A DNA stretch of 64,000 bases, taken from the IMG/VR virus record IMGVR_UViG_3300031951_000001, positions 186,001 to 250,000 of that record; one strand, given 5' to 3'. Below the pieces are notes generated by a model. It made no database searches. It saw only the letters and a program-made list of their open reading frames with translations, and was not told the origin of the DNA. The number at the start of each line of letters is the position of its first letter. Within the stretch, counting starts at the first letter, position 1. Positions 1-64,000 of the stretch are shown one piece after another. Made by a program: the position numbers and the translations under genes.

Positions 1-1
1 T

Positions 2-964
2 CACGAATGCGGAGACTTGATGCTACTTTCAGAACTTACTTTTAAGTTTGGTCACAAGTTTTTAAATCCATATGAACAATTCAAAGCTTATACCTATAAA
101 GAAGTCGAACAACCTCAAGAAACTTTAACTGAAAATATTACAGTTGTTGTTAATCAAGAAGTTGTTGAAGAGGTAGTACCTGAAAAAATATACGACGGTA
201 ATTACAGGCATAAGTTGAACATGTTAATTACTTGTCACACTAGAGAGGATTATATTCCTCACCTAATTCAAATTATCGAGTCATATAAAAAGATTGATGT
301 AAATTATGCGATTTGTTATAATGGATATGATGATAATTTTAATTGTCATTTTAGAACAGTATACCAACCAAATAATGGAAGAGGTGATGACGGTCATCAA
401 CACGGATGTCCTTATGCCGAAGCTGATTTAGATTTATTATTAGGAGGATATGATTATCTTAAAGACAATGGAGCTCATTTGTGGGTCAAACTGTCGGCCG
501 ATAGCTGGATGCTTGATGAGGATAAAATTATTCAAATTTTGGATGAATTGGAAAAAACTGATTGTGCGTATGCGGGAAACTTTTGGTATGAATACAAAAA
601 TATGTCAACTGACGTTTTCTTCTCAAGTACAAAGGTGAATAATATTTTTGAAGAATTTAAGAAACATAAAACCGAATATTTTGACCAAATATATGAAGTT
701 AAAAGTATGCAAGGGTTAGAAATGTATGTTGGTTTTATAAGTAGAATTTATGATAGACTTATCATTGAAAATCGAGAACCAATGCAAGCGGACTCTACAA
801 GATGGGGGGTACAATCTTTGGGATGGACAATGAGCCATGCGATAGGTAATAATTTGAATTTTGTACAAAATTATGTACCTGATAATGGAAAGGTTACATT
901 TAGAATAGAGAAAGGTCATGGTAATCCTTTCAGCGTAGAAGAAAATAAAATAAACATTTGGTAA
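2..964 (+). CDS. Glycosyltransferase-like protein (5'-truncated by window edge)
   Basis: The frame is open from base 2 (HECGDLMLL...). It has a GT-A-like pattern (MLITCHTREDY...WVKLSADSWMLD) and lies 4 nt upstream of a glycosyltransferase fusion gene. Confidence 0.5.
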   Translation, partial: HECGDLMLLSELTFKFGHKFLNPYEQFKAYTYKEVEQPQETLTENITVVVNQEVVEEVVPEKIYDGNYRHKLNMLITCHTREDYIPHLIQIIESYKKIDVNYAICYNGYDDNFNCHFRTVYQPNNGRGDDGHQHGCPYAEADLDLLLGGYDYLKDNGAHLWVKLSADSWMLDEDKIIQILDELEKTDCAYAGNFWYEYKNMSTDVFFSSTKVNNIFEEFKKHKTEYFDQIYEVKSMQGLEMYVGFISRIYDRLIIENREPMQADSTRWGVQSLGWTMSHAIGNNLNFVQNYVPDNGKVTFRIEKGHGNPFSVEENKINIW

Positions 965-968
965 AAAT

Positions 969-3341
969 ATGTTAGAAACAATATTAAATTTTCACAACAA
1001 TCAAGTTGACCCAATTATTATAAACAGAGAACAAGTTGGGTGTTTAGTCACTAATTTGATAGACATCATTGAGAAAAATGTCGAAGGTGACGTAGTAGAA
1101 TTAGGATGTTATGTAGGAGAGTCATCAAAATATTTGATGAAAACTCTTGTAGAATATAATTCAACAAAAAAATTATTCGTATATGACTCATTTGATGGGT
1201 TACCTGAACTTACAAAATGGGAAGAGTCATCAGGATGGCAACCAGGTACTCTTAAAACTACCGAAGAAGTTTTAATTGGTAACTTTAAAAATAATAATCT
1301 TCCTCTTCCTATAATTCATAAGGATTGGTTCAAGGATATTCCTGATTACAAAATTCCTGAAAAAATATCTTTCGCCTTTTTAGACGGTGATTTTTATAAC
1401 TCAATTTATGATAGTTTGACCAAAATTTACGATAAGGTAAGTGATGGGGGATATATTTTCTTTCATGATTTTATGAGAGCTGATTTACCTGGTGTTGATG
1501 CTGCGGTAAGAGACTTTTTATCTGAAAGAGGTTTGAAATATAACGTTGTTGAAATATGTGAGCAGGTTGGTATGATGATTAAAACAGGAGAGAGAATTGA
1601 AGAAGTTGCCGCCACTCCTGAAGAAGTTGTGATTGAAACTGAACAACCTGTTGAAAATTATACATCAAATAAAATCGTAACTTTGGTTACAGGTCTTTGG
1701 GAGATTGGTAGAGAAAATCTTGAAAATGGATGGTCTAGAAGTTTTGAGCATTATATCGAAAAATTTGTACAGCTTTTAAAGACTGAAGATAACATGATTG
1801 TCTTTGGTGATATTGAATTACAAAAAATAGTTTTCGAACATAGAACACAAAAAAATACACAATTCATAGTTAGGGATTTAAGTTGGTTTAAAAGAAACGA
1901 TTATTTTGAAAAAATTCAAAAGATAAGAACCAACCCAAAATGGTATAATCAGGTAGGGTGGCTTACCGAATCAACTCAAGCTAAATTAGAGATGTATAAT
2001 CCTTTAGTAATGTCTAAAGTCTTCTTACTCAATGATGCAAAAATATTAGATAAATTTAATTCAGATTATCTATTTTGGATTGATGCGGGTTTAACTAATA
2101 CTGTACACGCCGGTTATTTTACACACGATAAAGTAATAAAAAAACTTCCTGATTTAATTAAAGATTTTCATTTTGTTTGTTTTCCATATGAAGCAAATTC
2201 AGAAATTCATGGTTTCGATTATGAAGAAATGAAAAAATATTGTGATGGAGCTAAAGTTAATAAAGTTGCAAGAGCTGGTTTCTTTGGTGGTAAAAAAGAT
2301 ACAATCGGTCAAATAAACGCAATCTATTATAGTTTATTGAATGAGACTTTAGATAGAGGTTTCATGGGTACTGAGGAGAGTTTATTTACAATTTTAGTTT
2401 ACAAATATCCCGAATTGGTTGGTTTTTCCGAAATCGACGAAAGTGGATTGATGGGTAAATTTTTTGAGGAATTAAAAAATTCTGAAATAAAAGTAAAATC
2501 TGAAAAAGTTAATCAGTTGAGTGATTTGGACGTAAGTAAAACCGCTCTATATGTTTTAACTTTTAATAGTCCGAAACAATTTGAAACTTTGATTGACTCG
2601 ATGTTATTGTATGACGCGGACTTCATACATAAACCAATGAAATTCTTGATTGACAACTCTACAGATAGTTCTACGTTCGAAAGATATACTGAACTTTGTG
2701 AGAGATATAATTTTGAGCATATCAAGAAAGAAAACTTAGGAATTTGTGGAGGTCGTCAGTTTATCGCCGAACACTTTGAAGCAACTGGATATGATTACTA
2801 TCTATTCTTCGAGGATGATATGTTTTTCTACACAGGAAACGAAAGTACATGTAGGAATGGTTTCCCTAGACAATTGAAGAGTTTATACGAGAAAACATTG
2901 AGAATTATAAATAAGGAAAATTTTGACTTCTTGAAATTTAATTTTTCGGAATTTTACGGAGATAATTCAACTCAATGGTCTTGGTATAATGTACCTCAAA
3001 ATGTAAGAGAGCAATATTGGCCTCATTATTCAAAATTACCTCAAATGGGTACCGACCCAAATGCTCCAAGAGCGCAATACGATAATGTAAAATCATATGA
3101 CGGTGTACCATATGTAACAGGTGAAGTATATTATTGTAATTGGCCTCAAATAGTATCAAGAGACGGTAATAAGAAAATGTTCCTCACCGATAAGTGGGCT
3201 CATCCGTATGAACAAACATGGATGAGTTATATGTACCAAGAATTGAAAAAGGGTAAACTCAGGCCGGCTTTATTATTGGCTAGCCCAACAGAACATAACA
3301 GGTTTGAGCATTACGACGGGTCGTTAAGAAAAGAAAGTTAA
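969..3341 (+). CDS. Three-domain glycan-modifying enzyme: TylF/MycF-type O-methyltransferase + HtrL/YibB-like domain + GT-A glycosyltransferase-like domain
   Basis: TylF motifs: GDVVELGCYVGES, VYDSFDGLP, AFLDGDFYNS, GGYIFFHDF. HtrL-like motifs: TLVTGLWEIGR, RSFEHY, FWIDAG, GFFGG. C-terminal GT-like motifs: LIDNS, NLGICGGR, YLFFEDD. Confidence 0.75.
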   Translation: MLETILNFHNNQVDPIIINREQVGCLVTNLIDIIEKNVEGDVVELGCYVGESSKYLMKTLVEYNSTKKLFVYDSFDGLPELTKWEESSGWQPGTLKTTEEVLIGNFKNNNLPLPIIHKDWFKDIPDYKIPEKISFAFLDGDFYNSIYDSLTKIYDKVSDGGYIFFHDFMRADLPGVDAAVRDFLSERGLKYNVVEICEQVGMMIKTGERIEEVAATPEEVVIETEQPVENYTSNKIVTLVTGLWEIGRENLENGWSRSFEHYIEKFVQLLKTEDNMIVFGDIELQKIVFEHRTQKNTQFIVRDLSWFKRNDYFEKIQKIRTNPKWYNQVGWLTESTQAKLEMYNPLVMSKVFLLNDAKILDKFNSDYLFWIDAGLTNTVHAGYFTHDKVIKKLPDLIKDFHFVCFPYEANSEIHGFDYEEMKKYCDGAKVNKVARAGFFGGKKDTIGQINAIYYSLLNETLDRGFMGTEESLFTILVYKYPELVGFSEIDESGLMGKFFEELKNSEIKVKSEKVNQLSDLDVSKTALYVLTFNSPKQFETLIDSMLLYDADFIHKPMKFLIDNSTDSSTFERYTELCERYNFEHIKKENLGICGGRQFIAEHFEATGYDYYLFFEDDMFFYTGNESTCRNGFPRQLKSLYEKTLRIINKENFDFLKFNFSEFYGDNSTQWSWYNVPQNVREQYWPHYSKLPQMGTDPNAPRAQYDNVKSYDGVPYVTGEVYYCNWPQIVSRDGNKKMFLTDKWAHPYEQTWMSYMYQELKKGKLRPALLLASPTEHNRFEHYDGSLRKES

Positions 3342-3366
3342 TTTTCTGAATTTTAATAACTCGTAG

Positions 3367-3374
3367 TATTTATA
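3367..3374 (+). promoter_or_regulatory. TATTTATA putative late promoter
   Basis: Exact motif 16 nt before ATG 3391; the same motif recurs before most structural genes. Confidence 0.6.
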
Positions 3375-3390
3375 ATCAAATAAGTTTTTG

Positions 3391-6300
3391 ATGGAGTTTG
3401 TAATCAGGAAAAATGCCACTTTACCACTGCTGAAAATGCAGATAGTTAAAGATGGTAGGGGTACGTATGAGGATTTTATGAATTTTATAGAGACCTCGAC
3501 TATCTATTTTTCGATGCAAAATTCTGAAACTGGTGTTATGAAAATTAACACCAAATTTGCAGGCTATGTTGAGAAGGAATTTATTGAGCCAAACTCTCCT
3601 CCCGAATATTACATTTATTATAAATTTACCAAAAGAGAAACAAACAAAGTTGGTAAATATGAAGGTCAATTCCTTTTAAAGAATGAAATAGGTACTTTAG
3701 TTCTTCCGATACGAGAAAAACTAAACATCACAATTAAAGATTCAAATTTAGAAGATGATTTAGACTATAATGAATGTTTTGTAGGACAATTCCAATGCTG
3801 TGTAATAGGACCTCCAGGTCCAAATACTCCATATGAATTTGAACTTAATGCTAACTATTCACCCGGCTCCGTTATTGCCGATTATACTCTAACCGCGAGT
3901 AAACCTGTCGATGCGACTACTACGGTATTATTTGAAAATATTTTAGTAACTTATACAGGTGAATCAATTACAATATCTACAGGAATTACAATAAATAGAG
4001 GTCAGACCACATCCTCGGTTGAAGTTGTAACTGATGGTGATTTTAGTAATTTAACACTGGCAAATTATTTTGATAATGTTTTAATTACACCTTCTACAAG
4101 TTTAACCCCAGATTCTATAGATATTAAACAATCATTTCCTCCATCAGTTCTTACAGGAGATTGTTATTGTTATAGATTTATTAATACTCAAGGTAAACCT
4201 GCAAAATTAAGATATACCCATTGTAATGGTACACCAGTCGAAACATCAATTTCACCAAATGGTAGTTACCAAGACTGTATTCAAACCAACCAATATAATG
4301 TATCAAGTGGAGTTATTGCCGGTGTGAGTCAGGAATGTTTCGGTCCTAATTATTTATGTTTTACGGCTGGTACTCCTTGTAAATGCTACAGGTACAACTA
4401 TATAGGTAATGGTGCTCAAATAGGTCAGATAAGGTATGTCGATTGTCAAAATAATACAATATCTGATAATTCAACTGATTCTGTTGTTGAGTTGTGTGTT
4501 TCTGAAAGACTTGGTGAAAAATATTATACTCATACTGAATTAGATGCGACTTGTACCACCGAAGCTGATTGTTCTTTTTGTTGTTCGGCGTCTCATAATT
4601 TAGTACTTACAACTGGAATATCCGGTGAAATAGACGAAAATGTTACAAAATTATATCGTTATAACACTCTAACCGGTAATCAAACTCTCATTTTAACAAT
4701 AGACCCTGTTTCATCACCCCCATATCAAGCTTTGGATGTTGCCCATAAATTTAGTCCTATCACTAATAATGGTAAAATTTGGATAAGTTTTAAAGGGTTA
4801 AATTCTGATAATTTACCGGACCAATATATTGAAGAGTATGACATTGATTCATCATATAACGTCCAATATAACCGTAGAATTAATATACCGTGGCTCAATG
4901 GATTACGAGAAATTGGTCACGGGTTGAGTCTTTACAATGAAAATAATTTAATTTTAACATTATGTCTTTTTGGGGTAAACGAAGAATTTGTACTTCTAAA
5001 TATAAATAATACAGGTGATATTCCTGATGCGAACTTGATACCTACCGGTATTTACTCACCATTCGAACCCACACAATTACCAAATACTCTTGATTCTGAA
5101 GGTAGAGTTAACAAAATTGTTGATATATTAATTACTTCTGACTCTAAAATAGTTGCGACTAATTACGGAATTTTGGCGAATGGGGCGGTCAATACAATAC
5201 TTCAAATTGATATAACGACTAACGATTATGAAACATTTTTTTATTGGCCAGATGTAAATAATTATGTTCAAAATTCATACCAAGGAATATTTGAAAGTTG
5301 TGGGACATTTTATTGTTTTACATATTCTGAAAATTTTAATGAGTTATGGAGTGTGGATACCGAAACTTATGAGTTAAATCAAGTTCAACCATATAATTCA
5401 AATTTACGAGTTGTGGTCGGGTGTTCATCATTATTGGTTTGCCAAACTCAAAGTTTTGTTCCTGACACTCCTTGTGCTCCTGATGCCGAGGGATGTAATA
5501 TCGCTATTACGGGTACTGTTCATAATGTATCATTTACTTATGAATACACTGGAGACGTGGTGGTGTATTCACCTCAAGATAATACAGAAGATAGTTTTAT
5601 TTGTTATGAAGATTGTATAAACGTTTATAACATCGAAGCTCTATTTTGTGGACACGGTGATGGCACCCCAACACCTGGAAATCCGTCAACCCACTTTACT
5701 GTAACATTTAATTTTGCTTCAGAAGTTAATGATGTTAGAATTGTAATATGGGGTTCAGGATGGGGAGGAAATGAAAATTTTCATATAATGACTGACCAAG
5801 GAGTCCCAACAATAACTTCATATTATAGTTGTTATAGTGAGATTATTGGTAACACAATTTATTCGGGGGCCGAACCATATCCACCTTATAAAGGTGGGGG
5901 TATTTTTAATGTAAATTCTAATAATGATTTTACATCGATTGTAATCAGTGGTGATGGCGGATGGGCTGGGTCATTTATTTATTTGTGTACAGATAGCTCT
6001 TTATGTTTTGATAATTGTACACCAATTCTATTGAGTCCTTTAGCACAAATAACTTTATATAATGGAACAAATCAATATTCAATAACTTTACCATACATAA
6101 ATGGAGGCCCATTTCCTAATCCAGGGACGAGTTATAATTACAACGCAATTGCTCATACCCCTAACAAATTGTGGATATCTAATTTCCTTTTCACAAGTGA
6201 CCCAACCAACTGGTATTTGTTAGAGTGGGATTTATCTCTGTGTCCATTTTCTGTAACGTACAATACAAGATATGTCCAAAGTGTTGATAGTGGAGTAACA

Positions 6301-9300
6301 TCCATAAGATTTGGAGAGAGTAGTAGTCCTGGACTTTTTGCCTTGAACGATACAACTTTATTGACCTCAATCAGAATTAACCAAAACAGTCCTCAGGAAA
6401 AAATAGTAATAGTTTCATTATCATCACCATTAATGACTGTTGTTGATTTATATTCATTACCAGGACAACAAGCGGTTTCGGGGGATATAATAGCAACTAA
6501 CAATTTTAATTTATTAGTTTCTACGGTAGATAATACGAACACATATAGATTATTACAATTAGATTTTATAACCGGTAATTTAGAAATAGAAGTACTATAT
6601 AATATAGGAGGAGCAAATATACGAGGTTTGTTCGAATACCAAGGTAACTTGTTCGCAACAACATCCAATGGATTATATCAGATAAACCCTAATTACCCCT
6701 ACCAATTTACCCAAGTTAACGCTACTACAACAAACCAAGATTCATCATCATCTATTTTATTTTGTAACCCAACTTATTTGTTACCACCACCAACACAAAC
6801 ACCGACTCCGACTCAAACACAAACGAATACCCCATCTAGATTACCTTTGGGTGAATTATGTAGATGTCATTATATAACTAACTATGAGAACAAACCTATC
6901 ACATTTACAGCAACAACTTGTGATTCTTCAATACCCCAAACTTATACGCTACCCGCTAATACAAGTTATCCTCCATCATGCTTCAAATTAGGTTCAGTAT
7001 ATAGTTTTAATGCTCAAGTAACAATCACATATTCTATAACACCTTGTGTATTTTGTAATGGTAAATATGTTTGTAACTCCGTATTGTGTCCTACACCTAC
7101 ACCAACTCCTACTAAAACTAGTACACCTACACCAACGTCACCATGTCAACCTCCCCAAGTTGGGGTTCAAACTTTTACCCAAGCTTGGTCAGTAAATAAC
7201 ACCTGTGTTGCCGCAGAGTTAGGTTATTATTTATTTACAACCGGTACAACTGAAGAGGCATGTCAGTCATTTGTTGGGTTCGCTGAAACTCCAGAAGGAA
7301 GTCAATATTGCCCTTCTTTAGGTACTAACACAATAACTCCATCAACCCAACAAAAAACTTTTGGTGTTTATCCTTATCCTGTAGAGATAGGAAGTAGACT
7401 TTATTCTACAGTCCCAACGTCATGTAACTGTCCATCTTTTTGGTTTAATGGGTGGGGCGGTCCTAATAATGACCCTGGCGCTCCTTTTTTGTTTCTTTCT
7501 AATGGCCCATATAAAGCTTGGTATAATGACGGGGTCATTGTAAACGGTGATAATACGTCTGTAAAAATAGCCACGATATCAGGATGTACCGTGATTGATA
7601 TAGAAATTTGTGAAGTGGTGGGATTCAATGTAAATATAATTGCGTCACCAGGTTCTGTCGATATGATATATAACTTTACGTCAACTCAACCTGTTAAATC
7701 CGCAGTTACTATTAATTTTACAAACATACTTCAAACATATACCGGAGACTCAATCTTTATCACCACAGGACTTACTTTAAATAGTGGTGAAACATCAACA
7801 TTTGTAACAGTTTCAAGAGATGTCGATTTTGATAATCTTACCTTAGGTTATTCTACTATAGATTTTTCAGTGACCTCTAATTTATACATTAATCCTGAAT
7901 TAATATATTTTAATTTCTCAATACCAACAATACCAACACCATCAAACAAATGTTACTGCTATGAATTAACAAACACGAGAACAGATGTAACCGCAATAGT
8001 CAAATATAGAACTTGCGAGAATGAAATAATTACAGATTATTTGAGCCCCCTTGAAACAATAAATGATTGTATAAGATTTAATTCAATTTCAGCTAGCTCA
8101 ATAGTCGATATTACTCAAATATCAGTTTGCGGTCCTCCTGATTATAGTTGCGTAACACCAAATGTACCATGTTATTGTTATAAATTAACTTATGATAATT
8201 CAGGTTATTTAGGTGCGATTCATTATATTGATTGTGCGGGTGAAAATCAAAGTATAACAAATACAACTCAATCATTATATGAAATTTGTGCCAGAGAAAT
8301 AACCGGAACTTTTAAATACAAGGCAGACCAATTAGGGGAATGTACCTCAACCACTCAATGTTCTCAATGTTGTACAACCAGTAAAGTTTTAGTTTTAACA
8401 AATGATTTCCCGAATGGTTCTCCTGGACCTACAGGGGTGGCCATCTATAACCCATCGAATGGTACATCAACTTTGATGAGTTTAACTTTAACAGGGTTAC
8501 CATATTCTCTTACTCACATTTACGATAACACCACAAACACAGGAAGAATGTGGATTGCTTTTGATGCCCCTGTACGTATAGAAGAATACACGCTTGACGC
8601 AAACTACAATCCTTCTTTTGATAGATATATTTTCATATCAGGAAATGAGTTTGAGATTGGAGAGTCGATAACTTATCTAAATTCAAATACTTTATTAAGT
8701 ACTAGACGGGGAACAAACCCAAGAAGAGTTGTTACAATAGATATATCTACACCAAATATTGACATCACCGTACCTCTAGTTAATACAATTTACACTATAC
8801 CATTAATTACTACTAATGCCGACGACATTACAAGTTTATTAGTGACCACTAATAATAGACTTATTGGTACTAGATATAGTGGAACATATACACAGAACGG
8901 TAGTTCAAATACAATTTTCCAAATTGACATGAACACAAATCAGCTCGAATATTTGGCGACATGGCCTGATGTTCCTTGGGAAGGCTGGTGGGACGGGATA
9001 TTCATAAACTGTAACAAATATTATAGGTTTGTTAATAATCAAGTTTCATTAAATCAATTATGGACATCCTCAACAAATTCTAATGGTATACCTACATATA
9101 GTTTAGTATTTAATAACAATAATTCATTATCAAACATATGGGACACATCTTCAAACCCTATTTGTAACACTTTTAATTTTAACCCTAACCAAATTTTATT
9201 AACACCCACACCTACTTTAACCCCAACAATAACTAAAACACCTACTAAAACACCTACCCCTACCGTAACCAAAACAAAAACTCCAACAGTTACTCCAACA

Positions 9301-12300
9301 TCAACTGATTATAAATCCGATTGTGCTTGTTATACTATAACTAACACTAGTCCATATAATTCTATTCCGATATTTTATTTTTATCGTAGATGTAAAACAA
9401 ACACACTAACGGTGGGTGTTGTTTATGGTAACACAACGTTTAGTGATTGTTATGTTCCTGGTTCGGTAACCGCATTCAACAACAATCCTAATTTAATTAT
9501 TACTTTGGGCGCGGAATGCAGTGATTGCAGCCAAGGATTTACATGTAATCCATGCCCATCTAAGACCCCAACTAAAACGCCTACCAACACTAAAACCCCA
9601 AGTAACACACCGACCAAGTCATTAACCCCAACCAAAACACCCACACCAACAATAACACCAACCGATTATCCTTATTCGGCGGACTGTAAGGTTTATTCTT
9701 TCAGTTTAATAACAGGTACTTTATATGGGTATGGGGTTGAGTCGGGGGACATAATCTATGAAATGGTATTACCAGTTCTAGGTGTTCCGACAAATATTGC
9801 AATATCTAATGTAAGTAATTTATTGTTTATATATTTTTCTCAAACTAATTTATTAATAACTTTTCAGTTTGATTATATTACAAATCAAATTATAGATGGG
9901 TCATTAACAACGTATGATATACCCGAACCAATTTTTAATCCAATAGAACAAAATCCTTATCAGAGTATAACTTCTATGGATAATGGACAAGGAGTATTTT
10001 TTACTTCACAAGGTTATAATCAAGAAAATTTAGAAACTTATTCTTTATTAACTTATGAATTAACCGGTACAATTACTTATTTATCCGATTTCCCCAATGG
10101 GTTATCTTCAAAAACAATAATTAGGGGTTCAAATAATTTAATTTTTGCATTGGTTGTAGAACAAAATTCATCCGATTGTGCAATACAACAATGGTATTGT
10201 GACGGGACCTTTGCTAACACGACTCTTCTTTATTCCTTTACATTACCATTATCGTATACGAATGGTACCTCTATATTCATTTATGATGGTGAATTTTATA
10301 TAGTTTCACAACAGTCATCACCTAATGGACCTCATATAGTATATACCGTTGACCCATACCAACCACACACATTGACTGAGGTTTCACAATTCACAATAGA
10401 ATTTGGGTATATAAATGATAGTGAATCTTTCGCTAATTGCAACCAGTTTGAATTTTACCAGTATCCTGACACTCCAACGTTAACTCCTACCCCAACATTA
10501 ACTAAAACTCCCACCCCAACAAGAACACAGACATCTACACAATTAACACCAACACCAACATCAACCAATTTGACTCAAACACCAACGGCAACAAATTTAA
10601 CCCCAACACCAACCCCTAATTGTTTTTGTACGAGCTTTAGAAATACTGTTAATTACGATGTAATTATTACTTTCAATACTTGTGATAAAAAAACAAAATC
10701 AAAATTATTAACACCTGATGGTACTCAAGGAAGTACATTTACAACTTGTGTCACGGATTACGTTGAGGATATTAGAATCAATGTAGTGTCGAATGGCCCA
10801 TGTGTTAGTGAGAGTTGCGGTAGCCCAACACCTACCCCCACAGTTACAAATACACAGACTCCGACAGTTACTTCATCTACAGGATTTATAAATGAGACTC
10901 CGACAGTAACCCCAACTAATACCGAAACCCCAACAATTACACCAACTAATACCGAAACCCCAACAATTACACCAACTAATAGTTCCACTCCTACAATGAC
11001 CTCAACTAATATTACCCCAACCCCAACTATAAGTTCAACACCATCACCAATAATCGAGACTTCAATTCTAATATCCGCAGAATATAAACCAGTCCCTAAT
11101 GGTGTTAATTATAATTTAGTTTTCAAATATAATTTTGTATCCAACACATTACAACCACTAATATCCCAGTCAGGTGAATCAATTCAAGGAATGTTATCAA
11201 CCGGTTTGGCTCACTCATATGATTTGAATACTAATACAGGATACGTTTGGACGAAGTCACCTAATTCATCACAAATAAATGAATATTCAATAATAAATTC
11301 AGATTATAATACATTATTTATAAGAACAATTACCTTGACTGGCTCATCATATGGTAAAGGTTTAACTTATATAAATGACACTACATTAATTAGTACGAGA
11401 AAAATAGGCGCTGAACAATGGGTTATTGAAATAAATATTGACCCGTCATTATCGAGCCCTATTGAGACTTTGAAATTTCAAGTACCGTTCAATCAGTCGG
11501 ATGATTATAGTGACTTAATGTTTACAAGTACAGGTAAATTTATATGGACAAACAATGGTCCATTAGGGTTCAATGTTGAGCAGTACATTTACGATACGGG
11601 GGAACTTAATTTTAGAGCACCTGCTTGTTGTACCCCAACCGCACTATGGCAATATAATGGGAATATTTATTCTTCTCAGTCGGGGGCAAATATGAGAATA
11701 AGATATGACTTAACAACCGCCGAAAAGACATTCATTTGTCCCCCAATCGGATGTGGAGAAACATCATGTGAAGACCCACTTAGTTGTATTTGTTCGGGAC
11801 CCTGTACGGTTGATTTTATATCTTTCGGAGGTTCTTCATTAGTGGAAGATAACAATGCCGAATTTGTGCCAAATATTGACCCAATTATTATTAATTTAAC
11901 AACCACTTTTGAGGAGGGTTCTATACAAATAACTTATAACATGGTTTCTAATAATCCTGTTATAGAAGCGATTAGAGTTAATTTTACAAATGTAATCGGT
12001 ACCCAGCTTGATTCTTGGTGGGCGGGAGAGCCAATAACTATTGATACTGGGGTTACAATATATTCAGGACAAACTTCAGGTTCTACTTTAGTCACACTTG
12101 AAGATAGTATTTATGATTTAGATAAAACAAGTTATTTTACTAATATCTCGATATACCCTCCTTATTTGAGTGGTATAACTACAATTGTGGAGACCAATGT
12201 TTTCCCAACCCCAACATCTACCGTAACATCAACAATAACCCCAACACCATCTATCACACCTAGTATAACCCCAACTAATACCCCCATATTCCCTCAAAAT

Positions 12301-14505
12301 ATTGAATTAATCTTGAGCACAAGTCTTGTTTATTATGTTGATTCATTCGAAATTATTTACAATTTGGTATCGAATTTACCACTAACTTATTATTTTGATT
12401 TGTTCTTTACAAATACCTTGGGTACAACAATTTATGGACCATTCCCAATTGAAACTGGAGTGTCAATAAACGTTGGTGAAGTTAGTGGAACAACATCAAT
12501 AATATTTGAAATACCCCCAAGTGTTTTAGATAGAACAAGTACCTTTAGTGGATTTACTTACGACCCATATTTTTATAGCGGAACGACCCAATTAAATGTT
12601 AATACGATGTTCCCAACCCCAACCCCAACAGTAACTATAACTCAAACCCCTCAATTTGACATAACTTCAACACCAACAAGAAGCGTAACCCCAACAAGAA
12701 CTCAAACTCCAACTCAATTGGCTTGTTCGGCAACCACTTCAATTATTAATACAAACACAGCAATAGTATTATCAAGAAAGAGTGATTTGGTATATAGTCA
12801 GCAAGGAACATTGTTCTATCCTATAACATTCACTTTAAGTGGTACTAGTCCAGTATACGATGCGACATCGACAACTGTACCGGTATGGGATACATCAAAT
12901 GTTAATAACGGTCCATTAAATAGAACTGGAGTTTGGACAAACTCAGGGCAACCTGTTGATATATGGATTGGAGATACATTCTGTTTTACAAGTGCAACAG
13001 ATAACAAGAGATATTACATAGGTATTGGGGCGGATAATGACTTTAGAATCCGACTCGACGGAGTACAGATTGTAAATTCTAGTATTGGTCCGTATAATAA
13101 TACAAATATACCATTCTTGTGGTGGCACGTTTATCCTATAACTGTTAATTCAGGAGCGCATACAGTTGAGGTCTATGGTTTAAATGACAACTCAATAGGT
13201 TCATTTGGATGTGAGATTTATGATAACACTCTATCCCAATTAACCGCAGCAACTTCAGTAAGTGACCTTAATATAATTTACAGTACAAGTGCATTAACAG
13301 CGGCTACTATAGTTCAGAGTATGGCGGGAGTTTATTTATCAAGCGGGTATACTTGTCCTTCAGGTTATGAATTAGACGTGTGTAAAAACTATTGTATTAG
13401 TTATGCTAATTGTCCATCACCAACTCCTACAAATACGCCATCTAATACACCAACAAAGAGTATAACACCAACTATAAGTTTAACACCGTCAATTACCCCT
13501 ACAATAAGTTTAACACCGTCAATTACCCCTACAATAAGTTTGACGCCATCACCAACCGCGTCACCATCACCACTCATTTGTCCATATCAAGTTGGAACTA
13601 AAGGATTTGGTTCTCCTATCTATAGGATAGGTTACAATGATTATACTAATTACATTTACGTGGTTACCACTGGTGGCACGGTTGTATTAGATAGTTCGTA
13701 CTTAACTATTGATACTTATCCAAATTCATTAAGTGGTGGAAGTGTAACTTATGCTAGTATGACATTTGCGCAAAGTACTTATAAGTATGTTTATGTTGGA
13801 CATGATGGGGATTTAAAGTATGTTGATTACTATGATATAACTAACCTTACTTCAGGTATAATATCCACCACTATAGAACCAACTGAGATAGATGTAGACA
13901 GAACCAATTCTTTTATAGGAATGATAGGGGTTAATGATGAATATAAACAAATAAACATTTCAACTCAATTAGTTAACTATACTGTTAATGTTAGTGCAAC
14001 CACTAATGGTGATATCGCTTGGTCCAGACTTAATGACACGTTTTGGATTGTTTCTACTGGAGACACGATTGTGTATATTGACCCAACGGCCAAAGATATA
14101 GTTGGTACAGATACTATTCCATCAGGAGGTTATAGTGGATATGGTAAACGATTACTTTATGACAATACTAATTCTTATACGTATTTACTTGTTGATAGTC
14201 AAAGATTATTTATATATGACGCCGTAGGTTCGGCAACATCTTATGTAGATTTAACTCCATACAGTGGAACTAATACAAGTATGACAATCGATATAAATAA
14301 TAACAAACTTTATATTCTAAATGTTGATGACAATGTGTTTGGATTAATTAAGATTGACATAACAACACTAACTGATGAAGGATTATCAGTACTTGGGACT
14401 TATAGTGGTAAGTCTAACGGAAGTATACTATATGAGCCAAATAATTCTGAAATTATATTGAGTCTTGAGCCATTTACTAATACGTTCTATATATTCTGTA
14501 CTTAA
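3391..14505 (+). CDS. Giant modular virion fibre/adhesin-like protein (~3700 aa)
   Basis: The N-terminal domain is paralogous to that of the next gene and resembles BppU N-terminal attachment domains. It contains repeated Ig-like, Cys-rich and beta-propeller modules, a PA14-like domain (~12760-13350), Pro/Thr linkers and no signal peptide. ATG at 3391 is preferred over TTG at 3388. Confidence 0.65.
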   Translation: MEFVIRKNATLPLLKMQIVKDGRGTYEDFMNFIETSTIYFSMQNSETGVMKINTKFAGYVEKEFIEPNSPPEYYIYYKFTKRETNKVGKYEGQFLLKNEIGTLVLPIREKLNITIKDSNLEDDLDYNECFVGQFQCCVIGPPGPNTPYEFELNANYSPGSVIADYTLTASKPVDATTTVLFENILVTYTGESITISTGITINRGQTTSSVEVVTDGDFSNLTLANYFDNVLITPSTSLTPDSIDIKQSFPPSVLTGDCYCYRFINTQGKPAKLRYTHCNGTPVETSISPNGSYQDCIQTNQYNVSSGVIAGVSQECFGPNYLCFTAGTPCKCYRYNYIGNGAQIGQIRYVDCQNNTISDNSTDSVVELCVSERLGEKYYTHTELDATCTTEADCSFCCSASHNLVLTTGISGEIDENVTKLYRYNTLTGNQTLILTIDPVSSPPYQALDVAHKFSPITNNGKIWISFKGLNSDNLPDQYIEEYDIDSSYNVQYNRRINIPWLNGLREIGHGLSLYNENNLILTLCLFGVNEEFVLLNINNTGDIPDANLIPTGIYSPFEPTQLPNTLDSEGRVNKIVDILITSDSKIVATNYGILANGAVNTILQIDITTNDYETFFYWPDVNNYVQNSYQGIFESCGTFYCFTYSENFNELWSVDTETYELNQVQPYNSNLRVVVGCSSLLVCQTQSFVPDTPCAPDAEGCNIAITGTVHNVSFTYEYTGDVVVYSPQDNTEDSFICYEDCINVYNIEALFCGHGDGTPTPGNPSTHFTVTFNFASEVNDVRIVIWGSGWGGNENFHIMTDQGVPTITSYYSCYSEIIGNTIYSGAEPYPPYKGGGIFNVNSNNDFTSIVISGDGGWAGSFIYLCTDSSLCFDNCTPILLSPLAQITLYNGTNQYSITLPYINGGPFPNPGTSYNYNAIAHTPNKLWISNFLFTSDPTNWYLLEWDLSLCPFSVTYNTRYVQSVDSGVTSIRFGESSSPGLFALNDTTLLTSIRINQNSPQEKIVIVSLSSPLMTVVDLYSLPGQQAVSGDIIATNNFNLLVSTVDNTNTYRLLQLDFITGNLEIEVLYNIGGANIRGLFEYQGNLFATTSNGLYQINPNYPYQFTQVNATTTNQDSSSSILFCNPTYLLPPPTQTPTPTQTQTNTPSRLPLGELCRCHYITNYENKPITFTATTCDSSIPQTYTLPANTSYPPSCFKLGSVYSFNAQVTITYSITPCVFCNGKYVCNSVLCPTPTPTPTKTSTPTPTSPCQPPQVGVQTFTQAWSVNNTCVAAELGYYLFTTGTTEEACQSFVGFAETPEGSQYCPSLGTNTITPSTQQKTFGVYPYPVEIGSRLYSTVPTSCNCPSFWFNGWGGPNNDPGAPFLFLSNGPYKAWYNDGVIVNGDNTSVKIATISGCTVIDIEICEVVGFNVNIIASPGSVDMIYNFTSTQPVKSAVTINFTNILQTYTGDSIFITTGLTLNSGETSTFVTVSRDVDFDNLTLGYSTIDFSVTSNLYINPELIYFNFSIPTIPTPSNKCYCYELTNTRTDVTAIVKYRTCENEIITDYLSPLETINDCIRFNSISASSIVDITQISVCGPPDYSCVTPNVPCYCYKLTYDNSGYLGAIHYIDCAGENQSITNTTQSLYEICAREITGTFKYKADQLGECTSTTQCSQCCTTSKVLVLTNDFPNGSPGPTGVAIYNPSNGTSTLMSLTLTGLPYSLTHIYDNTTNTGRMWIAFDAPVRIEEYTLDANYNPSFDRYIFISGNEFEIGESITYLNSNTLLSTRRGTNPRRVVTIDISTPNIDITVPLVNTIYTIPLITTNADDITSLLVTTNNRLIGTRYSGTYTQNGSSNTIFQIDMNTNQLEYLATWPDVPWEGWWDGIFINCNKYYRFVNNQVSLNQLWTSSTNSNGIPTYSLVFNNNNSLSNIWDTSSNPICNTFNFNPNQILLTPTPTLTPTITKTPTKTPTPTVTKTKTPTVTPTSTDYKSDCACYTITNTSPYNSIPIFYFYRRCKTNTLTVGVVYGNTTFSDCYVPGSVTAFNNNPNLIITLGAECSDCSQGFTCNPCPSKTPTKTPTNTKTPSNTPTKSLTPTKTPTPTITPTDYPYSADCKVYSFSLITGTLYGYGVESGDIIYEMVLPVLGVPTNIAISNVSNLLFIYFSQTNLLITFQFDYITNQIIDGSLTTYDIPEPIFNPIEQNPYQSITSMDNGQGVFFTSQGYNQENLETYSLLTYELTGTITYLSDFPNGLSSKTIIRGSNNLIFALVVEQNSSDCAIQQWYCDGTFANTTLLYSFTLPLSYTNGTSIFIYDGEFYIVSQQSSPNGPHIVYTVDPYQPHTLTEVSQFTIEFGYINDSESFANCNQFEFYQYPDTPTLTPTPTLTKTPTPTRTQTSTQLTPTPTSTNLTQTPTATNLTPTPTPNCFCTSFRNTVNYDVIITFNTCDKKTKSKLLTPDGTQGSTFTTCVTDYVEDIRINVVSNGPCVSESCGSPTPTPTVTNTQTPTVTSSTGFINETPTVTPTNTETPTITPTNTETPTITPTNSSTPTMTSTNITPTPTISSTPSPIIETSILISAEYKPVPNGVNYNLVFKYNFVSNTLQPLISQSGESIQGMLSTGLAHSYDLNTNTGYVWTKSPNSSQINEYSIINSDYNTLFIRTITLTGSSYGKGLTYINDTTLISTRKIGAEQWVIEINIDPSLSSPIETLKFQVPFNQSDDYSDLMFTSTGKFIWTNNGPLGFNVEQYIYDTGELNFRAPACCTPTALWQYNGNIYSSQSGANMRIRYDLTTAEKTFICPPIGCGETSCEDPLSCICSGPCTVDFISFGGSSLVEDNNAEFVPNIDPIIINLTTTFEEGSIQITYNMVSNNPVIEAIRVNFTNVIGTQLDSWWAGEPITIDTGVTIYSGQTSGSTLVTLEDSIYDLDKTSYFTNISIYPPYLSGITTIVETNVFPTPTSTVTSTITPTPSITPSITPTNTPIFPQNIELILSTSLVYYVDSFEIIYNLVSNLPLTYYFDLFFTNTLGTTIYGPFPIETGVSINVGEVSGTTSIIFEIPPSVLDRTSTFSGFTYDPYFYSGTTQLNVNTMFPTPTPTVTITQTPQFDITSTPTRSVTPTRTQTPTQLACSATTSIINTNTAIVLSRKSDLVYSQQGTLFYPITFTLSGTSPVYDATSTTVPVWDTSNVNNGPLNRTGVWTNSGQPVDIWIGDTFCFTSATDNKRYYIGIGADNDFRIRLDGVQIVNSSIGPYNNTNIPFLWWHVYPITVNSGAHTVEVYGLNDNSIGSFGCEIYDNTLSQLTAATSVSDLNIIYSTSALTAATIVQSMAGVYLSSGYTCPSGYELDVCKNYCISYANCPSPTPTNTPSNTPTKSITPTISLTPSITPTISLTPSITPTISLTPSPTASPSPLICPYQVGTKGFGSPIYRIGYNDYTNYIYVVTTGGTVVLDSSYLTIDTYPNSLSGGSVTYASMTFAQSTYKYVYVGHDGDLKYVDYYDITNLTSGIISTTIEPTEIDVDRTNSFIGMIGVNDEYKQINISTQLVNYTVNVSATTNGDIAWSRLNDTFWIVSTGDTIVYIDPTAKDIVGTDTIPSGGYSGYGKRLLYDNTNSYTYLLVDSQRLFIYDAVGSATSYVDLTPYSGTNTSMTIDINNNKLYILNVDDNVFGLIKIDITTLTDEGLSVLGTYSGKSNGSILYEPNNSEIILSLEPFTNTFYIFCT
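10912..10980 (+). repeat. Perfect 30-bp tandem repeat (2.3 copies) in a PT linker
   Basis: ccaactaataccgaaaccccaacaattaca repeated exactly. Confidence 0.9.
13474..13541 (+). repeat. Perfect 30-bp tandem repeat (about 2.3 copies) in a PT linker
   Basis: ataagtttaacaccgtcaattacccctaca repeated exactly. Confidence 0.9.
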
Positions 14506-14555
14506 TTATATAATTACAATGTCTAAATCTTTACTTATTAAAACGTTTACCAAAG

Positions 14556-14563
14556 TATTTATA
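14556..14563 (+). promoter_or_regulatory. TATTTATA putative late promoter
   Basis: Exact motif 15 nt before ATG 14579. Confidence 0.6.
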
Positions 14564-14578
14564 GAATAAAATCTTTGG

Positions 14579-17500
14579 ATGGAATTTTTCATTAAAAAAG
14601 GCGCGACCCTTCCTTTATTAAAACTTAACATTGTTGACAATGGAAGAAGCGATTATAACAACTTTCTAAATACGTTAGAGTTGTCATCTTTATTCTTTTC
14701 AATGACTAATGTTGAAAACGGTACCCCAAAGATAACAAACAAACCTGCAGGTGTTGGCGGCGAATACCCAAACTATTTTATATACTATCAGTTTCAAAAT
14801 ACCGACACAACAAAAGAGGGTAGATTTGAGGGTGAGTTTGTTATAAAAAATGAGTACGGTAATAATGTTTTAACATTAGGTGAAAAACTTTATGTTAACA
14901 TAACCGAGTCATTTATATTAGATGATTTAGATTACGTTTCATGTTACATAGTTGATTATGCTTGTTGCAGTAATCCTATACCAGTGCCATTACCTCAACC
15001 TTCAAGTACTCCTACTCCTACACCTACTGTAACTGACTCTCAATTATCTCTAACTCTACAAGGATTTATAAATCCAGGGTCAGTTGTTATAGATTATGTT
15101 CTAACATCAAATAGATTATTTTCACAGGAACTTACAATGTCGTTCTCAAATTTACTTGGGGTGATTGTTGGAAGTCCTGTATTAATAACAACCGGTGTAA
15201 CTTTGAGTGTTGGTGAATTTACGGGAACTACCCAAGTAATTCTTCCTGATGATTTTCAAAATTTAAATCGTGAAAGTTTATTTTTTGGTAATACCATAAA
15301 TCTTACAGGTTTAACGTATACGACTTACTATCAAAATTCAGTATTCTTTGCAACACCAACACCCACCCCAACTCCAACACCAACTGAAACAATTGTTTGT
15401 GAATGTTTTGAAATTGTTGCTCCATTAGCGAATGGTTCATATTCTTATATCGATTGTAGTGGAATTGAACAACCAGTTGTTGAATTAGGTATAGGTGAAT
15501 CTTCTAGAGTTTGTGTAGGTAATTCTAAAATAAACGCGTTTGACGGAGCCGAATTCTATGTTGTTGGATTATGTTCAGACTGTCTATTACCGACCCCTAC
15601 CCCCACCCCAACTCAAACTGAGGGTGAGATTTTTATGGGTAATATAATAGAAAATATTAACCTTAATGAAACTTTTACAACGAATGAAGAAGAATTAAAT
15701 AGGATTTTACGCGAAAGACCTAAAAAATTAAATATTGATTTACCATTTAAAGATGGGGTCATAAATGTTAATCTAACTAGACGAAATATTTACGAAAATG
15801 ATTTTAGAATATCAAATGAATTCGGAGAGACACTTTATTCAAAATTAGGAGAACATTATGAAGGTATTATTGTTGGTAGTCAAAATTCTACAGTTTCTTT
15901 AAGCATTACAAGCGAAGGGTTCAGTGGGTCCTTACAAGATGAAGGATTAGTTGTTGATATTAATAACATCAGTGGATTTACTCATCACTGCCAAGAAGTA
16001 TTTGAGGAAACTAAACATGATTGTAATACATACAATATTGATTTTCCCGAATTAGATAACTACATCTCCCCAAACCAAGAAATGTTTAATAACTTTGAGG
16101 GTGAGATTATGGCTAACATTAATTTTGAGAATTTGAATTCTTACGTTACCATGGTTGCCAACAAAAACGTGAGGTATCTCTTGGAGGTTGATTACGATAT
16201 ATATCAATATTTTGGTAATGATTTACAGGCAACTACTAATTACATCACCGCGTTATTTAATTCTATATCCGCTATCCATGCCGCTGAAGGGGTGTCGATA
16301 ACAATGAGTGAGATTAAATTTTGGACTTCGGGCGAGTCTCCATATAGGACTTACGGTCATACAATACCATGCACCGCGAACACAAGTAATCTAGACTGCG
16401 CATTAAAAAATTATAGGCAATATTATAAAAATAATAATTTAACTTTCAATGGAGATGTTAGAATGTTGTTAACAGTCGGATGGCCCAATCCTGTTGGTGG
16501 TAGTGCTAGATATAGCTCGGCGTATACTCCGGGTGTGTGCTCCCCCGATTTTTATAATTGTCTTTTCCATCAGTTAAGACCAACAACTGTCAGTCCTGGT
16601 AGCCCACCTCCTGAAGGATATGTCGATGGAGGTAGTAATTTAAGTGTTTACTACGGAAATGCCAATGGGTGGAATGTAATTGCGGGTGCTCACGAAATTG
16701 GTCATACTCATGGATGTTCTCATACATTCAGTTCGGTTTGGAATTGTAACTACACAATAGGTAGCACAAATGTTGCGGGTACATGTTGTTTAGATTGTTG
16801 TTCAGGTCTTGCAAATTGCGCTTGCGTTGGCGGTACAACTATACAAAACCCAACTAACGGTACATGTATAGCGTCAGGTGCGACAATTATGTCTTATAAT
16901 ACAAGACAACCTATATTCGGACCTCAACCACAACAGAAAATGGTCAATACGATAAATGCGGCACTTTGTTTACAAAATTTTACTACACCAACCCCTACAC
17001 CAACCCCTACAAGAACAAGTACAACACCAACTCCAACTCCTACAAGAAACACACCAACTCCAACTAAAACAAGTAATTGGGATTGTGCTGCGTCTTTCAA
17101 TATAAATATTCCAAATACAACCTCAGTAACTATAAGTGGAGTAACATTCGTAAAGTCGGTATCTCAAGTGATGTCAACTCAAAGTTTTGCGATTATACCT
17201 TCGTCATGCATAGGTTCAAGTAATATTAGTGGAGTTAACATATTAACTTCTCTAACTGATACTTCGGGTAACTACACCATGAGTTCCTCGACTTTATTGA
17301 CAAGTATCGCATTATCGTTTGGGGCTTTACAAGCAACTGATGTGATTACGTTTAGTGCAAATAATGGTACTACGTTTGTCGGAATTTGCCAAGGGTGTTG
17401 TGGTCAAAATGGCGCCGCCAATCAAATTGTTGGTACAACTTTATGTAGCCAGCTCGGAAACGTAGATGGAGGTGCATTCCGAGTCATTGTTAATTCAACA

Positions 17501-18820
17501 GAACCGTTCAATCAACTAAATGTAAAAATAAGCAGTCCTTTAAATAACGGGTGGGGTAAGTTTTTAAAAATTAATAATTTTAGAACTTTAGGAACCTCAA
17601 TCACCCCAACTAAAACACCAACAAGAACTGCAACACCAACAGTTACAAAAACCGCCAATTTTGTTGACGTAACTCCAACATCGACACCTACTGTAACGTT
17701 GACTAAAACCCTTACATCCACCCCAACAAGAACATTAACACCTACAAGGACATCCACTCAAACCCCAACAGTAAGTAAAACAAGTAATTTAATTGTTGAA
17801 AGTCCGACCTCTACCCCAACAAGAACATTAACACCTACTCCGACAAGAACCCTCACACCAACTAAATCAACTAATATTACATTAACCCTCACACCAACGA
17901 GAACAAAAACCCCTACTCCGACTAAATCGTCTAATACATCATTAACACCTACTCCGACAAGAACAAAAACCCCAACACCGACAAGAACAAAAACCCCAAC
18001 ACCGACTAAATCGTCTAATACATCATTAACCCCAACACCGACAAGAACAAAAACCCCAACACCGAGTACTTCAATATCGATTTCATTGTGTGATATTTTA
18101 AGTGTTGCAAATACAACGGGTATTATATACAAATATGATTACGTATCGAATACTGTTACCGAATTGCCGGTCAGCGGTAGACAAGTATTACCGAGTGATA
18201 TTGCCGTTTCAGAAAATTATTTATTTACGATATCTTCTAACACTATTAGAAGGTTCCAAATAACTAGAAACCCATGGACCGCAACTAACCCAACCGATTT
18301 CATATATCCGTCAGGTACATTCGCAACAAGTAACAACGGTTTATTTGCATTGAGCGACTCAACACTTATATCATTTAACACTTTAAATCAAATTATATCT
18401 GTTAATTTAACCAATTTGACAACAACAGTTTTATTTAGTTTACCTGCGGGTAGGTCAATTGCGGGAGATATAATATACACAACAAACAATAGATATATAA
18501 TTGTCAACCGAAGTATATCCACATCTACCACATTTGTTTCTCAATTTGATTCATCGGGTAACCCAATGGGTGAAATGAGTATGGCAAGTATTACATTAGT
18601 TAACGGAAGTTTATTTATTTATAATAGTGAATTATATATTCAAAGGCAGTCCACCCCTCCACATAATTATAAATTAACATTCCCATCAACAATAAGTCCT
18701 GTGTTAAGTACCGCCACAGTAACATCACTAGGATTTGCTCAACCACAAAACTGTATAAGTTTTGATTTTCCTGTTTCACCAACACCTACTAAAACAGTCA
18801 CCCCGACAAAAATACTATAG
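14579..18820 (+). CDS. Modular virion fibre-like protein with an M12/reprolysin-like zinc metalloprotease domain
   Basis: HEIGHTHGCSH (HExxHxxGxxH, 16691-16723), Met-turn IMSY (16886-16897) and reprolysin-like EVDYDIY segment. It shares the N-terminal domain with 3391..14505 and has PT linkers and a C-terminal propeller. Confidence 0.75.
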   Translation: MEFFIKKGATLPLLKLNIVDNGRSDYNNFLNTLELSSLFFSMTNVENGTPKITNKPAGVGGEYPNYFIYYQFQNTDTTKEGRFEGEFVIKNEYGNNVLTLGEKLYVNITESFILDDLDYVSCYIVDYACCSNPIPVPLPQPSSTPTPTPTVTDSQLSLTLQGFINPGSVVIDYVLTSNRLFSQELTMSFSNLLGVIVGSPVLITTGVTLSVGEFTGTTQVILPDDFQNLNRESLFFGNTINLTGLTYTTYYQNSVFFATPTPTPTPTPTETIVCECFEIVAPLANGSYSYIDCSGIEQPVVELGIGESSRVCVGNSKINAFDGAEFYVVGLCSDCLLPTPTPTPTQTEGEIFMGNIIENINLNETFTTNEEELNRILRERPKKLNIDLPFKDGVINVNLTRRNIYENDFRISNEFGETLYSKLGEHYEGIIVGSQNSTVSLSITSEGFSGSLQDEGLVVDINNISGFTHHCQEVFEETKHDCNTYNIDFPELDNYISPNQEMFNNFEGEIMANINFENLNSYVTMVANKNVRYLLEVDYDIYQYFGNDLQATTNYITALFNSISAIHAAEGVSITMSEIKFWTSGESPYRTYGHTIPCTANTSNLDCALKNYRQYYKNNNLTFNGDVRMLLTVGWPNPVGGSARYSSAYTPGVCSPDFYNCLFHQLRPTTVSPGSPPPEGYVDGGSNLSVYYGNANGWNVIAGAHEIGHTHGCSHTFSSVWNCNYTIGSTNVAGTCCLDCCSGLANCACVGGTTIQNPTNGTCIASGATIMSYNTRQPIFGPQPQQKMVNTINAALCLQNFTTPTPTPTPTRTSTTPTPTPTRNTPTPTKTSNWDCAASFNINIPNTTSVTISGVTFVKSVSQVMSTQSFAIIPSSCIGSSNISGVNILTSLTDTSGNYTMSSSTLLTSIALSFGALQATDVITFSANNGTTFVGICQGCCGQNGAANQIVGTTLCSQLGNVDGGAFRVIVNSTEPFNQLNVKISSPLNNGWGKFLKINNFRTLGTSITPTKTPTRTATPTVTKTANFVDVTPTSTPTVTLTKTLTSTPTRTLTPTRTSTQTPTVSKTSNLIVESPTSTPTRTLTPTPTRTLTPTKSTNITLTLTPTRTKTPTPTKSSNTSLTPTPTRTKTPTPTRTKTPTPTKSSNTSLTPTPTRTKTPTPSTSISISLCDILSVANTTGIIYKYDYVSNTVTELPVSGRQVLPSDIAVSENYLFTISSNTIRRFQITRNPWTATNPTDFIYPSGTFATSNNGLFALSDSTLISFNTLNQIISVNLTNLTTTVLFSLPAGRSIAGDIIYTTNNRYIIVNRSISTSTTFVSQFDSSGNPMGEMSMASITLVNGSLFIYNSELYIQRQSTPPHNYKLTFPSTISPVLSTATVTSLGFAQPQNCISFDFPVSPTPTKTVTPTKIL
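17810..18065 (+). repeat. Imperfect nested tandem repeats (TPTPTRTK / TPTKSSNTSL units)
   Basis: Repeated ccgacaagaacaaaaaccccaaca and actaaatcgtctaatacatcattaac units. Confidence 0.8.
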
Positions 18821-18852
18821 AATTAAATTAAAAAGATAATTATATTAAAAAC

Positions 18853-21729
18853 ATGTTGCAAATTATAACCATAGAAAGTGTCCATTTTGATGGTGAAATT
18901 GCGCAAATTTTATTCCAACCGTTTAATTCCGAACAAATAATTAATTTAGGTTCGGTAACATTACCTTATACATATGAACCCCCTATCGGTGTCGAAATAT
19001 ATGGTACTTACACGATATTGACACAGGAAGACCCGAGCTGCCCTTATTACATTACCGCACCTTATCCCACACCTACTAACACCCCAACTATATCTTTAAC
19101 AAAATCACAGACACCGACACCATCAATTACAAGCTCACCAACTTTAAGTTTAGACCCATGTAAAATACCATTAACACCCTCATCAACAGTTGAGCCAACT
19201 CCGACAAATTCAATAAAACCAACAAGAACTCCAACACCTACTAATAGTAAAATACCTTGTAGTCCTGACCCAACTCCGTCAAATACTCCAACTCCTAGTA
19301 TAACAAGAACTAACAAGCCAACTAGAACTCCGACCAAGACTCCAACTAAAACACCTACCAGTACTCCTTCTAATACCCCAACTATTAGTGTCACATCATC
19401 CAACACTCCTTCTAATACACCCACAAAAACAATTACAAAAACTCCAAGTTCAACAGTAACAAAAACACCAACCAATACCCCAACAAAAACAACCCAACCA
19501 ATTGCCCCAACAAAAACCCCAACTAAATCTGTTACACCTACAATCACAAACACAAAAACCAATACCCCGTCAATAACTCCTACTAAAACACCAGCATCAA
19601 CGACAACTCCTACAAAAACTATAGAACCAACCGCAACTCCACAGTCAATTGCGTCTTGTAATGATACGGTAAATATTAGAAATGGTAGTAGTGGTACTTA
19701 CACGTATGAAGTAGAATTTGGAAATGATACAGGACCGATTAAATTAAATTATAACGCGGTATCGGTACCTGATAGATTTACTGTAGTATGGGATGGAATT
19801 GAAGTGATAAATACAGGATTTGTTGGTTCTCCGACTTACGATTCACAATTAAATGCTCTTGGTTACCCTGGTGTTAGTGGTCCGGGTCGAGGTGTCGCCG
19901 CGTTCACCAAATCGTCCTCAACCCCAACTAGTGCATTTATAACAATATTAGCACCACTCCCCGGTACTGCATGGGATTTTAGTTTCTCATGTCCCGTACC
20001 TCCACCAACTCAAGCCCCTACCAAAACACCTACTTCAACTCGAGGAGCAACACCGACACCAACAAAAACATCCACTCCTACCAATACTTCTCAAGCGGCC
20101 CCACCACCTACTAAAACTCCAACTAAAACTTCAACACCAACAATGACAAGAACTCCGACAAATACACCAATAGGTCAGACACCAACAATGACAAGAACTC
20201 CGACAATGACTAAAACCCCAACGGTTACGCCTACATATACTTCGAGCGTAAATTGTTTCTGCTATAGAGTATTAACTAACCCAGGTATTGCTGTTGGTAG
20301 TTTATTTTACTACGACTGTTACACATCTCAATATGAGGAATCTCAAGTCTTATCGTCTAATACCACCACAACAATATGTGTACAATCTGGTTTCCAAATC
20401 TTTGAGAGTGGAGCGTATCCTGTATTAGTCGGTAATTGTTATGGTGGGCAGTGCATTCCTCTTACATCCACACCTACAACCACTAAAACTCCAACTAAAA
20501 CAATTGCACCATCTAGAACTCCGTCACACACTCCAACTAAAACCCCAACTCAAACTAGTTCTGATATTAATTTATCTTTGGGAGCAATATTCGGACCTGG
20601 CTCAACTATTATTGATTATGTATTGAGTGCTAGTAGAGTTTTATCTGAAACAATAACACTTTCATTCACAAATACTATTGGTGTAATAGTTGGTTCACCA
20701 ATTCAAGTTATCACGGGTGTAACAATAACTTCAGGTATGACTAGTGGGGTTACTCGAGTTACATTGGTTAACGATTTTTATAATCTATCCAAAATAAATT
20801 CATATTCAGGAATAACTTTAAACGGAAGCGGAGGAACATTTAATTACAACATAACTGAAACATCCATTTTCCCAACTAATACTCCAACACTAACTAAAAC
20901 ACCAACTAATACGCCAACCGTTACTACAACAAGAACTCCCGCCGCAACCCCAACAAAAACAATTCCACCTACTCAAACTCAATTCCCTGGACCAACGTCT
21001 ACTCCAACACAAACCCCAACTTTAACAGTTACAAAAACTATACCTCCAACTAAAACCCCAACTAGAACAGTAACTCCTACTTTAAGTATTAGTCCAACTA
21101 TAACTAAAACACCAACAGTAACAAGAACAAATACACCAACACCAACTAATACCGTAAGTATAACCCCTACAATAAGTAATACACCGTCTATTACACCTAC
21201 AATAACCGACACCCCAACAAATACACCTTCTATAACCCCTACTAAAACATCAACACCTTCAAATACACCAACAAAAACTAGTACCCCAACAAATACGCCA
21301 ACAAAAACTAGTACCCCAACAAATACGCCAACATTAAGTATAACACCAACAATAAGTAATACACCGACAATTACACCAACACCGGATTTATATCCTCCAA
21401 TAATTAATGGTGTTGATGTAACAATTACAATTACAGGTACTTCGGTTCAAATAGTTAATACGAATTTCATATATAATCGTATTTGGGTTTGGGATGGTCC
21501 GACTAATAACGCCGGTGATTTCCTTAATGAGATTGCACCTGGAGGAGGAATAGGAGATTGGCTTCCATTATCATTATTCACAACAGGTAAGATTGGTTTG
21601 TCTTATGTTGCACCTCCTACATACCAAACTTGTTATAGTATATACACGTTAGATATGGTAGATTGTTTGGCTCCATTACCAACTAGAACCCCAACAACCA
21701 CACCAACACCAACACCAAGTCCAATTTAA
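18853..21729 (+). CDS. Pro/Thr-rich (mucin-like) modular virion protein
   Basis: Much of the protein is TPT-type repeats. It has one Ig-like and one Cys-rich module shared with the two upstream genes and is preceded by the variant motif TAATTATA (18837-18844). Confidence 0.6.
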   Translation: MLQIITIESVHFDGEIAQILFQPFNSEQIINLGSVTLPYTYEPPIGVEIYGTYTILTQEDPSCPYYITAPYPTPTNTPTISLTKSQTPTPSITSSPTLSLDPCKIPLTPSSTVEPTPTNSIKPTRTPTPTNSKIPCSPDPTPSNTPTPSITRTNKPTRTPTKTPTKTPTSTPSNTPTISVTSSNTPSNTPTKTITKTPSSTVTKTPTNTPTKTTQPIAPTKTPTKSVTPTITNTKTNTPSITPTKTPASTTTPTKTIEPTATPQSIASCNDTVNIRNGSSGTYTYEVEFGNDTGPIKLNYNAVSVPDRFTVVWDGIEVINTGFVGSPTYDSQLNALGYPGVSGPGRGVAAFTKSSSTPTSAFITILAPLPGTAWDFSFSCPVPPPTQAPTKTPTSTRGATPTPTKTSTPTNTSQAAPPPTKTPTKTSTPTMTRTPTNTPIGQTPTMTRTPTMTKTPTVTPTYTSSVNCFCYRVLTNPGIAVGSLFYYDCYTSQYEESQVLSSNTTTTICVQSGFQIFESGAYPVLVGNCYGGQCIPLTSTPTTTKTPTKTIAPSRTPSHTPTKTPTQTSSDINLSLGAIFGPGSTIIDYVLSASRVLSETITLSFTNTIGVIVGSPIQVITGVTITSGMTSGVTRVTLVNDFYNLSKINSYSGITLNGSGGTFNYNITETSIFPTNTPTLTKTPTNTPTVTTTRTPAATPTKTIPPTQTQFPGPTSTPTQTPTLTVTKTIPPTKTPTRTVTPTLSISPTITKTPTVTRTNTPTPTNTVSITPTISNTPSITPTITDTPTNTPSITPTKTSTPSNTPTKTSTPTNTPTKTSTPTNTPTLSITPTISNTPTITPTPDLYPPIINGVDVTITITGTSVQIVNTNFIYNRIWVWDGPTNNAGDFLNEIAPGGGIGDWLPLSLFTTGKIGLSYVAPPTYQTCYSIYTLDMVDCLAPLPTRTPTTTPTPTPSPI
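21268..21333 (+). repeat. Perfect 30-bp tandem repeat (2.2 copies) in a PT linker
   Basis: acaaaaactagtaccccaacaaatacgcca repeated exactly. Confidence 0.9.
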
Positions 21730-21732
21730 CAT

Positions 21733-21761
21733 TTGACAACCTAACCTTCAATATTTATAAT
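21733..21761 (+). promoter_or_regulatory. Consensus sigma70-type promoter TTGACA-N17-TATAAT, overlapped by a TATTTATA motif
   Basis: TTGACA 21733-38, 17-nt spacer, TATAAT 21756-61; TATTTATA at 21752-59; directly upstream of the polymerase gene. Confidence 0.8.
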
Positions 21762-21813
21762 TGATATAAAGGTAAATGTCGTAATTTCGCGGCAGCCAAT
21801 AAACCAATCAATT

Positions 21814-24642
21814 ATGATAAGTCAAGAAGAAATTAAATCGTTTCTAGAAGGAAACGACCCCGAAGAACATATCGTTGCCATAGAATTCGACTATGTTTCC
21901 GATTCTATATTCAAAATCAAAGAAATCCCTGGCAAAGGAAAAGAAATTAAAAAAGATACATTCGTAGCTTTCGCGTGGGTAGGTGACCTACGTGGTCTTA
22001 ACTTTTATCAATCATCAAAGGCCTTACAGAAAGAAGCCATGTCCAAGTACGGGATTATGATTGATAAACTCGAAACGGGGGATAATGACCGTATGGAGGA
22101 AGGTCTGAAGTTTATGGTTAAGTCCTTAAAGGGTTATCGCTCTCTCATTCAGTTTTTCAGAGATGGTGGTGTTGACCCGTGGGGAGAAAGAACCAAAGAC
22201 CTAATAATGATACTACCCCCCACCGAACAGTATCTCATCTCACGAGAAAAAAGATTATTCAAAGGATACGACGAATACAATGACATCACGAGGTTTGTAT
22301 TCGACTTAGAGACAACCGCACTCGAACCCAAAGACGGTCGTATATTCATGATTGGTATCAAGACAAACAAAGGATACCAAAAAGTAATTGAGTGTTCTAA
22401 TGAGGACGAGGAACGTCGTGGTCTTGTAGAATTCTTTAATATCATTGATGAATTAAAACCAAGTATTATAGGAGGTTACAATTCGGCGAACTTCGACTGG
22501 TATTGGATATTCGAGCGTTGTAAAGCTCTGAACCTCGAAATTAAAAGGATTTGTAAAACACTTAACCCAAAATATACAATTAAGGAAAGTGAGAACATGC
22601 TCAAACTTGCCAACGAAGTTGAAAGATACAACCAAGTTGGAATGTGGGGTTATAATGTAATTGACATTATACATTCTGTACGGAGAGCTCAAGCAATCAA
22701 TTCAAGTATCAAGTCTGCGGGTTTGAAATACATTACCCAATATATTGATGCCGAGTCCGAAGACCGAGTTTATATTGACCACACCGAGATTGGTCCGATG
22801 TATTCCAAAAAAGAAGAATATTGGTTAAACATTAAGAACGGAAAATACAAGAAGGCAAATAATCCTGAGTTTGATAACTTGGACGCAAGATTTCCTGGTA
22901 CATACATTAAGACAACAGGTGATGACATTGTGGAGAGATATCTTGACGATGACTTGGAGGAAACATTATTGGTTGACGAAGAATTCAATCAGGGTACATT
23001 CCTTCTCGCTTCACTTGTACCAACAACTTATGAGAGAGTATCCACTATGGGTACAGCTACTTTGTGGAAGATGTTGATGCTTGCGTGGAGTTATAAACAC
23101 AAACTCGCAATACCAAAGAAACAATCAAAGACAGATTTTGTGGGAGGATTGTCACGACTACTGAAAGTAGGATACTCAACCAAAGTATTAAAGCTCGACT
23201 ACTCGTCACTTTATCCTTCAATCCAACTTGTACATGATGTGTTTCCTGATTGTGATATTACAGGAGCGATGAAAGGTATGTTGTCATACTTCCGTAACTC
23301 TCGTATCATGTATAAAAACTTGGCGGCCGAGTGGTATGATAAAGATAAAAAGACATCACTCAAATACGATAGAAAACAGTTACCGATTAAGATTTTCATC
23401 AACTCAATGTTCGGAGCCTTGTCGGCACCACAGGTATTTGCGTGGGGTGATATGTATATGGGAGAACAGATTACATGTACAGGAAGACAATACCTTCGTA
23501 TGATGATTAAGTTCTTTATGAATAAGGGTTATACCCCCCTTGTAATGGATACCGATGGTGTTAACTTCTCAAAACCTGAAGGTGTGGAGGATAGAATTTA
23601 TATTGGTAAGGGTCTAAACTGGAAAGTTAAGGAGGGTAAAGAATATCGTGGTGATGATGCTGACGTTGCCGAGTTTAACGATACATTCATGAGAGGTGAA
23701 ATGGCGTTAGATACTGACGGTACTTGGCCATCTTGTATTAATCTCGCTCGTAAGAACTATGCGGTTATGGATGCGAAGGGTAAAATTAAACTCACGGGTA
23801 ATACAATTAAGTCAAAGAAACTCCCACTTTATATTGAAACGTTTTTGGACAAAGGAGTTAAACAATTACTCGAAGGTAAGGGTCAGGAGTTTATCGAGTG
23901 GTATTATGAATACGTTCAGAAAATTTATGATAAACAAATCCCACTCATGAAAATCGCCCAACGAGCCAAGGTTAAGTTAAGTATTGAGGATTATAGAAAA
24001 CGTTCGAAGGAAAAAACAAAAGCGGGTAATGAGATGTCAAGGATGGCCCACATGGAACTCGCAATTCGTGATAATATTGCGGTGAATCTTGGTGATGTTA
24101 TATATTATGTTAATAACGGTGTGAAAGCGTCTCACGGTGATGTTCAGAAAGTTAATGATAAGATGTCAAAGAAAGAAAAGGATGAGTACAGAGCAAAACA
24201 CGGTAAAGAACCGGTATTAGGTTCTCACATTCAACTTAATTGTTATCGTCTCGACCCAAGTGAGTTAGAAAACAATCCTGATATGACAGGTGATTACAAT
24301 GTGCCGAGAGCGATAGCAACATTTAACAAACGTATCGAACCGTTGTTGGTTGTCTTTAAAGAAGAAGTACGTGACGGTTTGATTGTTGATAATCCCGAGG
24401 ATAGAATGTTCTTTACCAAAGACCAATCAGAATTGATTAATGGATTACCATTTGAGAAGGGAGACCAAGATACGTTGGAAGAAGTTTTGACAATATCTGA
24501 ACCTGAAATGAGGTATTGGGAAAAACGAGGATTACATCCTGATTACATGTACGAACTTGCTTCTGAAGGGTGGAAAGAAAAATTAATCCATTTTGAGACC
24601 ATCGGAGGACAGAACGTACCAATGGTTACCAATGTTAATTAA
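21814..24642 (+). CDS. polB: Family B DNA polymerase with 3'-5' exonuclease domain
   Basis: ExoI FDLETT, ExoII YNSANFD, ExoIII YLDDD, motif A DYSSLYPS, motif B KIFINSMFG, motif C DTDG. Confidence 0.95.
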   Translation: MISQEEIKSFLEGNDPEEHIVAIEFDYVSDSIFKIKEIPGKGKEIKKDTFVAFAWVGDLRGLNFYQSSKALQKEAMSKYGIMIDKLETGDNDRMEEGLKFMVKSLKGYRSLIQFFRDGGVDPWGERTKDLIMILPPTEQYLISREKRLFKGYDEYNDITRFVFDLETTALEPKDGRIFMIGIKTNKGYQKVIECSNEDEERRGLVEFFNIIDELKPSIIGGYNSANFDWYWIFERCKALNLEIKRICKTLNPKYTIKESENMLKLANEVERYNQVGMWGYNVIDIIHSVRRAQAINSSIKSAGLKYITQYIDAESEDRVYIDHTEIGPMYSKKEEYWLNIKNGKYKKANNPEFDNLDARFPGTYIKTTGDDIVERYLDDDLEETLLVDEEFNQGTFLLASLVPTTYERVSTMGTATLWKMLMLAWSYKHKLAIPKKQSKTDFVGGLSRLLKVGYSTKVLKLDYSSLYPSIQLVHDVFPDCDITGAMKGMLSYFRNSRIMYKNLAAEWYDKDKKTSLKYDRKQLPIKIFINSMFGALSAPQVFAWGDMYMGEQITCTGRQYLRMMIKFFMNKGYTPLVMDTDGVNFSKPEGVEDRIYIGKGLNWKVKEGKEYRGDDADVAEFNDTFMRGEMALDTDGTWPSCINLARKNYAVMDAKGKIKLTGNTIKSKKLPLYIETFLDKGVKQLLEGKGQEFIEWYYEYVQKIYDKQIPLMKIAQRAKVKLSIEDYRKRSKEKTKAGNEMSRMAHMELAIRDNIAVNLGDVIYYVNNGVKASHGDVQKVNDKMSKKEKDEYRAKHGKEPVLGSHIQLNCYRLDPSELENNPDMTGDYNVPRAIATFNKRIEPLLVVFKEEVRDGLIVDNPEDRMFFTKDQSELINGLPFEKGDQDTLEEVLTISEPEMRYWEKRGLHPDYMYELASEGWKEKLIHFETIGGQNVPMVTNVN

Positions 24643-24930
24643 TTCTACACAGGCACCTTTTTTCATTTCGATTTCCTCGTAGTATTCATCAATGAGACCC
24701 GAGTTTGTCTTCAATAAAGTATTAGTAAGTGATTTAATAATAAGATGAGTAGTTGTAGTCCTGTCTAAAGTTAGTTGGCAGGATTCAACTTCTCTAACTA
24801 AAATTATATTTTCACCATTTGTGGTATATTCTGACTCGGAGATTGTTTTAATATTTAACTCACTATCAGTCGCAACAGTATATGTTGTTTTATCACCAAC
24901 TATTTTTCTAACGATATTAGATTTCTGCAT
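24583..24930 (-). CDS. Hypothetical protein (probably structural; follows neck gene)
   Basis: 115 aa; starts 2 nt after the neck gene stop; overlaps the polB 3' end by 60 nt. Confidence 0.65.
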   Translation of the reverse strand: MQKSNIVRKIVGDKTTYTVATDSELNIKTISESEYTTNGENIILVREVESCQLTLDRTTTTHLIIKSLTNTLLKTNSGLIDEYYEEIEMKKGACVELINIGNHWYVLSSDGLKMD

Positions 24931-24932
24931 AA

Positions 24933-26054
24933 TTAGATAACGTAAATTTGTCTTGGCATTGCTGTGAGTTTCTTAATCTTGTTAAGATTTTCAGCAATCA
25001 ACGCCTCTCTCTCCATTACTTTTTCAGGTTTAAGCCTTGTAAGACGACCTTCGGCACCTGTTAATTCTTCAATTAATTTTGTTTTTTCATCTTTGGCTTC
25101 GGTTGCTAAAGATTGATAATCCATTGTTAATTCAGAATCAGGTGTTTTGATGTTACCACTAAACTTACCACGAATTCTAGATAAAGTTTCTTTGGCGTAA
25201 GCAAAGAACCAACGACGAACCCAAATTTGAGCCGGATTATTTAAATCAACCCAATCAATTTTATTAAATGGTACATCAGAAGGTAATTTAATAATATCAG
25301 GATTATCCTTTAAACATTTATCTCTATCAGGACCACCAGCATCATAATACCAATACCATACCTTACCTCTCATCAATGTGGAGTTACCAAAGTCAAATTT
25401 ACCACCAGGTGTATTCATTAAGTGAATTGCCTTTTTACCTTCAGGTAAAGCGGTAACTCTATAAGTTAATTCACCGGCTATAATCCTTCTCTGAATATTA
25501 ATTTCCTGCATTCTTAATAACATATCGAATGCGGGCATCATAAAATATGAACCTGACATACCCATTTGTGCGAATCCACCAGGACCCCCAAAACCACCAC
25601 CACCTAAACCTCCAAAAGTCCAAGGGTCAAATAATAAGTTATTTAATTCTGATGGTGTAAACCACAACAATTCGTTTAGTTCACGACCTGCGGGTATTTC
25701 ATATATTTGTTGGTTTGGTACAAGTTGTATATAATCTTTTTGTAAAACCCAATCACCACCGGCCTGAAGACCAACTATTTTAGAATATGCGTAAGTGTAT
25801 CTTTCCTCAAAACCTTGGCTTTTAGTGATGAAAGCTTTAGCCAAAGATTGGGTATCTAAATTTAGATTATACAATGAAGTCCATTGACTCTCAATCAACC
25901 AATCTTGGATGTATTGTGAATAATCGTCAATAGATAGTTGTAAAAGTGAGTCGAGTTGCTCGTCCTCTAATTCAACACTACGTAACGGAGCTCCTAACAA
26001 GTGTTTTAATCTTGTATATAACTCACTTCTTTCTGGTTCTGCGATTACGGCCAT
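24933..26054 (-). CDS. Neck/head-completion protein (T4 gp13-like)
   Basis: N-terminal LLGAPLRSVELEDEQLD resembles gp13 LGAPxxxVE; C-terminal YAKETLSRIRGKF; TATTTATA on the minus strand at 26069-26076. Confidence 0.7.
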   Translation of the reverse strand: MAVIAEPERSELYTRLKHLLGAPLRSVELEDEQLDSLLQLSIDDYSQYIQDWLIESQWTSLYNLNLDTQSLAKAFITKSQGFEERYTYAYSKIVGLQAGGDWVLQKDYIQLVPNQQIYEIPAGRELNELLWFTPSELNNLLFDPWTFGGLGGGGFGGPGGFAQMGMSGSYFMMPAFDMLLRMQEINIQRRIIAGELTYRVTALPEGKKAIHLMNTPGGKFDFGNSTLMRGKVWYWYYDAGGPDRDKCLKDNPDIIKLPSDVPFNKIDWVDLNNPAQIWVRRWFFAYAKETLSRIRGKFSGNIKTPDSELTMDYQSLATEAKDEKTKLIEELTGAEGRLTRLKPEKVMEREALIAENLNKIKKLTAMPRQIYVI

Positions 26055-26076
26055 ATTGGTGTTTTATATATAAATA

Positions 26077-27618
26077 TCAACCCAATGTATAAATTAAATT
26101 GTTCTTATCGAATGTGTAATTACCGTCAACAATTTTTGTATCCGAGTTATCAAATACTAAAATACCATCAGGACCACCCTCAAAAATAATCCAATCAGTC
26201 GAATAAACTTTTACTTGTCCTGTATCTAACATTGAAACCAAATTTTCATCGACAACTTTAACCGTTTTATATGGTTTTATTTGAGCGGTATATTCTTCAC
26301 CATCAATAATGATGATACAATCAACACCCATTATCATGTCAGATTTGGCACCTAACTCGCCAATCTTTTTAACATTTTTGTCTCCGAATTTTTCCTTGAG
26401 TTTCTTAACTACTAAATCTTCTCTGGCGTCACCGGCTTTGTTGGTCGAACCTAATATTGCCATGACATTTTGAAATGTGCCTGACTTTGATGAAAAAATT
26501 CTGTCTTTATATTCATCGAGTATTCTAACAAATTTTTTGGTCTCACTAACTTGTTGAGCCGGTGGTAATCCGATTAATTGTAATTCGGGTCTTCTTTCAT
26601 ATCTTAATACTGAATTCAAGTCGTGATATAAAACACAGAACGCATTGTAGTTGGTATTCAGTTTGTTAATTACCGAACGTCCTCTGTTTTCTAAATCAAA
26701 AATACCCGACATAGAACCTTCGGCGTATTCCCCATTCTCATACCAATTATCAGGAAACACTGACTTTAAAATTGACTCGATACCATAACGAAATGTGTTC
26801 TTAACTGCGGGATTGATATTAAAAATCATTCTTATCTCCTCAACTTTTTCTCTCGAACATCTTTCTGACTTACCTTCAGTGATAAGTTTTTTCATAACGG
26901 TGCTCTCGTTGATTTTTGTCTTGAGTTTCATTTCGTATAGTTTATTAACAAATTCCCAATTCACAACTTTCCAAAAGTTTGAAATGTATTCGTCTCGTTT
27001 GTTTCTGTATTTCAAATAATATGCGTGCTCCCAAAGGTCTAATCCAAGTATCGGATATCCACCACCCTTAACAACATTCATTAAGGGGTTGTCTTGGTTT
27101 GGGGTTGTTAAAATCTTTAACGTGTTTCTTTTTGTAAGAACCAACCAAACCCAACCTGAACCAAAACGTTCTTTTGCTTTTTCCTCAAATTGTTTTTTGA
27201 ATTCAACATAACTACCAAAATCACTTTTTATTTTATCTAAAATCTTACCATTAGCTTTTTGTGTTTTTGGCGATAACATCTTCCAAAACAATGCGTGGTT
27301 AAATGCCCCACCGGCATTGTCTCTGACTGTTTTATTGAATCGACTAATTGATTTAACAATTTGTTCTAATTCTAAATCTCCGTAATCTTTTTTTGATAAA
27401 GCTTTGTTTAACTTTTCAACATAACCTTTGTAGTGTTTGTTGTAATGTACATCCATCGTTTCAGAATCGATGAATGATTTTAAGGATGAATAGGCGTAAG
27501 GTAATTTTTCAATACCTATGTTTTTCATTTCGGTGAGTAAAGTTTGACTCGACTCGACCTTTTCTTCTTTCAAAATTGATTTGGTTAAGGTGTCTATTTT
27601 TTTTTCTATGTTCTTCAT
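26077..27618 (-). CDS. sod: Fe/Mn superoxide dismutase fused to a C-terminal PD-(D/E)xK-like domain
   Basis: LPYAYSSL, TMDVHYNKH, NAGGAFNHALFW, FGSGWVWL, NQDNP, DLWEHAYY (all four metal ligands present). About 270 extra C-terminal aa contain GVD...TAQIK. TATTTATA on the minus strand at 27635-27642. Confidence 0.9.
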   Translation of the reverse strand: MKNIEKKIDTLTKSILKEEKVESSQTLLTEMKNIGIEKLPYAYSSLKSFIDSETMDVHYNKHYKGYVEKLNKALSKKDYGDLELEQIVKSISRFNKTVRDNAGGAFNHALFWKMLSPKTQKANGKILDKIKSDFGSYVEFKKQFEEKAKERFGSGWVWLVLTKRNTLKILTTPNQDNPLMNVVKGGGYPILGLDLWEHAYYLKYRNKRDEYISNFWKVVNWEFVNKLYEMKLKTKINESTVMKKLITEGKSERCSREKVEEIRMIFNINPAVKNTFRYGIESILKSVFPDNWYENGEYAEGSMSGIFDLENRGRSVINKLNTNYNAFCVLYHDLNSVLRYERRPELQLIGLPPAQQVSETKKFVRILDEYKDRIFSSKSGTFQNVMAILGSTNKAGDAREDLVVKKLKEKFGDKNVKKIGELGAKSDMIMGVDCIIIIDGEEYTAQIKPYKTVKVVDENLVSMLDTGQVKVYSTDWIIFEGGPDGILVFDNSDTKIVDGNYTFDKNNLIYTLG

Positions 27619-27651
27619 TTGAAGCTTATTTTTCTATAAATAAGCCGAAGG

Positions 27652-29421
27652 TTAGAATTGTCTTACAGAATTTATCTTATTCATTATTTCCTCAACTATG
27701 TCACCGGAATTTATATTATCACCCATCACGGTTTCAATATTTTTCTTCTTGTTATTAACCATATCGTAGATTATTCCTTCGATTGTATTTTCAAATATCG
27801 GATAATAAACGGAAACTGAATTTTTTTGACCGTATCTATAAGCTCTATCTTCAGCTTGTGATAAATCACCTGGCACGAATGCCAAGTCGTTTATGATTAC
27901 CGCTTCTGCGGCGGTTAGGGTAATACCAACACCTGCGGCTTTTAAGTTACCAACGAATACTTTTATCTTTTCGTTGTCTTGAAATTGGTCTACCGCATAT
28001 TGTCTTTGAGCATTACTACAACTACCATCTAAAAATACAGCTTGTTTTCCGAAGTGACTGTAAATTTTATGTAATGTATCTGTAAAGTTTGTGAATATAA
28101 TGACTTTCTTTCCTTGTTCTAAAATATTTTCAGCAATCTCGATTGTGTTATTAACCTTTTCATCGGCAATGACCTGTCTAACTTTCATTAACTTACTAAA
28201 TTGTACGGTCAATGACCCTGATTCTTCTTTTTTGTTGTCATACCAATCATAATAATCACCCATCAATGCTTCGTATTGTTTTGACCTAACACGAAGATAA
28301 ACTGGTGTAATAATCTTGTCAGGTAAATCCAACACTTCTGTCTTCAATCTACGTAAAACTTGTCTTGCTGTTCTATCTCTCAACTCCTCCAAGTTTGATG
28401 CTCCTGTCACATTCCAAACCTTCCTATTACCCGCTCTGAATTGATACCCCTGACAATATCTAATGGCAAATGCCATCCAATTTTGAGCTACAGGACTATC
28501 AATAAGATGTAATAGATTAAAATAATTCATTGGTCGTGATGTCATCGGAGTACCAGTTAATAACCACAACTTATCAACATTCTTACAGATGTGATTAACA
28601 ATCTTTGTTCTTTGAGCTTGAGCATTCTGAACATAGTGGGCTTCATCCAAAATTATCAAATCAAAGTTTGATTGTTTGATTAATGAAGTTTCTTTGTCCT
28701 TTGGGTCATGAAAGTTTTTCAATATGTCATAATTCACAATAACAAAATCATGCTCGGTCGAATATGATTTACCTTCAGAAATAAACACACTTCGGTCTGT
28801 ATAATTCTGAATCTCACGAAGCCAATTGACCTTTAACGTTGCCGGACAGACAATTAAAATCTTTTTGGCTCCCGTTTCTAAAGCCGCAATAATTGTTGAT
28901 GTTGTTTTACCCAAACCCATGTCATCGGCAAGAATAAATCTTTTACTACCTGCCAATTTTTCTATTGCTTCTTTTTGATGTTCGAGTGGAGGACGATGAG
29001 AATACTTTGAATAGTTGATATCGACTTTCTCCATTCTGTGTGACTTAATCAACGCCCCTTTCGGTAACCAAAAATCGTGAATTGTCTCACCTGAAAAAAA
29101 CTTACCCCAAACGTGATAAGCTTTCTCCTTCTCAACCAACAATTTTTCTATCCAACATTCTGTGGGTATCTCCGTATATAATTTTTCATCGGCAATTTTC
29201 TTTGCGAAGTATGGGTCCAAATCAACCCATTTTTTGGCGACCTTTGGTGATGTTTCATGAAAGGTTGTGATATATTCTGATTGAGCTCGGGTGGGGTAAA
29301 ACTTTTTATTATGTTCTTTATTGTATTTTAATTTCAGGATATAGTTGTTTGCCCCCGAATAATTTTCGAGAATGCCCAAAGCTCGTTGCTCAATCAAATT
29401 TGTCGAGGTTGAATTCAACAC
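27652..29421 (-). CDS. SNF2-family (HARP/SMARCAL1-like) helicase/ATPase
   Basis: LADDMGLGKT, DEAH, LTGTP, AAGVGITL, QAEDRAYRYGQ. The true start is likely GTG 29421 or TTG 29418 because the 29466 start overlaps the divergent gene. Confidence 0.9.
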   Translation of the reverse strand: MLNSTSTNLIEQRALGILENYSGANNYILKLKYNKEHNKKFYPTRAQSEYITTFHETSPKVAKKWVDLDPYFAKKIADEKLYTEIPTECWIEKLLVEKEKAYHVWGKFFSGETIHDFWLPKGALIKSHRMEKVDINYSKYSHRPPLEHQKEAIEKLAGSKRFILADDMGLGKTTSTIIAALETGAKKILIVCPATLKVNWLREIQNYTDRSVFISEGKSYSTEHDFVIVNYDILKNFHDPKDKETSLIKQSNFDLIILDEAHYVQNAQAQRTKIVNHICKNVDKLWLLTGTPMTSRPMNYFNLLHLIDSPVAQNWMAFAIRYCQGYQFRAGNRKVWNVTGASNLEELRDRTARQVLRRLKTEVLDLPDKIITPVYLRVRSKQYEALMGDYYDWYDNKKEESGSLTVQFSKLMKVRQVIADEKVNNTIEIAENILEQGKKVIIFTNFTDTLHKIYSHFGKQAVFLDGSCSNAQRQYAVDQFQDNEKIKVFVGNLKAAGVGITLTAAEAVIINDLAFVPGDLSQAEDRAYRYGQKNSVSVYYPIFENTIEGIIYDMVNNKKKNIETVMGDNINSGDIVEEIMNKINSVRQF

Positions 29422-29427
29422 ATTATA

Positions 29428-29456
29428 AAAATAATAAACAATTCGATATTTATCAA
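29428..29456. promoter_or_regulatory. Overlapping divergent promoters: TTGATA-N17-TATTTT (minus, helicase) and TATTTATC (plus, 29447-54, neck gene)
   Basis: Both motifs are read directly in a ~36-nt intergenic gap. Confidence 0.5.
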
Positions 29457-29457
29457 T

Positions 29458-29973
29458 ATGGGACAACCGAGAGTACCAATATCAAGGATAGGAAAATTTT
29501 TTGGAGTTGAGGATTTCGACTTGGATATCTCTATGGGTGAGGAATGGTTACACGGTGATATGAATTTCACACTTGTTCTATACCGTGTGGATAGACAAAA
29601 AACCAAAACCGATGATGTATATGGAGAGGCTTTAATGGATGGAATAAAGTTTTTACCACCCGTAGAATTCAAAGCATTTGTACAAATCATGGCCCCTGAA
29701 AACAAATATTTAGGTAACTCAAAGATTGACCAAGTTGAGCCAGGTAACATTAGAATATCGGTGTATCAAAAACAGTTAGATGAACTTGAGATTGATATTA
29801 ATTACGGTGATTACATTGGTTATTATGAAACTGAAAATCGTGTTAGATATTATGTGGTCAACAATGATGGTCGTGTAATTTCTGATAATAAACATACATA
29901 CGCTGGGTACAAGCCATTCTATAGAACAATTATGGCGTCTGCCGTTGTAGATAACGAATTTAGAGGATTATGA
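29458..29973 (+). CDS. Head closure/neck protein (T4 gp14-like)
   Basis: DDVYGE motif and GDYI segment; positioned before the tail terminator and sheath genes. Confidence 0.55.
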   Translation: MGQPRVPISRIGKFFGVEDFDLDISMGEEWLHGDMNFTLVLYRVDRQKTKTDDVYGEALMDGIKFLPPVEFKAFVQIMAPENKYLGNSKIDQVEPGNIRISVYQKQLDELEIDINYGDYIGYYETENRVRYYVVNNDGRVISDNKHTYAGYKPFYRTIMASAVVDNEFRGL

Positions 29974-30128
29974 AAATAAAATTAACCGAAGACCAAATTA
30001 GAAGAATTTTAGAAATTGTTGATTCTGAAAAAGTTAAGTGTGATAAATGTGATTGGGAATGGAACTTATCAGATGGTGGGGATGGCCCATTTATTTGTCA
30101 TAAGTGTTGGCACGACAACGGAAAATAA
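29970..30128 (+). CDS. Small Zn-ribbon protein (52 aa), absent from ORF track
   Basis: MKIKLTEDQIRRILEIVDSEKVKCDKCDWEWNLSDGGDGPFICHKCWHDNGK; two CxxC motifs; ATGA overlap upstream and TAATG overlap downstream. Confidence 0.8.
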   Translation: MKIKLTEDQIRRILEIVDSEKVKCDKCDWEWNLSDGGDGPFICHKCWHDNGK

Positions 30129-31162
30129 TGGGATTACCAAAAAAAATAAAAAAATTCTTACCTCTAACAGAGTCGAAAACTTTGTTACCAAGAAGGAGGG
30201 AACTTGTTGATAAAATCAATAAGGATGGAACCTATTTGCCAAAATCTTTATTACATGCCGATTTAGATAAAGGATTTTTAGATTTTGTGAAAACAGATTT
30301 GGAAACGGTAGTGGAAGGTAAGAAAGTGCCTATGGTCGACATTCTAATAACGACCCAAAATTGGGCTCAATTTACAGAAACATGGAATTTTCAAAACCTT
30401 GACAAGAACGCTGAACCACCATTCATCACAGTTGTTAGAGTACCTGAAGTAAAATTTGGTACCAATCCCGCATTGTTGTACAACATACCAAATAGAAAAC
30501 TTTATTTCTATGCTCAAGTACCGACTTGGGATGGACAAAGACACGGATATGACATTTATAGAATACCACAACCAGTACCCGTAGATATATCTTATACCGT
30601 TAAGATTATCTGTAACCGAATGAGAGAACTAAATAAATTCAATAAGATTGTTATTGAAAAGTTTGCCTCAAGACAAGCCTATACTAATATCAAAGGACAC
30701 TATATCCCTATTGTGATGGGTGATATATCTGATGAATCAGTTCTTGATGTTGAAAAAAGAAAGTATTATATCCAAAGTTATTCATTTACCATGCTTGGTT
30801 TCTTAATAGATGAGGATGAGTTTGAGGTTTCTCCGGCAATCAATAGATTATTACAAATTGTGGAAGTCGACGAGAAAGTAGTTAGACGACAAGTTAAAAA
30901 TGAATTAAGTAAAGAACCAAAAATTAACGCTTTGTTTGTTGAGGGTAATGATGAGTTAAACGAGAGATTTGATTACACAACGGATTTGATTTTAGAGAAA
31001 ACAAAAAACGTAGAAACTTTTGAGGTCTATATTAACGGAACATTCTTCGGTGAAAGCCCAAACAAGATTCAAATTAACACGGGGGACGCTTTAAGACTTG
31101 TGGTAAAAAAATTAAATGACGAACAAGAATCGAAAGTAACATTCATGTCGATTGTTATTTAA
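30128..31162 (+). CDS. Tail terminator/completion protein (gp15-like)
   Basis: PQPVPVDISYTVKI and PFITVVR segments; precedes the sheath gene. ATG 30128 is coupled to the upstream stop. Confidence 0.6.
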   Translation: MGLPKKIKKFLPLTESKTLLPRRRELVDKINKDGTYLPKSLLHADLDKGFLDFVKTDLETVVEGKKVPMVDILITTQNWAQFTETWNFQNLDKNAEPPFITVVRVPEVKFGTNPALLYNIPNRKLYFYAQVPTWDGQRHGYDIYRIPQPVPVDISYTVKIICNRMRELNKFNKIVIEKFASRQAYTNIKGHYIPIVMGDISDESVLDVEKRKYYIQSYSFTMLGFLIDEDEFEVSPAINRLLQIVEVDEKVVRRQVKNELSKEPKINALFVEGNDELNERFDYTTDLILEKTKNVETFEVYINGTFFGESPNKIQINTGDALRLVVKKLNDEQESKVTFMSIVI

Positions 31163-31323
31163 TCCTCCCCGTATATATCTTTTTTTTCCTTACACTTTTC
31201 AATTATTAGTTTCTCCAAGAACCTATACATCTTAATACCGTTCTTATCACAATACTTTTTTAAGATGTCATGGACTTCTTGTGAAATCTTTAAATTTTTA
31301 ATCTGGCGACCATTCTGTGACAT
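31159..31323 (-). CDS. Small ribbon-helix-helix-like DNA-binding protein (54 aa), absent from ORF track
   Basis: MSQNGRQIKNLKISQEVHDILKKYCDKNGIKMYRFLEKLIIEKCKEKKDIYGED has the KNLKI strand, helix, G turn and helix pattern of RHH proteins. Confidence 0.7.
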   Translation of the reverse strand: MSQNGRQIKNLKISQEVHDILKKYCDKNGIKMYRFLEKLIIEKCKEKKDIYGED

Positions 31324-31328
31324 AAGAT

Positions 31329-31352
31329 AAAAAAGGCAGAAAATAGTCTGCC
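31329..31352 (-). terminator. Hairpin GGCAGA-N6-TCTGCC followed by T6 in the leader of the RHH gene
   Basis: The minus strand reads ggcagactattttctgcctttttt; it could be a terminator/attenuator or an operator. Confidence 0.45.
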
Positions 31353-31402
31353 CAATTTATAAATAGTTATCGGTAAGTCAAGAATTTTGGTTTTTTCTTG
31401 AA

Positions 31403-31410
31403 TATTTATC
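31403..31410 (+). promoter_or_regulatory. TATTTATC putative late promoter (sheath)
   Basis: Motif variant 31 nt upstream of the sheath ATG. Confidence 0.55.
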
Positions 31411-31441
31411 AATAAAATAAAAATAAAGAAACTCAAAACTA

Positions 31442-34400
31442 ATGGCAAGCAACAGTAAAGTATTTGTATCACCTGGAGTTTATACTTCAGAGGTTGATTT
31501 AAGTTTTGTGGCACAAAGTGTGGGGGTAACCACACTTGGTATAGTGGGAGAGACTCTACGAGGTCCTGCTTTTGAACCAATATTCATCAGAAATTTTGAT
31601 GAATTCACAGCTTATTTTGGTGGAACCTCACCAGAAAAATTCATTAATACTCAAATTCCAAAGTATGAGGCGGCATATATTGCCAAAGCTTATTTACAAC
31701 AATCTAATCAATTGTTTGTAACAAGAGTACTTGGGTTATCGGGGTATGATGCGGGACCCTCATGGTCAATAACTACAAAGGCAAATGTTGATGGTAGTAC
31801 AGTGGATTTTTATTGTAACTCATCTTCATTAGTTGATTGTGTAACTGAATGTACTGATTATGAAGTAATTGACTTTAGTGTTGATTTCAATGGATGTTCT
31901 AATAACATATCGTCAATCAGTTTCAATACCGCACAAATTCCGTCAGTTATTTTAAACAAACTAAGTAATTCTTTAGAACTATTCAATGGAAGTACTACTT
32001 CATTGTTGGCTCAAATGAACAATCAAGTTTATAACGCAATCTTATCTTCGGGTAACACCACCGGTTCCTCAATTTATTACTATGGTGTAATTTCTGGAGG
32101 TAGTTATAGCGCGTTATCAACTACTTATAGTGCAGAAACAAACGTGTTTGGTGTAGACACCGTAGATTCAACAAATTACAATTACGCTGACCCAAATAAT
32201 GACCCTTGGTATTATGCGTTGTTTGATAATAACTCTCATCAGGTTGGGGGATATTCGGGGTATTCATTTTATACAACTATAAGTAGCTTTATTCCGACGA
32301 CAACATCTAGTAATTGTGCAACTTTCTATTCATTCCAATTAGATGGTACACCTGGTGTTATAAATTACAACACCAATACAATAACAGTTTGTGTAGGAGC
32401 TTTGAGTGCTGCTTTCACACCAACATATACGACTTGTGTTGATGAAGATAATATTACAGGTCCTGGAGGAGCTATTTTATGGAATGGTGCTTCATTCTTG
32501 GATTTAAGTTCAGGTTCGGCAATAGTTCAGATGGTATCTGAAGATGGTACAGTTACAGTAAATTGGAATATCGTTGCAGTTGTAAGCGACCCCTGTAATC
32601 CTTGTACCGCAACAGGTGCTGGCGAAGGTAATGTTGGTTCAATCAATAGATGTTATAGCGGTACTTTGACCGGTAAAATTTATGTATATAGTGGAACACC
32701 GTATTTAGATTACGATAATTTAGTTATTGCTACTCTCCGTTCAAGAGGTCTTGCAACATATGGTAACGATACAGGTGCGGTTTACGAAGTTACAGGATTG
32801 ACTGACGTGAGTATGGTTACAACAGGTCAGTATTCAGGAGTAACCAAAAATCCATTCTCAACTTTTGGATTAAACGTTACAAATAACGATGGAACGACCC
32901 TGTTCTTTCAAACCTCATTTACTAATGCGGACACTCAATATATTTCAAAAGTATTCGGTTCAACAAACTTTGCAAAACCAAGACAAACCGTTCCTTTATT
33001 TGTTGAGGAAAGATATCAAAACTTATTGAGTTACGCTTATAGAAAAGGTTACATTAAAGGTTTAAATACCTCGTTAACCGCACTAAACAGTGCCAGAAGT
33101 GAAGAGATAACAAGTATCGGTTTTTATTTAGAACAATACCAATCATCGTCTTCACCATGGATAGTATCTGAATTAAGAGGTTCTAAAGTATATAATTTAT
33201 TCAGATTCCATACAATTGCTGATGGTGAAGACGCTAACTTACAAGTTAAGATTTCATTGGCTAATATGTCTTTTGCTAATCAGACATTTGATGTGTTAGT
33301 TAGAGATTATTTTGACTCTGATAATTCTCCAGTGGTTATAGAAAAATTCACCAACTGCAGTATGGACCCCAATGAAAATAACTTCATTGCGACTAAGATT
33401 GGTACTTCTGATGGTGAGTATCAGTTAAATTCTAAATACATAATGGTTGAGATGAATGAGGATGCTCCTACAGACGCACTTCCTTGTGGATTCTTAGGAT
33501 TTAATATGAGAGAATATTCAGGAGTTGTACCTCCATTTCCTATTTATAAAACAAAATATGATTTCCCTGGTGAAACAGTATTCAATCCGCCATTTGGCAA
33601 TTCTTCGGGTGCCGATGACGCGGTAACTAGTGCGGGTGACAACGTAAGACGTACATATTTAGGTATCTCGGATACTGTTGGATATGACGTTGATTTCTTC
33701 CTTTACAAAGGTAAAAGAATACCTGGAGCATTTTGTACTGACCCAACAGGAGAGGAATGGGGATATAGAACAAGAGGTTTCCACATGGATATAAACGCAT
33801 CAGGAGTTACAATTGCAAATGGCTTTGCAACTAGTGGCACCCCAACGTTCTTCTGTGGTTCCGCTCCGTTCATTAACGACCCTGAAGACCCAACAAATCC
33901 ATATTATAGATTGTTTGGTCGTAAATTTACTGTGGCGGTACAAGGAGGTTTTGATGGATGGGATATCTATACAGAACGTCGTACAAATTCAGATAGATTC
34001 GTACTTGGTAAGTCAGGTTATTTAAAAGGTGCATGTGAATCAATTCTTTATCCTAATGCTACTGGATGGGGAGCATTTAAGAAAATTACAGTCAATAAAA
34101 ATTCAGTAGACTTTGCAAACACAGATTATTACGCTTATTTATTGGGTCAACAGACCTTCTCAAATCCTGAGGCGGTTAATATTAATGTATTTGTTACTCC
34201 TGGTATTGATTATGTAAATAACTCAAACTTGGTTGAAGCGGCGATAGAGATGATTGAGTTTGATAGGGCTGACTCCTTATACATTTGTACAACACCTGAC
34301 TACAACATGTTTACACCTTCAGCTGGTAATTCAGAAGAAATAATTTACCCACAAGAAGCGGTTGATAATCTTGAAACTACGGGTATTGACTCAAACTATA

Positions 34401-35011
34401 CTTGTACTTACTACCCATGGGTTTTAACAAGAGATAGTGTTAACAATACACAAATTTATTTACCACCAACTGCTGAAGTTACAAGAAACTTAGCATTGAC
34501 CGACAACATTGCATTCCCATGGTTCGCGGCGGCAGGTTACACTCGTGGTATAGTAAACGCTGTAAAAGCTCGTAAGAAACTGACTCAAGAGGATAGAGAT
34601 GTTCTTTACAAAGGTAGAATTAACCCAATCGCAACCTTCTCTGATGTAGGTACAGTAATTTGGGGTAATAAAACCCTTCAAGTTAGAGAATCTGCACTTG
34701 ACAGAATTAACGTTAGAAGATTGTTGTTACAAGCTCGTAAGTTAATTTCAGCAGTTTCAGTTAGATTGTTGTTCGAACAAAATGACCAAAAGGTTAGACA
34801 GGACTTCTTGGATGCGGTTAATCCAATCCTTGACGCAATCAGAAGAGACAGAGGTTTATACGATTTCCGTGTAACAGTTTCTTCAGACACTGCTGACTTG
34901 GATAGAAACCAAATGACAGGTAAGATTTATATCAAACCAACAAGGTCACTTGAATTCATCGATATTACATTCTACATAACCCCAACAGGTGCGTCGTTTG
35001 AAAATATCTAA
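31442..35011 (+). CDS. Contractile tail sheath protein with large insertion
   Basis: VFVSPGVYTSEVD N-terminus; PWFAAAGYTRG, RINPIATF, IWGNKTL, RINVRRLL and IYIKPTRSLEFIDITF in the C-terminal domain. Confidence 0.95.
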   Translation: MASNSKVFVSPGVYTSEVDLSFVAQSVGVTTLGIVGETLRGPAFEPIFIRNFDEFTAYFGGTSPEKFINTQIPKYEAAYIAKAYLQQSNQLFVTRVLGLSGYDAGPSWSITTKANVDGSTVDFYCNSSSLVDCVTECTDYEVIDFSVDFNGCSNNISSISFNTAQIPSVILNKLSNSLELFNGSTTSLLAQMNNQVYNAILSSGNTTGSSIYYYGVISGGSYSALSTTYSAETNVFGVDTVDSTNYNYADPNNDPWYYALFDNNSHQVGGYSGYSFYTTISSFIPTTTSSNCATFYSFQLDGTPGVINYNTNTITVCVGALSAAFTPTYTTCVDEDNITGPGGAILWNGASFLDLSSGSAIVQMVSEDGTVTVNWNIVAVVSDPCNPCTATGAGEGNVGSINRCYSGTLTGKIYVYSGTPYLDYDNLVIATLRSRGLATYGNDTGAVYEVTGLTDVSMVTTGQYSGVTKNPFSTFGLNVTNNDGTTLFFQTSFTNADTQYISKVFGSTNFAKPRQTVPLFVEERYQNLLSYAYRKGYIKGLNTSLTALNSARSEEITSIGFYLEQYQSSSSPWIVSELRGSKVYNLFRFHTIADGEDANLQVKISLANMSFANQTFDVLVRDYFDSDNSPVVIEKFTNCSMDPNENNFIATKIGTSDGEYQLNSKYIMVEMNEDAPTDALPCGFLGFNMREYSGVVPPFPIYKTKYDFPGETVFNPPFGNSSGADDAVTSAGDNVRRTYLGISDTVGYDVDFFLYKGKRIPGAFCTDPTGEEWGYRTRGFHMDINASGVTIANGFATSGTPTFFCGSAPFINDPEDPTNPYYRLFGRKFTVAVQGGFDGWDIYTERRTNSDRFVLGKSGYLKGACESILYPNATGWGAFKKITVNKNSVDFANTDYYAYLLGQQTFSNPEAVNINVFVTPGIDYVNNSNLVEAAIEMIEFDRADSLYICTTPDYNMFTPSAGNSEEIIYPQEAVDNLETTGIDSNYTCTYYPWVLTRDSVNNTQIYLPPTAEVTRNLALTDNIAFPWFAAAGYTRGIVNAVKARKKLTQEDRDVLYKGRINPIATFSDVGTVIWGNKTLQVRESALDRINVRRLLLQARKLISAVSVRLLFEQNDQKVRQDFLDAVNPILDAIRRDRGLYDFRVTVSSDTADLDRNQMTGKIYIKPTRSLEFIDITFYITPTGASFENI

Positions 35012-35022
35012 TAAATTTTAAT

Positions 35023-35060
35023 AGGACAGGCCGATATAAAAGTCGGTCTGTCCTTATTTA
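35023..35060 (+). terminator. 13-bp stem-loop after the sheath gene
   Basis: aggacaggccgat-ataaaa-gtcggtctgtcct followed by tattta. Confidence 0.65.
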
Positions 35061-35065
35061 TTAAT

Positions 35066-35884
35066 ATGAGAAAAAAATACATATTAGAAGGTATTACAGA
35101 AGAAGGTACTCCTGACATGAAATATTATGCGTTTGATTGGGATGATAATATCTTAACAATGCCGACCAAAATAGTACTCAAGGATGTTGATGGTGATGAA
35201 GTAGGTATGTCAACTGAAGATTTCGCTCATCATCGTGAAAAAATAGGAAAAGAAAATTTTGAATACGATGGACATGAAATTGTAGGTTTCGCTCAAAATC
35301 CATTTAGATACTTTAGTATAGAAGGTGATAAAAGATTTATTATTGACTCTATGTTAGCAAAACCAGGACCAGCTTGGACTGATTTTGTCGAAGCAATTAA
35401 TAACGGGTCTGTGTTTTCGATAGTCACCGCTAGAGGTCATACTCCAAGTGTTATTAAAGAGTCAGTATATAATATGATTATTTCAAATCATATGGGTATT
35501 AATTCAAATGAGTTAATAAAAAATTTAGAAAAATTCCGTGATTTAGAAGGTGTGGGAAAATCCACCAAAAGAGATATGATATTAGAATATCTTGATATGT
35601 GTCGTTTTTACCCTGTAACTTACGGAGAAGGTAGTGCGACTAATCCTGAAGAAGGAAAAATTAAAGCCCTAAAAGATTTTGTGGATTATGTTAAAAGAAT
35701 TTCTAAAATGATTAATAAGAAAGCATATCTGAAAAATAAGATTTCTAACAGATTTACACCAATGATTGGATTTTCAGATGACGACTTAAGAAATTTAGAA
35801 AAAGTTAAACAACATTTTGAAAAAGACCCAGAAAACATAATTAAAACTATATCAACTGCAGGAGGAATTAAAAAACCTTATTAA
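35066..35884 (+). CDS. HAD-superfamily phosphatase-like protein
   Basis: Motif I FDWDDN, motif II IVTARG, Lys in GKIK, motif IV FSDDD. Confidence 0.7.
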   Translation: MRKKYILEGITEEGTPDMKYYAFDWDDNILTMPTKIVLKDVDGDEVGMSTEDFAHHREKIGKENFEYDGHEIVGFAQNPFRYFSIEGDKRFIIDSMLAKPGPAWTDFVEAINNGSVFSIVTARGHTPSVIKESVYNMIISNHMGINSNELIKNLEKFRDLEGVGKSTKRDMILEYLDMCRFYPVTYGEGSATNPEEGKIKALKDFVDYVKRISKMINKKAYLKNKISNRFTPMIGFSDDDLRNLEKVKQHFEKDPENIIKTISTAGGIKKPY

Positions 35885-35951
35885 CTGGATACTTATAACT
35901 GGAATCTATTTGAAAAAAAACCAAAGTAAATAGAAAAAAAATAACTTGGTA

Positions 35952-35959
35952 TATTTATA
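35952..35959 (+). promoter_or_regulatory. TATTTATA putative late promoter (tail tube)
   Basis: Exact motif upstream of ATG 36003. Confidence 0.6.
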
Positions 35960-36002
35960 TAATATAAAACAAAAAAATAAAAAATTAAAAAACTGATATA
36001 CG

Positions 36003-36491
36003 ATGGCTGATTTACTGATGAAAATGCCGATACCTTACGAACCCAAAAGGCAAAACCGATTCATTCTACGTTTTGACACTACGTTAGGTATCAACGAATG
36101 GTTTGTTGAGAGTACGGCTCGTCCTCACATTACTATTAATCCTGTGGAAATTCCATTTTTGAATACTTCCACATATGTGGCCGGTAGATTTACATGGGGT
36201 ACAATTAACGTTAAATTCCGTGACCCAATCGGACCATCGGCATCACAAGCTCTTATGGAGTGGGTTCGTCTATGTGCTGAATCAGTTACAGGTCGTATGG
36301 GTTATGCTGTTGGTTATAAGAAAAACGTTGATTTGGAAATGTTAGACCCAACTGGTGTTGTTGTTGAAAAATGGATTTTAGAAGGAACATTCTTATCTGA
36401 TGTTAATTTTGATAGTTTGGCATACAATACAGATGCGTTGGCAACAATCTCAGCAACTCTTCGTATGGACCGTTGTATATTAGTTTATTAA
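36003..36491 (+). CDS. Tail tube protein (gp19-like)
   Basis: YEPKRQNRF, YVAGRFTW, YKKNVDLEMLDPTG, WILEG; 162 aa, downstream of the sheath. Confidence 0.9.
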   Translation: MADLLMKMPIPYEPKRQNRFILRFDTTLGINEWFVESTARPHITINPVEIPFLNTSTYVAGRFTWGTINVKFRDPIGPSASQALMEWVRLCAESVTGRMGYAVGYKKNVDLEMLDPTGVVVEKWILEGTFLSDVNFDSLAYNTDALATISATLRMDRCILVY

Positions 36492-36514
36492 AATTCAATT
36501 TACATATTTTATAT

Positions 36515-36548
36515 AATCCCGTATATATTGTTATACGGGATTTTTTTT
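36515..36548 (+). terminator. Intrinsic terminator after the tail tube gene
   Basis: aatcccgtata-tattgt-tatacgggatt followed by a T run. Confidence 0.85.
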
Positions 36549-36677
36549 ATGGAAGAAATTAGTGGATATACATGTAATCGGTGTGGTAAAGTTTTCGATA
36601 CCGAAGAAGAATTTCTTAATCGTCACAATAAGAAAAAAAAGTTAGAGTCTGGTGATAATCAAACAAGTGTTGATTAA
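36549..36677 (+). CDS. Small C2H2-like zinc-finger peptide (42 aa), absent from ORF track
   Basis: MEEISGYTCNRCGKVFDTEEEFLNRHNKKKKLESGDNQTSVD contains YxCxxCGKxF...H. Confidence 0.55.
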   Translation: MEEISGYTCNRCGKVFDTEEEFLNRHNKKKKLESGDNQTSVD

Positions 36678-36711
36678 TTTACTATAATAGTTATTTTATA
36701 AATAAAAAACA

Positions 36712-37470
36712 ATGGATGCTAGTTTATTAAACGCTGCGACGGAAAATTTTAATCTTCCCCACGACGTTGTTACATTACCTTCAGGTGGTGTATTCTATAA
36801 GTCAAAAAAGAAATCAATCAAAGTAGGTTATCTAACCGCGAGTGATGAGAACGTTATTATAAATGCCGCTTTATATAATAAAGATTATTTTGTTCTTAAT
36901 TTATTACGTAACAAAGTTTATGAACATGATTTGAGACCTGAAGAGTTATTGGAGGGAGATGTTGAAGCGGTTTTAATTTTCCTTAGAAACACATCTTTCG
37001 GACCTGAATATTCAATTAACGTAGAAGACCCAGGAACAGGTAAAAATTTCCAAACTACCATTGTGTTAGATGAATTGTATATCAAACAAACTGAACATAA
37101 ACCAAATGAAGAAGGTTTGTTCATTACAAAATTACCTAAAACTGAGTCCGAAGTTAAATTAAGATTACTTACATATAGTGAAGTTATAGAGTTGAATAAA
37201 ATGGCTGATGAATATCCGGCCGGTAGAGTCGCTCCAAGAGTACAATGGAGATTACAAAAACAAATTGTTGAGGTAAATGGTGAAAGAGACAAGGGTGTCA
37301 TTGCTAGATTTATCGAGAACCTTCCTATTATGGACTCTAAATATATTAGAAACTTCCTTATTGACAACCAACCGTCATTAGACCTAAAAAGACAAGTAAA
37401 AGCCCCATCAGGAGAAATTGCAACAGTTACGATTGCGTTTGGGGTTGAGTTTTTTCGGCCTTTCTTCTAA
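36712..37470 (+). CDS. Tail/baseplate assembly chaperone (gp26-like)
   Basis: LPSGGVFY, YLTASDE, LLEGDVEAVLIFLR and a C-terminal EFFRP; located between the tube and tape measure genes. Confidence 0.75.
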   Translation: MDASLLNAATENFNLPHDVVTLPSGGVFYKSKKKSIKVGYLTASDENVIINAALYNKDYFVLNLLRNKVYEHDLRPEELLEGDVEAVLIFLRNTSFGPEYSINVEDPGTGKNFQTTIVLDELYIKQTEHKPNEEGLFITKLPKTESEVKLRLLTYSEVIELNKMADEYPAGRVAPRVQWRLQKQIVEVNGERDKGVIARFIENLPIMDSKYIRNFLIDNQPSLDLKRQVKAPSGEIATVTIAFGVEFFRPFF

Positions 37471-37612
37471 TTACCGGCAGTATCTTACAGATGAATTTTT
37501 ATTGATGGGTAGATTTTTGAGAACACAATATAGTGAATTCTTGAGTATGCCCACTTATGTGAGAAAATACTTGGTTGATAAAATCATAGAATATAATACT
37601 CCGAAAAGTTAA
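37457..37612 (+). CDS. gp51/GT-like chaperone extension, probably reached by +1 frameshift
   Basis: Open +1 frame overlapping the chaperone end; contains EFLSMPTYVRKYLVDKIIE; TTT TTT CGG at the junction. Confidence 0.6.
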   Translation, partial: GLSSNYRQYLTDEFLLMGRFLRTQYSEFLSMPTYVRKYLVDKIIEYNTPKS

Positions 37613-37628
37613 AAACTTTAATTTGTTC

Positions 37629-37636
37629 TATTTATA
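37629..37636 (+). promoter_or_regulatory. TATTTATA putative late promoter (tape measure)
   Basis: Exact motif 15 nt before ATG 37652. Confidence 0.6.
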
Positions 37637-37651
37637 TAAAAATAGAACCTG

Positions 37652-39526
37652 ATGTTAGAAGGAGAAGGTGACAAGAAGGACACCACAAAAAAATCCGCGT
37701 TAGAAGAGATTAAAGGTGTTATTAGTGATTTCGCTACCGAGATAGGAGACGCTCTTGCGACTAACATAAATCCTGATAGGATGTTAGAAAAACTATTTGA
37801 GGTTGATGATGCCGCCAAAGCAATTGCTAAATCTTTCGGTACCGGTACGGATAATATAGTTAATCTAAAGATGTCCATGACCAATGCGGTCACGGAGGTA
37901 ACCAAGTTGGGAGGTAATTTTGAAAAGATTGCTCAAATTCAACAAACAGTCGGTGAGTCAGTAGGTAGAAATGTGGTTATTGCTTCTGAGGCGTATGCAA
38001 AGTTATATGCTGCTGGTGAGGTATCTGGAAAGCAGGCCGCGGAATTTGTTCCAAAATTCAAAGATGTTGGTATCTCAATATATCAAGCGGGAACACAAAT
38101 GGAAAAAATTGTTAATACTGCAAGAGAAATAGGGGTTAATGTGGGGACGGTAACTGGAGAGGTTATGAAACACATGGATAAGTTGAACCTTATTACTTTC
38201 CAAGGAGGAGTTGAAGGTTTAGCTAAAATGGCGGCTCATGCCACTTCTATTAATATGGATATGGGTAAAACTTTGGAATTTGCCGAAAAAGTGTATAATC
38301 CTGAAGGTGCAATTGAAACGGCTGCGGCTTTACAGAGATTAGGTGTAACACAATCACAACTTCTTGACCCTTTGAGATTAATGGATTTGTCACAGAATGA
38401 CCCTGAAGAATTACAAAGACAGATTGCTGATTTAGGTAAAGACTTTGTAAAGTTAAATGAAAAAGGTCAATTTGAAATTATTAAAGGAGAACAAAGAAGA
38501 CTTAAAGAGGTTGCTAAAGAATTGGGTATGATGCCGGCCGAATTTGCAAAAATGGCGATTGGTGCAAAGGAACTCGAAGACAAACTACAGAAGATTAAAT
38601 TCCCTGATACGATAACTGAAGAACAAAAACAATTCATTGCCAACATGGCAGAAATGAATGAAAAGGGTGAGTATGTTATTTCGTATGAGGGTAAGGATAG
38701 GGAAGTTAATGATTTAATGAAAGAGTTTGGTGGAGACCAAGCAAAGTTGGCAAAATTCATGGAAGATAGTAAACCAAAAACCATGGAGGACCTCGCCACC
38801 CAACAATTAACAACTCTACAAGGAATAAAGGCAAGTATTGATTCACTGCAAGATAGAGGAGGATATGCTTTTGGAGGAAGTGAAGTAGGTCAAGACGCTA
38901 TCGAGGCTGTGGTTGCGGGTTATAAAAAAACTGCAGACGCTTTTGATGAAATCGACATCAAAGGTATGAGAAAAATTTATGACGAAGGGGCAACTGATTT
39001 TGTTGATACATTGAATAGAGTTATTAGAGGTGAAGATAGTGTTGAAGCGGTATTCAAATCTATGACAGGAATAGCAAAACAAACATCAGAGTTTTTAGAA
39101 AAAGGATTTAACTCGGCAATAGAAAGTGCGAAAAACAGTACATTAGAGTTATCAACTAGTCAAAATAAATTTGCTCAGTTATTGACAACTGTCACGGGTC
39201 AATTTGCTAAAAACGAAGGAATGACGGGGGATAACCAAACAGCAAACGCTGGTACGACAACCACAACAGCAACAAATCCTAATCTTACACAAATGGCGAC
39301 AAACAATGCCACGATGGGAACAACTGCAAATCAAACAATGACAACCAATTCAAACTCAAATATATCGTTAAATATTAAAATTGATTCCCCTCCAGGAGTA
39401 GATGCTTCAACACTCGAAAAAATATTCCAAGACCCCGTATTCAAACAGACGTTATTACAAGCGGTTGAGACCGCCGCTAAACAAAATGGTTTAACTCCAT
39501 CAGCTACGGGTATTGTGAAAAAATAA
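37652..39526 (+). CDS. Tape measure protein
   Basis: Ala/Gln/Lys/Glu-rich helical sequence in the canonical position after tube and chaperone. Confidence 0.7.
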   Translation: MLEGEGDKKDTTKKSALEEIKGVISDFATEIGDALATNINPDRMLEKLFEVDDAAKAIAKSFGTGTDNIVNLKMSMTNAVTEVTKLGGNFEKIAQIQQTVGESVGRNVVIASEAYAKLYAAGEVSGKQAAEFVPKFKDVGISIYQAGTQMEKIVNTAREIGVNVGTVTGEVMKHMDKLNLITFQGGVEGLAKMAAHATSINMDMGKTLEFAEKVYNPEGAIETAAALQRLGVTQSQLLDPLRLMDLSQNDPEELQRQIADLGKDFVKLNEKGQFEIIKGEQRRLKEVAKELGMMPAEFAKMAIGAKELEDKLQKIKFPDTITEEQKQFIANMAEMNEKGEYVISYEGKDREVNDLMKEFGGDQAKLAKFMEDSKPKTMEDLATQQLTTLQGIKASIDSLQDRGGYAFGGSEVGQDAIEAVVAGYKKTADAFDEIDIKGMRKIYDEGATDFVDTLNRVIRGEDSVEAVFKSMTGIAKQTSEFLEKGFNSAIESAKNSTLELSTSQNKFAQLLTTVTGQFAKNEGMTGDNQTANAGTTTTTATNPNLTQMATNNATMGTTANQTMTTNSNSNISLNIKIDSPPGVDASTLEKIFQDPVFKQTLLQAVETAAKQNGLTPSATGIVKK

Positions 39527-39557
39527 CAAGTCATCTATTTATAATAAAGTTTAATTG

Positions 39558-42500
39558 ATGTCCGAAAGTAGTTTATCATTTTCGTCAACACAGTCCTTTA
39601 GAGACAAATTGATTGCGAGAAACTTGGCACCTTATAATGTGCCGGGTGTTTATTCTCCACCGGCAAATCAATTAATGTATGAATATATCCAATCAAATCT
39701 TTCGGTAATTAATTCACCTGATGAATTAATTGCTGAAAACCCATTTGCTAATAAATTATACCCATTAAACGAATTCGGACCTGAAGGTGGATATAATTTA
39801 GACATAACATATAATGGACCTTTATTACCTGTTGACCCAAACCAAGGACCATATTACCCTTTTTCAGTAAGTCCATTAGTTTTGTCATCAGATTATTATT
39901 TGAGTGGGTCGGCATTTGCTCCGAATAATCAGAATAGATTTTTACCTGATGGAGGATATAACTATTTATATAGTACTGAAGATATCCCGTTAAGTTTTAA
40001 ATATTTTGTTCAATACTGGGAACCACCAAGTTTTGTACCTTCAACTTATTCGCCATATCAAATATTATTATCAAATAATCCGACGGGTGACAATGGACCG
40101 TTATCACAGGACTCATATATTGCTAAACTTGGGGCCGAACAATTAAAAAAATTGTTTGAGGTTAGGATTAATGCTGAAATATATCAAAATAGTTTAGGTT
40201 TAGTAAATTTACAGGCATTACAGGACCCGTTTGAGGCTAGTTTAGTTGCATCGGGTAAAGAACCTTTAATATATCGAAATTATAGAATTACTGTTCCTGA
40301 AAACCCTATATCAAGAACAGTAGATTTGGCAACAAGACTTGCTAGTGCTTATTGGCCGGTATCACCAATACCAGGTGATTATTTTGACGAAAATACACCT
40401 AATGGTCAATCACCACAGATATCTAACGCTCTTAATGTTACAAATCAACTAACAGGTGGATTTTTAGGTCCGATATTAAATATTACAAGAAATCCGTCTG
40501 AAATATTTTTGGCGAATACGGGTAATGCTCAAAGGTCGGCACTTTTCAATAACCTTGATTATAATAGGTATCAACCATCATATCAGGAACAATTTGGTGG
40601 TTTATTGGGAATAGCTTCGGGTATAATAAACGCCGCGGTTGATTTATTGGGGGGTAGTAGTGCAGGCCCTGGTTATTATGTAGGAAGTAAGAATGCCGAA
40701 CCAAGTACAATTACTTCTCCACCAAACCAAGTACCGGTTAATCCTTATGGACAACAAGTAAACGCCCCTGTATATGGGCCATCTGAATTAGGTATTTTAT
40801 ATGAAGGGAATGAAACCCAAATTAATTTTGGTTTAAAGGCAAAAAATTATTCTGATACTGGTGATATAACAGGTGCTTTTGTTTGGACATCACCTAAATA
40901 TAAAGGTGCTGCGGGTTATAAACCAACAGTCGGAGGAGGAAAGGGTAGTAGAGACGAAGAGTTTAATATAGTTAGCGGAAATTACACTAAAGGGGAGTCC
41001 ACAAACATTGATTTTAAGAAAAATTCAATATTAGATAACACCCAAAGGATTATTCAATCTGCGGATAACGTACAAGGAATTCAAAAATTAAAACACGTAG
41101 GTAATGCGATTAATCAAGTAAGTAAGGTGTTCAATGACGGGTATAAAGAAATGACAAAAGGTTCTCAAGTTGTTTCTTATACTGATAATACAACTGGTGG
41201 TGAAGTTGGTAGAGAATACTGTAGGGTATTTGCTAAAGATATTCCTTATTTAACATATGCTGATTTACAAAAAAGAGATGGTATAACAAAGTCGGGTAGA
41301 AGATTTACCAATTCTGTAATGGATAGTACCTACAATTTAAATATTGCTCCTTTAAGAGGTTCAGGTGATGATAGAATTGGTTCTACTAATCTATTGAAAG
41401 GAGCGGATGGTAAGATTGTTGCTAAAAAATATATGTTCTCTATTGAGAACTTGGCTTGGAGAACTTCGTCAAGACCTGGTTTTACATATGATGAATTACC
41501 TGATTGTGAAAAAGGACCAAATGGAGGCCGAGTTATGTGGTTTCCTCCATACGATATTAAATTCAATGAGTCAAGTACTGCGAATTGGAACCCAACTTCA
41601 TTTATCGGAAGACCTGAACCAATTTATACCTATAAAGACACAAGTAGAACGGGTAGTTTAAGTTGGAAAATAATTGTAGATAGTCCTTCTGTAATAAATG
41701 CCATAATTGAAAAACAATTAAAGGGACAAAGTAAGGAAAGAGTTAATTCAATAATTGATTCATTCTTTGCGGGATGTGTAAAATACGACATATATGAATT
41801 GGCAAAAAAATTCAACACGATTCCCTCAAAAGATTTATTTACATATCAAGAAATAATCAATAATCCAAGATTAACACCTGAAGAATTGGCCGGTGTTAAA
41901 AGAGAGATTCCTGTCAATTATCAAGTGGATGTTATCACTCCTGGTGTCGCTGAAGAAGTACCACAAGTTACAGAAGACACCACTCTTGCGTCCTTCAACT
42001 CAAATTATTTAGGGTTTGCATTTTATTTTGATAACGATGTGCCTGGCCCTCAAGACAAAACTGTTACAACCACAAGTGAAGATTTTGAAAGTGCTTATAA
42101 TATCTACATAGGACAGAAATCTAATTATAGTTCGACCGCTTCTGTAACTTTTCCTTCAGGAAGTGCTGAGGCGAATACTGATGAGTTCTTTACGGAAATA
42201 ATTGAAAATAATTTTAATATTATAAATAATAAATTTATTCCGGACGCAATAGATATTTTATCAAACAAAAAAGGAACAATCAGTATTACAATGGTTGGTT
42301 CTGCGTCAGCTAAAGCAAGTACTCAATATAATGATGCTTTATCAAAAAGACGTATAGACTCGGTTAAAAATTATTTTCGTAGTAAGGGATTAGGTCAATA
42401 TATTGATACGGATAAAACATTTACAATCACATCAGAACAAGGTTCAGGAGAATCAATCACAATACCCCAATATTCATTAGAAGTGACTACGGGAGCGACT

Positions 42501-44585
42501 ACAGCCTCAACAATTGATTCAGGAACTCAAGGGTCGGTTGATTGTACCGCTGACATTAAAGATAAAAATAATAAAGTAACAACTAACTCACAAACTTATT
42601 CTGTCAGTGCTATGGCATGTAGACGAGTTAGAATATCTAATATAAATGTAACCCCATTACCAACCCCTACACCCCCTAAAAAACCTGACCCTACACCTAT
42701 TAAAACGACAGAAACAAGAACATCCGCATCAACTATAACCGAATACCCACCACAGCCACAACCAACAGTTGACATTGTTAAGAAATTAAAAGATGGTATA
42801 GGTAAGAAAATATTAAGACAATTATTTTCCGAGTGCGATTATTTTGAGGTTATTAAAGAAACTAATCCTTTTGTATACGACTCAATTCAAGAAAAAATAA
42901 AATATTTTAATCCTGCGTTTCACTCTATGACCCCTGAAGGATTAAATGCTAGGTTAACTTTCTTGAATCAATGTGTTAGACCTGGTGAAACAATACCTGT
43001 GATAGGGCCTGATGGAACACCAAAATACAATGATGCCGTGAATACCTCATTCGGGGCACCACCTGTTTTGATTTTAAGAATTGGAGATTTTTTCCACACC
43101 AAGATAATACCAACTAGCTTACAAATAGGATATGAGCCTTTGATTTTTGACCTAAATCCTGAAGGTATTGGGGTACAACCAATGATTGCCAACATATCCT
43201 TATCGTTTAATGTTATCGGTGGTCAGGGTATTGCTAAACCTGTCGAACAATTACAGAACGCATTGTCGTTTAATTACTATGGTAACACTGAAGTTTATGA
43301 CGATAGAGCAGTATTCACGGAAGATACTTCAGCGTTAGATAAAACTTTGGTACAGGGTATTATTGATGGAGAACAGCCTGCAACACCAAATCAAGTTGAT
43401 AATCAACAACCTAATGATGGTGGGACAACTATTGGTACAATAATAACTAATATACCAGCGGCTAGCGGACAAACAGGTGAGATTGGATATAAGGATATTA
43501 TGGACAAACTTTATGATAATACTAAAGATTATTTTTCAACTATCGTTAATCAACTTGAAAAAGTTGTCTTGGTTAATAACTATGGTGTGCTCATGATGTT
43601 AAATGATAGAAGAGAAAGTAATCCTGAAAGTACTGAATTACCGACAAAAAATGGGGATGAAGATGAAAAAGTTATAATATATGGTAATCCTGGAAACTAC
43701 GAAGAACCTGTCCAATCGTTGTTTGACAGAAACATTGAAAATGTAATTAACGATGATAACCCAATTATTTCCGATTTCATAGACAAACATGGAACGGCTT
43801 ACAATGAAACAACTAAAATAGATAACTTGAAAAATAATTTGAATAATTATCTCAAAGCGTTTCAGGCTGAGTTTTCTAATTCGATATCAACTATAGTACA
43901 AGAAATCACTATTTTTGAGCAAGACTTTTATCAGACAGTTAGAAAAGTTAGTTTAGTTTCAGAAAAGTTAGACGGAAAACTTTTATCAGGAAATGTTCCA
44001 AGAGTTTATAATACTGTCGGAACATCTGAAGTATCAACATCTAGTGAAAATTCACCTGCCGATACTTTGGTGGAATTAAGGTCCGACTTCCAATCCTTTA
44101 TTGATGTATTACCAGAATTTAATGAATTAATATCTGTAACATACGCAATCGCCAATAACGCTTATTATGACGGTGACTATGATACTCCAGAATCGAGTAA
44201 TGAATTTGACCCGTCGAATACAGAAAATGATAAACTATTTTATATTATTATAAGTAGAGTTCTTACCGACGATGCTAAATTACAAACATTTCAGAAAGAT
44301 TTGGTTAAAGGGATTGATGAGGATAATCAATTTGTCCGAAGGGTTAATAGAGTGGTGGACGACGTTGCTGACAGGTACAAAAAACAATTGAAGGATGATG
44401 AGAAGTACATGAAAAACTTCAAAAAATCCAAAGATTACAAAGATTTTGAAGATGGGTTAGATAATAAATTATATGTTAAAGGAAAATTAAGAAAGTTCAC
44501 ATATGATACAACACCTGATGCGAATGTTCAGACAAATGGAGAGAAAATTAAAGACTTGTATCTAAACCCATTTAAATTTAAGTAA
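39558..44585 (+). CDS. Baseplate/tube-initiator protein with inserted OmpA-like peptidoglycan-binding domain
   Basis: Tube-initiator motifs FIGRPEPIYTY...RTGSLSW and PPVLILRIG...PMIANISLSF flank an OmpA-like segment (FYFDND, GSASA, YNDALSKRRIDSV, CRRVRI). TATTTATA at 39536-43. Confidence 0.7.
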   Translation: MSESSLSFSSTQSFRDKLIARNLAPYNVPGVYSPPANQLMYEYIQSNLSVINSPDELIAENPFANKLYPLNEFGPEGGYNLDITYNGPLLPVDPNQGPYYPFSVSPLVLSSDYYLSGSAFAPNNQNRFLPDGGYNYLYSTEDIPLSFKYFVQYWEPPSFVPSTYSPYQILLSNNPTGDNGPLSQDSYIAKLGAEQLKKLFEVRINAEIYQNSLGLVNLQALQDPFEASLVASGKEPLIYRNYRITVPENPISRTVDLATRLASAYWPVSPIPGDYFDENTPNGQSPQISNALNVTNQLTGGFLGPILNITRNPSEIFLANTGNAQRSALFNNLDYNRYQPSYQEQFGGLLGIASGIINAAVDLLGGSSAGPGYYVGSKNAEPSTITSPPNQVPVNPYGQQVNAPVYGPSELGILYEGNETQINFGLKAKNYSDTGDITGAFVWTSPKYKGAAGYKPTVGGGKGSRDEEFNIVSGNYTKGESTNIDFKKNSILDNTQRIIQSADNVQGIQKLKHVGNAINQVSKVFNDGYKEMTKGSQVVSYTDNTTGGEVGREYCRVFAKDIPYLTYADLQKRDGITKSGRRFTNSVMDSTYNLNIAPLRGSGDDRIGSTNLLKGADGKIVAKKYMFSIENLAWRTSSRPGFTYDELPDCEKGPNGGRVMWFPPYDIKFNESSTANWNPTSFIGRPEPIYTYKDTSRTGSLSWKIIVDSPSVINAIIEKQLKGQSKERVNSIIDSFFAGCVKYDIYELAKKFNTIPSKDLFTYQEIINNPRLTPEELAGVKREIPVNYQVDVITPGVAEEVPQVTEDTTLASFNSNYLGFAFYFDNDVPGPQDKTVTTTSEDFESAYNIYIGQKSNYSSTASVTFPSGSAEANTDEFFTEIIENNFNIINNKFIPDAIDILSNKKGTISITMVGSASAKASTQYNDALSKRRIDSVKNYFRSKGLGQYIDTDKTFTITSEQGSGESITIPQYSLEVTTGATTASTIDSGTQGSVDCTADIKDKNNKVTTNSQTYSVSAMACRRVRISNINVTPLPTPTPPKKPDPTPIKTTETRTSASTITEYPPQPQPTVDIVKKLKDGIGKKILRQLFSECDYFEVIKETNPFVYDSIQEKIKYFNPAFHSMTPEGLNARLTFLNQCVRPGETIPVIGPDGTPKYNDAVNTSFGAPPVLILRIGDFFHTKIIPTSLQIGYEPLIFDLNPEGIGVQPMIANISLSFNVIGGQGIAKPVEQLQNALSFNYYGNTEVYDDRAVFTEDTSALDKTLVQGIIDGEQPATPNQVDNQQPNDGGTTIGTIITNIPAASGQTGEIGYKDIMDKLYDNTKDYFSTIVNQLEKVVLVNNYGVLMMLNDRRESNPESTELPTKNGDEDEKVIIYGNPGNYEEPVQSLFDRNIENVINDDNPIISDFIDKHGTAYNETTKIDNLKNNLNNYLKAFQAEFSNSISTIVQEITIFEQDFYQTVRKVSLVSEKLDGKLLSGNVPRVYNTVGTSEVSTSSENSPADTLVELRSDFQSFIDVLPEFNELISVTYAIANNAYYDGDYDTPESSNEFDPSNTENDKLFYIIISRVLTDDAKLQTFQKDLVKGIDEDNQFVRRVNRVVDDVADRYKKQLKDDEKYMKNFKKSKDYKDFEDGLDNKLYVKGKLRKFTYDTTPDANVQTNGEKIKDLYLNPFKFK

Positions 44586-44586
44586 C

Positions 44587-44913
44587 ATGGCCGGCAGACA
44601 ATATTTTAATAGGTATAGTAATTTTGTAATTAACGGACAACAAACTGTTGTTCCTTATGTAAATCTGCCGAGTAAATCAACAGATAAAAGATTTATATAT
44701 AAGATAGGTCAATCAAGATTAGATAAGATGTCACAACAATATTATGGTACTCCATATTTCGGATGGTTGATATTAGCAGCAAACCCAATTTATGGAGGTC
44801 AAGAATGGAATATTGCTGACGGGTCTATATTGACTATTCCGTTTCCTTTAGTAGCTTCGTTACAAGACTATAAAAACGCTTTAGACAATCACTTCTTCTA
44901 CTATGGTAGGTAA
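44587..44913 (+). CDS. LysM-like baseplate wedge protein (gp53-like)
   Basis: RLDKMSQQYYGTPYFGWLILAANP...LTIP. Confidence 0.8.
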   Translation: MAGRQYFNRYSNFVINGQQTVVPYVNLPSKSTDKRFIYKIGQSRLDKMSQQYYGTPYFGWLILAANPIYGGQEWNIADGSILTIPFPLVASLQDYKNALDNHFFYYGR

Positions 44914-47900
44914 TAACGAAAATATATTAACGGAATTTGATTATAACAACATTACCATAGTTGACCCAAATAAAGTAGTTGACGCTCAAGGTAAAGTTAA
45001 AGAAAGATTTGTGAACCAAGAAGACTTGGTTTATTATGTTAATTTGGAATGTAAAATGCTCCCAAGAACAAAACTAGCTTTGGGAGTTGCTAACAATGAT
45101 TCACTACAAACTATATCGGTCGCTTCGATAAATTTTTTGAAACCTGGTGGTAAAACATTTTTAGATAATTCTTATACCGACGAGATAACAGGAGAAAATT
45201 CAGTAAAAGGCGAAGGTGTTAACCAACCAAAAAAGACGGCAATTTCAAACCCAAATAAGAGTGACGATTTTTATATTAGACAAACAATAACATCAGGTGG
45301 AAAACAAGGGTCTACTGATAATGGGTTATTGGGGGTAAGAAATATAACTGTAAAGTTAGATACTTCATTCTTACCAATTATTACAGTAGAGCTTATTGAT
45401 GTTAAAGGCAGAGCATTATTTGAAGGTGGAAACAATTCTCCATACGCCGCGTTTTTTAATCTACCATACCCCAAATTCTTTTTAACCCTCAAAGGTTATT
45501 ACGGTAAGGCAATTCAATTAGAATTAATGTTACAAAGCTTCAATTCTCGTTTTGATGCTGGAACAAGTAATTTTGAAATATCATTAGTTTTTTACACTTA
45601 CAAATATACAATGTTGTCCGAAATATCGATGGGTATGTTGTTAGCGACCCCTCATATGTATAAATCTAGTGTTCAGGTTGCGGCATTGACAAGTGGTGGA
45701 GGAGCGACAACTCCTGTCAATCAAAGTTTTGCGGAAATTGGGTATGAAAAAATTAAAGAAATGTATTCAGAATATAAATCTAAAGGATTAATTCCTGATG
45801 ATTTTCCTGAATTAACTTTAATACAATTACAATATAGACTTGAGAACTTTATAAAAAACATTTTAGATAACTTTACTAAAGTTAATATGAAGCCTTTGGA
45901 TGACCTAGAGTTATATCAAAAGACTATCAATGAATATATAAGGGATGTTTATACGGCTCAAGGAGAAAAAGCGGGGTCTTGGTTTAACAAGTATATGGAT
46001 ACCAAAGCGCCATTCGTATTGGCAAATCAATTCAAGACCAAAATATATACGTTTAAAGGTAATTTAGATGCTGAAAAAAAACAAGCGGCGATTACAGAGT
46101 TAAAGTCTTTGATATCTAGTTATAATGAGAAACTAAAGACTAATAACACACTTGGGGATAAAGGGTCTTATACTATAGATAATAAGACCATACCGGCATC
46201 AATACCCGTTAAAATAACTTATGATAAAACATTTTTAAGAACATTCACGTCTGAAAATGAAATAAATTTTGAAGAAACGTTTAAGTTAATAAACGGTGTT
46301 CCTGCGACAGGAGATACACAAATTAACGAATTAAAGGCTGACTTTCAGAAAAGAAATTTATTTAATGCTTCTGATACAACAGTTAAAGACGGACAACCTG
46401 AAATAACCTATCAATATTTTGCATTTGATAACAACACCAATGAAATTATTAATAATGTTTCAAATTTTTTAGACCCGACTTTTTTTGGTGAGATAGACCA
46501 AATACAAAAAAAATTAAAAGCTTTTAGAATTCAAATAGAAGAAGACCTAACTAAAGCTCTATCTAATTTATTACAAAATTCAAATAACGGTATTGGGTTT
46601 GTCCCAAATATAAGGAATGTTTTGGCGGTTGTTTTTGCAAGTGGAGAAGCTTTCATAAGATTGATGGATGATGTTCACAGAGAGGCGTGGAATCAAAGGG
46701 ATGCTCCCGCAAGAAAAAATGCAATTTTTAATAAACAAATTGAAAGTGCGTCACAGGACGCTTTGGACCCGGGGTTAAATAATGAAAATCCTGTTTATCC
46801 ATGGCCTCAGTTTTTAGTAGAAACCGCAGGGGAAAACGGACAAGAAAAATATGAAATAAAATACCCTGGAGACAGCGATGTTATACAACAAACTCAAGGA
46901 TTTCAATATGATGTTTGGCCTGAAATAGAATTTGAAGAAGAATTTATAAAAGGATACATAGAAAGAACTTTACCACCACAAAACCCGAGCACAAATTTTA
47001 ATGAACTAACCGAACCAAAGAGAATTTCGTTCAATGCTATGGAATTCCCAATAAACAACATTGTTTTTTCGAATAAAGAAGAGATTAAGTTTTTCTTTGA
47101 AATTTATGAAAGAATAAATTTTGTAACATATTATTCAAAACTTTCGAGATGTTCTAACTCTATTGCGGAATCAGATAAAATAATCGATTTGTTGGCAGAT
47201 GCTGAGGCAACAAATATGGTTACAAGTTTGGGGGATACAAATCCGTTCCTACTTGACAAGTTAAAAAATTATGCGTTCAACTCTCAAAATTATTTATCCA
47301 CACTCAGGGGATTTTCGAATGATGGAACGGGACAAAGTTGGCAGAATTATTTGAGAGGAATTTACAATACAAATTATATAAGAAATTTAATATCAAATTC
47401 TGAGTTTGAATTTATGGATTTGAATACATTACTTGCACCAGTATCAGAACCGCTTGTAAGTTTAGAAAAAGAACAAGATATTATTGATTATTTGGCTCAA
47501 GCATCGCTCTCAAATGTTTTTGATGTTACTGATATATATCCTTTCATAAGTAACGCTTGGTCTAAAAGTGGGTTGGCGAATGGTAAAAATGTGGCCGACG
47601 CTAAACAAGCGTTTACCACCGACAAAATACTGACATTCAATAAAACTAAAAAAGTCATAACGAATTTTTTGGATGCGACAAGTCCCGAAGAAAAAAGAAT
47701 AGTAACTAACTTTATATATAAGACCAATAACGTACCCAACATTACTAACGAAAATATAAAAAGTTTTTACGAAGGAAGAACACCCAAGAAACAACTTGTT
47801 ACTGAAGGTAATATTACTTATTCAGGTTATAATGGGCTGTTAACAAGTAGTCAAACTACCTCAATGTTTAACACTCCATTCTTTATAAATTCAATTTCGG

Positions 47901-50900
47901 AAGGAGTTGAAAAGTTTAGAAATTTTGATAAACATCCATATAAAGTCCCCGCGTATCTTTTTCTAAATTCATTGCCCTTACCTACATTAAGGGAGAAATA
48001 TCAAACATTTGAGTCATCGACTGACGGAGGTGTTTTTAGTAAACCCCTTGACTATATATTTGCTACATTAAAAAAGTTTGGTGCAATCCACAGAGTACCA
48101 TATCCTTGGATTTTAAAGTTAGGTTCTATATGGCATAGATATAAAGAATACACCGATAAAGGTATAGACATACTTGACGGTTCTTGGAAAAACTTTGATT
48201 CAACCCGCAGTTTTGACCCATTTGGTTCTAACCCCTCAAGGAATTACGGATTAATTTTGAATGGTTCTCCATTCGACATTGTACTACAAAAAGATACGGT
48301 ATTTGGTACCGAAACATCTTCATTAATTAACACTGGATTTTATCCTAAACTTATTAATGATTTTAACGTATTCTATCAAGGATATAATATTATAGACACA
48401 AGTACTGAAATTAAAGGTACTTGCACATCCGCTGGAAACATATTAACCGTACTAACTGTAAATCATAATTCATTAACTACTGGATTTATTTTACAAGGAA
48501 ACGGATTAAACTCGGCTCAAATATTGTCACAAACAGATGGAATACCTGGCGGACCAGGCACTTATCAAATAAGCACTTCACAAAATGTGACCAATATAAG
48601 TTTTACAGTAGTAAATGCGTTTAACACACCATACAGTGACCAATCGATACAGGACTCATTTTTAAAAGGATTAAGTATAAACTATTCACAAGACTCTGTC
48701 ATAGATTTGGCGGAAGGTTTTGATGACGAGAACCCACAGAGAGACTTAAGAATTATAACTTGGAGTGTTTTAGTTGACGATAAAAATAGAACAAACCAAT
48801 TTATTATACCATCACAAGGGTCAACCTTCAATCAAACCAAAGTGGAATGTTTTGAAAACGGTAAAATTAAAAAAGAAGTTAATAATAATAAATCTATGTT
48901 TAATGGGTCCGTTAGAATGTTTTGGGCGGCACCTCATTATGGATATTTTGATTTAGACAATTTATTAAAACCATCACCTGAAGAATATCTAAAAACAATT
49001 TTTATAAATCAGGAAGAACAAAATCATTTTACATTAAATTCAAAACCAATTTATACCAAAATAAGTGAAATTTTTTCAGTATTTGAAAAAGAAATTTTAG
49101 ATAAATTTGAAGAAGAGTTCTTGAATTTTTCAGTATGTAAGTATGATTTTGTAGATAGTGGTTTGATAAAACCGATGGCGATGACTAATAGTTACGCCCA
49201 AGCAAGTAATCCGGGAACTACTGGAACGACTGGGGACACCGCGGCAACACAACAAACAGATTTAGAATCGAGTTTAACATCGACACTCAAAAACTTTCAG
49301 ACACTTTTCACAAACATGATGACTGTCGTTAAATTGACCGGAACAACGGGGGACCAATTGATAACAGATGTTCAAAATAAACAGACATCAGTTATTGCAA
49401 ATACACTTACAAAGTTCTTGACATATGATGCTGCGTTCAAATTCGGTAACCCATCTAACTATAATAAAAAATTATTTTATTCTTTTACACCTTCAATAAT
49501 AGAAGACCCTTTTACTTGGGAAAGTTATAAAGAAAAAACACCAAACGCATTACCTGTTGACGGAGGAACTACTACCCTCAGTGATTCTAAATTAAATTAC
49601 CCTGACGCTTGGAAAGCATTAGAAACTTATGTTGGTAAGTCAGATATTTCTAGTCTAACATATTCGGATAATGGGTCATATATTACGGATTTCTTTATTG
49701 ATTTAAATGTTGCTTTTACTGACAATAATGTTAAAAATTTATACCCAATTATAAAAATTTACGCTTCACAAAAACTAGCTCAATTTCAAGTAAATTCAAC
49801 ACCACCAACTTTACCATCAACTCAACCATACGAAGGGGCGTTAATTGAAACCTATGAATTATCTGGAGGGTCAAAAGTTTTAATTTTTAAACAAGGACCA
49901 AGAAAATTCGCGGTACTTGTTAATCAGAATGAAGAGACACTATATATAGGAGAAAAAATATCCATATCAGCAAATCCTGACAGCCAAGGAATTGTCAATG
50001 AAGCGTTACAGGCGTACTATGGTAATCTCGCAGAGTCACCGGAAGTTATTAATATAATTAAAAGTCCGGCACCACAATTTCCCGCAGTACCAGACCCTGT
50101 TGGTAAATGGAGTAAAACAACATTGTCAAACTCATTGGGAGAATTTGTTAGAAATACCGATGACTTCCAAAACAAAATAATAGATAGTTTCTTTACTAAA
50201 ATTAGAAAAAAACTACCCGATATCAGTTTAAAGTCAGAGGTTATTAATCAATCGGCTCTTGAGGGACCACAGAGTAAAGTTGATTTATGGGAAACATTCA
50301 AAGCGATTAATGATAAATGGATTGCCGGTAATGACTTTAAACAAAAAACATTATTTGAAGACATTCTATTATTAGATAGAGCTAGTAGAAATATAGGTGA
50401 TGTTGTTCTTTGTGACATTTATAAATTAAGAAATCAACTTATGACCATTGACCCAACAAACAATATGTTGGGTTTTATAACCACTATTCTTGTTGAGAAT
50501 AATTTTGTGGTAATGAACATACCATCATATGTTAATTTTTATAATGTTCAAGAAGCTCAGAAAAACGCAAAACCAAGATTGGATAGTACTTCAGATTTTG
50601 CTAATAATTTGTTTGGTACATTTTTGAATGTTGACTACCGAGACTCTAGTGCTAAAATGGTGTGTTTTTATGGTGGCAAACCAAGTGAGATTGTTGATAT
50701 AAAAGATAATGTGGATTTTAGATTTAGAGATGATGCGTTTGAAATCACTAAAGCGTCAAGTAATCCATTAGCAGAAAATCAAATTGGTAAAACCGATTGG
50801 GATAAATCAAATAAGGTGGTTGGCTTTAGTGTAGATATCGGACCTCAAAATCAATCAATATTTTATGGATTTAATATTAATCAAGGTAATAGCCAGAGTA

Positions 50901-51901
50901 CCGCAGAAGCTCTCCAAGTCCTAAATCAGATGGCAAACCAAGGAGGGAATAGGGCAGTGGCAACTCAAAACCTATCCCTATATAATTTGTATAAAAACAG
51001 AAGTTATACGTGTACCGTAAGTTTATTAGGCAATGCCATGATACAACCAACAATGTATTTCAATCTTAGGCACGTACCAATGTTTAGTGGTCCATATATG
51101 ATTACAAAGGTTACTCATACTGTAAATCCCGGTAGTTTCGAGACCATATTGGAGGCGGTAAGACAACCGACCGCGTCTTTACCTAAAATAGATAACTTCT
51201 TACAGATATTAAAAACAAATCTTTTAAATTCTGTTATTGCTGAAAGTAATAGACAAAAGGAGGCGATAAACAATGAGGCTAAAAAGGCCGAAAATGTTAA
51301 AGCTCAACAGAAACAATTAAATGATTTTGTTAATACAAATCCTTCTAATACTGCATCGGCTAACCAAACCTGCTCAGCTTCAACTAATTTTGTAGAATTT
51401 ACTTATAAAGCTGCGGTTAAACAGACACTTACAACAAATCAAATGGTTGGGAAAGTAAAATCTTTGGTTGGGGCAACTACGATTTCAGAAAAAGATAAAT
51501 TAAATATGTGTGTGTTTGCAGCGGCTTATATTGCATCAGGAACACAAACAGGATTTCAGGCAAATAATAATAACTTTATCGGATTGGATTTACAACAGAA
51601 TTGGAATAAAAATTATATGGAGACTAGATTTTTCTGTTCTTCGAGTAACGTGCCATTTGCATCATTTGCGAATGCGGATGACTCCATCAAATACTTGGTT
51701 CAAAGATGGAAAGATAGAATGTATCAAGTTCAACAAATTGATGCAAAATTAATTACTAAATTTTACATTTTAAATTTTGCGGCTACCAATACTGGAACTG
51801 GAAGAGAGGATATATATAATTCTTACGACCCAGCACTATTAAGTAATATTGAAACAGAGGTGCAAAACGCAATTAACTTGTTTAATTCCTCAAATGGATA
51901 A
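44903..51901 (+). CDS. Large baseplate hub protein (gp27/VgrG-like halves with long insertions, C-terminal glucosaminidase-like domain)
   Basis: N-terminal ITVELIDVKG...FFLTLKGYYG; C-terminal YTCTVSLLGNAMIQPTMYFNL...GPYMITKVTH; follows the gp53-like gene. Confidence 0.65.
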   Translation: MVGNNENILTEFDYNNITIVDPNKVVDAQGKVKERFVNQEDLVYYVNLECKMLPRTKLALGVANNDSLQTISVASINFLKPGGKTFLDNSYTDEITGENSVKGEGVNQPKKTAISNPNKSDDFYIRQTITSGGKQGSTDNGLLGVRNITVKLDTSFLPIITVELIDVKGRALFEGGNNSPYAAFFNLPYPKFFLTLKGYYGKAIQLELMLQSFNSRFDAGTSNFEISLVFYTYKYTMLSEISMGMLLATPHMYKSSVQVAALTSGGGATTPVNQSFAEIGYEKIKEMYSEYKSKGLIPDDFPELTLIQLQYRLENFIKNILDNFTKVNMKPLDDLELYQKTINEYIRDVYTAQGEKAGSWFNKYMDTKAPFVLANQFKTKIYTFKGNLDAEKKQAAITELKSLISSYNEKLKTNNTLGDKGSYTIDNKTIPASIPVKITYDKTFLRTFTSENEINFEETFKLINGVPATGDTQINELKADFQKRNLFNASDTTVKDGQPEITYQYFAFDNNTNEIINNVSNFLDPTFFGEIDQIQKKLKAFRIQIEEDLTKALSNLLQNSNNGIGFVPNIRNVLAVVFASGEAFIRLMDDVHREAWNQRDAPARKNAIFNKQIESASQDALDPGLNNENPVYPWPQFLVETAGENGQEKYEIKYPGDSDVIQQTQGFQYDVWPEIEFEEEFIKGYIERTLPPQNPSTNFNELTEPKRISFNAMEFPINNIVFSNKEEIKFFFEIYERINFVTYYSKLSRCSNSIAESDKIIDLLADAEATNMVTSLGDTNPFLLDKLKNYAFNSQNYLSTLRGFSNDGTGQSWQNYLRGIYNTNYIRNLISNSEFEFMDLNTLLAPVSEPLVSLEKEQDIIDYLAQASLSNVFDVTDIYPFISNAWSKSGLANGKNVADAKQAFTTDKILTFNKTKKVITNFLDATSPEEKRIVTNFIYKTNNVPNITNENIKSFYEGRTPKKQLVTEGNITYSGYNGLLTSSQTTSMFNTPFFINSISEGVEKFRNFDKHPYKVPAYLFLNSLPLPTLREKYQTFESSTDGGVFSKPLDYIFATLKKFGAIHRVPYPWILKLGSIWHRYKEYTDKGIDILDGSWKNFDSTRSFDPFGSNPSRNYGLILNGSPFDIVLQKDTVFGTETSSLINTGFYPKLINDFNVFYQGYNIIDTSTEIKGTCTSAGNILTVLTVNHNSLTTGFILQGNGLNSAQILSQTDGIPGGPGTYQISTSQNVTNISFTVVNAFNTPYSDQSIQDSFLKGLSINYSQDSVIDLAEGFDDENPQRDLRIITWSVLVDDKNRTNQFIIPSQGSTFNQTKVECFENGKIKKEVNNNKSMFNGSVRMFWAAPHYGYFDLDNLLKPSPEEYLKTIFINQEEQNHFTLNSKPIYTKISEIFSVFEKEILDKFEEEFLNFSVCKYDFVDSGLIKPMAMTNSYAQASNPGTTGTTGDTAATQQTDLESSLTSTLKNFQTLFTNMMTVVKLTGTTGDQLITDVQNKQTSVIANTLTKFLTYDAAFKFGNPSNYNKKLFYSFTPSIIEDPFTWESYKEKTPNALPVDGGTTTLSDSKLNYPDAWKALETYVGKSDISSLTYSDNGSYITDFFIDLNVAFTDNNVKNLYPIIKIYASQKLAQFQVNSTPPTLPSTQPYEGALIETYELSGGSKVLIFKQGPRKFAVLVNQNEETLYIGEKISISANPDSQGIVNEALQAYYGNLAESPEVINIIKSPAPQFPAVPDPVGKWSKTTLSNSLGEFVRNTDDFQNKIIDSFFTKIRKKLPDISLKSEVINQSALEGPQSKVDLWETFKAINDKWIAGNDFKQKTLFEDILLLDRASRNIGDVVLCDIYKLRNQLMTIDPTNNMLGFITTILVENNFVVMNIPSYVNFYNVQEAQKNAKPRLDSTSDFANNLFGTFLNVDYRDSSAKMVCFYGGKPSEIVDIKDNVDFRFRDDAFEITKASSNPLAENQIGKTDWDKSNKVVGFSVDIGPQNQSIFYGFNINQGNSQSTAEALQVLNQMANQGGNRAVATQNLSLYNLYKNRSYTCTVSLLGNAMIQPTMYFNLRHVPMFSGPYMITKVTHTVNPGSFETILEAVRQPTASLPKIDNFLQILKTNLLNSVIAESNRQKEAINNEAKKAENVKAQQKQLNDFVNTNPSNTASANQTCSASTNFVEFTYKAAVKQTLTTNQMVGKVKSLVGATTISEKDKLNMCVFAAAYIASGTQTGFQANNNNFIGLDLQQNWNKNYMETRFFCSSSNVPFASFANADDSIKYLVQRWKDRMYQVQQIDAKLITKFYILNFAATNTGTGREDIYNSYDPALLSNIETEVQNAINLFNSSNG

Positions 51902-51939
51902 TTTTTCTATATTGAATAATATTTATAAATAAAAATACT

Positions 51940-52164
51940 ATGAACACAAAAGAAGTTTTGGATAGATACTTGGGTAAGAATACCCGTATCACCGAAAAAG
52001 AAACAGGTAATGGTTACAAAGAAGTTTGTGATTTGGATACAGGAGAATGTTATACTTTGAGAATGAAAGATGGGTTGATTGAAAGAGTAGATAACACGAT
52101 GAAACAAAATAAAAAAATCCAAGTCGAAACAATGACTGGTGTTAAACAACTATTAAACGGTTAA
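51940..52164 (+). CDS. Hypothetical protein (74 aa)
   Basis: ORF with VCDLDTGECY; preceded by TATTTATA at 51920-27. Confidence 0.65.
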   Translation: MNTKEVLDRYLGKNTRITEKETGNGYKEVCDLDTGECYTLRMKDGLIERVDNTMKQNKKIQVETMTGVKQLLNG

Positions 52165-52168
52165 AAAA

Positions 52169-52861
52169 ATGTCCATAGATAACAAAATTTTAGAAGAAAT
52201 TCAGAGATATAAGAATATTAATCAATATATCACTGAACAAGAAGTGCCACCGGTTCCCGAAGACCCGGCAGCAGCGTTACCACCCCCACCTGATGCGGGT
52301 GCCGCATTACCTCCTCCACCAGGAGCTCCTGCCCCTGACGCAGGAGCTGCACCACCTCCATCACCACCAGCTGCGGGAGCTGAACCACAACCTGTAGATG
52401 TTGCAACTGACCCTGATGTTGAAAAGGTTGGTGATGAAAAGGAGAAAAGAGAAGAATTAGAAATAACTGACTTGGTACAATCACAACAAAATGTTGAGAA
52501 AAAACAAGAAGAGTATTTCGAAAATTTATTTAAACACCTCGAAGATTTAGAATCAAAACTTGGTAATATGGATTCAATTGTTAGTAAGTTGAATGACCTT
52601 GAAGCCAAAGTTGAAAAATACAGACCAAAAACTCCTGAAGAAAAATTGGAGTTAAGAAGTTTAGATTCAGGACCATTCAATCAAAAATTATCTGAATTTT
52701 TTGAGGACAAACAAGGAGACCTTGAAAAAGCGGGTAAGAATGAGTATGTTTTAACTTCGGATGAGGTTGAAGGATTTTCACCAAACGAAATCAAAAAAAG
52801 TTTTAGAAACTTTGATGATGAAAATGAGGATGATATACAAGACTTCAAAGAAATTAGATAA
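52169..52861 (+). CDS. Pro/Ala-rich acidic coiled-coil protein (possible scaffold/internal head protein)
   Basis: N-terminal ILEE/ITEQ, a disordered PPPP/A region, then a coiled coil. Confidence 0.6.
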   Translation: MSIDNKILEEIQRYKNINQYITEQEVPPVPEDPAAALPPPPDAGAALPPPPGAPAPDAGAAPPPSPPAAGAEPQPVDVATDPDVEKVGDEKEKREELEITDLVQSQQNVEKKQEEYFENLFKHLEDLESKLGNMDSIVSKLNDLEAKVEKYRPKTPEEKLELRSLDSGPFNQKLSEFFEDKQGDLEKAGKNEYVLTSDEVEGFSPNEIKKSFRNFDDENEDDIQDFKEIR

Positions 52862-52863
52862 TA

Positions 52864-52885
52864 AAAAGGGACTTCGGTCCCTTTT
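52864..52885. terminator. Bidirectional intrinsic terminator with cUUCGg tetraloop
   Basis: aaaagggac-ttcg-gtccctttt. Confidence 0.85.
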
Positions 52886-52889
52886 ACAT

Positions 52890-52918
52890 TTGACTACACT
52901 ACGGCTGACACTTATATT
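52890..52918 (+). promoter_or_regulatory. Sigma70-type promoter TTGACT-N17-TATATT for the replication operon
   Basis: -35 at 52890-95, 17-nt spacer, -10 at 52913-18; immediately after the terminator. Confidence 0.75.
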
Positions 52919-52944
52919 TAGTAAACAATTTAAATTTATATATT

Positions 52945-53793
52945 ATGGCGACAAACAATTCTTTAGATGCTGTACTTGCACAGTATGAAAAAGCAAGTCA
53001 AGGAGGTTCATCTAACTCCTCAAAAATGTCTCAAGATGAAAGAATGAAAAAGTATTTCGCAGCAATTCTTAAAGACAGCGAAAAACAAGGTCAGAAAAGA
53101 CTTCGTATTCTACCTACAAAAGACGGAAGCTCACCATTCAAAGAAGTATGGTATCATGAGGTACAAGTTGATGGCAAGTGGAATAAAATCTATGACCCAG
53201 GAAAAAATGATAATGAACGTTCACCACTTACCGAAGTTTATGAAGAACTCATGTCAACAGGTAAAGAGGCGGACAAAGAACTTGCTAAACAATATAAGCC
53301 ACGTAAGTTTTATATTGTAAAAGTTATTGACCGTGATAACGAACAAGACGGTGTGAAATTCTGGCGTTTCAAGCACAACTACAAGAACGAAGGTATTCTT
53401 GATAAGATTATCCCGATTTGGAGAGCTAAAGGTGACATTACTGACCCTGATAAAGGTCGTGACATCATTCTTGAAATGACCAAAGCTAAAACACCAAAAG
53501 GCGCGACTTATACGGTAATTCAAACAATCATGTATGATGACCCAAGTCCTGTTCATGAAGACAAGGCGATTGGTGACTCATGGGTTAAAGATGAGTTGAG
53601 TTGGGCTGACGTTTATTCTAAAAAGCCAGTTGATTACTTGGAGGCTATCGCTCGTGGCGAAACTCCACGTTGGGACTCGGATGCTGGTAAATATGTTTAT
53701 GGCAATTCAGTTGAAGAAACAACATCTATGGGTGGGGCAAAATACACTGACCCACAGTCAGAAGATGAACCTGATGGTGATTTGCCATTCTAA
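52945..53793 (+). CDS. Single-stranded DNA-binding protein (gp32-like)
   Basis: RLRILP, YIVKVIDR, GVKFWRF, DITDPDKGRDI; acidic C-terminus ending DGDLPF. Confidence 0.8.
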   Translation: MATNNSLDAVLAQYEKASQGGSSNSSKMSQDERMKKYFAAILKDSEKQGQKRLRILPTKDGSSPFKEVWYHEVQVDGKWNKIYDPGKNDNERSPLTEVYEELMSTGKEADKELAKQYKPRKFYIVKVIDRDNEQDGVKFWRFKHNYKNEGILDKIIPIWRAKGDITDPDKGRDIILEMTKAKTPKGATYTVIQTIMYDDPSPVHEDKAIGDSWVKDELSWADVYSKKPVDYLEAIARGETPRWDSDAGKYVYGNSVEETTSMGGAKYTDPQSEDEPDGDLPF

Positions 53794-53803
53794 TAAAATA
53801 ATC

Positions 53804-53834
53804 GGCGTGGGTATTTCGGTACCCACGCTTTTTT
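53804..53834 (+). terminator. Intrinsic terminator (UUCG loop) after the SSB gene
   Basis: gcgtgggtat-ttcg-gtacccacgc followed by T6. Confidence 0.85.
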
Positions 53835-53855
53835 CTAATTTATTAAATTTTTTTT

Positions 53856-54080
53856 ATGAAAATTGCGGAAAGTATGTACAAGGCGCTCATGAAAAGATAT
53901 GAGGCCGAAATTGCGGAGGCGGAAGCCACACTCTTGATTTATTTTAATAATCCTGTTGGAATTGGGGAACACCCACAACACTTGGAGGAAATGGACAAAA
54001 TGTTGGAAAAATATGCCAACGCGAAAGACAAATTGGAAATAATTCAAGCTTTAATCAAAATCGAACCAAATGGCAATTAA
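53856..54080 (+). CDS. Hypothetical protein (74 aa, VGIGEHPQ)
   Basis: Helical-hairpin-like ORF overlapping the recA start. Confidence 0.7.
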   Translation: MKIAESMYKALMKRYEAEIAEAEATLLIYFNNPVGIGEHPQHLEEMDKMLEKYANAKDKLEIIQALIKIEPNGN

Positions 54081-55080
54081 GAAAAAAGAAATGGGTTTGG
54101 ACTCAATCAAGTCTAAATTCTCGACTTCGGCCAAATATAAACCACAACGGTATTTTGACTTGGGTCCTGAATTTTTGGATGCGGTTGGAATTCCTGGCCC
54201 TGCTATGGGACATATCAATATGTTCCTTGGACACTCTGATACGGGTAAGACAACTGCTCTTGTAAAGGCGGCAGTTGATGCTCAAAAGAAAGGAATTCTT
54301 CCTGTGTTTATTATTACAGAACAGAAGTGGTCATTCGAACACGCTCGAATCATGGGATTTCAGTGTGAAGAAGTTGTTGATGAATCTACAGGTGAAATCG
54401 ATTGGGACGGATTCTATTTGTTCAATAATAACTTTGACTATATTGAACAGATTACCGAATACATCAATTCACTTTTGGACGCACAAGAAAAAGGTGAACT
54501 TGATTACAGTCTTCTTTTCCTTTGGGATTCTGTAGGTTCTGTACCTTGTAAGATGACCTTTGAAGGTAAAGGTGGAAAGCAACATAACGCCTCTGTCTTG
54601 GCCGATAAGATTGGTATGGGTATCAATCAACGTATTTCAGGTAGTCGTAAAGCTGACTCAAAGTTTGAAAATACTTTGGTTATTGTTAATCAACCTTGGG
54701 TTGAATTACCCGACAATCCATTTGGTCAACCAAAAATTAAGGCAAAAGGTGGTGAAGCGATTTGGTTAAACTCATCTTTGGTATTCTTGTTTGGAAATCA
54801 AAAAGGTGCTGGTACAACAAAGATTACCGCCACAAAAGATAAAAGAACTGTTAAATTTGCCGTTCGTACCAAGATATCCGTACTCAAGAATCACATCAAT
54901 GGTTTGGGGTATGAGGATGGTAAAATTATAGTAACACCTCATGGTTTTATGGCGGGTAAAGAACCGGCGGAAGAAAAAGCGTCGATTGAAAGTTACAAAA
55001 AAGACCATGCGGAATATTGGAAAGATATTTTGGGTGTGGCGGATTTGGATTTTGATTTGAAAGAAGAAGTAGAACCTTAA
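54070..55080 (+). CDS. recA: RecA/UvsX-like recombinase
   Basis: Walker A GHSDTGKT, Walker B FLWDSVG, IVNQ, KGGEA, KNH. Confidence 0.9.
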   Translation: MAIKKKEMGLDSIKSKFSTSAKYKPQRYFDLGPEFLDAVGIPGPAMGHINMFLGHSDTGKTTALVKAAVDAQKKGILPVFIITEQKWSFEHARIMGFQCEEVVDESTGEIDWDGFYLFNNNFDYIEQITEYINSLLDAQEKGELDYSLLFLWDSVGSVPCKMTFEGKGGKQHNASVLADKIGMGINQRISGSRKADSKFENTLVIVNQPWVELPDNPFGQPKIKAKGGEAIWLNSSLVFLFGNQKGAGTTKITATKDKRTVKFAVRTKISVLKNHINGLGYEDGKIIVTPHGFMAGKEPAEEKASIESYKKDHAEYWKDILGVADLDFDLKEEVEP

Positions 55081-55091
55081 TAAACTACAAG

Positions 55092-56096
55092 TTGACCAAA
55101 ACATTATTAATTGACGGAAACAATCTATTAAAGATAGGATTTCATGGTGTGAAAGATTTCTTTCACGAAAACAGACACGTCGGGGGTATTTGGCATTTTC
55201 TGAATACCACCCGACGTTTTATTGAGGAAGAAAACTTCGATAAGGTTGTTGTGTTTTGGGATGGGGAAGGGAGCTCATTGGCTCGTAAAATCATTTACCC
55301 CCAATACAAGGAGAACAGAAAACCTGGTCAGGACTTTAAAGAAGATTCATTTTACGAACAAAAACATAGGGTAAAACAATATCTCGAGGAGATGTTTGTT
55401 CGTCAGGTTGATATTAATAACAATGAGGCGGATGACCTTATCGCCTATTACTGTCAAATCGCAAACGATGAAGTTATAACCATTTTCTCGGGTGACAGGG
55501 ACCTCACACAGTTAATATCTGATAACGTTTCCCTATACTCACCTAATAAGAGATTGACATATAAAAAGGGTGACTATATTAAGTTACAAGATGCGGAAAT
55601 TCCGCACTATAATGTAAAAACATATAAAATAATATCTGGTGACAAATCAGATAATATTGATGGTATCTATTATTTGGGGGAGAAAACTTTATTGAAATTA
55701 TTTCCTGAAATTCTTGACCGTGAGGTTACTTATAACGATATTTTAACAAGGGCCGAGGTTTTATTGACCGAGGACAAAGACAACAAAGCGTTACAAAACT
55801 TACTTTCAGGTAAAACAAAAACAGGTATCTATGGAAATGAATTTTTTGAGATTAACAACAAAATCGTTGATTTATCTAATCCGTTAATCACAGAAGAAGG
55901 TAAGGAATTAGTCGAACTTTATTATCGTGAAACTTTAGACCCCGAAGGAAGGGGACACAGAAACCTCATTAGAATGATGATGGAAGATGGGTTCTTTAAA
56001 TTCCTCCCAAAACATGACGAAGCATGGGTTAATTTCGTTAAACCGTTTATGAAACTAACAAGAAAAGAAAAAAAGCAATTTAAAACAAAAAAGTAA
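55092..56096 (+). CDS. 5'-3' exonuclease / flap endonuclease (T4 RNase H-like)
   Basis: LLIDGNN, VFWDG, YKENR, EADDLIA, SGDRDLTQL, GDKSDNIDGI, GEKT. Confidence 0.92.
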   Translation: MTKTLLIDGNNLLKIGFHGVKDFFHENRHVGGIWHFLNTTRRFIEEENFDKVVVFWDGEGSSLARKIIYPQYKENRKPGQDFKEDSFYEQKHRVKQYLEEMFVRQVDINNNEADDLIAYYCQIANDEVITIFSGDRDLTQLISDNVSLYSPNKRLTYKKGDYIKLQDAEIPHYNVKTYKIISGDKSDNIDGIYYLGEKTLLKLFPEILDREVTYNDILTRAEVLLTEDKDNKALQNLLSGKTKTGIYGNEFFEINNKIVDLSNPLITEEGKELVELYYRETLDPEGRGHRNLIRMMMEDGFFKFLPKHDEAWVNFVKPFMKLTRKEKKQFKTKK

Positions 56097-56100
56097 TTTT

Positions 56101-56553
56101 ATGAAAGAACAAGATTCAACCAAATTGGAATTCTTGATGATGGTAAATGATAACATCATCGTTCAAAGATTTTTTAACGTAAGAGATTACAATCCCACGG
56201 CTAAATTTTCAGCCGAGTTAATTGAGTATCTCGCCGAATTCAAAGGAATGTTTATGCATCAATTGAAGATGAAAACAATTGATTATATGCTTGAACACTC
56301 TTATGAAATTCAGAGTAATCCGGCAGTGTTGGACACATCATATACTGATGGTCCCGAACACTTTAACATCTTTATTAAACAAGGTGACATGACAATTTGT
56401 CAGCATCAGATTGATGCCAAAGTTTTCCCACCTAAAATAAGATATACCGTGGATATCCGCCCACACATAAAAACTCTACTTTCAACTTTAACTGACATCT
56501 TTTCGTCAAAAAAATTATCTTACGAGTACGCCGGAATTACTTTGAAACACTAA
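56101..56553 (+). CDS. Hypothetical protein in replication operon
   Basis: 150-aa ORF tightly packed between the exonuclease and helicase genes. Confidence 0.7.
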   Translation: MKEQDSTKLEFLMMVNDNIIVQRFFNVRDYNPTAKFSAELIEYLAEFKGMFMHQLKMKTIDYMLEHSYEIQSNPAVLDTSYTDGPEHFNIFIKQGDMTICQHQIDAKVFPPKIRYTVDIRPHIKTLLSTLTDIFSSKKLSYEYAGITLKH

Positions 56554-56582
56554 TATTTATCTAACACAACAATATATTTCTC

Positions 56583-57965
56583 ATGGCGTCAAACAAAAAT
56601 TTCGATTATTTAGGGTCTTCTTTTCAGGTTCAATTATTAAATCAAATTATCGTAGATAAGGATTTTGGAAGGTCCATCATTGACGTTATAGAACAACAGT
56701 ATTTCGAAAACAAGTACTTCAAAATCATAATTCAAATGATTAGGGAGTATCACTCAAAGTACGAACACGTACCTACTTTCGATACGTTAGAACAAATAAC
56801 AAAGGCGGAGTTACAACAAGAGTTGGCATCTAAAATTGTTTTGGATACCATAACCAAGATTAAGGAAGTGCAAATCGAAGGTTCACAGTTTGTTCAAGAA
56901 AAGGCTCTCAAATTCTGTAAACAACAAGAATTACAAAAGGCGATTACGAAAGCTCAAAAAGTAATTGATGGTGGTGAATTTGAGAGTTATGACAAACTTG
57001 AAGAGTTGGTCAGAGAAGCGTTACAAGTTGGTGAAAGAGAAGATGGTATGGCTGATGTGTTCTCTAATCTCGATGATGTGTTAAATGAGGATTATCGTCA
57101 CCCTATCCCTATGGGAATACCGGGTATCGACAGATTGTTGAAAGGAGGTTTGGCCAAAGGAGAATTGGGAGTTATATTAGCACCCACGGGAGTTGGTAAA
57201 TCAACTTTCTTAACCAAAATAGCAAACCATTCATTTAACTTGGGATATAACGTACTTCAAATATTTTTCGAGGATAACCCAAAAATTATCCAACGTAAGC
57301 ATATTACTTTATGGACAAAGGTCCATCCTGATGAGTTGTCAAATAAGAAAGACGAGGTGATGGATAAGGTTCGTGAAGTACAAAGTAAAATGGAAAATAA
57401 ACTTATACTTAAAAAGTTACCTTCAGATACTTTGACAATGCTTCAAATCAAAAATCAACTTCGTAAGATGATTGCAGATGGTTTAAAGTTGGATATGGTA
57501 GTTTTGGATTATATCGATTGTATTGTACCAGATAAGAATTTGGGTGATGAATGGAAGAGTGAAGGTTCAGTTATGAGAGGATTTGAGGCGATGTGTCACG
57601 AATTAAATCTTGTGGGATGGACCGCTACTCAAGGTAATAGAAGTTCTATCTCCTCTGAAGTTGTAACCACGGACCAAATGGGAGGTTCTATCAAGAAGGC
57701 ACAGGTTGGTCACGTTATTATATCGGTGGCGAAAACCTTACAACAAAAGGAGATGAAACTTGCAACTATTGCCATTACTAAATCAAGAATTGGTGACGAT
57801 GGTATTGTGTTCGAAAACTGTAAGTTCGATAATGGTATGTTAGAGATTGACACTGAAAGTTCAGTAACATTCTTGGGACTTGAAGAACAGAAAGAAGAAA
57901 ACAACAGGCAGCGAATTAAAGATTTGCTTGAAAAAAGAAAACAAAGAGAACAACAAAATAATTAA
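56583..57965 (+). CDS. dnaB: Replicative DnaB-like helicase (gp41-like)
   Basis: [12 protein letters not shown], Walker [27 protein letters not shown]. Confidence 0.92.
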
Positions 57966-57970
57966 TTAAT

Positions 57971-58918
57971 ATGGAGAAGATTTTAGTAGAAAACCCAAAT
58001 AGGTTTGTAATATTTCCTATCGAGCATAACGATATTTGGGAGTTTTATAAAATGCACCAAGCCGCATTTTGGACGGCTGAAGAGGTAGATTTGTCAGGTG
58101 ACATCAGAGACTGGCAAAATCTATCCGAAAATGAACAATACTTCGTTAAGAATGTTTTATCATTCTTTGCGGCATCTGACGGTATTGTTAATGAAAACTT
58201 AGCGGAGAACTTCTATCGTGAAGTTCAGTATCCCGAAGCAAAATTTTTCTACGGGATTCAATTAGCTATGGAAAATATCCACAGTTTGATGTATTCACTT
58301 TTGATTGACACCTATGTTTCAAATCCAAAAGAGAAAGACGAGTGTTTTCATGCTATTGACAGATTACCTGCGGTACAAAAGAAAGCAAAATGGGCTTTGG
58401 AATGGATTACAAATGCATCCTTTCAGGAAAGGTTAGTTGCCTTTGCGGCGGTTGAAGGTATATTCTTTTCGGGGTCGTTTTGCTCAATATTTTGGTTGAA
58501 ATCAAGAGGACTGATGCAGGGTTTGTGTAACGCAAACTCACTTATCTTTAAAGATGAAAATCTACATTGTGACTTCGCAATTCATTTGTTAAACAATCAC
58601 GTAGAAAACAAACCAAGTGAAAAAAGAATTAAAGAAATTCTATTGTCAGCTTTGGAGATTGAAAAAGAATTTATTACAGAATCATTACCAGTTTCACTTA
58701 TTGGTATGAATTCAAATCTAATGAAGCAATACCTTGAATTTGTAGTTGATGGACTACTCGTTAAGTTTGGTTGTAAGAAACATTTTAATGTTGAACAACC
58801 ATTTAAATTTATGGAGCAGATTGCAGTAGAAACAAAGGGTAATTTCTTTGAATCTAGAACTGTTGAATATCAAAAAGCAAAGTTGAATGAAACTTTGTCC
58901 TTTACCGACGACTTTTAA
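57971..58918 (+). CDS. nrdB: Class Ia ribonucleotide reductase beta subunit
   Basis: [28 protein letters not shown] (radical Tyr), [15 protein letters not shown]. Confidence 0.96.
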
Positions 58919-58937
58919 TTTGTTATTTTTATAAACT

Positions 58938-61370
58938 ATGATGTCACTAAAAATTAAGAAACGTAGTGGAGACGATGCGTCGTTTAACCCACAGAAAATT
59001 TACAATAGAATTAAGCGAGCTGCTAAAGGTTTGAATGTTAATTCTGATGAGATTTTTATTAAGGTAATCACTTCAGTACCAACTGAAGGCGAGATTACCA
59101 CAAAAGAATTGGACAAATTGGTCTATGAAATAGCAGCTGCTTATACTGGTAGTCACCATGATTATTCTCGTCTTGCTTCATCGGTGGCAATTTCTGCTTA
59201 TCATAAAGAAACTAGCCCAAGTTTCTCAAATACAATGCATACATTACACGTTGATGGTATTATTAATGATAAGTTGATGGAAACCATTGAATTATACGGA
59301 CCAAGTAACATTGATGAGGTTATCAATCACGATAATGATTATAACTTTGACTACTTCGCTTGGAGGTCACTACAAGAAATGTATCTGTTAAAGTTACCAA
59401 GTGGTGAAACTGTTGAAAGACCACAACATATGTATATGCGTGTGGCTCTTTGGGTGACAAAGTCATTTGAACAGGCGGTGGAATATTACAAGTCCTTGTC
59501 AAGCCAACTTATATCACCGGCAACTCCTATTATGATTAACGCCGGTACAAAAGTACCACAACTTGCCTCTTGTGTTCTTCATTATAACGATTCTGACTCA
59601 AGAGAAGGTCTTTTGAATACAATGAGAGATATCTCAACTTATTCATCTGACGCCGCTGGTATCGGACTTTCAATGTCAAACATTCGTAGTAAGGAAAGTC
59701 GTATTTCATCATCAGGTGGATACGCAGGAGGACTTCTGAAGTATCTAAAGATTGTTAATGAATCACTTCGCTTCTTCAATCAACAAGGTCGTCGTCCTGG
59801 CTCCGCGGCAATTTATCTTGAGCCTTGGCATAAAGACATTTTTGACCTTTTAGATATTAAAAAGAATACCGGTGCTGAAGAATTGAGGGCTCGAGATTTA
59901 TTCACGGCTCTTTGGTTACCTGATAACTTCATGAAAGCTGTTAAAGAGAATGATGATTGGTATTTGTTCTGTCCTAATGACATCACAAAGTCAGGATTAA
60001 AGCCACTACAAGAATGTTTTGGAACAGAATATGATGAAAATTATAATAAGGCGGTTAATATGGGCCTTGGTAAAAAAGTTAAAGCCCAAGAAGTTTGGTC
60101 AAAAATTATTGAATCTCAAATTGAAACTGGAGTACCATATCTGTGTTCTAAAGATAACGCCAACAAAAAGACCAATCACCAAAACATTGGTGTTATTAAA
60201 CAATCAAACCTTTGTAATGAGATTTACCAATATACTGATGAAAATACAACAGCAATTTGTACATTGTCTTCAATGGTATTGAAGAACTTTGTTAAAGATG
60301 GAGAATTCAATCACCAACTTTTATATGAAGAAACTCGCAAAGTAGTAAGAGCTCTAAACAAAGTTGTTGATATTAATAGCTACTCAACAGAAAAAGGACG
60401 TAAGGGCGGTTTAGAACAGAGAGCAATTGCTATAGGTACTCAAGGACTTGCCGACGTATTCTATTTGATGGATTATATTTTTACGTCAGAAGAAGCTCGT
60501 AAGCTTAATAAAGAAATTTTTGAAACAATTTATTTTGCGTCGGTAACTGAAAGTTGCTCTCTCTGTAAGTCAGGAGAATACAAACCCTACAATTATTTCA
60601 ACGACTCACCAATGTCAAAAGGAGTATTTCAATTCGATATGTGGGGATTAACTGAGTCTGAACTTTCAGGAAGGTGGAACTGGAATTCATTAAAAGAAGA
60701 AGTTAAAGATTATGGAGTTTGTAACTCTCTATTCACGGCTCAAATGCCTGTGGCGTCATCGGCAAAAATTACAGGGTCGTATGAAATGACAGAACCGGCT
60801 CACTCGGCTATTTTTAACAGACGAGTTGTTGGGGGAGAAATCATGATTGTTAATAAGTATTTGATTAACGACTTTGAAAAGTTGGGTATTTGGTGTGAAG
60901 ACCTAAAGAATGAGATAATTTTAAACGAAGGGTCCATTCAAGGTATTAACTTCAATAATTACCTTGACCCCGAAGACAGACAATACAACAAAAAAGTTAA
61001 AAGAATTGAACACTTAATCCCAAAGTATAAAACAATTTGGGAAATATCTCAAAAAGAATTGATTGAGATGGCATCAGACAGAGGACCATTTATTGACCAA
61101 TCACAGTCAATGAATATCTACATGGGAAATCCATCTTTGTCAAAGATTTCATCATCACATTTTTATAGTTGGGAAAGGGGATTGAAAACACTTTGTTACT
61201 ATGTTAGAACAAAGGCGATTTCAACAGGGGCTAAACACTTGGCAGTTGATATATCAAAAACAACAAAACCAAATGTAACACCTGAACCACCAAAGGTTGA
61301 TTATAGTAGTATGAATTTACCACCAAAACCAGCGAACTCCGATTTCGAATGTTTCGGATGTTCATCATAG
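58938..61370 (+). CDS. nrdA: Class Ia ribonucleotide reductase alpha subunit with ATP cone
   Basis: N-terminal KIKKRSG ATP cone, ERPQH, ATP..NAG, SNLCNEI, YY pair, C-terminal CFGC. Confidence 0.96.
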   Translation: MMSLKIKKRSGDDASFNPQKIYNRIKRAAKGLNVNSDEIFIKVITSVPTEGEITTKELDKLVYEIAAAYTGSHHDYSRLASSVAISAYHKETSPSFSNTMHTLHVDGIINDKLMETIELYGPSNIDEVINHDNDYNFDYFAWRSLQEMYLLKLPSGETVERPQHMYMRVALWVTKSFEQAVEYYKSLSSQLISPATPIMINAGTKVPQLASCVLHYNDSDSREGLLNTMRDISTYSSDAAGIGLSMSNIRSKESRISSSGGYAGGLLKYLKIVNESLRFFNQQGRRPGSAAIYLEPWHKDIFDLLDIKKNTGAEELRARDLFTALWLPDNFMKAVKENDDWYLFCPNDITKSGLKPLQECFGTEYDENYNKAVNMGLGKKVKAQEVWSKIIESQIETGVPYLCSKDNANKKTNHQNIGVIKQSNLCNEIYQYTDENTTAICTLSSMVLKNFVKDGEFNHQLLYEETRKVVRALNKVVDINSYSTEKGRKGGLEQRAIAIGTQGLADVFYLMDYIFTSEEARKLNKEIFETIYFASVTESCSLCKSGEYKPYNYFNDSPMSKGVFQFDMWGLTESELSGRWNWNSLKEEVKDYGVCNSLFTAQMPVASSAKITGSYEMTEPAHSAIFNRRVVGGEIMIVNKYLINDFEKLGIWCEDLKNEIILNEGSIQGINFNNYLDPEDRQYNKKVKRIEHLIPKYKTIWEISQKELIEMASDRGPFIDQSQSMNIYMGNPSLSKISSSHFYSWERGLKTLCYYVRTKAISTGAKHLAVDISKTTKPNVTPEPPKVDYSSMNLPPKPANSDFECFGCSS

Positions 61371-61373
61371 TAC

Positions 61374-61399
61374 AAAATCCCGAGAAATCGGGATTTTTT
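61374..61399 (+). terminator. Intrinsic terminator (GAAA tetraloop) after nrdA
   Basis: aaaatcccga-gaaa-tcgggatttttt. Confidence 0.85.
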
Positions 61400-61418
61400 A
61401 TTTTAGATATTTATAGTT

Positions 61419-62042
61419 ATGGCAGTTTATAATGAGAACATAGAGTTGTTTAAATGTTTAGTGAGGGTTTCTCACTTTACTAAAAATCCTGAAGATGATA
61501 ATAAGTTTCATAAAGCCTATGCTTTCGCGATACAATCAATTGCCGGTAAAATTTTAACATTTCACGTAATGACCGATTATGGTATGATGAGGTCACGAGT
61601 ACCAATCTCTGAAATATTCTTAAAAGAACCCACCAATGACATACCTTTTCATTTTAAACAATTATGGGATTGTTTTTCAGAGAATGTAACGGTAACCACG
61701 TATGAATATTTATATGAAAAACGCTGTGAAGTTGTTTTAAGGGATGGGTCAAAAATTTGGGCAACTTATTTAATGACGGTTGATTGGTATAGAAATCCAT
61801 ATTCGGACGAACCTTCGGATTATAAGTGTGGGCACATACTTATTGCCGATGACGGTTACTTATTATGCCAACCAAATAATAGAATTTATTGGAGAGACTC
61901 AAATTGGGTAACAAATAAGTTTCCGATAGAACCAAAAAAAATAAAAGTTGATACCGAATTACCTTCTGTTGAAACTTTATCAGATAGGTGGGTTGCGGAA
62001 GATGGTGATAGTTACTACTATAATATAAAACAAACGGACTAG
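61419..62042 (+). CDS. Conserved phage hypothetical protein (LWDCFS / QPNNRI motifs)
   Basis: 207-aa ORF with TATTTATA 3 nt upstream (61408-15). Confidence 0.7.
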   Translation: MAVYNENIELFKCLVRVSHFTKNPEDDNKFHKAYAFAIQSIAGKILTFHVMTDYGMMRSRVPISEIFLKEPTNDIPFHFKQLWDCFSENVTVTTYEYLYEKRCEVVLRDGSKIWATYLMTVDWYRNPYSDEPSDYKCGHILIADDGYLLCQPNNRIYWRDSNWVTNKFPIEPKKIKVDTELPSVETLSDRWVAEDGDSYYYNIKQTD

Positions 62043-62054
62043 TATTTATATTAA

Positions 62055-62513
62055 ATGGCTTTAGGTAATACATACGGTATAAATTTTCCTTTTGCGGATT
62101 CGCAGACTGGTAAGTATCTGTTTTTAACTCAAACCGCAGATGAGGAAATTAGAACTGATTTAATTCACCTTCTTTTAACAAGAAAAGGTACTAGATATTT
62201 TTTACCTGATTTTGGAACAAGATTATATGAATTTATTTTTGAGCCATTAGATGGACCAACTTTTTCTGAAATAGAGGCGGAAATCCGTGAGTCGGTACAA
62301 GAATATTTACCTAATCTAACAATCACTCAAATTTCTGTTAAAGCGGCGTCTGAAGGTGAAGAAGGAAAGGGTGAATACGTAAATGATGATGGGCAGAAAG
62401 TTTATAGAGTACCGGGTATTGGTCAAATGGAGCATACCGCGGTTGTAAGAATTGACTACACAATTACAGATAGTGTTTTTAATAGTAGTGATTTTGTTAT
62501 AATTAATATTTAA
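62055..62513 (+). CDS. Baseplate wedge protein gp25-like
   Basis: LLLTRKGTRYFLPDFGTRLYEFIFEP; TATTTATA at 62043-50. Confidence 0.92.
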   Translation: MALGNTYGINFPFADSQTGKYLFLTQTADEEIRTDLIHLLLTRKGTRYFLPDFGTRLYEFIFEPLDGPTFSEIEAEIRESVQEYLPNLTITQISVKAASEGEEGKGEYVNDDGQKVYRVPGIGQMEHTAVVRIDYTITDSVFNSSDFVIINI

Positions 62514-62519
62514 TAGTAC

Positions 62520-64000
62520 ATGGCAAATAAGAAAATATCATATACCACCAGGGATTTTGAAGCAATAAGGACCGAACTTATTAATTTTACAAGAACGTAT
62601 TACCCCGACCTCATTGACAATGTTAATGACGCTGCCGTGTTTTCGGTATTGTTGGATTTGAACGCTGCGGTAACCGACAACCTCCACTTCAACATAGATA
62701 GAAGTATTCAAGAAACAGTATTACAATACGCTCAACAGAGGTCATCAATATATAATATTGCCAGAACTTACGGTTTAAAGGTACCAGGACAAAGACCATC
62801 AGTTGCGTTAGTTGATTTATCAATTACGGTACCGGCATTCGGAGATAAAGAAGATTTGAGATATTGCGGTATATTAAGAAGAGGGTCACAAGTTAATGGC
62901 GCCGGACAAGTTTTTGAAACTGTATATGACATTGATTTTTCTTCAGCGGTTAATGCTGAAGGTGCATCAAACAGGTTGGTAATACCAAATTTTGATTCAA
63001 ATAATATCCTTATTAATTATACAATCACTAAAAGAGAGACAGTTGTTAACGGTATTACAAAAGTATTTAAGAAGGTTATTACACCAAATGATGTGAAACC
63101 TTTTTATGAAGTTTTTTTACCTGAAAAAAATGTGTTAGGAGTTACAAGTGTTTTATTAAAAGATGGAACACAGTATGCAAGTGTACCATCTACCCAAGAA
63201 TTTTTAGGTTTAGATAATAGATGGTATGAAGTACAAGCACTTGCTCAAGATAGAGTTTTTGTTGAAGACCCAACTAAAACCGCCGACTCACCTGGTATTA
63301 AAGTAGGAAAATATATCACAACTTCTAATAAGTTTATTACCGAATTTACACCTGAAGGTTATATGAAAATGACCTTTGGAGGAGGAAGTCAATCTGCTGA
63401 TGAACAATTAAGAGAATTTGCGAGAAACGGGATGAAGTTGGATTTGTATAAATATTCAAACAACTTTGCTTTGGGTAGTACGTTAAAGTCAAATACAACA
63501 TTGTTCGTTCAGTATAGAATTGGAGGGGGATTAAGTAGTAATGTCGGTGTTAATGTAATAACACAAATAGGAACGGTTTCTTTTTACGTAAATGGTCCAT
63601 CTTCTTCAGTTAATACGAGTGTTGTTAATTCATTAAAATGTAACAATGTGACGGCGGCCATAGGTGGTGCGAATATACCAACGGTTGAAGAGGTTAGAAA
63701 TTTAGTAGGATTTAATTTTGCTGCTCAAAACAGAGCAGTGACTGTAAATGACTATGATTCAATCATAAGAACAATGCCGTCACAATTCGGGGCACCGGCT
63801 AAAGTGGCGATTACCGAAGAAAATAATAAAATTAAAATTCAAATGTTGGCTTACGATGAGACAGGTAATCTAACCGAGGTCATCTCAAATACTTTGAAAA
63901 ATAATGTTGCTAATTATTTGTCTAATTACAGAATGTTGAATGATTACATATCAGTTATGTCGGCAAATGTGGTTGACCTTTCAATAATAATTGAAGTTGT
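62520..64000 (+). CDS. Baseplate wedge protein gp6/J-like (3'-truncated), absent from ORF track
   Basis: MANKKISYTTRDFEAIRTELINF...AQQRSSIYNIARTYG...AQNRAVTVNDY; open to the window end. Confidence 0.9.
   Translation, partial: MANKKISYTTRDFEAIRTELINFTRTYYPDLIDNVNDAAVFSVLLDLNAAVTDNLHFNIDRSIQETVLQYAQQRSSIYNIARTYGLKVPGQRPSVALVDLSITVPAFGDKEDLRYCGILRRGSQVNGAGQVFETVYDIDFSSAVNAEGASNRLVIPNFDSNNILINYTITKRETVVNGITKVFKKVITPNDVKPFYEVFLPEKNVLGVTSVLLKDGTQYASVPSTQEFLGLDNRWYEVQALAQDRVFVEDPTKTADSPGIKVGKYITTSNKFITEFTPEGYMKMTFGGGSQSADEQLREFARNGMKLDLYKYSNNFALGSTLKSNTTLFVQYRIGGGLSSNVGVNVITQIGTVSFYVNGPSSSVNTSVVNSLKCNNVTAAIGGANIPTVEEVRNLVGFNFAAQNRAVTVNDYDSIIRTMPSQFGAPAKVAITEENNKIKIQMLAYDETGNLTEVISNTLKNNVANYLSNYRMLNDYISVMSANVVDLSIIIEV

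Follow-up and report, generated by a model that had tools for sequence, protein, structure and literature searches.

The locus described here raises the question whether a phage may carry a protease of the ADAM type, and against which target such an enzyme would be directed. To our knowledge, the enzymes that phage particles bear attack glycans (capsule, LPS, EPS) or peptidoglycan. The window analysed is a stretch of 64,000 nucleotides (positions 186,001 to 250,000 of the IMG/VR record IMGVR_UViG_3300031951_000001); all positions below refer to it and all features lie on the + strand. It belongs to the complete 322 kb genome of a freshwater jumbo myovirus that encodes bS21. The original prediction, made from the letters of the DNA, was that of an intact reprolysin-like zinc metalloprotease with its prodomain, captured from a host and embedded in a putative virion fibre.

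Results

The protease is one domain of a large PT-linked protein

The carrier of the protease is an uninterrupted open reading frame (14579..18820) whose 1413-aa product consists of globular domains joined by Pro/Thr-rich (PT) linkers. It opens with an Ig-like β-sandwich (aa 1-130; 14579..14968), a candidate virion-docking domain resembling BppU_N, which by sequence reading is followed by a first Pro/Thr linker (aa 131-152; 14969..15034). Domain A (aa 153-258; 15035..15352), to which no fold was assigned and which has paralogous copies in the two neighbouring proteins of 3705 and 958 aa, is separated by a second linker (aa 259-269; 15353..15385) from the small, Cys-rich domain B (aa 270-337; 15386..15589), which begins with a CxC motif and whose motifs have counterparts in both neighbouring PT proteins. 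The range of 15640-16975 first proposed for the protease starts at M353/G354 and ends at L798/Q799, bracketing prodomain and catalytic domain, and the PT linkers predicted on either side were found at aa 338-347 (linker 3; 15590..15619) and aa 802-833 (linker 4; 16982..17077). Downstream come domain C (aa 834-1005; 17078..17593), a long stalk rich in Thr, Pro, Lys and Arg (aa 1006-1167; 17594..18079) and a C-terminal domain (aa 1168-1395; 18080..18763). Domain C has no assigned fold, and an Atlas search with it gave no usable lead (best score 0.84); it accompanies the protease in two relatives (L016 and L017) at 39% identity. The C-terminal domain, for which a β-propeller-like fold is a lead only, has at least seven paralogous copies in other PT giants of the genome. 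Neither a signal peptide nor a T9SS C-terminal domain (no match to PF18962 at E values up to 1) was found in the carrier.

The genome encodes many multi-domain PT proteins, two of which flank the carrier. Upstream lies a giant of 3705 aa (3388..14505) with the same N-terminal domain (47% identity) and no recognisable enzyme domain, and downstream a 958-aa protein (18853..21729) which has domain A in common with the carrier. A fusion of a TylF-like O-methyltransferase and an HtrL_YibB glycosyltransferase-like domain (969..3341) precedes the PT proteins, and this association of O-methyltransferase/glycosyltransferase and PT proteins is conserved in the relative L005. The locus as a whole is located between a glycosyltransferase gene and a DNA polymerase gene, outside any obvious baseplate module.

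PT-coding repeats occur in many genes of this genome, and laying contigs on the region yields many short cross-matching joints at these repeats, as would be expected if the reading frame were an assembly chimera of different genes joined through near-identical PT-coding sequences. The probability of such a chimera is nevertheless virtually negligible in our estimation: in each of two runs, which come from different studies, single Logan contigs span positions 14572-17997 with 0 differences, and overlapping contigs do so in two further runs, which makes four studies in all; copies of the same architecture, identical or with 84% identity, are present on three IMG/VR contigs. An artefact of assembly through these repeats was therefore rejected for 14572-17997. 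The protein is also found in a public protein collection, in a version that differs by an indel of 8 aa in the PT stalk (aa 1123-1130).

The catalytic domain is of the adamalysin/ADAM type

The catalytic metzincin domain (aa 528-798; 16160..16972) is recognised in the 1413-aa protein by the Pfam model PF13688 Reprolysin_5 with an E value of 1e-12 and 49.2 bits for a cut-off of 27. Reprolysin_4 scores 25.2 on the excised segment (cut-off 22), and the founding model of the family, PF01421 Reprolysin, only 13.1 (cut-off 20.8). The zinc-binding consensus HExxHxxGxxH is satisfied by HEIGHTHGCSH (aa 705-715; 16691..16723), which comprises H705, E706, H709 and H715, and its H, E, G, H, G and H are invariant across 40 homologs. 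The same holds for the M, S and Y of the Met-turn TIMSY, whose methionine is M771 (16889..16891); both motifs and the FGPQP motif are invariant in the 40 homologs and in 13/13 phage-type sequences. An aspartate immediately after the third zinc histidine (HExxHxxGxxHD) is the signature that separates the adamalysins from other metzincins. At this position the phage enzyme has Thr716, not the adamalysin-type Asp, and threonine is near-invariant in the bacterial and phage family.

Profile and structure searches, which had been suggested as a check of the family, agree on the adamalysin/ADAM type. A profile of the family retrieves from the PDB the snake venom metalloproteinases (E 1e-16) and the ADAM17 zymogen (E 7e-15). 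The AlphaFold model (pTM 0.80) displays the canonical metzincin topology, and its top match by Foldseek is the prodomain plus metalloproteinase of ADAM17 (E 3.7e-12, 375 columns), and the Foldseek probability is 1.00 for ADAM17, for ADAM33 and for a large number of snake venom metalloproteinases, the latter with TM scores by target of 0.72-0.77. The segment is thus, on sequence and model, an intact adamalysin/ADAM-type (M12B-like, Reprolysin_5) zinc metalloprotease zymogen with predicted activity, which bears out the original reading of the motifs.

A propeptide with a candidate cysteine switch

The region that precedes the catalytic domain, which had been described as prodomain-like, is a true prodomain by homology. 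It comprises a β-domain of about 120 residues (aa 353-476; 15635..16006), all-β in the model with a pLDDT >90, which is homologous to the ADAM17 propeptide in both sequence and fold. The family profile matches the isolated ADAM17 propeptide with an E value of 3.5e-6 and the zymogen over profile positions 18-310, and the Foldseek alignment with the ADAM17 zymogen extends over prodomain and catalytic domain alike. The start methionine of stand-alone phage homologs aligns with M353.

The propeptide is connected to the catalytic domain by a variable linker (aa 477-527; 16007..16159) modelled as disordered, the likely place of any activation cleavage. This linker contains the motif predicted to be a cysteine switch, H480-D481-C482-N483, starting at 16016. 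The candidate switch residue, Cys482 (16022..16024), is kept in 38/40 homologs and in 13/13 phage-type homologs, and the profile alignment places it within 4 residues of Cys184 of ADAM17. Since the model leaves this segment disordered, it is from alignment and conservation that we infer the ligation of the zinc by C482. The phage clade also shows that the ADAM-type propeptide and its cysteine are of old date and wide distribution among bacteria and the viruses that infect them.

An old phage clade related to Bacteroidota secreted proteases

An exhaustive search found 1195 homologs, from which a 40-sequence alignment was used for conservation and among which 13 sequences are of the phage type. 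With a profile built on an 8-sequence alignment, nearly all of the best 80 genome loci belong to Bacteroidota or Ignavibacteria. The cellular homologs inspected have Bacteroidota-type signal peptides, and most of those listed carry the T9SS C-terminal domain PF18962 (Aquimarina, Flavobacteriaceae, Spirosomataceae and Lacihabitans are among those named), in agreement with the expectation that the cellular relatives would be secreted proteins of Bacteroidota. The nearest ones are the secreted 'M12 family metallo-peptidases' (Reprolysin_5 plus PF18962) of the Bacteroidota/FCB group, with examples in Aquimarina, Lacihabitans, Chryseobacterium and Saprospiraceae. They align over 95-100% of aa 355-800, that is over prodomain and catalytic domain, at an identity of 24-33%, and have in common with the phage enzyme the conserved cysteine, HYxG, HExxHxxGxxHT, TIMSY and FGPQP. 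In contrast to the proteins of the phage clade, they possess a signal peptide at the N-terminus and a T9SS sorting domain at the C-terminus. We know of none of these bacterial enzymes that has been characterised biochemically.

The 13 phage-type sequences form one clade with a mutual identity of 29-52%. Unlike their cellular homologs, they have no hydrophobic N-terminal stretch; the clade has lost signal peptide and T9SS C-terminal domain and kept all catalytic residues, whose retention at such divergence indicates selection for catalysis. Since the identity to any cellular protein is at most about 28-33% and the phage sequences group together, the phage gene is, on sequence, an old phage lineage related to the T9SS cargo proteases of Bacteroidota, and a recent capture from the host was rejected. 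The idea of a captured host protease thus stands as regards the kinship with Bacteroidota T9SS cargo and falls as regards a recent event.

The architecture around the protease varies within the clade. In most phage-type homologs the prodomain comes first and no docking domain can be recognised; in some relatives the protease is present in two or three divergent copies in tandem, and in one relative (P0017) a glycoside hydrolase domain (Glyco_hydro_cc) adjoins it. Together with the retained catalytic residues and the Cys-rich domains, these arrangements speak for selection for catalysis and for use outside the cell. In the phage studied here, the cassette comprises prodomain, catalytic domain, domain C and the putatively β-propeller-like domain, joined by PT linkers behind the Ig-like N-terminal domain. 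In L016 and L017 the cassette sits in a different large carrier protein, and the protease-bearing protein of L001 has domain A and a C-terminal module in common with the 958-aa neighbour of our carrier. By these sequence comparisons the cassette is one that moves between carrier proteins through PT linkers. A tblastn search of 50,697 isolated phage genomes with the whole protein and with the N-terminal domain returned no match.

The probable host

The kinship with Bacteroidota enzymes, already suspected at the outset, extends to the probable host of the phage. A Shine-Dalgarno core precedes 5 of the 277 genes of the whole genome. Promoter motifs of the Bacteroidota type number 56 for about 10 expected, and 46% of them fall in the intergenic DNA that makes up 8.6% of the genome; the count of sigma-70 consensus promoters shows no enrichment. 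As Shine-Dalgarno sites are almost absent and the promoters are of the Bacteroidota type, the genome points to a host that is probably a member of the Bacteroidota. The bS21 gene fits the phage group described in PMC9723584, and the phage is probably a freshwater jumbo myovirus of the bS21 type infecting Flavobacterium-like bacteria. The nearest isolate by tail sheath, the Microcystis phage Mel-JY01, has 31% identity, a match which says little about the host.

The N-terminal domain weakly resembles phage baseplate proteins

In a VIA-align comparison, the three top matches of the N-terminal domain are phage baseplate proteins, namely residues 18-127 of BppU of TP901-1 and its counterparts in 80alpha and NF5 (about 100 aligned residues, rmsd 2.8-3.9 Å), with Z scores of 8.0-8.3 that are barely above those of generic Ig folds, the antibodies that follow having a Z of 7.7. 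Foldseek E values for the domain are about 2e-3, and a language-model search proposes BppU_N, as a lead only; the Pfam BppU_N model has no match in the carrier protein. The phage domain also differs from BppU in that, by sequence reading, it is followed by a Pro/Thr linker and not by a trimerising helix. A further PT giant encoded by the genome has matches among the PHROGs whose annotation is baseplate wedge subunit. The indications for virion display of the carrier, drawn from sequence and models, are thus circumstantial, and the position of the locus outside an obvious baseplate module counts against it; as most phage-type homologs start with the prodomain and have no docking domain, attachment to the virion would not be general to the clade. 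Among RNA runs, none is listed as containing the protease gene.

Discussion

The model we propose, to which we give about an even chance, is that of a latent, probably particle-borne enzyme that would cut proteins of the host surface. The protein would be synthesized in the cytoplasm without a signal peptide, and the prodomain would keep the enzyme latent there, Cys482 being placed on the zinc. The N-terminal domain would dock the protein on the particle as a flexible appendage. The enzyme would become active only once it is outside the cell, when the switch cysteine is oxidised or displaced or when the linker of aa 477-527 is cleaved. As the prodomain is preceded by the docking domain, a cut in this linker would set the enzyme free from the particle together with the C-terminal binding domains, and an activation without cleavage would leave it tethered to the particle. 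The active enzyme would then cut proteins of the surface coat, such as T9SS-anchored adhesins or glycoproteins, so that the tail can reach the outer membrane or the progeny can escape from debris, and would be the protein counterpart of a glycan depolymerase. Since the surface of Bacteroidota is covered with adhesin filaments and proteins anchored by the T9SS, it is biologically sensible for a phage of such hosts to have a protease. A bolder version, to which we give rather less than even confidence, extends the model to freshwater Bacteroidota jumbo phages at large: these would bear on their particles one to three ADAM-like sheddase zymogens, protein depolymerases armed only outside the cell. 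In the phage studied here, a cut in the prodomain linker would launch the enzyme from the particle with a β-propeller targeting domain, and it would strip T9SS-anchored surface proteins before or after infection.

The same zymogen could act without being part of the particle. It would be stored in the cytoplasm and escape at lysis; once activated in the medium, it would digest surface proteins, matrix or debris as a soluble factor, so that the progeny is not trapped, in the manner of a receptor-destroying enzyme, or that neighbouring cells become accessible. The phage-type homologs that begin directly with the prodomain speak for this reading, as do the missing signal peptide, the Cys-rich domains, and the position of the gene outside any recognisable tail module; given the domain order, a cleavage between prodomain and catalytic domain would in any case separate the enzyme from the N-terminal domain. 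However, the cassette is fused here behind a conserved N-terminal domain which the adjoining giant shares and whose three best structural matches are baseplate proteins, and in another lineage it is found in a different large carrier, a pattern that display explains more easily. We consider the soluble factor somewhat unlikely. The substrate might also be the phage itself, the protease maturing or trimming the PT-linked fibre or other virion proteins during or after assembly, an alternative which accompanied the original prediction. Jumbo phages do process their virion proteins extensively (PMC7824862), and the other multi-domain PT proteins of the genome are possible substrates. But a cysteine-switch zymogen rich in predicted disulfides suits the extracellular medium and not a reducing cytoplasm, its nearest cellular relatives are secreted T9SS cargo, and tandem copies and a fusion to a glycoside hydrolase fit varied external targets better; such self-processing is in our view improbable.

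Highly improbable, finally, is that the module binds without cutting, as do the silent ADAMs, or that it is an auxiliary metabolic gene by which the host forages on protein. It is true that inactive ADAM ectodomains act as receptors and that ADAM22 is among the structural matches; but 13 divergent phage sequences retain, without exception, all zinc ligands, the catalytic glutamate and the Met-turn. Foraging would be in keeping with the Flavobacteriia being degraders of protein and with the phage genes for polymer degradation noted in PMC9723584, but a living host cell cannot export a protein that has neither a signal peptide nor the T9SS C-terminal domain.

The particle-borne latent protease that we favour would, if true, add proteins to the surface barriers that phages degrade; and if the sheddase arsenal proposed for freshwater jumbo phages were real, proteolysis to reach receptors, or to destroy them, would be a general strategy of phages that has so far escaped notice. 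The locus is also a clear example of enzyme cassettes shuffled among phage carriers via PT linkers. Should the enzymes be active, they might become tools against the protein-rich biofilms of flavobacterial fish pathogens. The phages are abundant in lakes, which makes them relevant to carbon turnover. In the literature, no metzincin or reprolysin was found described in phage tails or fibres, and neither the paper on bS21 phages with its supplement (PMC9723584) nor the paper on boreal jumbophages mentions this protease.

Among known systems, the closest in plan are ADAM17 (TACE) and the other ADAM/adamalysin enzymes of family M12B, with which the phage enzyme has in common the succession of a β-rich propeptide with a cysteine at its end, then a linker, then a metzincin catalytic domain. 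The ADAM17 zymogen is the best Foldseek match to the phage segment, over 375-490 columns, and HExxHxxGxxH and the Met-turn are common to both, at a sequence identity of about 12-15%. The phage enzyme differs from the ADAMs by the threonine in place of the aspartate after the third histidine, by a Cys-rich insert between this histidine and the Met-turn, by the absence of disintegrin, transmembrane and furin-site features, and by the position of the module in the middle of a phage protein, whereas in the ADAMs it heads a secreted or membrane protein. The snake venom P-I enzymes (adamalysin II, acutolysin, BaP1 and trimerelysin II) give the best matches to the catalytic profile (E 1e-16 to 1e-11) and TM scores by target of 0.72-0.77, with only the catalytic domain covered; they depart from the phage enzyme in disulfide pattern and in the residue that follows the motif (Asp), and as animal toxins they are unrelated in biology. 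Fragilysin (BFT) of Bacteroides fragilis, which combines an adamalysin-like catalytic domain and a prodomain in a member of the Bacteroidota, is also among the fold and profile matches; the likeness is weak (profile E 0.002-0.007, rmsd of about 16 Å over the zymogen) and fragilysin is not a close relative. Its latency relies on an aspartate switch and not on a cysteine.

As regards the role proposed, the nearest parallel is with the virion depolymerases, the glycanases of tailspikes and tail fibres, which are likewise particle-borne enzymes that remove a surface barrier. Known depolymerases are glycan hydrolases or lyases set on trimeric β-helical spikes, whereas the phage enzyme would be a metalloprotease in zymogen form, borne on a PT-linked and probably flexible chain; no Pfam domain of a glycoside hydrolase or lyase was found in the carrier protein. 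As a point against the particle-borne reading, the PT-linked beads of this protein are unlike the trimeric shafts of classical fibres.

Architecture of the carrier protein and class of the enzyme

The segment 15640-16975, for which an intact reprolysin-like zinc metalloprotease with a prodomain-like region had been predicted within a putative virion fibre, runs from residues 353/354 to 798/799 of one uninterrupted open reading frame of 1413 residues, the carrier ORF (14579-18820, + strand). The segment contains the zinc motif HEIGHTHGCSH (aa 705-715, 16691-16723, +), the Met-turn TIMSY (+) with M771 at 16889-16891, and a Reprolysin_5 match in Pfam at aa 528-776, whose 49.2 bits clear the curated cut-off of 27. 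The candidate cysteine switch HDCN, expected near 16016, starts at exactly that base (H480-D481-C482-N483, +), and the Pro/Thr (PT) linkers said to bracket the cassette lie at aa 338-347 and aa 802-833. On the strength of these motifs, linkers and Pfam score, the initial observation is therefore real and far from chance.

The carrier opens with an Ig-like N-terminal domain (aa 1-130), followed by domain A, a Cys-rich domain B, and the propeptide, flexible linker and catalytic domain of the protease, each of these four units ending in a linker; domain C, a long Thr/Pro-rich stalk and a C-terminal, tentatively β-propeller-like domain complete it. The small Cys-rich domain opening with CxC (15386-15589), which has no family assignment, recurs in the ORFs 3388-14505 and 18853-21729, so that all three PT-linker proteins of the locus contain a domain of this type.

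The sister Pfam models Reprolysin_4 and Reprolysin_2 match more weakly, near their cut-offs, and the founding model PF01421 scores below its cut-off. An exhaustive search with aa 355-800 returned 1195 homologs at E ≤0.001. In an alignment of 40 sequences, the invariant or nearly invariant positions comprise HYxG in the upstream domain, the cysteine equivalent to C482, the H-E-x-G-H-x-x-G-x-x-H-T motif, an Asp, several cysteines, T-x-M-S-Y and F-G-P-x-P. Structure prediction from this alignment with AlphaFold (pLDDT 74.8, pTM 0.80) places an all-β domain at segment residues 1-120 (pLDDT >90), C482 in a disordered stretch (segment residues 123-167) and, after it, a catalytic domain with the canonical strand/helix order of metzincins. 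When this model was compared with the PDB by Foldseek, the top matches were ADAM17 zymogens comprising prodomain and metalloproteinase (E 3.7e-12 to 9e-11 over 375-490 columns), followed by snake venom metalloproteinases, ADAM33, ADAM22, catalytic domains of TACE, and profragilysin.

The family profile matches the snake venom enzymes (E 1e-16), the ADAM17 zymogen (E 7e-15, profile positions 18-310) and also the isolated ADAM17 propeptide (E 3.5e-6); what had been called prodomain-like thus proves genuinely homologous to the ADAM propeptide. In the profile alignment the conserved cysteine of the family is offset by four residues from the switch cysteine of ADAM17, and in both groups the cysteine stands at the end of the propeptide, directly before a variable linker. 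Unlike the adamalysins, whose signature has an Asp after the third histidine, the family of the carrier's protease has a Thr there throughout, and for this reason we class the enzyme as M12B-like (Reprolysin_5) and not among the adamalysins in the strict sense. It is almost certainly an M12B-like zinc metalloprotease zymogen.

Integrity of the gene

Because the PT-coding repeats, common to many genes here, could mislead an assembler, contigs from four public lake or freshwater runs, belonging to four studies, were aligned to 14300-18900. In two of the four runs a single contig spans 14572-17997 with zero differences, and in the other two the same interval is spanned without difference by overlapping contigs. 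The alignment also contains numerous short joints in which only about 21 letters match on one side; these are cross-matches between PT repeats. In IMG/VR the carrier is present twice in identical form and once at 84% identity, always with the same architecture, and a public protein collection contains the same protein without 8 residues of the Thr/Pro stalk (aa 1123-1130, 17945-17968), which reflects either variation in repeat copy number or assembly collapse. The idea that the carrier ORF is an assembly chimera is refuted for 14572-17997 by contigs of independent runs spanning the fusion, and its probability is negligible.

The phage and its host

The source record, a single sequence of 322,372 bp of which the window takes up bases 186001-250000, is listed as a virus of 100% completeness and is found in many lake and freshwater metagenomes. 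By its gene content the phage is a myovirus with distant T4-like traits, encoding a tail sheath, a gp13-like neck protein, gp32, a RecA-family (UvsX-like) recombinase and a DnaB-like helicase, together with a ribonucleotide reductase and a family B polymerase. A Shine-Dalgarno core, even of four bases, precedes only 5 of its 277 genes. Matches to the Bacteroidota promoter pattern TTTG-N17-23-TAnnTTTG number 56 in the genome against some 10 expected, 26 of these falling in the intergenic DNA that makes up 8.6% of it, and the σ70 consensus shows no genome-wide enrichment. A perfect TTGACA-17-TATAAT was noticed at 21733-21761 (+), in the short gap 5' of the DNA polymerase gene. A gene for ribosomal protein bS21 (G000:C1:116341-116496, -; locus L007, outside the window; 32.7 bits against a cut-off of 27) ties the genome to the freshwater bS21 phages of Chen et al. 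(PMC9723584), whose genomes reach 331 kb and whose predicted hosts, based on a CRISPR spacer, gene affiliations and bS21 similarity, are Bacteroidetes, mostly Flavobacteriia. The scarcity of Shine-Dalgarno sequences, the promoters and bS21 thus point to a host that is probably a Flavobacterium-like member of the Bacteroidota.

Origin and shuffling of the protease cassette

A Bacteroidota-type signal peptide is found on the cellular homologs inspected, and where Pfam data exist most of them end in the type IX secretion system (T9SS) sorting domain PF18962; the few that are named come from Aquimarina, Flavobacteriaceae, Spirosomataceae and Lacihabitans. The best 80 loci among 185,579 species genomes belong nearly all to Bacteroidota, with some Ignavibacteria and two Acidobacteriota, and their best-segment identity to the phage protease is at most 28%. 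Apart from these stand 13 homologs without a signal peptide and with abundant PT linkers, in which the prodomain comes first (M-x-x-x-L-L-x-x-x-N-x-x-x-T-F-E). In a midpoint-rooted maximum-likelihood tree of 149 sequences obtained by a quick search, the 13 phage-type sequences, the carrier's among them, form one group with SH-aLRT 84, and the set of 14 that adds one cellular sequence has SH-aLRT 99. At 29-52% identity to one another, none of the 13 has lost a zinc ligand, the catalytic Glu, the Met-turn or the candidate switch cysteine, which argues for lasting selection on both catalysis and latency in this clade. We infer a transfer from bacteria to phage, since the cellular distribution is far wider. 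Of the captured host protease of the original prediction, the origin in the host phylum is supported; a recent capture is not, given a single phage clade and a best cellular identity of about 28-33%.

The protease is single-copy in this genome, which has PT-linked giants in three clusters, and related contigs carry tandem protease-led genes, two in L001 and L018 and three in L019-L021. In L016/L017 (4882-12894) the cassette lies inside a 2671-aa protein, with identities of 49% for the protease, 39% for domain C and 38% for the propeller; the first 360 residues of this protein are 71% identical to the product of genome gene 161972-165481, whose C-terminal part matches PHROGs annotated as baseplate wedge subunit. 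P0017, a 944-aa protein of another related contig (L004:549-3383), has a Glyco_hydro_cc domain behind Reprolysin_5 and would be a combined protease and glycosidase. In the carrier, M353 (15635-15637), immediately before the propeptide, lines up with the methionine at which the stand-alone phage homologs begin; it resembles a scar left by gene fusion, and might also serve as an internal start giving a free protease-led protein.

The N-terminal domain and a model for the action of the enzyme

The N-terminal domain shares 47% identity with its counterpart in the adjacent 3705-aa protein. Metagenomes contain 62 homologs, 41-78% identical, of which many are about 145 aa long and stand alone. The 255-kb relative L005, syntenic with the window, shows in order glycosyltransferase genes, a 672-aa protein with the N-terminal domain, a 704-aa protein, a stand-alone 145-aa copy, 884-aa and 716-aa proteins, PolB, a gp13-like neck protein and a SOD fusion. 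The stand-alone gene for the Ig-like domain in L005 (145 aa, L005:10001-10438) ends 9 bases 5' of the 884-aa ORF; in the window, domain and cargo form one protein. The model of the domain is an Ig-like sandwich (pLDDT 78), for which VIA-align gave as its three best PDB matches baseplate chains of 80alpha, TP901-1 (BppU residues 18-127) and NF5 (Z 8.0-8.3), with antibody domains close behind (Z 7.7); a language-model search led to viral clusters, some with BppU_N. These findings bear indirectly on whether the carrier is a virion fibre: they are compatible with a docking domain but do not establish one, and capsid decoration is a possible role. Most members of the phage-type clade have no such N-terminal domain, and we put the display of the protease on the particle at an even chance.

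In the model we propose, the carrier would fold in the cytoplasm, as it has no signal peptide, and, through C482 bound to the zinc, the propeptide would render the enzyme harmless while particles assemble. Once lysis has brought the protein into oxidising lake water, its catalytic and accessory domains, which have many cysteines, could form disulfides, and the switch could open through modification of the cysteine or through cleavage in the disordered linker (aa 477-527). Since the putative docking domain precedes the propeptide, this cleavage would detach the enzyme together with domain C and the propeller; without it, the enzyme would remain tethered. Bacteroidota are coated with T9SS-anchored proteins and adhesin filaments, and by analogy with glycan depolymerases we tentatively suggest both as substrates, a proposal that is more doubtful than not.

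A soluble enzyme freed at lysis would agree with the relatives that lack an anchor, and is a rather unlikely alternative to display on the particle. That the protease matures the fibres, as the original prediction also allowed, sits poorly with the extracellular design of the enzyme and with its multi-copy, diversified pattern, and is improbable. Still less credit can be given to a pseudo-enzyme, against which the invariant catalytic residues speak, or to a foraging gene, which would call for an export signal when there is none of any kind.

The enzyme itself adds a new member to a known family. What is new, to our knowledge, is the setting, in which a presumably latent protease cassette of ADAM type, with as many as three copies, is shuffled among PT-linked proteins without signal peptide in a clade of freshwater jumbo phages that are abundant. 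Full-text literature searches found no precedent for a metzincin or reprolysin in phage tails or fibres; a comparative survey of jumbo phages (PMC7824862) lists other metallopeptidases and none of ADAM-like kind in fibres, and the description of this phage group (PMC9723584) does not mention an ADAM-like protease.

Neighbouring genes

Directly 5' of the PT-linker giants, a TylF-like O-methyltransferase is fused to an HtrL_YibB glycosyltransferase-like domain (969-3341, +), an observation to which genome 182388-185591 also belongs; L005 has GlcNAc-transferase, methyltransferase and HtrL_YibB genes in the same place (L005:1-5739). The Thr/Pro linkers may thus be glycosylated by the phage itself. 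For the 3705-aa ORF the listed start is a TTG (3388-3393); the ATG one codon further on (3391), which corresponds to the MEF start of its paralog, is the likelier true start. Finally, a 513-aa protein with a long extension (26077-27618, -) contains an Fe/Mn superoxide dismutase domain (aa 36-225), and this fusion is conserved beside the T4 gp13-like neck gene in the related contigs L005 and L006.

What the first reader, a model, noticed from the sequence alone, without database searches (positions are those of the whole stretch)
21733..52918. Canonical sigma70 promoters on replication genes despite Bacteroidota-like translation signals
A perfect TTGACA-N17-TATAAT precedes polB, TTGACT-N17-TATATT precedes the SSB-recA operon, and TTGATA-N17-TATTTT precedes the SNF2 helicase. 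Leaders are A/T-rich with no Shine-Dalgarno, as in Bacteroidota, whose primary sigma uses TTTG/TAnnTTTG instead. Inference: either a phage-encoded sigma70 creates an orthogonal middle-promoter class, or the host is not Bacteroidota.
Basis: partly seen in the sequence, partly recalled or inferred. Interest (0 to 1): 0.6.

Follow-up and report, generated by a model that had tools for sequence, protein, structure and literature searches.

The report
Conserved bipartite promoters of a Bacteroidota jumbo phage
The three sigma70-looking sites are real, evolutionarily conserved promoters of replication genes in a 322-kb freshwater jumbo phage. They fit the promoter geometry of Bacteroidota as well as that of E. 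coli, and the phage carries its own Bacteroidota-type primary sigma factor, so nothing here contradicts a Bacteroidota host.

Summary
All three sites exist at the stated coordinates. Generic sigma70-like matches are not enriched in the window or the genome. However, footprinting against distinct related phage contigs shows each site is conserved: TTGA(C/T)-N17-TAnnnTT in 54/54 (polB; spacer 17 in 53, 16 in one), 63/63 (gp32 SSB) and 40/41 (SNF2).

The invariant bases are T-12, A-11, T-7 and T-6, with TTG 20 nt upstream of T-12.

The window lies in a 322-kb T4-like myophage. No RNA polymerase subunit genes were detected and Shine-Dalgarno motifs are essentially absent. It has one 266-aa sigma, collinear with Bacteroidota RpoD and sharing its region 2.4 and 4.2 signatures.

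The genome shows three promoter grammars:
- Canonical TAHHTTTG, mostly leaderless, on early-region genes including the sigma operon.
- A phage-wide -10-only motif, nATATTTAT(A).
- The bipartite class on replication genes.

Which sigma reads which class is inferred, not shown.

In passing, I found a covarying two-helix RNA in the polB leader, a candidate translational operator.

The parts
21732..21738 (+). polB promoter upstream element TTTGACA. It matches both -35 TTGACA and the Bacteroidota -33 TTTG.
   Evidence: TTGA(C/T) is invariant in 54/54 distinct relatives.
21751..21763 (+). polB promoter downstream element ATATTTATAATTG. It contains the phage-wide motif ATATTTAT (21751-21758), TATAAT (21756-21761) and TATAATTG (21756-21763), which matches TAnnTTTG at 7 of 8. 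The predicted start is at A 21768/21769.
   Evidence: The start position is inferred from the 4-5 nt rule in PMC6847099.
21769..21806 (+). Structured polB 5' leader. Outer helix GGT 21771-21773 pairs with ACC 21803-21805. Inner helix GTCGT 21778-21782 pairs with GCGGC 21789-21793. The flanks AAGGTAAA and AGCnAATA are conserved. It is a candidate translational operator.
   Evidence: 99.8% of cells paired, 6 of 8 pairs with compensatory changes, 0/500 shuffles reach the observed score. No Rfam match. Unique in the genome.
21814..24642 (+). Family B DNA polymerase.
   Evidence: Pfam DNA_pol_B and DNA_pol_B_exo1.
29451..29456 (-). SNF2 promoter -35-like TTGATA. It is the reverse complement of the 3' part of the divergent promoter ATATTTATCAA.
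   Evidence: TTGATAAATA is kept in 40/41 relatives.
29427..29433 (-). SNF2 promoter -10-like TATTTTT (TAnnnTT).
   Evidence: TAnnnT lies at exactly 17 nt in 40/40 relatives. The -10 reads TATATTT, TATTTTT or TATTATT.
27652..29421 (-). SNF2-family helicase. The start is probably GTG 29421 or TTG 29418.
   Evidence: Pfam SNF2-rel_dom and Helicase_C; sequence read.
29446..29453 (+). Phage-wide motif ATATTTAT, 4 nt before the ATG (29458) of the divergent ORF 29458-29973. It is placed back to back with the SNF2 promoter.
52864..52885 (.). Hairpin AAAAGGGACTTCGGTCCCTTTT just upstream of the gp32 promoter. It is terminator-like and sets the boundary of the unit.
   Evidence: Equivalent hairpins occur in relatives.
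52889..52895 (+). gp32 promoter upstream element TTTGACT.
   Evidence: TTGA is invariant and C follows in 62/63 relatives.
52902..52911 (+). Conserved spacer CGGCTGACAC inside the gp32 promoter. It may be an operator site.
   Evidence: Present in most of the 63 relatives. Its function is not tested.
52913..52920 (+). gp32 promoter downstream element TATATTTA. It matches TATAAT at 5/6 and TAnnTTTG at 7/8.
52945..53793 (+). gp32-like single-stranded DNA binding protein.
   Evidence: Pfam gp32.
53804..53829 (+). Intrinsic-terminator-like hairpin with a T run after gp32. It separates gp32 from the small ORF and the RecA unit.
31402..31409 (+). Example of the phage-wide -10-only motif ATATTTAT before the tail sheath gene (ATG 31442). 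Other copies lie at 35951-35958, 51919-51926, 56553-56560 and 61407-61414 on the + strand, and at 26070-26077 on the - strand.

Best explanation
The three sites are genuine promoters of a bipartite class, TTGA(C/T)(A/T) - 17 bp - TAnnnTT. They drive polB, the gp32-like SSB and the SNF2 helicase of a 322-kb T4-like jumbo myophage whose host is most likely a freshwater member of the Bacteroidota.

The phage has no detectable RNA polymerase genes of its own, so transcription depends on the host core enzyme bound to a sigmaA-type factor. That factor is the host's sigmaA, the phage's own 266-aa sigmaA homologue, or both.

The promoters are a strong-upstream-element version of the Bacteroidota promoter TTG-N19/20-TAnnTTTG. 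A full TTGAC box compensates for a -7 element that has lost T-8 and often G-5.

They coexist with two other grammars in the same genome:
- Canonical TAHHTTTG promoters, many placed 4 nt before the ATG (leaderless). They sit on small genes of the early region and on the operon that holds the sigma gene.
- A phage-specific -10-only motif, nATATTTAT(A), before most other genes, structural genes included.

Inferred cascade: host sigmaA fires the canonical promoters and so makes the phage sigma. The phage sigma differs from the host consensus mainly in region 1.2 and then serves the nATATTTAT class. The bipartite replication promoters can be used by either.

Shown: the sites, their conservation, the three grammars, and the nature of the sigma. 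Inferred: the host phylum, start sites, timing, and which sigma reads which class.
For: Conservation of all three promoters in relatives, at fixed 17-nt spacing amid variable flanks and spacers.

Same geometry as host-type promoters. Among 43 TAHHTTTG sites near starts, 16 have TTG at 19-20 nt upstream of T-12. The three sites have it at 20.

The F. johnsoniae -7 element has T-12, A-11, T-8, T-7, T-6 and G-5 nearly invariant, a weak -33 element, and a start 4-5 nt downstream (PMC6847099).

The sigma gene:
- The only Sigma70_r2 hit in the genome.
- Regions 1.2, 2 and 4 are present.
- 40-44% identity and end-to-end collinearity with 285-294-aa Bacteroidota RpoD.
- Shared strings NLRFV.VAKQYQNQGL, FISYAVWW.(K/R)QSILQ and LT(K/R)ERVRQIKEKA.
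- phmmer gives 175-196 bits against all 80 Bacteroidota RpoD, above every solved sigma of other phyla (162 or less).
- More than 80% identical across over 100 phage relatives.

Sigma operon promoter. It reads TTTG-N19-TATCTTTG in this genome. In 42/48 distinct relatives a TAHHTTTG lies within 45 nt of that ORF's start, and 31 of those have TTG at 18-21 nt.

No Rpb2_6 or Rpb1_2 match in the genome.

Phage-wide motif. TATTTAT occurs 123 times against 14.8 expected upstream of starts. There is no information at -35 and an A 4-5 nt downstream of the motif.

No Shine-Dalgarno and A-rich leaders. DUF6576 is found only in B. thetaiotaomicron among the controls.

Group 2 jumbo phages are described as lacking RNA polymerase genes and carrying RpoD-like sigmas (PMC7824862).
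Against: - No transcription start site, timing or in vitro data. The metatranscriptome material was contigs only and gives no 5' ends.
- The host is inferred, not shown. The nearest isolated phages by tail sheath and polB are cyanophages and Salinibacter phages at 24-31% identity. SOD identity to Bacteroidota (up to 52%) is not discriminating.
- The retrieval of cellular sigma relatives was seeded by Bacteroidota-typical peptides, so the sample is biased.
- The strong conservation of AC in TTGAC goes beyond what is reported for host -33 elements. This leaves room for a phage-specific reader.
- My gene calls are crude (ATG-only, greedy longest ORFs), which affects the counts near starts.
Confidence: 0.7

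Rival explanations
1. One reading: the phage sigma creates a separate, orthogonal promoter class on replication genes that the host sigma cannot read.
For: - A phage sigma exists and is strongly conserved.
- The TTGAC box is conserved more fully than the weak -33 element reported for F. johnsoniae.
- The sigma has K instead of R at the first residue of the region 4.2 recognition string (LTKERVRQ vs LTRERVRQ) and an altered region 1.2.
- The -7 element of these promoters often lacks G-5.
Against: - The recognition helices of regions 2.4 and 4.2 are almost identical to host-type RpoD.
- The geometry equals that of the canonical host-type promoters in the same genome.
- Other TTGAC-type sites head non-replication genes, a dehydrogenase and an HNH endonuclease.
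- The much larger phage-specific class is the -10-only nATATTTAT motif, which is the better candidate target for a phage sigma.
Confidence: 0.18
2. One reading: the host is not a Bacteroidota member but, for example, a cyanobacterium with canonical sigma70-type promoters and low Shine-Dalgarno use.
For: - The best isolated-phage matches for the tail sheath and polB include Microcystis, Nostoc and Anabaena phages.
- A Microcystis jumbo phage encodes an rpoD at 37% identity.
- The habitat is freshwater.
Against: - The sigma scores 175-196 bits against Bacteroidota RpoD but 135-139 bits against cyanobacterial SigA structures.
- 43 TAHHTTTG promoters with G-5, a Bacteroidota hallmark, include the conserved sigma operon promoter.
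- DUF6576 is found only in B. thetaiotaomicron among the 14 controls.
- Shine-Dalgarno motifs fall below random expectation.
- T-6 is invariant in the three promoters.
Confidence: 0.08
3. The matches are chance products of an A+T-rich genome that overlap the real phage motif ATATTTAT. Only the -10 part is functional.
For: - Sigma70-like sites are not enriched overall.
- The polB TATAAT overlaps ATATTTAT.
- The SNF2 TTGATA is the reverse complement of the neighbouring promoter.
- The 111 TATTTAT sites show no -35 signal.
Against: The TTGA(C/T) box and the 17-nt spacing are kept in 157 of 158 distinct relatives across the three genes, while spacers and flanks vary.
Confidence: 0.04

Closest known systems
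Bacteroidota sigmaA promoters (-33 TTTG / -7 TAnnTTTG; sigma ABfr type)
   Same: TTG lies 19-20 nt upstream of T-12. T-12, A-11, T-7 and T-6 are invariant. The start is expected 4-5 nt after the element. Leaders lack Shine-Dalgarno. The phage sigma shares the compact architecture without region 1.1 and the region 2.4 and 4.2 strings.
   Different: T-8 is variable and G-5 is often A. The upstream element is a full, strongly conserved TTGAC rather than a weak TTG. In F. johnsoniae the -33 element is barely visible (PMC6847099).
E. coli-type sigma70 promoters (TTGACA-N17-TATAAT)
   Same: Matches are 12/12, 10/12 and 9/12, with a 17-nt spacer and A-11 and T-7 conserved.
   Different: The family consensus is TAtanTT with an invariant T-6 and rarely A at -8. 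Genome-wide there is no enrichment of sigma70-like pairs.
T4 transcription programme (early sigma70 promoters, MotA/AsiA middle, gp55 late TATAAATA)
   Same: The replication and tail modules are T4-like: gp32, RecA/UvsX-like, DnaB-like helicase, polB, sheath, tube and baseplate. There are several promoter grammars, including a -10-only class before structural genes.
   Different: No gp55 or gp45 homologue was found by single-sequence search. The -10-only motif is nATATTTAT, not TATAAATA. A full RpoD-like sigma is present instead.
Group 2 jumbo phages with RpoD-like sigma factors (Iyer et al. 2021, PMC7824862)
   Same: Family B polymerase, no RNA polymerase genes, and a phage-encoded sigma close to cellular RpoD. 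The group includes phages of Bacteroidota.
   Different: The promoter grammars read by such sigmas have not been described in what I read. Membership of this phage in a named lineage was not tested.
T4/RB69 gp43 translational operator
   Same: A small hairpin-containing element in the 5' leader of the phage's own family B polymerase gene, and unique to that gene.
   Different: The sequence and architecture differ: two helices, conserved internal loops, a variable apical loop, and a position at the very 5' end about 10 nt before the A-rich stretch that precedes the ATG. Binding by the polymerase is untested.

Membership tests
sigma70-type bipartite promoter | -35-like hexamer related to TTGACA | tested here: met
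   TTGACA, TTGACT and TTGATA. TTGA(C/T) is kept in 157/158 relatives.
sigma70-type bipartite promoter | Spacer of 17 +/- 1 bp to a -10 hexamer with A-11 and T-7 | tested here: met
   Spacer 17 in 156 of the 157 relatives that carry the box.
sigma70-type bipartite promoter | Transcription starts about 7 nt downstream of the -10 hexamer | not testable with these tools
   Only assembled contigs of metatranscriptomes were available.
Bacteroidota sigmaA promoter (TTTG / TAnnTTTG) | T-12, A-11, T-7 and T-6 conserved | tested here: met
   Invariant or nearly so in polB and gp32 relatives. All SNF2 -10 elements read TAnnnTT.
Bacteroidota sigmaA promoter (TTTG / TAnnTTTG) | T-8 and G-5 conserved | tested here: not met
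   At -8, polB relatives have T 32, C 14, A 8 and gp32 relatives have C 28, T 21, A 14. At -5, polB relatives have A 43, G 7, T 4 and gp32 relatives have G 28, A 20, T 15. In the window, polB has A-8 and G-5, and gp32 has T-8 and A-5.
Bacteroidota sigmaA promoter (TTTG / TAnnTTTG) | TTG or TTTG about 19-21 nt upstream of the -7 element | tested here: met
   20 nt in all three sites. The same peak (19-20 nt) is seen in the genome's canonical TAHHTTTG sites.
Primary-type (group 1/2) sigma70 family factor of the Bacteroidota sigmaA kind | Regions 1.2, 2 and 4 present, no region 1.1, compact length | tested here: met
   Pfam Sigma70_r1_2, r2 and r4. The 266-aa protein is collinear with 285-294-aa RpoD.
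Primary-type (group 1/2) sigma70 family factor of the Bacteroidota sigmaA kind | Lineage-typical residues in regions 2.1-2.4 and 4.2 | tested here: met
   VAKQYQNQGL, FISYAVWW.(K/R)QSILQ and LT(K/R)ERVRQIKEKA are shared with the 80% consensus of 80 Bacteroidota RpoD.
Primary-type (group 1/2) sigma70 family factor of the Bacteroidota sigmaA kind | Complete region 3 | tested here: inconclusive
   No Sigma70_r3 Pfam hit, and about 21 residues fewer than RpoD between regions 2.4 and 4.
T4-type late transcription (gp55/gp33/gp45 with TATAAATA) | gp55 and gp45 homologues in the genome | tested here: inconclusive
   A single-sequence search with T4 gp55 found nothing. T4 gp45 gave only E = 0.036. These proteins diverge fast, so absence is not shown.
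T4-type late transcription (gp55/gp33/gp45 with TATAAATA) | Late promoter TATAAATA at -10 without a -35 element | tested here: not met
   The -10-only motif here is nATATTTAT(A) in the sense orientation.
Phage multisubunit RNA polymerase (phiKZ/AR9 type) | beta/beta'-like genes | tested here: not met
   No Rpb2_6 or Rpb1_2 match at E <= 1. Very divergent subunits could escape Pfam.
gp43-type translational operator | Conserved structured element in the polymerase's own leader | tested here: met
gp43-type translational operator | Bound by the polymerase, with repression of translation | not testable with these tools
   Needs binding and reporter assays.

The most novel reading that the evidence does not exclude
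The phage sigmaA paralogue has a shifted specificity, reading nATATTTAT (A-5, T-4, no need for T-12 or a -35 element) instead of TAHHTTTG. The shift would come through its altered region 1.2. This would split transcription into three parts:
- a host-read early set, which includes the sigma operon;
- a phage-sigma-read bulk set;
- a dual-use bipartite set on replication genes.

In addition, polB would be autoregulated through a new leader RNA.
Probability: 0.3. Interest if true: 0.6.

Novelty: new member of a known kind. Interest (0 to 1): 0.45.

Why it matters
Promoter grammars of phages that infect Bacteroidota are almost undescribed, and this phage group is large: several hundred related contigs in IMG/VR from fresh waters. 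The analysis gives three things.
- A usable three-class promoter map for the group.
- A demonstration that a sigma70 look-alike is compatible with Bacteroidota transcription.
- A testable cascade built around a phage-borne sigmaA copy.

The polB leader RNA is a clean new candidate cis-regulator. For the original claim, the outcome is mostly deflationary: there is no conflict between the promoters and the translation signals.

Tried and rejected
- **Generic sigma70 scans and shuffles.** No enrichment. On that basis I first took the SNF2 site for chance, or for the mirror image of the neighbouring promoter. Footprinting overturned this.
- **Extended box CATTTGAC as a regulon marker.** Only the polB and gp32 sites share it, and other TTGAC sites head unrelated genes.
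- **Phage RNA polymerase.** Not found.
- **T4 gp55 and gp45.** Not found by single-sequence search, which is inconclusive.
- **Host from nearest isolated phages.** Ambiguous: cyanophages and Salinibacter phages at low identity.
- **Host from SOD.** 45-52% identity to many Bacteroidota is not discriminating, and I did not run other phyla.
- **Large word search with the sigma.** The 120 hits listed were all phage orthologues.
- **RNA evidence.** Four freshwater or river metatranscriptome runs hold short contigs over gp32 and RecA of this phage or close kin. Contigs give no 5' ends, and one runs through the promoter region.
- **Rfam.** Nothing for the polB leader.
- **Moraphage paper (PMC12619734).** Read for context only. 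Membership was not tested.

Full report
**Setting.** The window is bases 186001-250000 of a 322,372-bp virus record rated complete, with 34% G+C. The window holds T4-like tail genes: sheath, tube and baseplate. It also holds a T4-like replication module:
- family B polymerase;
- gp32-like SSB;
- RecA-like protein;
- 5'-3' exonuclease;
- DnaB-like helicase;
- ribonucleotide reductase.

An SNF2 helicase and a Fe/Mn superoxide dismutase fusion are also present. No RNA polymerase beta or beta' domain was detected in the genome. This matches the 'group 2' jumbo phages described by Iyer et al., which lack a polymerase and carry RpoD-like sigma factors (PMC7824862).

**The observation.** All three patterns are at the stated coordinates. 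As consensus matches they carry little weight. Sigma70-like pairs are no more frequent than in shuffles of the window. The same holds in the sense-strand upstream regions of all 350 crude ORF calls. Only the 12/12 polB site stands out there (1 observed, 0.03 expected).

**Footprinting.** I fetched related contigs from IMG/VR with the polB, gp32 and SNF2 proteins and compared the distinct upstream regions.
- For polB, 54 of 54 have TTGA(C/T), then TAnnnT. The spacer is 17 nt in 53 and 16 nt in one.
- For gp32, 63 of 63 have the same, all with a 17-nt spacer.
- For SNF2, 40 of 41 keep TTGATAAATA. TAnnnT is at spacer 17 in 40 of 40, against 9, 1 and 2 at spacers 14, 19 and 20. There are 13 different spacer sequences.

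Flanks and spacers vary freely, except for a conserved CGGCTGACAC inside the gp32 spacer. The three promoters are therefore real and bipartite. The family consensus is TTGA(C/T)(A/T)-N17-T A t a n T T (a/g), with T-12, A-11, T-7 and T-6 invariant.

**Why this is not in conflict with Bacteroidota.**
- In F. johnsoniae the -7 element has T-12, A-11, T-8, T-7, T-6 and G-5 nearly invariant. The -33 element is weak, and the start lies 4-5 nt after the element (PMC6847099).
- The window's polB promoter reads TTTG-N20-TATAATTG and the gp32 promoter reads TTTG-N20-TATATTTA. Each has a perfect TTTG and 7 of 8 positions of TAnnTTTG.
- The invariant T-6 lies outside the TATAAT hexamer and belongs to the Bacteroidota element.
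- TTGACA-N17-TATAAT and TTG-N20-TA... describe the same geometry.

**Other promoter grammars in the same genome.** A k-mer comparison of upstream regions with the whole genome gives one dominant motif, (n)ATATTTAT(A).
- TATTTAT occurs 123 times against 14.8 expected.
- 111 copies lie within 60 nt of a start on the sense strand. They are bimodally placed, 11-13 or 21-25 nt before the ATG.
- There is no information at -35. An A lies 4-5 nt after the motif, where a start would be.
- It precedes nearly every gene of the window, giant structural ORFs included.
- It is part of the polB -10 region.
- Its copy before the divergent ORF 29458-29973 is, read backwards, the SNF2 '-35'. That locus is therefore a back-to-back promoter pair.

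A second class is the canonical host-type TAHHTTTG.
- 43 sites lie within 60 nt of a start.
- 41 of them are in the small-gene region at genome 300-322 kb plus 1-130 kb.
- 16 have TTG at 19-20 nt upstream of T-12.
- The modal distance from T-12 to the ATG is 12 nt, which implies leaderless mRNAs.

The nATATTTAT class shows no such TTG peak.

**The sigma factor.** The genome has one sigma70-family gene, of 266 aa, at genome 301298-302098.
- It has regions 1.2, 2 and 4.
- It aligns end to end with 285-294-aa RpoD of many Bacteroidota at 40-44% identity.
- It shares their typical strings in regions 2.1-2.4 and 4.2.
- By phmmer, all 80 Bacteroidota RpoD score 175-196 bits. This is above every solved sigma of other phyla: 162 for C. 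difficile, 155 for B. subtilis, 139 for a cyanobacterium and 127 for E. coli.
- It differs from the host consensus chiefly in region 1.2 (YYLKDIRK against KYLQEIGK) and by a shorter region 3.
- It is more than 80% identical across over 100 phage relatives.

The ORF that overlaps its start carries DUF6576. Among 14 control genomes this domain is found only in B. thetaiotaomicron. That ORF is preceded by a perfect TTTG-N19-TATCTTTG. In 42 of 48 distinct relatives the same ORF has a TAHHTTTG within 45 nt, and 31 of those have TTG at 18-21 nt. The sigma operon thus sits behind a conserved host-type promoter.

**Translation signals.** GGAG, GAGG or AGGA occur at -18..-4 in 8 of 350 ORFs, against 24.5 expected from random 15-mers. 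G is 5-10% at -4..-13. A is 50-57% at -10..-14 and 50% at -3.

**Interpretation.** The best reading is given under Best explanation: host core enzyme plus a sigmaA-type factor. The bipartite replication promoters are a strong-upstream-box variant of the Bacteroidota promoter. A cascade is likely, in which host sigmaA fires the canonical promoters, including that of the phage sigma. Assigning the nATATTTAT class to the phage sigma is inference. It rests on two points: the motif departs from the host element at -12, -5 and -4, and the sigma's region 1.2 differs from the host consensus. Region 1.2 contacts the discriminator in known holoenzyme structures (general knowledge). No timing data exist.

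**Host.** A Bacteroidota host is favoured by four lines of evidence: the sigma, the TAHHTTTG class, DUF6576 and the lack of Shine-Dalgarno. Against this, the nearest isolated phages for the sheath and polB are cyanophages and Salinibacter phages at 24-31% identity. The SOD comparison is uninformative. Runs that hold parts of the locus are from lakes and rivers.

**Side finding.** The polB leader holds a two-helix RNA.
- In 54 sequences, 99.8% of cells pair, against 76% in shuffles and 25-63% when the partners are slid.
- 6 of 8 pairs show compensatory changes.
- The covariation score is 0.77 against 0.30 in shuffles, and none of 500 shuffles reaches it.
- It begins at the predicted 5' end of the mRNA, has no Rfam match and is unique in the genome.

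By analogy with T4 and RB69 gp43 (general knowledge), it may be an autogenous translational operator. This is untested.

**Limits.** Gene calls are my own crude ones (ATG-only, greedy longest ORFs). The shuffles preserve mononucleotide composition only. The cellular sigma relatives were retrieved with Bacteroidota-typical peptide seeds.

Noticed in passing
window 21769-21806 (+): Covarying two-helix RNA in the polB 5' leader, conserved in 54 relatives. It has no Rfam match and is unique in the genome. It is a candidate translational operator.
   Followed up: yes
window 52902-52911 (+): The spacer of the gp32 promoter keeps CGGCTGACAC in most relatives although spacers normally drift. It may be a binding site for a regulator. 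It partly repeats the TTGAC box.
   Followed up: partly
window 52921-52944 (+): The gp32 leader keeps TAAACAAT and TTAAA-type A/U-rich repeats in relatives. This is reminiscent of the unstructured operator through which T4 gp32 represses its own mRNA (general knowledge).
   Followed up: no
genome 1-130 kb and 300-322 kb (outside the window), e.g. genome 20231, 78576, 92624: Many small genes have TAT(A/C)TTTG followed by 4 nt and the ATG (for example TATATTTGTCAAATG). This implies leaderless mRNAs from canonical Bacteroidota promoters. Leaderless mRNAs are reported as rare in Flavobacterium hosts (5.5% in PMC9723704).
   Followed up: partly
window 53804-54081: A strong terminator hairpin follows gp32. 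After it comes an unannotated small ORF (53857-54081, about 74 aa) whose end overlaps the RecA start codon at 54070.
   Followed up: partly
window 26077-27618 (-): A Fe/Mn superoxide dismutase domain (residues about 37-226) is fused to about 290 further residues with no family match.
   Followed up: no
window 3388-14505, 14579-18820, 39555-44585, 44903-51901 (+): Giant ORFs of 3705, 1413, 1676 and 2332 aa. The 1413-aa ORF has a reprolysin-like metallopeptidase domain. The neighbouring 958-aa ORF (18853-21729) ends in a Thr/Pro-rich repeat coded by ACC/CCA runs just before the polB promoter.
   Followed up: no
genome 49556-49651 and 301179-301292 (outside the window): Two copies of DUF6576, a domain otherwise seen only in B. 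thetaiotaomicron among the control genomes. One copy lies in the ORF translationally coupled to the sigma gene.
   Followed up: partly
window 969-3341 (+): Fusion of a TylF-type O-methyltransferase with an HtrL/YibB-like domain, which suggests sugar or surface modification.
   Followed up: no
window 51800-57700: Short contigs of this phage or close relatives occur in freshwater and river metatranscriptome libraries from several studies. Identities range from 88 to over 99%.
   Followed up: partly

What the first reader, a model, noticed from the sequence alone, without database searches (positions are those of the whole stretch)
26077..52861. Shared (I/L)xE-containing N-terminal leaders mark a possible set of packaged cargo proteins
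Several unrelated late-motif or late-operon genes begin with a basic/helical leader ending in I/L-x-E before the functional domain: SOD (LLTE), Zn-ribbon 29970 (KLTE, ILE), HAD 35066 (ILE, ITE), 52169 (ILEE, ITE) and 51940 (ITE). This resembles T4 capsid-targeting leaders removed by gp21. Inference: a portable head-targeting tag recruits enzymes into the capsid.
Basis: inference. Interest (0 to 1): 0.6.

Follow-up and report, generated by a model that had tools for sequence, protein, structure and literature searches.

The report
Phage head-targeting leader peptides

Summary
On its own, though, (I/L)xE is too common to mean anything: 39-45% of all N-termini carry one.

Genome-wide there is a real signal. 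The window lies in a 322-kb phage that has a T4 gp21-type protease (Peptidase_S77) and a gp23-type capsid protein. (I/L)xE is about twice as dense in the first 20 residues. An unbiased comparison of N-termini gives one cluster of 36 leader-bearing proteins.

The core is a 22-residue leader, MKK(I/V)(I/V)RLTESDLxR(I/L)VKR(V/I)(I/V)xE. It heads 11 genes here and at least 162 in related metagenomic phages, on 141 unrelated protein bodies. Conservation stops exactly at the Glu.

Leader genes tend to follow the late promoter motif that also precedes structural genes. The bodies specifically avoid internal (I/L)xE (observed/expected 0.75) and favour (I/L)xD (1.28).

Of the five named genes:
- The Zn-ribbon is a sequence member of the leader family.
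- 52169 is well supported.
- SOD and the HAD-like gene are moderately supported.
- 51940 is not supported.

Cleavage and packaging are inferred, not shown. I rate this a new, greatly expanded variant of the T4 capsid-targeting sequence.

The parts
26077..27618 (-). Fe/Mn superoxide dismutase gene (513 aa): 30-aa N-terminal extension, SOD domain, then a 284-aa C-terminal region with a PD-(D/E)xK-nuclease-like end
   Evidence: Pfam Sod_Fe_N and Sod_Fe_C, aa 37-226. C-terminal model pLDDT 71; Foldseek best hits Hjc, I-Ssp6803I and NhoI at E 0.009-0.06.
27529..27618 (-). SOD leader, aa 1-30, ending LTE; candidate cleavage after Glu30
   Evidence: Across 9 orthologues P3 is L/I/V, P2 varies and P1 Glu is invariant, directly before MK(N/K/T)IGI(E/D)KLPY.
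26905..26913 (-). INE (aa 236-238), followed by Ser: second candidate site at the junction of the SOD domain and the C-terminal region
   Evidence: [ILV]-[NK]-E-S is present in all 7 orthologues that have a C-terminal extension, although those extensions differ.
27635..27643 (-). Late-promoter-like motif (CTTATTTATA on the gene's strand) upstream of SOD
29446..29454 (+). Late-promoter-like motif ahead of the unit 29458 / Zn-ribbon / 30128
29970..30128 (+). 52-aa Zn-ribbon gene. Leader MKIKLTEDQIRRILE (nt 29970-30014) belongs to the 36-protein leader cluster
   Evidence: Smith-Waterman score 49 to a class A leader. The slot is hypervariable: relatives hold other leader-bearing genes there or none. 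Contigs of related strains skip 29969->30125/30128.
35054..35062 (+). Late-promoter-like motif 3 nt before the first ATG of the HAD-like gene
   Evidence: A 12-nt motif-to-ATG spacing is the commonest class.
35066..35884 (+). HAD-like gene (272 aa). N-terminal extension aa 1-17 carries ILE and ITE (nt 35066-35101)
   Evidence: [IL]xE aligns in 8 of 9 orthologues with P2 variable. Three orthologues (L142, L136, L128) lack the internal Met, so the extension is translated. AF2 gives residues 1-16 pLDDT <50. Bodies hold 13 [IL]xE against 24 expected, z -2.6.
51919..51927 (+). Late-promoter-like motif ahead of 51940 and 52169
51940..52164 (+). 74-aa conserved small protein. ITE at aa 17-19 is probably not a leader site
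   Evidence: Conserved along its whole length. P3 varies I/V/Y/M/T in orthologues. [IL]xE is enriched, not avoided.
52169..52861 (+). 230-aa protein: conserved 23-aa N-terminal segment ending YITE|Q (nt 52169-52237), Pro/Ala-rich linker, charged C-terminal domain
   Evidence: In the 8 close orthologues P3 Ile, P1 Glu and P1' Gln are invariant and P2 varies F/T/M/L/S/V. Bodies hold 6 [IL]xE against 24.8 expected (z -4.5) and 40 [IL]xD against 21 (z +4.6).

Best explanation
What the genome is. The window belongs to a ~322-kb T4-superfamily myophage of freshwater Bacteroidota, of the clade that carries a ribosomal bS21 gene in its head module.

Proposed mechanism. Its late genes include a large set (about 36-40 of 357) whose products start with short, basic, amphipathic leaders containing one or two (I/L)-x-E sites. 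The archetype is the 22-residue MKK(I/V)(I/V)RLTESDLxR(I/L)VKR(V/I)(I/V)xE.
1. The leader docks the protein onto the scaffolding core of the assembling prohead.
2. The gp21-type Peptidase_S77 protease cuts after the Glu residues (LTE-9 and IxE-22 in the archetype).
3. The mature protein is left free inside the capsid, available to be ejected with the DNA.

- The Zn-ribbon carries a member of this leader family.
- 52169, SOD and the HAD-like protein carry family-specific leaders of the same type.
- SOD looks like a module cut out at both ends.
- 51940 is probably not part of the system.

Shown here: the leader's conservation and sharp end, its attachment to unrelated bodies, its late-promoter context, its co-occurrence with the protease, and avoidance of (I/L)xE inside cargo.
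Inferred, not shown: cleavage, targeting to the capsid, and ejection.
For: 1. Machinery.
- Peptidase_S77 at genome 117086-117811 (87 bits), with LIE at residues 16-18. T4 gp21 has LIE-9 (PMC9026906).
- gp23-like capsid protein (215 bits). The position of T4's maturation cut falls at about residue 45, where LKE44, LYE51 and INE60 lie.

2. Leader.
- 11 genes in this genome.
- 162 unique ORFs in IMG/VR loci. Information content is 2-4 bits per position from Met1 to Glu22 and at most 0.4 bits beyond P1' (1.2 bits at P1'). P2 of the last site is free.
- 154 of 162 have no in-frame Met upstream.

3. Portability.
- 172 bodies fall into 141 BLAST-unrelated clusters.
- Codons differ synonymously: 263 synonymous against 381 non-synonymous against 346 identical codon pairs.
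- One late-operon slot holds a different leader-bearing gene in each of several relatives.

4. N-termini as a class.
- Pairs scoring at least 40: 120 among N-termini against 11 among interior segments.
- The largest cluster is 36 leader proteins. The next is 14 Sec signal peptides, which serves as a positive control.

5. Timing.
- [IL]xE in residues 2-10: 40% of genes behind the late motif, 10% behind the host-type TAnnTTTG motif, 18% of the rest.
- Two or more sites in the first 25 aa: 24 of 93 against 22 of 246, Fisher p = 1.4e-4.

6. Co-occurrence. All 49 leader-bearing records are pieces of 240-410-kb genomes. S77 is present in 7 of 7 records at least 90% complete and 9 of 9 at least 82% complete.

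7. Site avoidance.
- Class A bodies: [IL]xE observed/expected 0.75 (z -4.1; cluster bootstrap 95% CI 0.63-0.87).
- In the same bodies: [IL]xD 1.28, [IL]xQ 1.29, VxE 1.13.
- 889 neighbouring non-leader ORFs: [IL]xE 1.10.
- In T4, Asp at the P1 position blocks processing (PMC9026906).

8. The named genes: orthologue conservation of P3 and P1 with P2 free, for SOD, 52169 and the HAD-like gene.
Against: - No proteomic, structural or biochemical observation of cleavage or packaging exists. The phage is uncultured.
- The complex prediction for leader with protease could not be run.
- Co-occurrence with S77 is within one clade, so it is not an independent association.
- The 11 class A bodies and the wider leader cluster of this genome alone show no [IL]xE depletion (9 against 8.4; 38 against 37.2). 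Power is low. The depletion rests on the metagenomic set.
- SOD bodies show no depletion (45 against 37).
- Bodies are not basic, unlike T4 internal proteins (net charge -0.024 per residue, same as the genome).
- About 10% of all genes would be capsid cargo, which is a lot.
- The scaffold-like protein is only mildly rich in sites (11 in 506 aa).
- The single Zn-ribbon orthologue found lacks [IL]xE.
Confidence: 0.6

Rival explanations
1. The leader is a functional N-terminal helix that stays on the protein. It could be an oligomerisation helix or a handle for one shared phage or host partner. It would be neither cleaved nor capsid-directed.
For: - Residues 10-22 form a strongly amphipathic segment (hydrophobic moment 0.80).
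- 22 conserved residues are more than a cleavage site needs.
- A leader-like segment occurs internally in one protein (genome 306427-307839, aa 251-270).
Against: - It does not predict that conservation ends exactly at a Glu in an (I/V/L)-x-E context with P2 free.
- It does not predict the specific depletion of [IL]xE with excess [IL]xD in the bodies.
- It does not explain conserved sites on both sides of the SOD domain.
Confidence: 0.17
2. The leader targets proteins elsewhere: to the tail or baseplate, or to the cell envelope or periplasm, rather than the capsid interior. Cleavage would be by the same or another Glu-specific protease.
For: - Some leader proteins carry cell-wall domains: PG_binding_1 (genome 314821-315891) and Glyco_hydro_19 (genome 66050-66868), and PG_binding_1 among IMG/VR members.
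- The window genes lie among tail genes.
Against: - The leader has no hydrophobic core and forms a cluster separate from the genome's 14 Sec signal peptides.
- The only protease known to have this specificity acts inside the prohead (PMC9026906).
- Leader genes also sit inside the head module (genome 118104, 126638, 130110).
Confidence: 0.1
3. For the five named genes the motif is a chance feature of Lys/Ile/Leu/Glu-rich N-termini, and nothing links them.
For: - 39-45% of N-termini carry the motif.
- The HAD-like gene and 51940 are not unusually similar to the leader cluster (72nd and 87th percentile).
- 51940's P3 is not conserved and its body is enriched in [IL]xE.
Against: - The Zn-ribbon is a clear sequence member.
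- SOD, 52169 and the HAD-like gene keep P3 and P1 across orthologues while P2 drifts.
- 52169 avoids [IL]xE strongly.
Confidence: 0.08
4. The shared 5' ends are DNA-level homology arms of mobile late-gene cassettes (terminator, promoter and first codons). They would be kept because they promote gene shuffling, not because of the peptide.
For: - Repeated cassette structure in genome 36.4-40.3 kb: stem-loop, CCCCCTACCCCCTTTTTT, GATATATTTAT, ATG.
- Presence/absence and replacement of genes in one slot.
Against: - Leader codons differ freely at synonymous sites while the peptide is kept (60-84% DNA identity).
- This is compatible with the main explanation as an extra role, not a replacement for it.
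Confidence: 0.05

Closest known systems
Capsid targeting sequences (CTS) of phage T4 internal proteins IPI/IPII/IPIII and Alt, removed by the gp21 prohead protease (PMC9026906, PMC5694885)
   Same: - A short N-terminal propeptide ending in (L/I)-x-E.
- Shared by otherwise unrelated proteins.
- A gp21-family protease and a gp23-family capsid protein in the same genome.
- Hypervariable cargo genes.
- Asp tolerated where Glu would be cut.
   Different: - 22 residues with two sites, against about 10 in T4.
- No sequence similarity to the T4 CTS as I recall it (not tested here).
- Carried by dozens of genes per genome and more than 140 unrelated bodies across a clade, not 3-4 proteins.
- Bodies are not basic.
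- Several parallel leader classes exist in one genome.
- No experimental proof.
Long propeptides of phiKZ/SPN3US-type giant phage head and ejection proteins (PMC5694885, PMC10052503)
   Same: - A giant phage with many inner-head proteins processed at an x-x-E motif.
- Multiple sites inside the propeptide.
- Identical N-termini on diverged paralogues.
   Different: - Those motifs are (S/A/G)-x-E and the propeptides often exceed 100 residues.
- The protease is more distant.
- Here the leader is short and P3 is Ile/Leu (VxE is not avoided).
N-terminal trafficking domains of polymorphic toxins, and Sec signal peptides
   Same: A conserved N-terminal address joined to variable C-terminal payloads. 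The clustering method recovered the genome's own Sec signal peptides as a separate cluster.
   Different: - No hydrophobic core.
- Ends at Glu rather than at a signal-peptidase site.
- Found in a phage late-gene context.

Membership tests
T4-type capsid targeting sequence / gp21-processed propeptide | Located at the extreme N-terminus, about 10-20 residues | tested here: met
   All 11 strong matches start at residue 1. 154 of 162 IMG/VR copies have no in-frame Met upstream. The conserved length is 22 residues.
T4-type capsid targeting sequence / gp21-processed propeptide | Ends in (L/I)-x-E, the gp21 cleavage motif | tested here: met
   Class A last site: P3 I70/V14/L14%, P2 free, P1 Glu 91%. 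The inner LTE is 98-100% conserved. VxE is not avoided in bodies but [IL]xE is.
T4-type capsid targeting sequence / gp21-processed propeptide | The genome encodes a gp21-family protease and a gp23-family capsid protein with a propeptide | tested here: met
   PF03420 at 87 bits and PF07068 at 215 bits. [IL]xE sites lie at the position equivalent to T4's cut.
T4-type capsid targeting sequence / gp21-processed propeptide | Shared by proteins that are otherwise unrelated | tested here: met
   141 clusters among 172 bodies. No BLAST similarity among this genome's 11 class A bodies.
T4-type capsid targeting sequence / gp21-processed propeptide | Late expression together with head genes | tested here: inconclusive
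   Only a promoter-motif association. The runs found were probably DNA and kept as contigs, so there are no expression data.
T4-type capsid targeting sequence / gp21-processed propeptide | Propeptide removed in the virion, and leader sufficient to package a foreign protein | not testable with these tools
   Needs virion proteomics and a fusion experiment. Indirect support comes from [IL]xE avoidance in bodies.
T4-type capsid targeting sequence / gp21-processed propeptide | Sequence similarity to the T4 CTS itself | not tested
   I had no tool-derived T4 CTS sequence. tblastn of the leader against GenBank phages found nothing.
Fe/Mn superoxide dismutase (gene 26077-27618) | Both Pfam domains above the curated cut-off | tested here: met
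   Sod_Fe_N 77.8 bits and Sod_Fe_C 137.5 bits.
HAD superfamily (gene 35066-35884) | Family profile match or HAD Rossmann-like fold, with the DxD, T, K and DD motifs | tested here: inconclusive
   No Pfam or PDB sequence match. FDWDDN, TARGH and GFSDDD are invariant in 9 orthologues. Foldseek best hits are HAD phosphatases, but only at E 0.01-0.2.
Sec signal peptide | Hydrophobic core after a basic N-terminus | tested here: not met
   The leader has mean hydrophobicity -0.27 and no hydrophobic run. It clusters apart from the 14 genuine signal peptides.

The most novel reading that the evidence does not exclude
A whole clade of 240-410-kb Bacteroidota phages has turned the T4 capsid-targeting principle into a general addressing system. 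One nearly invariant 22-residue leader, plus sister leaders, would load a fast-changing repertoire of hundreds of unrelated proteins into the capsid. These include cell-wall enzymes, a NUDIX hydrolase, esterases and a superoxide dismutase released from a larger precursor. They would be delivered into the host with the DNA. Cargo sequences would be shaped by the need to avoid the maturation protease.
Probability: 0.45. Interest if true: 0.8.

Novelty: new variant of a known kind. Interest (0 to 1): 0.68.

Why it matters
- If the leaders are capsid addresses, the cargo of an uncultured group of giant phages can be read directly from sequence. That means roughly 40 candidate injected proteins per genome, and hundreds across the clade.
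- Such injected proteins are the likely first-minute weapons against host defences.
- The principle is otherwise known mainly from three or four T4 proteins and from proteomics of phiKZ-like phages.
- The (I/L)xE-avoidance signature is a new, purely computational way to recognise protease-exposed virion proteins.
- A 22-residue tag that works on more than 140 different bodies would be a ready-made tool for loading foreign proteins into phage heads in Bacteroidota.
- A packaged superoxide dismutase would be, as far as my searches show, unreported for phages.

Tried and rejected
- megablast of the sheath gene against GenBank phages: no match.
- First gene calls used a Shine-Dalgarno score. I dropped this because the genome shows almost no SD sites, and replaced it with the first-ATG rule.
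- tblastn of the 26-aa leader against GenBank phages: no match. This is not evidence of absence for so short a query.
- Full-text search for LTESDL, RLTESEL and KIIRLTE: no paper. Search for phage superoxide dismutase phrases: none.
No verdict.
- Scaffold-like protein as a site-rich substrate: only 11 sites in 506 aa, not significant.
- Sequencing runs: 4 holders labelled RNA-Seq are probably DNA and kept as contigs, from related strains at 90-95% identity. They say nothing on expression, only the Zn-ribbon presence/absence joint.
- PDB sequence search of the SOD C-terminal region and of the HAD-like protein: nothing significant.
- Flavobacterium phage immuto, the nearest cultured relative by capsid protein at about 41%: the class A leader is absent and both pattern hits were spurious.
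- I did not run the large representative-protein search, because the claim does not rest on absence of relatives.
- No other genetic code was used.

Full report
**What the window is.**
The 64-kb window is bases 186001-250000 of a single 322,372-bp virus record with 34% G+C. Almost no genes have a Shine-Dalgarno site, as expected for a Bacteroidota host.

The window holds tail and replication genes:
- a 1189-aa sheath, a tube protein and a T4-type baseplate protein;
- gp32, ribonucleotide reductase and an SNF2 helicase.

Outside the window the genome has a T4-type head module:
- Peptidase_S77, the gp21 family, at 117086-117811;
- an acidic scaffold-like protein at 119143-120663;
- a gp23-type major capsid protein at 120692-122545;
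- a ribosomal bS21 gene on the opposite strand inside this module, at 116341-116496.

That bS21 arrangement is the hallmark of the freshwater Bacteroidota phages of up to 331 kb described in 10.1101/2021.10.11.463225. The nearest cultured relatives by capsid protein are only about 40% identical: Flavobacterium phage immuto, Microcystis phage Mel-JY01 and RM378.

**Checking the observation.**
By itself that means little. With Ile+Leu at 15% and Glu at 6.6%, 39% of all N-termini have an [IL]xE in the first 30 residues and 45% in the first 40.

- Motif density is 0.027 and 0.022 per position in residues 1-10 and 11-20, against 0.012 overall.
- N-termini with two or more motifs are four times as common as interior windows (16.3% against 4.0%).

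Two upstream motifs separate the genes.
- (A/G)TATTTAT(A/C/T), 12-24 nt before the ATG, precedes the terminase, protease, scaffold (with the capsid gene downstream), sheath, tube and baseplate genes.
- TAnnTTTG is the host-type -7 box.

[IL]xE in residues 2-10 occurs in 40% of genes behind the first motif, 10% behind the second and 18% of the rest. Two or more sites occur in 24 of 93 against 22 of 246 (p = 1.4e-4). By my reading of the first 25 residues listed, one of eight replication proteins in the window carries a site.

**What causes the signal.**
Listing the N-termini shows families of near-identical leaders.

The clearest is class A: M-K-K-x-(I/V)-R-L-T-E-S-D-L-x-R-(I/L)-V-K-R-(V/I)-(I/V)-x-E. 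It heads 11 genes, all starting at residue 1, and their remaining sequences show no BLAST similarity to each other. Their codons differ freely at synonymous sites, so the peptide is what is conserved, not the DNA.

Other classes:
- B: MK(F/Y)LITES..
- C: M.(L/I)KESI(K/R)RILREE
- D: ..L(I/L)(T/S)EEEK..I..L(H/Y)....(I/L)xEQ

An unbiased all-against-all comparison of residues 2-25 gives 120 pairs scoring at least 40, against 11 for interior segments. The largest cluster has 36 proteins and comprises classes A, B and D. The second largest is the genome's 14 Sec signal peptides, a useful positive control for the method.

**Beyond this genome.**
A word-based protein search with one class A protein returned dozens of metagenomic proteins that share only the leader (83-90% identity) and diverge straight after I-x-E.

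From the loci fetched I extracted 162 unique leader ORFs.
- Residues 14-22 were not part of the search pattern, yet they are conserved at 2-3 bits per position, apart from the free P2.
- Glu22 is 91% conserved.
- The next residue is weakly Q/E/S. Everything after that is at background.
- Together with this genome's 11, the 172 bodies form 141 BLAST-unrelated clusters, with a median protein length of 137 aa.
- Of the 80 largest, only a few have Pfam domains: NUDIX, PG_binding_1, UPF0227 and an alpha/beta hydrolase.

In this genome, class D-type leaders head a PG_binding_1 protein and a GH19 lysozyme-like protein.

All 49 leader-bearing records are fragments of genomes of about 240-410 kb. Peptidase_S77 is found in 26 of 49, in 7 of 7 that are at least 90% complete and in 9 of 9 at least 82% complete.

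**An independent test of exposure to the protease.**
If these proteins meet an (I/L)xE-specific protease, selection should remove that motif from their mature parts. It does.

| Motif | Set | Observed/expected |
|---|---|---|
| [IL]xE | 172 class A bodies | 0.75 (178 against 236.6; z -4.1; cluster bootstrap CI 0.63-0.87) |
| [IL]xD | 172 class A bodies | 1.28 (CI 1.15-1.41) |
| [IL]xQ | 172 class A bodies | 1.29 |
| [IL]xK | 172 class A bodies | 1.17 |
| VxE | 172 class A bodies | 1.13 |
| Ex[IL] | 172 class A bodies | 1.19 |
| [IL]xE | 889 non-leader neighbour ORFs, same loci | 1.10 |
| [IL]xE | this genome's other proteins | 1.17 |

The Glu-to-Asp shift matches the T4 finding that Asp at the cleavage position blocks processing (PMC9026906). 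This is the strongest argument that the leaders belong to a cleavage system and are not just a shared helix.

One caution applies. This genome's own 11 class A bodies are too few to show the effect (9 against 8.4), and the wider leader cluster here shows none (38 against 37.2).

**The five named genes.**

*Zn-ribbon (29970-30128).*
- Its N-terminus MKIKLTEDQIRRILE scores 49 against a class A leader, and it belongs to the 36-protein cluster.
- It sits in a hypervariable slot between two conserved late genes. One relative has a diverged Zn-ribbon lacking the motif. Two have unrelated genes of 334 and 163 aa that also begin with leaders (..MKIMLSESQYFKVMRLVNE....MKILITERQQNLIIENE..). Three have nothing there.
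- Contigs of related strains skip the gene exactly.
- This mirrors the T4 internal-protein locus.

*52169-52861.*
- The first 23 residues are conserved in the 8 close orthologues and end in Y-I-x-E-Q. P3, P1 and P1' are invariant and P2 is free. A variable Pro/Ala-rich linker follows.
- Its mature part holds 6 [IL]xE where 24.8 are expected, and 40 [IL]xD where 21 are expected. The orthologues are not independent, but the effect is large.

*SOD (26077-27618).*
- In all 9 orthologues, F/L-(L/I/V)-x-E directly precedes MK(N/K/T)IGI(E/D)KLPY. This holds whether the preceding part is a 30-aa leader or a 130-aa HEWVH domain with a linker.
- In all 7 orthologues with a C-terminal extension, (I/L/V)-(N/K)-E-S follows the SOD domain, although the extensions differ.
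- So the SOD looks like a module released by cuts on both sides.
- It shows no motif avoidance.

*HAD-like (35066-35884).*
- 8 of 9 orthologues align an [IL]xE with P2 free, about 10 residues before the invariant KYYAFDWDDN.
- Three orthologues have no internal Met, so the extension is translated.
- AF2 leaves residues 1-16 unstructured.
- [IL]xE is depleted (13 against 24, z -2.6).
- The HAD assignment itself is only weakly supported.

*51940-52164.*
- It is conserved along its whole length. P3 of its 'ITE' varies I/V/Y/M/T, and [IL]xE is enriched in it.
- I do not count it as a member.

**Mechanism and its status.**
The best reading is a T4-type capsid-targeting and processing system. In T4:
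- 10-20-residue propeptides of IPI-III, Alt and gp24 bring proteins into the scaffolding core;
- gp21 cuts after (L/I)-x-E;
- the leader is portable to foreign proteins;
- related phages carry other CTS-bearing proteins (PMC9026906, PMC5694885).

Everything that can be checked from sequence is met here: position, motif, protease, unrelated bodies, late context and site avoidance. The capsid protein has LKE44, LYE51 and INE60 where T4's maturation cut maps. The protease has LIE at residues 16-18, as T4 gp21 has LIE-9.

Cleavage, capsid location and ejection remain inferences. Rivals are:
- an uncleaved functional helix;
- targeting to another compartment, suggested by the cell-wall domains on some members;
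- pure chance for the five genes;
- a DNA-level cassette role. The cassette structure is real, but the synonymous variation argues against it as the sole explanation.

**Novelty.**
I found no paper containing the leader sequence, no Pfam family on any member and no match in GenBank phages. The principle is known from T4. The new parts are:
- the scale, about 10% of genes and more than 140 unrelated bodies;
- the length and near-invariance of the leader across a clade;
- the coexistence of several leader classes;
- the avoidance signature.

Hence my rating: a new variant of a known kind.

Noticed in passing
genome 116341-116496 (-), outside the window (window = genome 186001-250000): A ribosomal protein bS21 gene (PF01165, 32.7 bits) lies on the reverse strand inside the head module, between the portal-side genes and the protease. 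This is the arrangement reported for freshwater Bacteroidota bS21 phages (10.1101/2021.10.11.463225).
   Followed up: partly
window 26080-26931 (-), C-terminal 284 aa of the SOD protein: The SOD is fused to a helical region plus a domain whose AF2 model (pLDDT 71) best matches PD-(D/E)xK nucleases (Hjc, I-Ssp6803I, NhoI; E 0.009-0.06). It has a GVD..x13..AQIKP motif. Orthologues carry different C-terminal domains after the same (I/L/V)(N/K)ES junction.
   Followed up: partly
L128, L130, L132, L140 (relatives' SOD genes); genome 66915-67304: In four relatives a ~130-aa domain with an HEWVH (HExxH-like) motif is fused in front of the SOD. In this genome the same domain is a separate 129-aa gene, divergently placed next to the leader-bearing GH19 gene.
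   Followed up: no
genome 36400-40400 (L004:10400-14400): An island of leader genes is built from repeated cassettes: stem-loop CCCTTCGGG.., then CCCCCTACCCCCTTTTTT, then GATATATTTAT, then ATG and the leader. It resembles the mobile promoter/stem-loop cassettes of T4-type phages. 22 of the 36 leader genes lie in genome 26-45 kb.
   Followed up: partly
whole genome; window examples 31402-31410, 35951-35959, 37628-37636, 39535-39543: There are two distinct upstream motifs. (A/G)TATTTAT(A/C/T) sits before 101 genes, including the structural ones, often only 12 nt before the ATG, which would give near-leaderless mRNAs. TAnnTTTG sits before 45 genes and is the host-type -7 box.
   Followed up: partly
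genome-wide (e.g. 122699-123493, 123634-124215, 124249-126558): 14 phage proteins carry Bacteroidota-type Sec signal peptides (..SFSQ/..FAQ). Several follow the late motif and lie next to the capsid gene.
   Followed up: no
window 29969-30128: Contigs from four aquatic metagenome runs (related strains, 90-95% identity) join 29969 to 30125/30128. In those strains the Zn-ribbon gene is missing precisely.
   Followed up: yes
L146:2712-4012 (Flavobacterium phage immuto, MW353176.1 117587-118887): Two adjacent genes just upstream of the terminase share a different leader, M..NF(N/D)L(R/K).FL(T/V)ENKLT.N..(L/I)LKE, again with two (I/L)xE sites. One of them is annotated as a cobalamin adenosyltransferase. 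This suggests clade-specific leaders in other T4-related Bacteroidota phages.
   Followed up: no
genome 306427-307839, aa 251-270: An internal copy of a leader-like segment (ITMTEGELINFIEKIIKEEK) occurs in a 470-aa protein that also has a leader-like N-terminus.
   Followed up: no
window 3391-14505 and 14579-18820: Two giant ORFs (3704 and 1413 aa) begin with near-identical N-termini, MEF(V/F)I(R/K)K(N/G)ATLPLLK. Other large structural proteins also share N-terminal modules (clusters 3, 5 and 6).
   Followed up: no

What the first reader, a model, noticed from the sequence alone, without database searches (positions are those of the whole stretch)
26077..27618. Superoxide dismutase fused to a restriction-endonuclease-like domain, with candidate protease-cleavage linkers
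Seen: a complete Fe/Mn-SOD (~27515-26935), a linker KINESTVMKKLITEG, then a ~270-aa domain with E...GVD-x9-AQIK (26275-26328) resembling the Mrr-type PD-(D/E)xK variant (D...QxK). The gene has a late motif and sits beside the neck gene. The leader (ILKEE, LLTE) and linker (INE, LITE) match the (I/L)xE specificity of T4-type prohead proteases. Inference: a head-packaged polyprotein is cut into an SOD and a nuclease-like protein, both injected to counter oxidative stress and attack host or competitor DNA.
Basis: partly seen in the sequence, partly recalled or inferred. Interest (0 to 1): 0.8.

Follow-up and report, generated by a model that had tools for sequence, protein, structure and literature searches.

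The report
Phage superoxide dismutase fused to nuclease-fold module
An uncultured 322-kb jumbo phage encodes an intact superoxide dismutase spliced into the N-terminal leader of a phage-only protein with a restriction-endonuclease fold, and conserved T4-type protease sites flank the dismutase, so it is probably packed into the phage head and cut apart there, though this has not been shown.

Summary
ORF 26077-27618(-) encodes 513 aa in three parts. First comes a conserved ~36-aa leader. Next is a complete Fe/Mn SOD with all four metal ligands. Last is a ~265-aa module: a helical half with no known relative, then a ~120-aa PD-(D/E)xK-fold core. That core is closest to archaeal Hjc resolvases (Z 8-9) and carries a near-invariant E...D-x5-D...QxK signature.

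The module is a new, virus-only family with no Pfam, PHROG or NCBIfam match. I found 370 clusters, most of them standalone proteins. It is not an Mrr or gp4 member by sequence.

In related phages the same slot, just upstream of the gp13-like neck gene, holds either the SOD fusion or a 294-aa form. The 294-aa form keeps the leader but has no SOD. A second paralog sits between the prohead protease and the scaffold gene.

The genome encodes a T4 gp21-type protease. The capsid protein has LINE|A aligned to T4's known cleavage site. The only conserved non-catalytic (I/L)xE sites of the fusion (E30, E238, E248) fall in the only three low-confidence segments of the model.

So processing by the prohead protease and packaging in the head are plausible. 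Neither is shown, and injection and nuclease activity are untested. The 'late' status of the upstream motif is also not established.

The parts
27635..27642 (-). Promoter-like motif TATTTATA, 24 nt upstream of the ATG
   Evidence: The 8-mer occurs upstream of 51 ORFs against 3.4 expected; the TATTTAT core occurs upstream of 102 of 350 ORFs. These include the gp13-like, scaffold-like and terminase genes, but also many small non-structural ORFs. Its timing class is not shown.
27511..27618 (-). N-terminal leader, residues 1-36: predicted helix of low confidence with consensus MK-x-(I/L)-E-x-K-(I/V)...(F/L)(L/I)xE-MKKIGIE
   Evidence: Conserved in 63 SOD fusions. Its first ~15 residues are kept in the 294-aa orthologues that lack SOD. 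pLDDT is 46-60, and below 50 at residues 19-33 and 36-39.
27529..27537 (-). Candidate protease site L28-T-E30 (cut would follow E30)
   Evidence: [IL]xE is kept in 59 of 63 fusions, and the site lies in a segment with pLDDT below 50. Cleavage is inferred, not shown.
26923..27510 (-). Fe/Mn superoxide dismutase domain, residues 37-232; ligands H58, H108, D194, H198
   Evidence: Pfam Sod_Fe_N and Sod_Fe_C. NCBIfam SOD[Mn] 2e-57 and SOD[Fe] 1.6e-50. The ligands are invariant in 44 fusions, and their coordinates were checked.
26860..26922 (-). Inter-domain linker, residues 233-253, with candidate sites I236-N-E238 (26905-26913) and I246-T-E248 (26875-26883)
   Evidence: The two sites are kept in 56 and 60 of 63 fusions. 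pLDDT is below 50 at residues 235-249. The 8-mer KLKTKINE is identical to the end of the N-terminal variable segment of a 441-aa head-module protein, where [ILV]xE precedes an invariant mature N-terminus.
26437..26859 (-). Helical subdomain of the module, residues 254-394, with invariant GRSV-x-NKLNTNY, C254 and C328; no known relative
   Evidence: AF2 pLDDT is about 90. No structural match covers it. N318 is kept in 79 of 83 and N335 in 81 of 84 family representatives.
26080..26436 (-). PD-(D/E)xK (restriction-endonuclease) fold core, residues 395-513; signature E400, D427, G431, D433, Q446-x-K448
   Evidence: VIA-align gives Hjc 2wcw Z 9.0 with 101 of 121 residues aligned. In an unbiased search of 48,161 chains, nearly all of the listed matches over this core are nucleases of this fold, best Z 8.3. 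Foldseek probabilities are 0.9-1.0. D433 sits at the start of one strand, Q446-x-K448 in the next strand and E400 in the preceding long helix.
24933..26054 (-). Downstream neighbour: gp13-like neck/adaptor gene, 22 nt after the stop codon and with its own TATTTATA motif
   Evidence: phrog_211 Ad2 at 1.9e-10. Orthologues carry PF26809 Phage_T4_gp13. The order helicase - X - gp13 - ~110-aa ORF is conserved, with PolB on the opposite strand.
27652..29466 (-). Upstream neighbour: SNF2-family helicase
   Evidence: Pfam SNF2-rel_dom 1e-30 and Helicase_C 3.8e-18. Syntenic in L004-L007.

Best explanation
The gene encodes a virion-directed pre-protein of a distant T4-like jumbo myovirus. It has a ~30-aa N-terminal leader, an active-looking Fe/Mn SOD, and a phage-specific module made of a novel helical subdomain plus an Hjc-like PD-(D/E)xK core with an E-D-D-QxK site.

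Shown:
- The domain content.
- The fold of the C-terminal core.
- Strict conservation of the putative metal-binding and catalytic residues.
- Orthology with an SOD-less 294-aa gene at the same slot upstream of the gp13-like neck gene. That form keeps the leader, so SOD sits inside the leader region of an older protein.
- A second paralog between the prohead protease and the scaffold gene.
- A gp21-type protease and a gp23-type capsid protein in the genome.

Inferred: the leader acts like the capsid-targeting propeptide of the T4 internal proteins and Alt. The pre-protein would enter the prohead core, and the gp21-like protease would cut after E30, E238 and/or E248. That would free SOD and the nuclease-fold module, which would stay in the filled head and leave with the DNA.

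More speculative: in the newly infected cell, SOD lowers superoxide and the module acts on DNA.
For: - SOD domains and ligands.
- AF2 model of the module, pLDDT 89.3.
- PD-(D/E)xK matches: Foldseek prob 0.9-1.0, Z 9.0 and 8.3 to Hjc.
- Signature residues 97-100% conserved (E400 93%) among 127 distant representatives.
- Synteny with the SOD-less orthologue. Leader retained in it.
- One change of state on the tree of 110 orthologues.
- Paralog in the head cluster: hhalign prob 95.3, E 2.2e-8; family HMM E 2.5e-28. Neighbours there are portal, protease and MCP.
- S77 protease.
- MCP LINE|A aligned to T4 gp23 LTE|A.
- Conserved [IL]xE only at residues 28-30, 236-238 and 246-248, plus the buried SOD active-site DLWEH. 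These coincide with the only pLDDT < 50 segments, 19-33, 36-39 and 235-249.
- The 441-aa head-module protein has a variable ~43-aa N-terminus ending [ILV]xE before an invariant APIDYEGPERM in about 60 homologues. It shares KLKTKINE and KKL(V/I)TEG with the SOD linker.
- [IL]NE[SAG] is about 6-fold enriched in head-module ORFs.
- Precedents from the literature: T4 capsid-targeting propeptides carry diverse natural and engineered cargo, including nucleases, into heads and then into cells, with processing by gp21 (PMC9026906). PBCV-1 packages a late-expressed SOD in its virion (PMC7019647).
Against: - There are no proteomic, expression or biochemical data; no cultured relative exists.
- No other ORF of the genome shares the leader by HMM.
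- More distant members of the module family lie in non-structural contexts, so head association is not a property of the whole family.
- [IL]xE is a short motif in a K/E/I/L-rich proteome (1231 occurrences).
- The P1' residue after E30 is Met, which is atypical for T4.
- The gene follows a helicase gene and faces PolB, so its module assignment is ambiguous.
- The upstream motif is not specific to late or structural genes.
- Q in place of E/D at the catalytic position could mean altered or lost catalysis.
Confidence: 0.4

Rival explanations
1. The protein is an unprocessed enzyme that acts on DNA at the packaging or head-completion step. The REase-fold module would be this lineage's functional stand-in for the T4 gp4 head-completion nuclease, or for a junction-resolving or debranching nuclease such as T4 endonuclease VII or Hjc. 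It would be co-expressed with the neck proteins. SOD would be an auxiliary domain that happened to fuse to it.
For: - The gene is 22 nt upstream of the gp13-like neck gene, and this arrangement is conserved.
- The genome has no detectable gp4 (phrog_218, PF08722) or gp2 (phrog_429) at E <= 1, although it has gp13-, gp20-, gp21- and gp23-like genes.
- T4-like 'group 2' jumbo phages normally carry an REase-fold head-completion nuclease (PMC7824862).
- The best structural matches are Holliday-junction resolvases.
Against: - Profile-profile comparison with the gp4 family gives probability 0.12%.
- gp4/TnsA-type proteins are not among the top structural hits.
- This reading does not explain the conserved leader kept after SOD loss, the conserved [IL]xE sites in flexible segments, or the second paralog between protease and scaffold.
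- It gives no rationale for fusing SOD to the module.
Confidence: 0.27
2. The module is a non-catalytic DNA-binding or structural protein built on a nuclease fold. It might hold or protect DNA inside the capsid or at the portal. The invariant polar residues would bind DNA or metal without cleaving DNA. SOD would ride along as a passenger.
For: - Q446 is strictly kept (124 of 127) and is never E or D, unlike most active PD-(D/E)xK enzymes.
- There is an extra invariant helical subdomain of unknown role.
- The genes sit near head and neck genes.
Against: - E400, D427, D433 and K448 are conserved at 93-100%, which is typical of a working metal site.
- QxK variants are known in active enzymes of the Mrr type (general knowledge, not tested here).
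- No structural evidence bears on the question.
Confidence: 0.15
3. The protein is a cytoplasmic auxiliary or counter-defence enzyme with no link to the virion. SOD would keep the infected cell productive under oxidative stress, and the nuclease would degrade host or competitor DNA. Leader and linker would be oligomerisation or spacer helices.
For: - Phage-encoded SODs without virion association are common.
- Distant members of the module family lie among non-structural genes.
- The paralog evolves faster than its neighbours (81-89% against 84-98% identity), which suits a conflict gene.
Against: - The position with the neck genes is conserved, and a paralog sits in the head cluster.
- Spacer segments would not be expected to keep exactly the protease-type tripeptides found at the MCP and 441-aa protein boundaries.
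Confidence: 0.15

Closest known systems
Fe/Mn superoxide dismutase (Pfam PF00081 + PF02777; SodA/SodB)
   Same: Both domains are full length, with all four metal ligands and the DxWEHAYY motif. It is about 50% identical to bacterial SodA-type enzymes.
   Different: It is embedded between a 36-aa leader and a 280-aa C-terminal extension. It scores below NCBIfam's equivalog cut-offs for both the Mn and the Fe enzyme, so metal specificity is undetermined.
Archaeal Holliday-junction resolvase Hjc/Hje and related small PD-(D/E)xK nucleases (I-Ssp6803I, NhoI, RecU)
   Same: The core fold over ~100 aligned residues (Z 7-9). The acidic and lysine residues sit in the same places: E in the first helix, D at the start of a strand, and xK 13-15 residues later in the next strand.
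   Different: Sequence identity is only 8-16%, with no sequence-level family match. It has QxK instead of ExK and an extra invariant Asp (D427). After the catalytic hairpin the region is all-beta. It is preceded by a 140-aa helical subdomain with no counterpart.
T4 internal proteins and Alt (capsid-targeting propeptide, gp21 processing, ejection with the DNA)
   Same: A short N-terminal leader starts with MK and ends in (I/L)xE. A gp21-type protease is in the genome. The cargo behind the leader is modular and variable. The enzymes would be delivered with the DNA (PMC9026906).
   Different: There is no sequence homology to IPI-III or Alt. The leader is about three times longer than T4's 10-residue signal. 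Two enzymes sit in one precursor. Packaging and processing are inferred only.
T4 gp4 head-completion nuclease (PF08722 TnsA-like, phrog_218)
   Same: It has a restriction-endonuclease fold, sits with head-completion and neck genes, and the genome has no other gp4 candidate (PMC7824862).
   Different: No detectable homology (hhalign probability 0.12%). It is twice the size, has a different motif (QxK-P against ExK-P), and has a leader plus candidate cleavage sites.
Virion-packaged Cu/Zn SOD of chlorovirus PBCV-1 (A245R)
   Same: A virus-encoded SOD proposed to act at the very start of infection (PMC7019647).
   Different: It belongs to an unrelated SOD family, comes from a eukaryotic virus, and is not fused to another domain. 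Its packaging was shown experimentally, which is not the case here.

Membership tests
Fe/Mn superoxide dismutase | N-terminal alpha-hairpin and C-terminal alpha/beta domains both above the Pfam gathering scores | tested here: met
   PF00081 scores 77.8 bits (cut-off 27) and PF02777 scores 137.5 bits (cut-off 20.9).
Fe/Mn superoxide dismutase | Four metal ligands (His, His, Asp, His) and the gateway His/Tyr | tested here: met
   H58, H108, D194 and H198, plus H62 and Y66, are invariant in 44 fusions.
Fe/Mn superoxide dismutase | Superoxide dismutation activity | not testable with these tools
   Needs an enzyme assay.
PD-(D/E)xK (restriction-endonuclease-like) superfamily | Core alpha-beta-beta-beta fold | tested here: met
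   The model has pLDDT 89. Hjc gives Z 9.0 and 8.3, and nearly all listed matches over this core in the search of 48,161 chains are nucleases of this fold.
PD-(D/E)xK (restriction-endonuclease-like) superfamily | Acidic residue at the start of strand 2 and (D/E/Q)xK in strand 3, with a helix-1 Glu | tested here: met
   D433 precedes strand 434-438, Q446-x-K448 lie in strand 441-450 and E400 lies in helix 380-411. Conservation is 93-100%. Side-chain geometry was not inspected.
PD-(D/E)xK (restriction-endonuclease-like) superfamily | Metal-dependent phosphodiester cleavage | not testable with these tools
   Needs a nuclease assay with D433A and K448A controls.
Mrr-type restriction endonuclease (PF04471 Mrr_cat) | Match to the family profile | tested here: not met
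   No Pfam hit at E <= 0.1 for the window protein or at E <= 0.01 for 10 other members. Only the QxK variant is shared.
Archaeal Holliday-junction resolvase (Hjc) | Sequence-profile membership and junction-specific cleavage | tested here: not met
   No Pfam or NCBIfam hit and no PDB sequence hit. Only the fold is similar. Junction cleavage is untested.
T4 gp4 head-completion nuclease (PF08722 / phrog_218) | Homology to the gp4 family | tested here: not met
   hhalign of A1 against the gp4 alignment A3 gives probability 0.12%. There is no phrog_218 or PF08722 match anywhere in the genome.
T4-type prohead-core cargo (internal proteins, Alt) | A gp21-type (S77) protease encoded by the same phage | tested here: met
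   PF03420 scores 87.3 bits, above its cut-off. It is 34% identical to T4 gp21 and matches phrog_207 at 2.8e-43.
T4-type prohead-core cargo (internal proteins, Alt) | N-terminal propeptide ending in (I/L)xE in an exposed segment | tested here: inconclusive
   Sites at E30, E238 and E248 are conserved and lie in segments with pLDDT below 50. The motif is short, and no cleavage data exist.
T4-type prohead-core cargo (internal proteins, Alt) | Presence in proheads or virions and ejection into the host | not testable with these tools
   There is no cultured relative and no proteome.

The most novel reading that the evidence does not exclude
A lineage of uncultured jumbo phages has a natural cargo slot inside a cleavable capsid-targeting propeptide. 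An intact SOD was inserted there (and later lost in one sublineage), between gp21-type cleavage sites and ahead of a new family of QxK nuclease-fold head proteins. Each virion would then deliver a ready-made antioxidant enzyme and a DNA-acting enzyme together with the genome. This would be the first phage shown to package an SOD. It would also be a natural counterpart of the engineered T4 expression-packaging-processing system.
Probability: 0.3. Interest if true: 0.8.

Novelty: new variant of a known kind. Interest (0 to 1): 0.6.

Why it matters
Phage SODs are usually read as auxiliary metabolic genes made inside the infected cell. This SOD is spliced into the leader of a protein tied to head and neck genes. 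It is bracketed by the same tripeptides that mark maturation cleavage in the capsid protein. That points to delivery with the virion, which would put an antioxidant enzyme in the cell at the moment of DNA entry.

The C-terminal module also defines a large, virus-only and so far unannotated PD-(D/E)xK family. It has 370 clusters at 50% identity, an invariant E-D-D-QxK site and an unknown helical partner domain. The family occurs in several copies in jumbo and mega-phages. Naming it would improve annotation of many metagenomic phage genomes.

The hypothesis is directly testable with recombinant protease and substrate, without needing the unknown host.

Tried and rejected
1. Mrr membership: no profile hit. 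Rejected as a family assignment; only the QxK variant is shared.
2. gp4 head-completion nuclease homology: single-sequence and profile-profile comparisons both give probability about 0.1%. gp2 likewise.
3. PDB sequence search with the family profile: only a chance hit at E 0.95.
4. PHROGs, NCBIfam and PADLOC give nothing for the module. The language-model atlas gives no informative neighbour.
5. A shared leader among other ORFs of the genome: the HMM finds only the query itself. One ORF starts with a similar heptapeptide.
6. Head-module context as a general property of the family: not so. Distant members lie next to PhoH, ClpP, HNH and M16 peptidase genes, or in tandem pairs.
7. Sigma-70 promoters and intrinsic terminators around the gene occur no more often than in shuffled sequence.
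8. The 'late' label for the TATTTATA motif: the motif is real and enriched, but not restricted to structural genes.
9. Cultured relatives that might have a virion proteome: none found by DNA or protein search of 50,697 phage records.
10. Searching the related records behind L004 and L006 for the paralog and the protease: those records are not held.
11. Direction of the SOD gain or loss: the tree needs one event, but the outgroup branch is too long to root it.
Full report
**Where the window lies.** The window is bases 186001-250000 of a 322,372-bp IMG/VR virus record that CheckV rates as complete. G+C is about 34%. The phage is a distant T4-like jumbo myovirus. In the window I find PolB, an SNF2 helicase, a gp13-like neck/adaptor protein, tail sheath, tail tube and baseplate hub. 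Elsewhere in the genome are a large terminase, a portal, a gp21-type protease and a gp23-type major capsid protein. DNA and protein searches of 50,697 phage records found no cultured relative.

**The observation.** ORF 26077-27618(-) encodes 513 aa.
- Residues 37-226 match both Fe/Mn SOD Pfam domains far above threshold. They also match NCBIfam's Mn and Fe SOD models.
- The four ligands H58, H108, D194 and H198 and the second-sphere residues H62 and Y66 are invariant in 44 full-length homologues.
- The fusion is not an assembly artefact. Dozens of distinct 509-519-aa homologues from independent metagenomes share the architecture.

**The C-terminal region.** I aligned residues 235-513 with 30 homologues (A1) and modelled the region with AlphaFold2. 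Mean pLDDT is 89.3. The model has two parts.
- Model residues 20-160 (protein ~254-394) are helical. They matched nothing in PDB, AFDB, BFVD or the ESM Atlas apart from the protein's own family.
- Model residues ~160-279 (protein ~395-513) match PD-(D/E)xK nucleases throughout.
  - Foldseek hits are I-Ssp6803I, Hjc and NhoI, at probability 0.9-1.0 with modest E-values.
  - VIA-align gives Z 9.0 to A. fulgidus Hjc, with 101 of 121 residues aligned.
  - An independent search of 48,161 PDB chains returns nucleases of this fold for nearly all listed matches over this core (Hjc 8.3, Hje 7.5, NhoI 7.4, I-Ssp6803I 7.1, HhaI 6.9, RecU, DpnI, tRNA-splicing endonucleases).
  - A Z of 8-9 alone is middling by the tool's own calibration. 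The uniformity of the hits and coverage of the whole small domain make the fold assignment solid.
- E400 lies in the long helix. D433 immediately precedes a strand. Q446-x-K448 lie in the following strand. This is the canonical placement.
- A profile search of 1.84 billion representatives found 370 clusters at E <= 0.001. Among 127 that cover the motif, D433 and K448 are invariant, Q446 is 124/127, D427 is 121/122, G431 is 122/125 and E400 is 110/118.
The spacer between GVD and AQIK is 11 residues, not 9.

**What the module is not.**
- Pfam, PHROGs, NCBIfam, PADLOC and a PDB sequence search all fail to match it. That includes Mrr_cat.
- T4 gp4, the REase-fold head-completion nuclease (PF08722; PMC7824862), is not detectably related (hhalign probability 0.12%).
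- The family is confined to viral contigs and uncultured phages, including a 634-kb megaphage.
- Most members are standalone proteins of 240-300 aa. Some carry other N-terminal regions with no Pfam match, giving totals of 403, 583, 597 and 1109 aa.
- The module is thus the constant part and the N-terminal partner is what varies.

**Context and evolution.** In related contigs the order SNF2 helicase - X - gp13-like - ~110-aa ORF, with PolB on the opposite strand, is conserved.
- X is either a 512-aa SOD fusion (L006, L007) or a 294-aa protein without SOD (L004, L005).
- The 294-aa form keeps the first ~15 leader residues and the segment corresponding to the linker. SOD therefore sits inside the N-terminal leader region of the module protein.
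- A maximum-likelihood tree of 57 fusions and 53 standalone orthologues needs only one change of state. The standalone forms are one shallow clade (support 85/100) beside deep, diverse fusion lineages. This favours a single loss of SOD, but the outgroup branch is too long to fix the root.
- The genome has exactly one further paralog, a 318-aa ORF at G000:C1:118104-119060. It matches at hhalign probability 95.3 and E 2.2e-8 over 202 columns, and at E 2.5e-28 with a family HMM.
- That paralog lies between the prohead protease and an acidic scaffold-like ORF, just upstream of the MCP. It keeps E, D-x-x-x-G-x-D and QVKP.

**The protease hypothesis.**
- The genome encodes a Peptidase_S77 (T4 gp21) homologue. 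It scores 87 bits, above the cut-off, and is 34% identical to T4 gp21.
- The MCP is a gp23 homologue (E 5e-25). Its N-terminus aligns LINE60|A with T4's FLTE65|A. That gp23 is cut by gp21 is stated in the T4 record; the exact position, after E65, is general knowledge, and the rule that T4-type prohead proteases cut after Glu in a short motif is in PMC9026906.
- The fusion has ten [IL]xE tripeptides against 6.4 expected. Only four are conserved across 63 homologues. One is the buried SOD active-site DLWEH. The other three are L28-T-E30 (59/63), I236-N-E238 (56/63) and I246-T-E248 (60/63).
- A full-length AF2 model (pLDDT 79.8) has pLDDT below 50 in only three segments: 19-33, 36-39 and 235-249. 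The conserved sites thus lie in the presumably flexible joints between leader, SOD and module.
- A 441-aa protein encoded just upstream of the terminase shares the 8-mer KLKTKINE and the KKL(V/I)TEG motif with the SOD linker. In about 60 of its homologues, a variable ~43-aa N-terminus ends in [ILV]xE and is followed by an invariant APIDYEGPERM. This is the pattern expected of a removed propeptide.
- [IL]NE[SAG] occurs 22 times in the proteome, and six of these are in head-module ORFs that make up about 4% of it.
- Together these results make (I/L)xE processing in this lineage credible, and they make the fusion a plausible substrate.
- They do not show that the protein enters proheads. No other ORF shares the leader by HMM. 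Distant family members sit in non-structural contexts.

**Regulation.** TATTTATA lies 24 nt upstream of the ATG (window 27635-27642). The motif is strongly enriched upstream of ORFs: ATATTTAT occurs before 66 ORFs against 3.8 expected. It precedes the gp13-like, scaffold-like and terminase genes and the giant ORFs. It also precedes arrays of small ORFs of unknown function. It is a promoter-like element, but its timing class is unknown. Sigma-70-type promoters and intrinsic terminators are not enriched.

**Interpretation.** I rate four readings.
- The best reading (0.4) is that the protein is a head-directed precursor cut by the gp21-like protease into SOD and a nuclease-fold protein. This parallels the T4 internal proteins and Alt, whose propeptides target diverse cargo into the prohead and are removed by gp21 (PMC9026906). 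A virus-packaged SOD has a precedent in chlorovirus PBCV-1 (PMC7019647).
- The main rival (0.27) is an unprocessed nuclease acting at packaging or head completion. It would replace the missing gp4 or act as a junction resolvase.
- A non-catalytic DNA-binding role (0.15) and a purely cytoplasmic auxiliary or counter-defence role (0.15) remain open.

**Verdict.** The architecture and the module family are new, but they are built from known kinds of parts. I therefore rate it a new variant of a known kind, with interest 0.6.

Noticed in passing
L028:5580-6902 (+) = G000:C1:110580-111905, outside the window: A 441-aa protein encoded just upstream of the large terminase belongs to a very large family (more than 3,400 hits at E <= 1e-5, no Pfam). 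Its variable ~43-aa N-terminus ends in [ILV]xE and is followed by an invariant APIDYEGPERM. This looks like a propeptide removed by the prohead protease. It shares KLKTKINE and KKL(V/I)TEG with the SOD linker.
   Followed up: partly
L003:2360-3313 (+) = G000:C1:118104-119060, outside the window: A 318-aa paralog of the nuclease-fold module lies between the prohead protease and the acidic scaffold-like gene. In close relatives it is less conserved (81-89% identity) than the flanking portal, protease and MCP genes (84-98%).
   Followed up: partly
L028:4619-5575 (+) = G000:C1:109619-110578: A 319-aa ORF in the head region starts MNIEKKI, close to the MKNIEKKI of the SOD fusion. It contains two copies of a ~35-aa proline- and lysine-rich repeat. 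It may share a targeting signal, or the match may be chance.
   Followed up: no
whole genome; in the window e.g. 27635-27642 (-) and about 26070-26077 (-): The promoter-like motif (A)TATTTAT(A) lies upstream of 102 of 350 ORFs at two preferred distances (about -12 and about -22). It is the reverse complement of the T4 late -10 element TATAAATA (the T4 element is from general knowledge).
   Followed up: partly
window 3388-14505 (+), 14579-18820 (+), 39555-44585 (+): Giant ORFs of 3705, 1413 and 1676 aa lie in the structural region. The 1413-aa and 958-aa ORFs hit only PHROGs of unknown function.
   Followed up: no
L004:5054-7960 and L005:5054-7960: In relatives, the SNF2 helicase upstream of the module gene is 968 aa instead of 604 aa and has a faint LAGLIDADG_3 hit. 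This suggests an intein or homing-endonuclease insertion.
   Followed up: no
L027:4170-4760 and 5001-5729: A more distant viral contig carries two tandem copies of the module (about 30% identical to the 318-aa paralog), with no head genes within the ~10-kb locus examined.
   Followed up: no
G000:C1:122699-126558 (downstream of the MCP) and L013:1999-2919: Several ORFs begin with lipoprotein- or secretion-type signal peptides typical of Bacteroidota. A contig with a family member encodes PorP_SprF. These hint at a Bacteroidota host.
   Followed up: no
L011:8001-11330: A 1109-aa protein with the module at its C-terminus and an unannotated 850-aa N-terminal region is followed by an M16 peptidase gene and a peptidoglycan-binding protein gene.
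   Followed up: no
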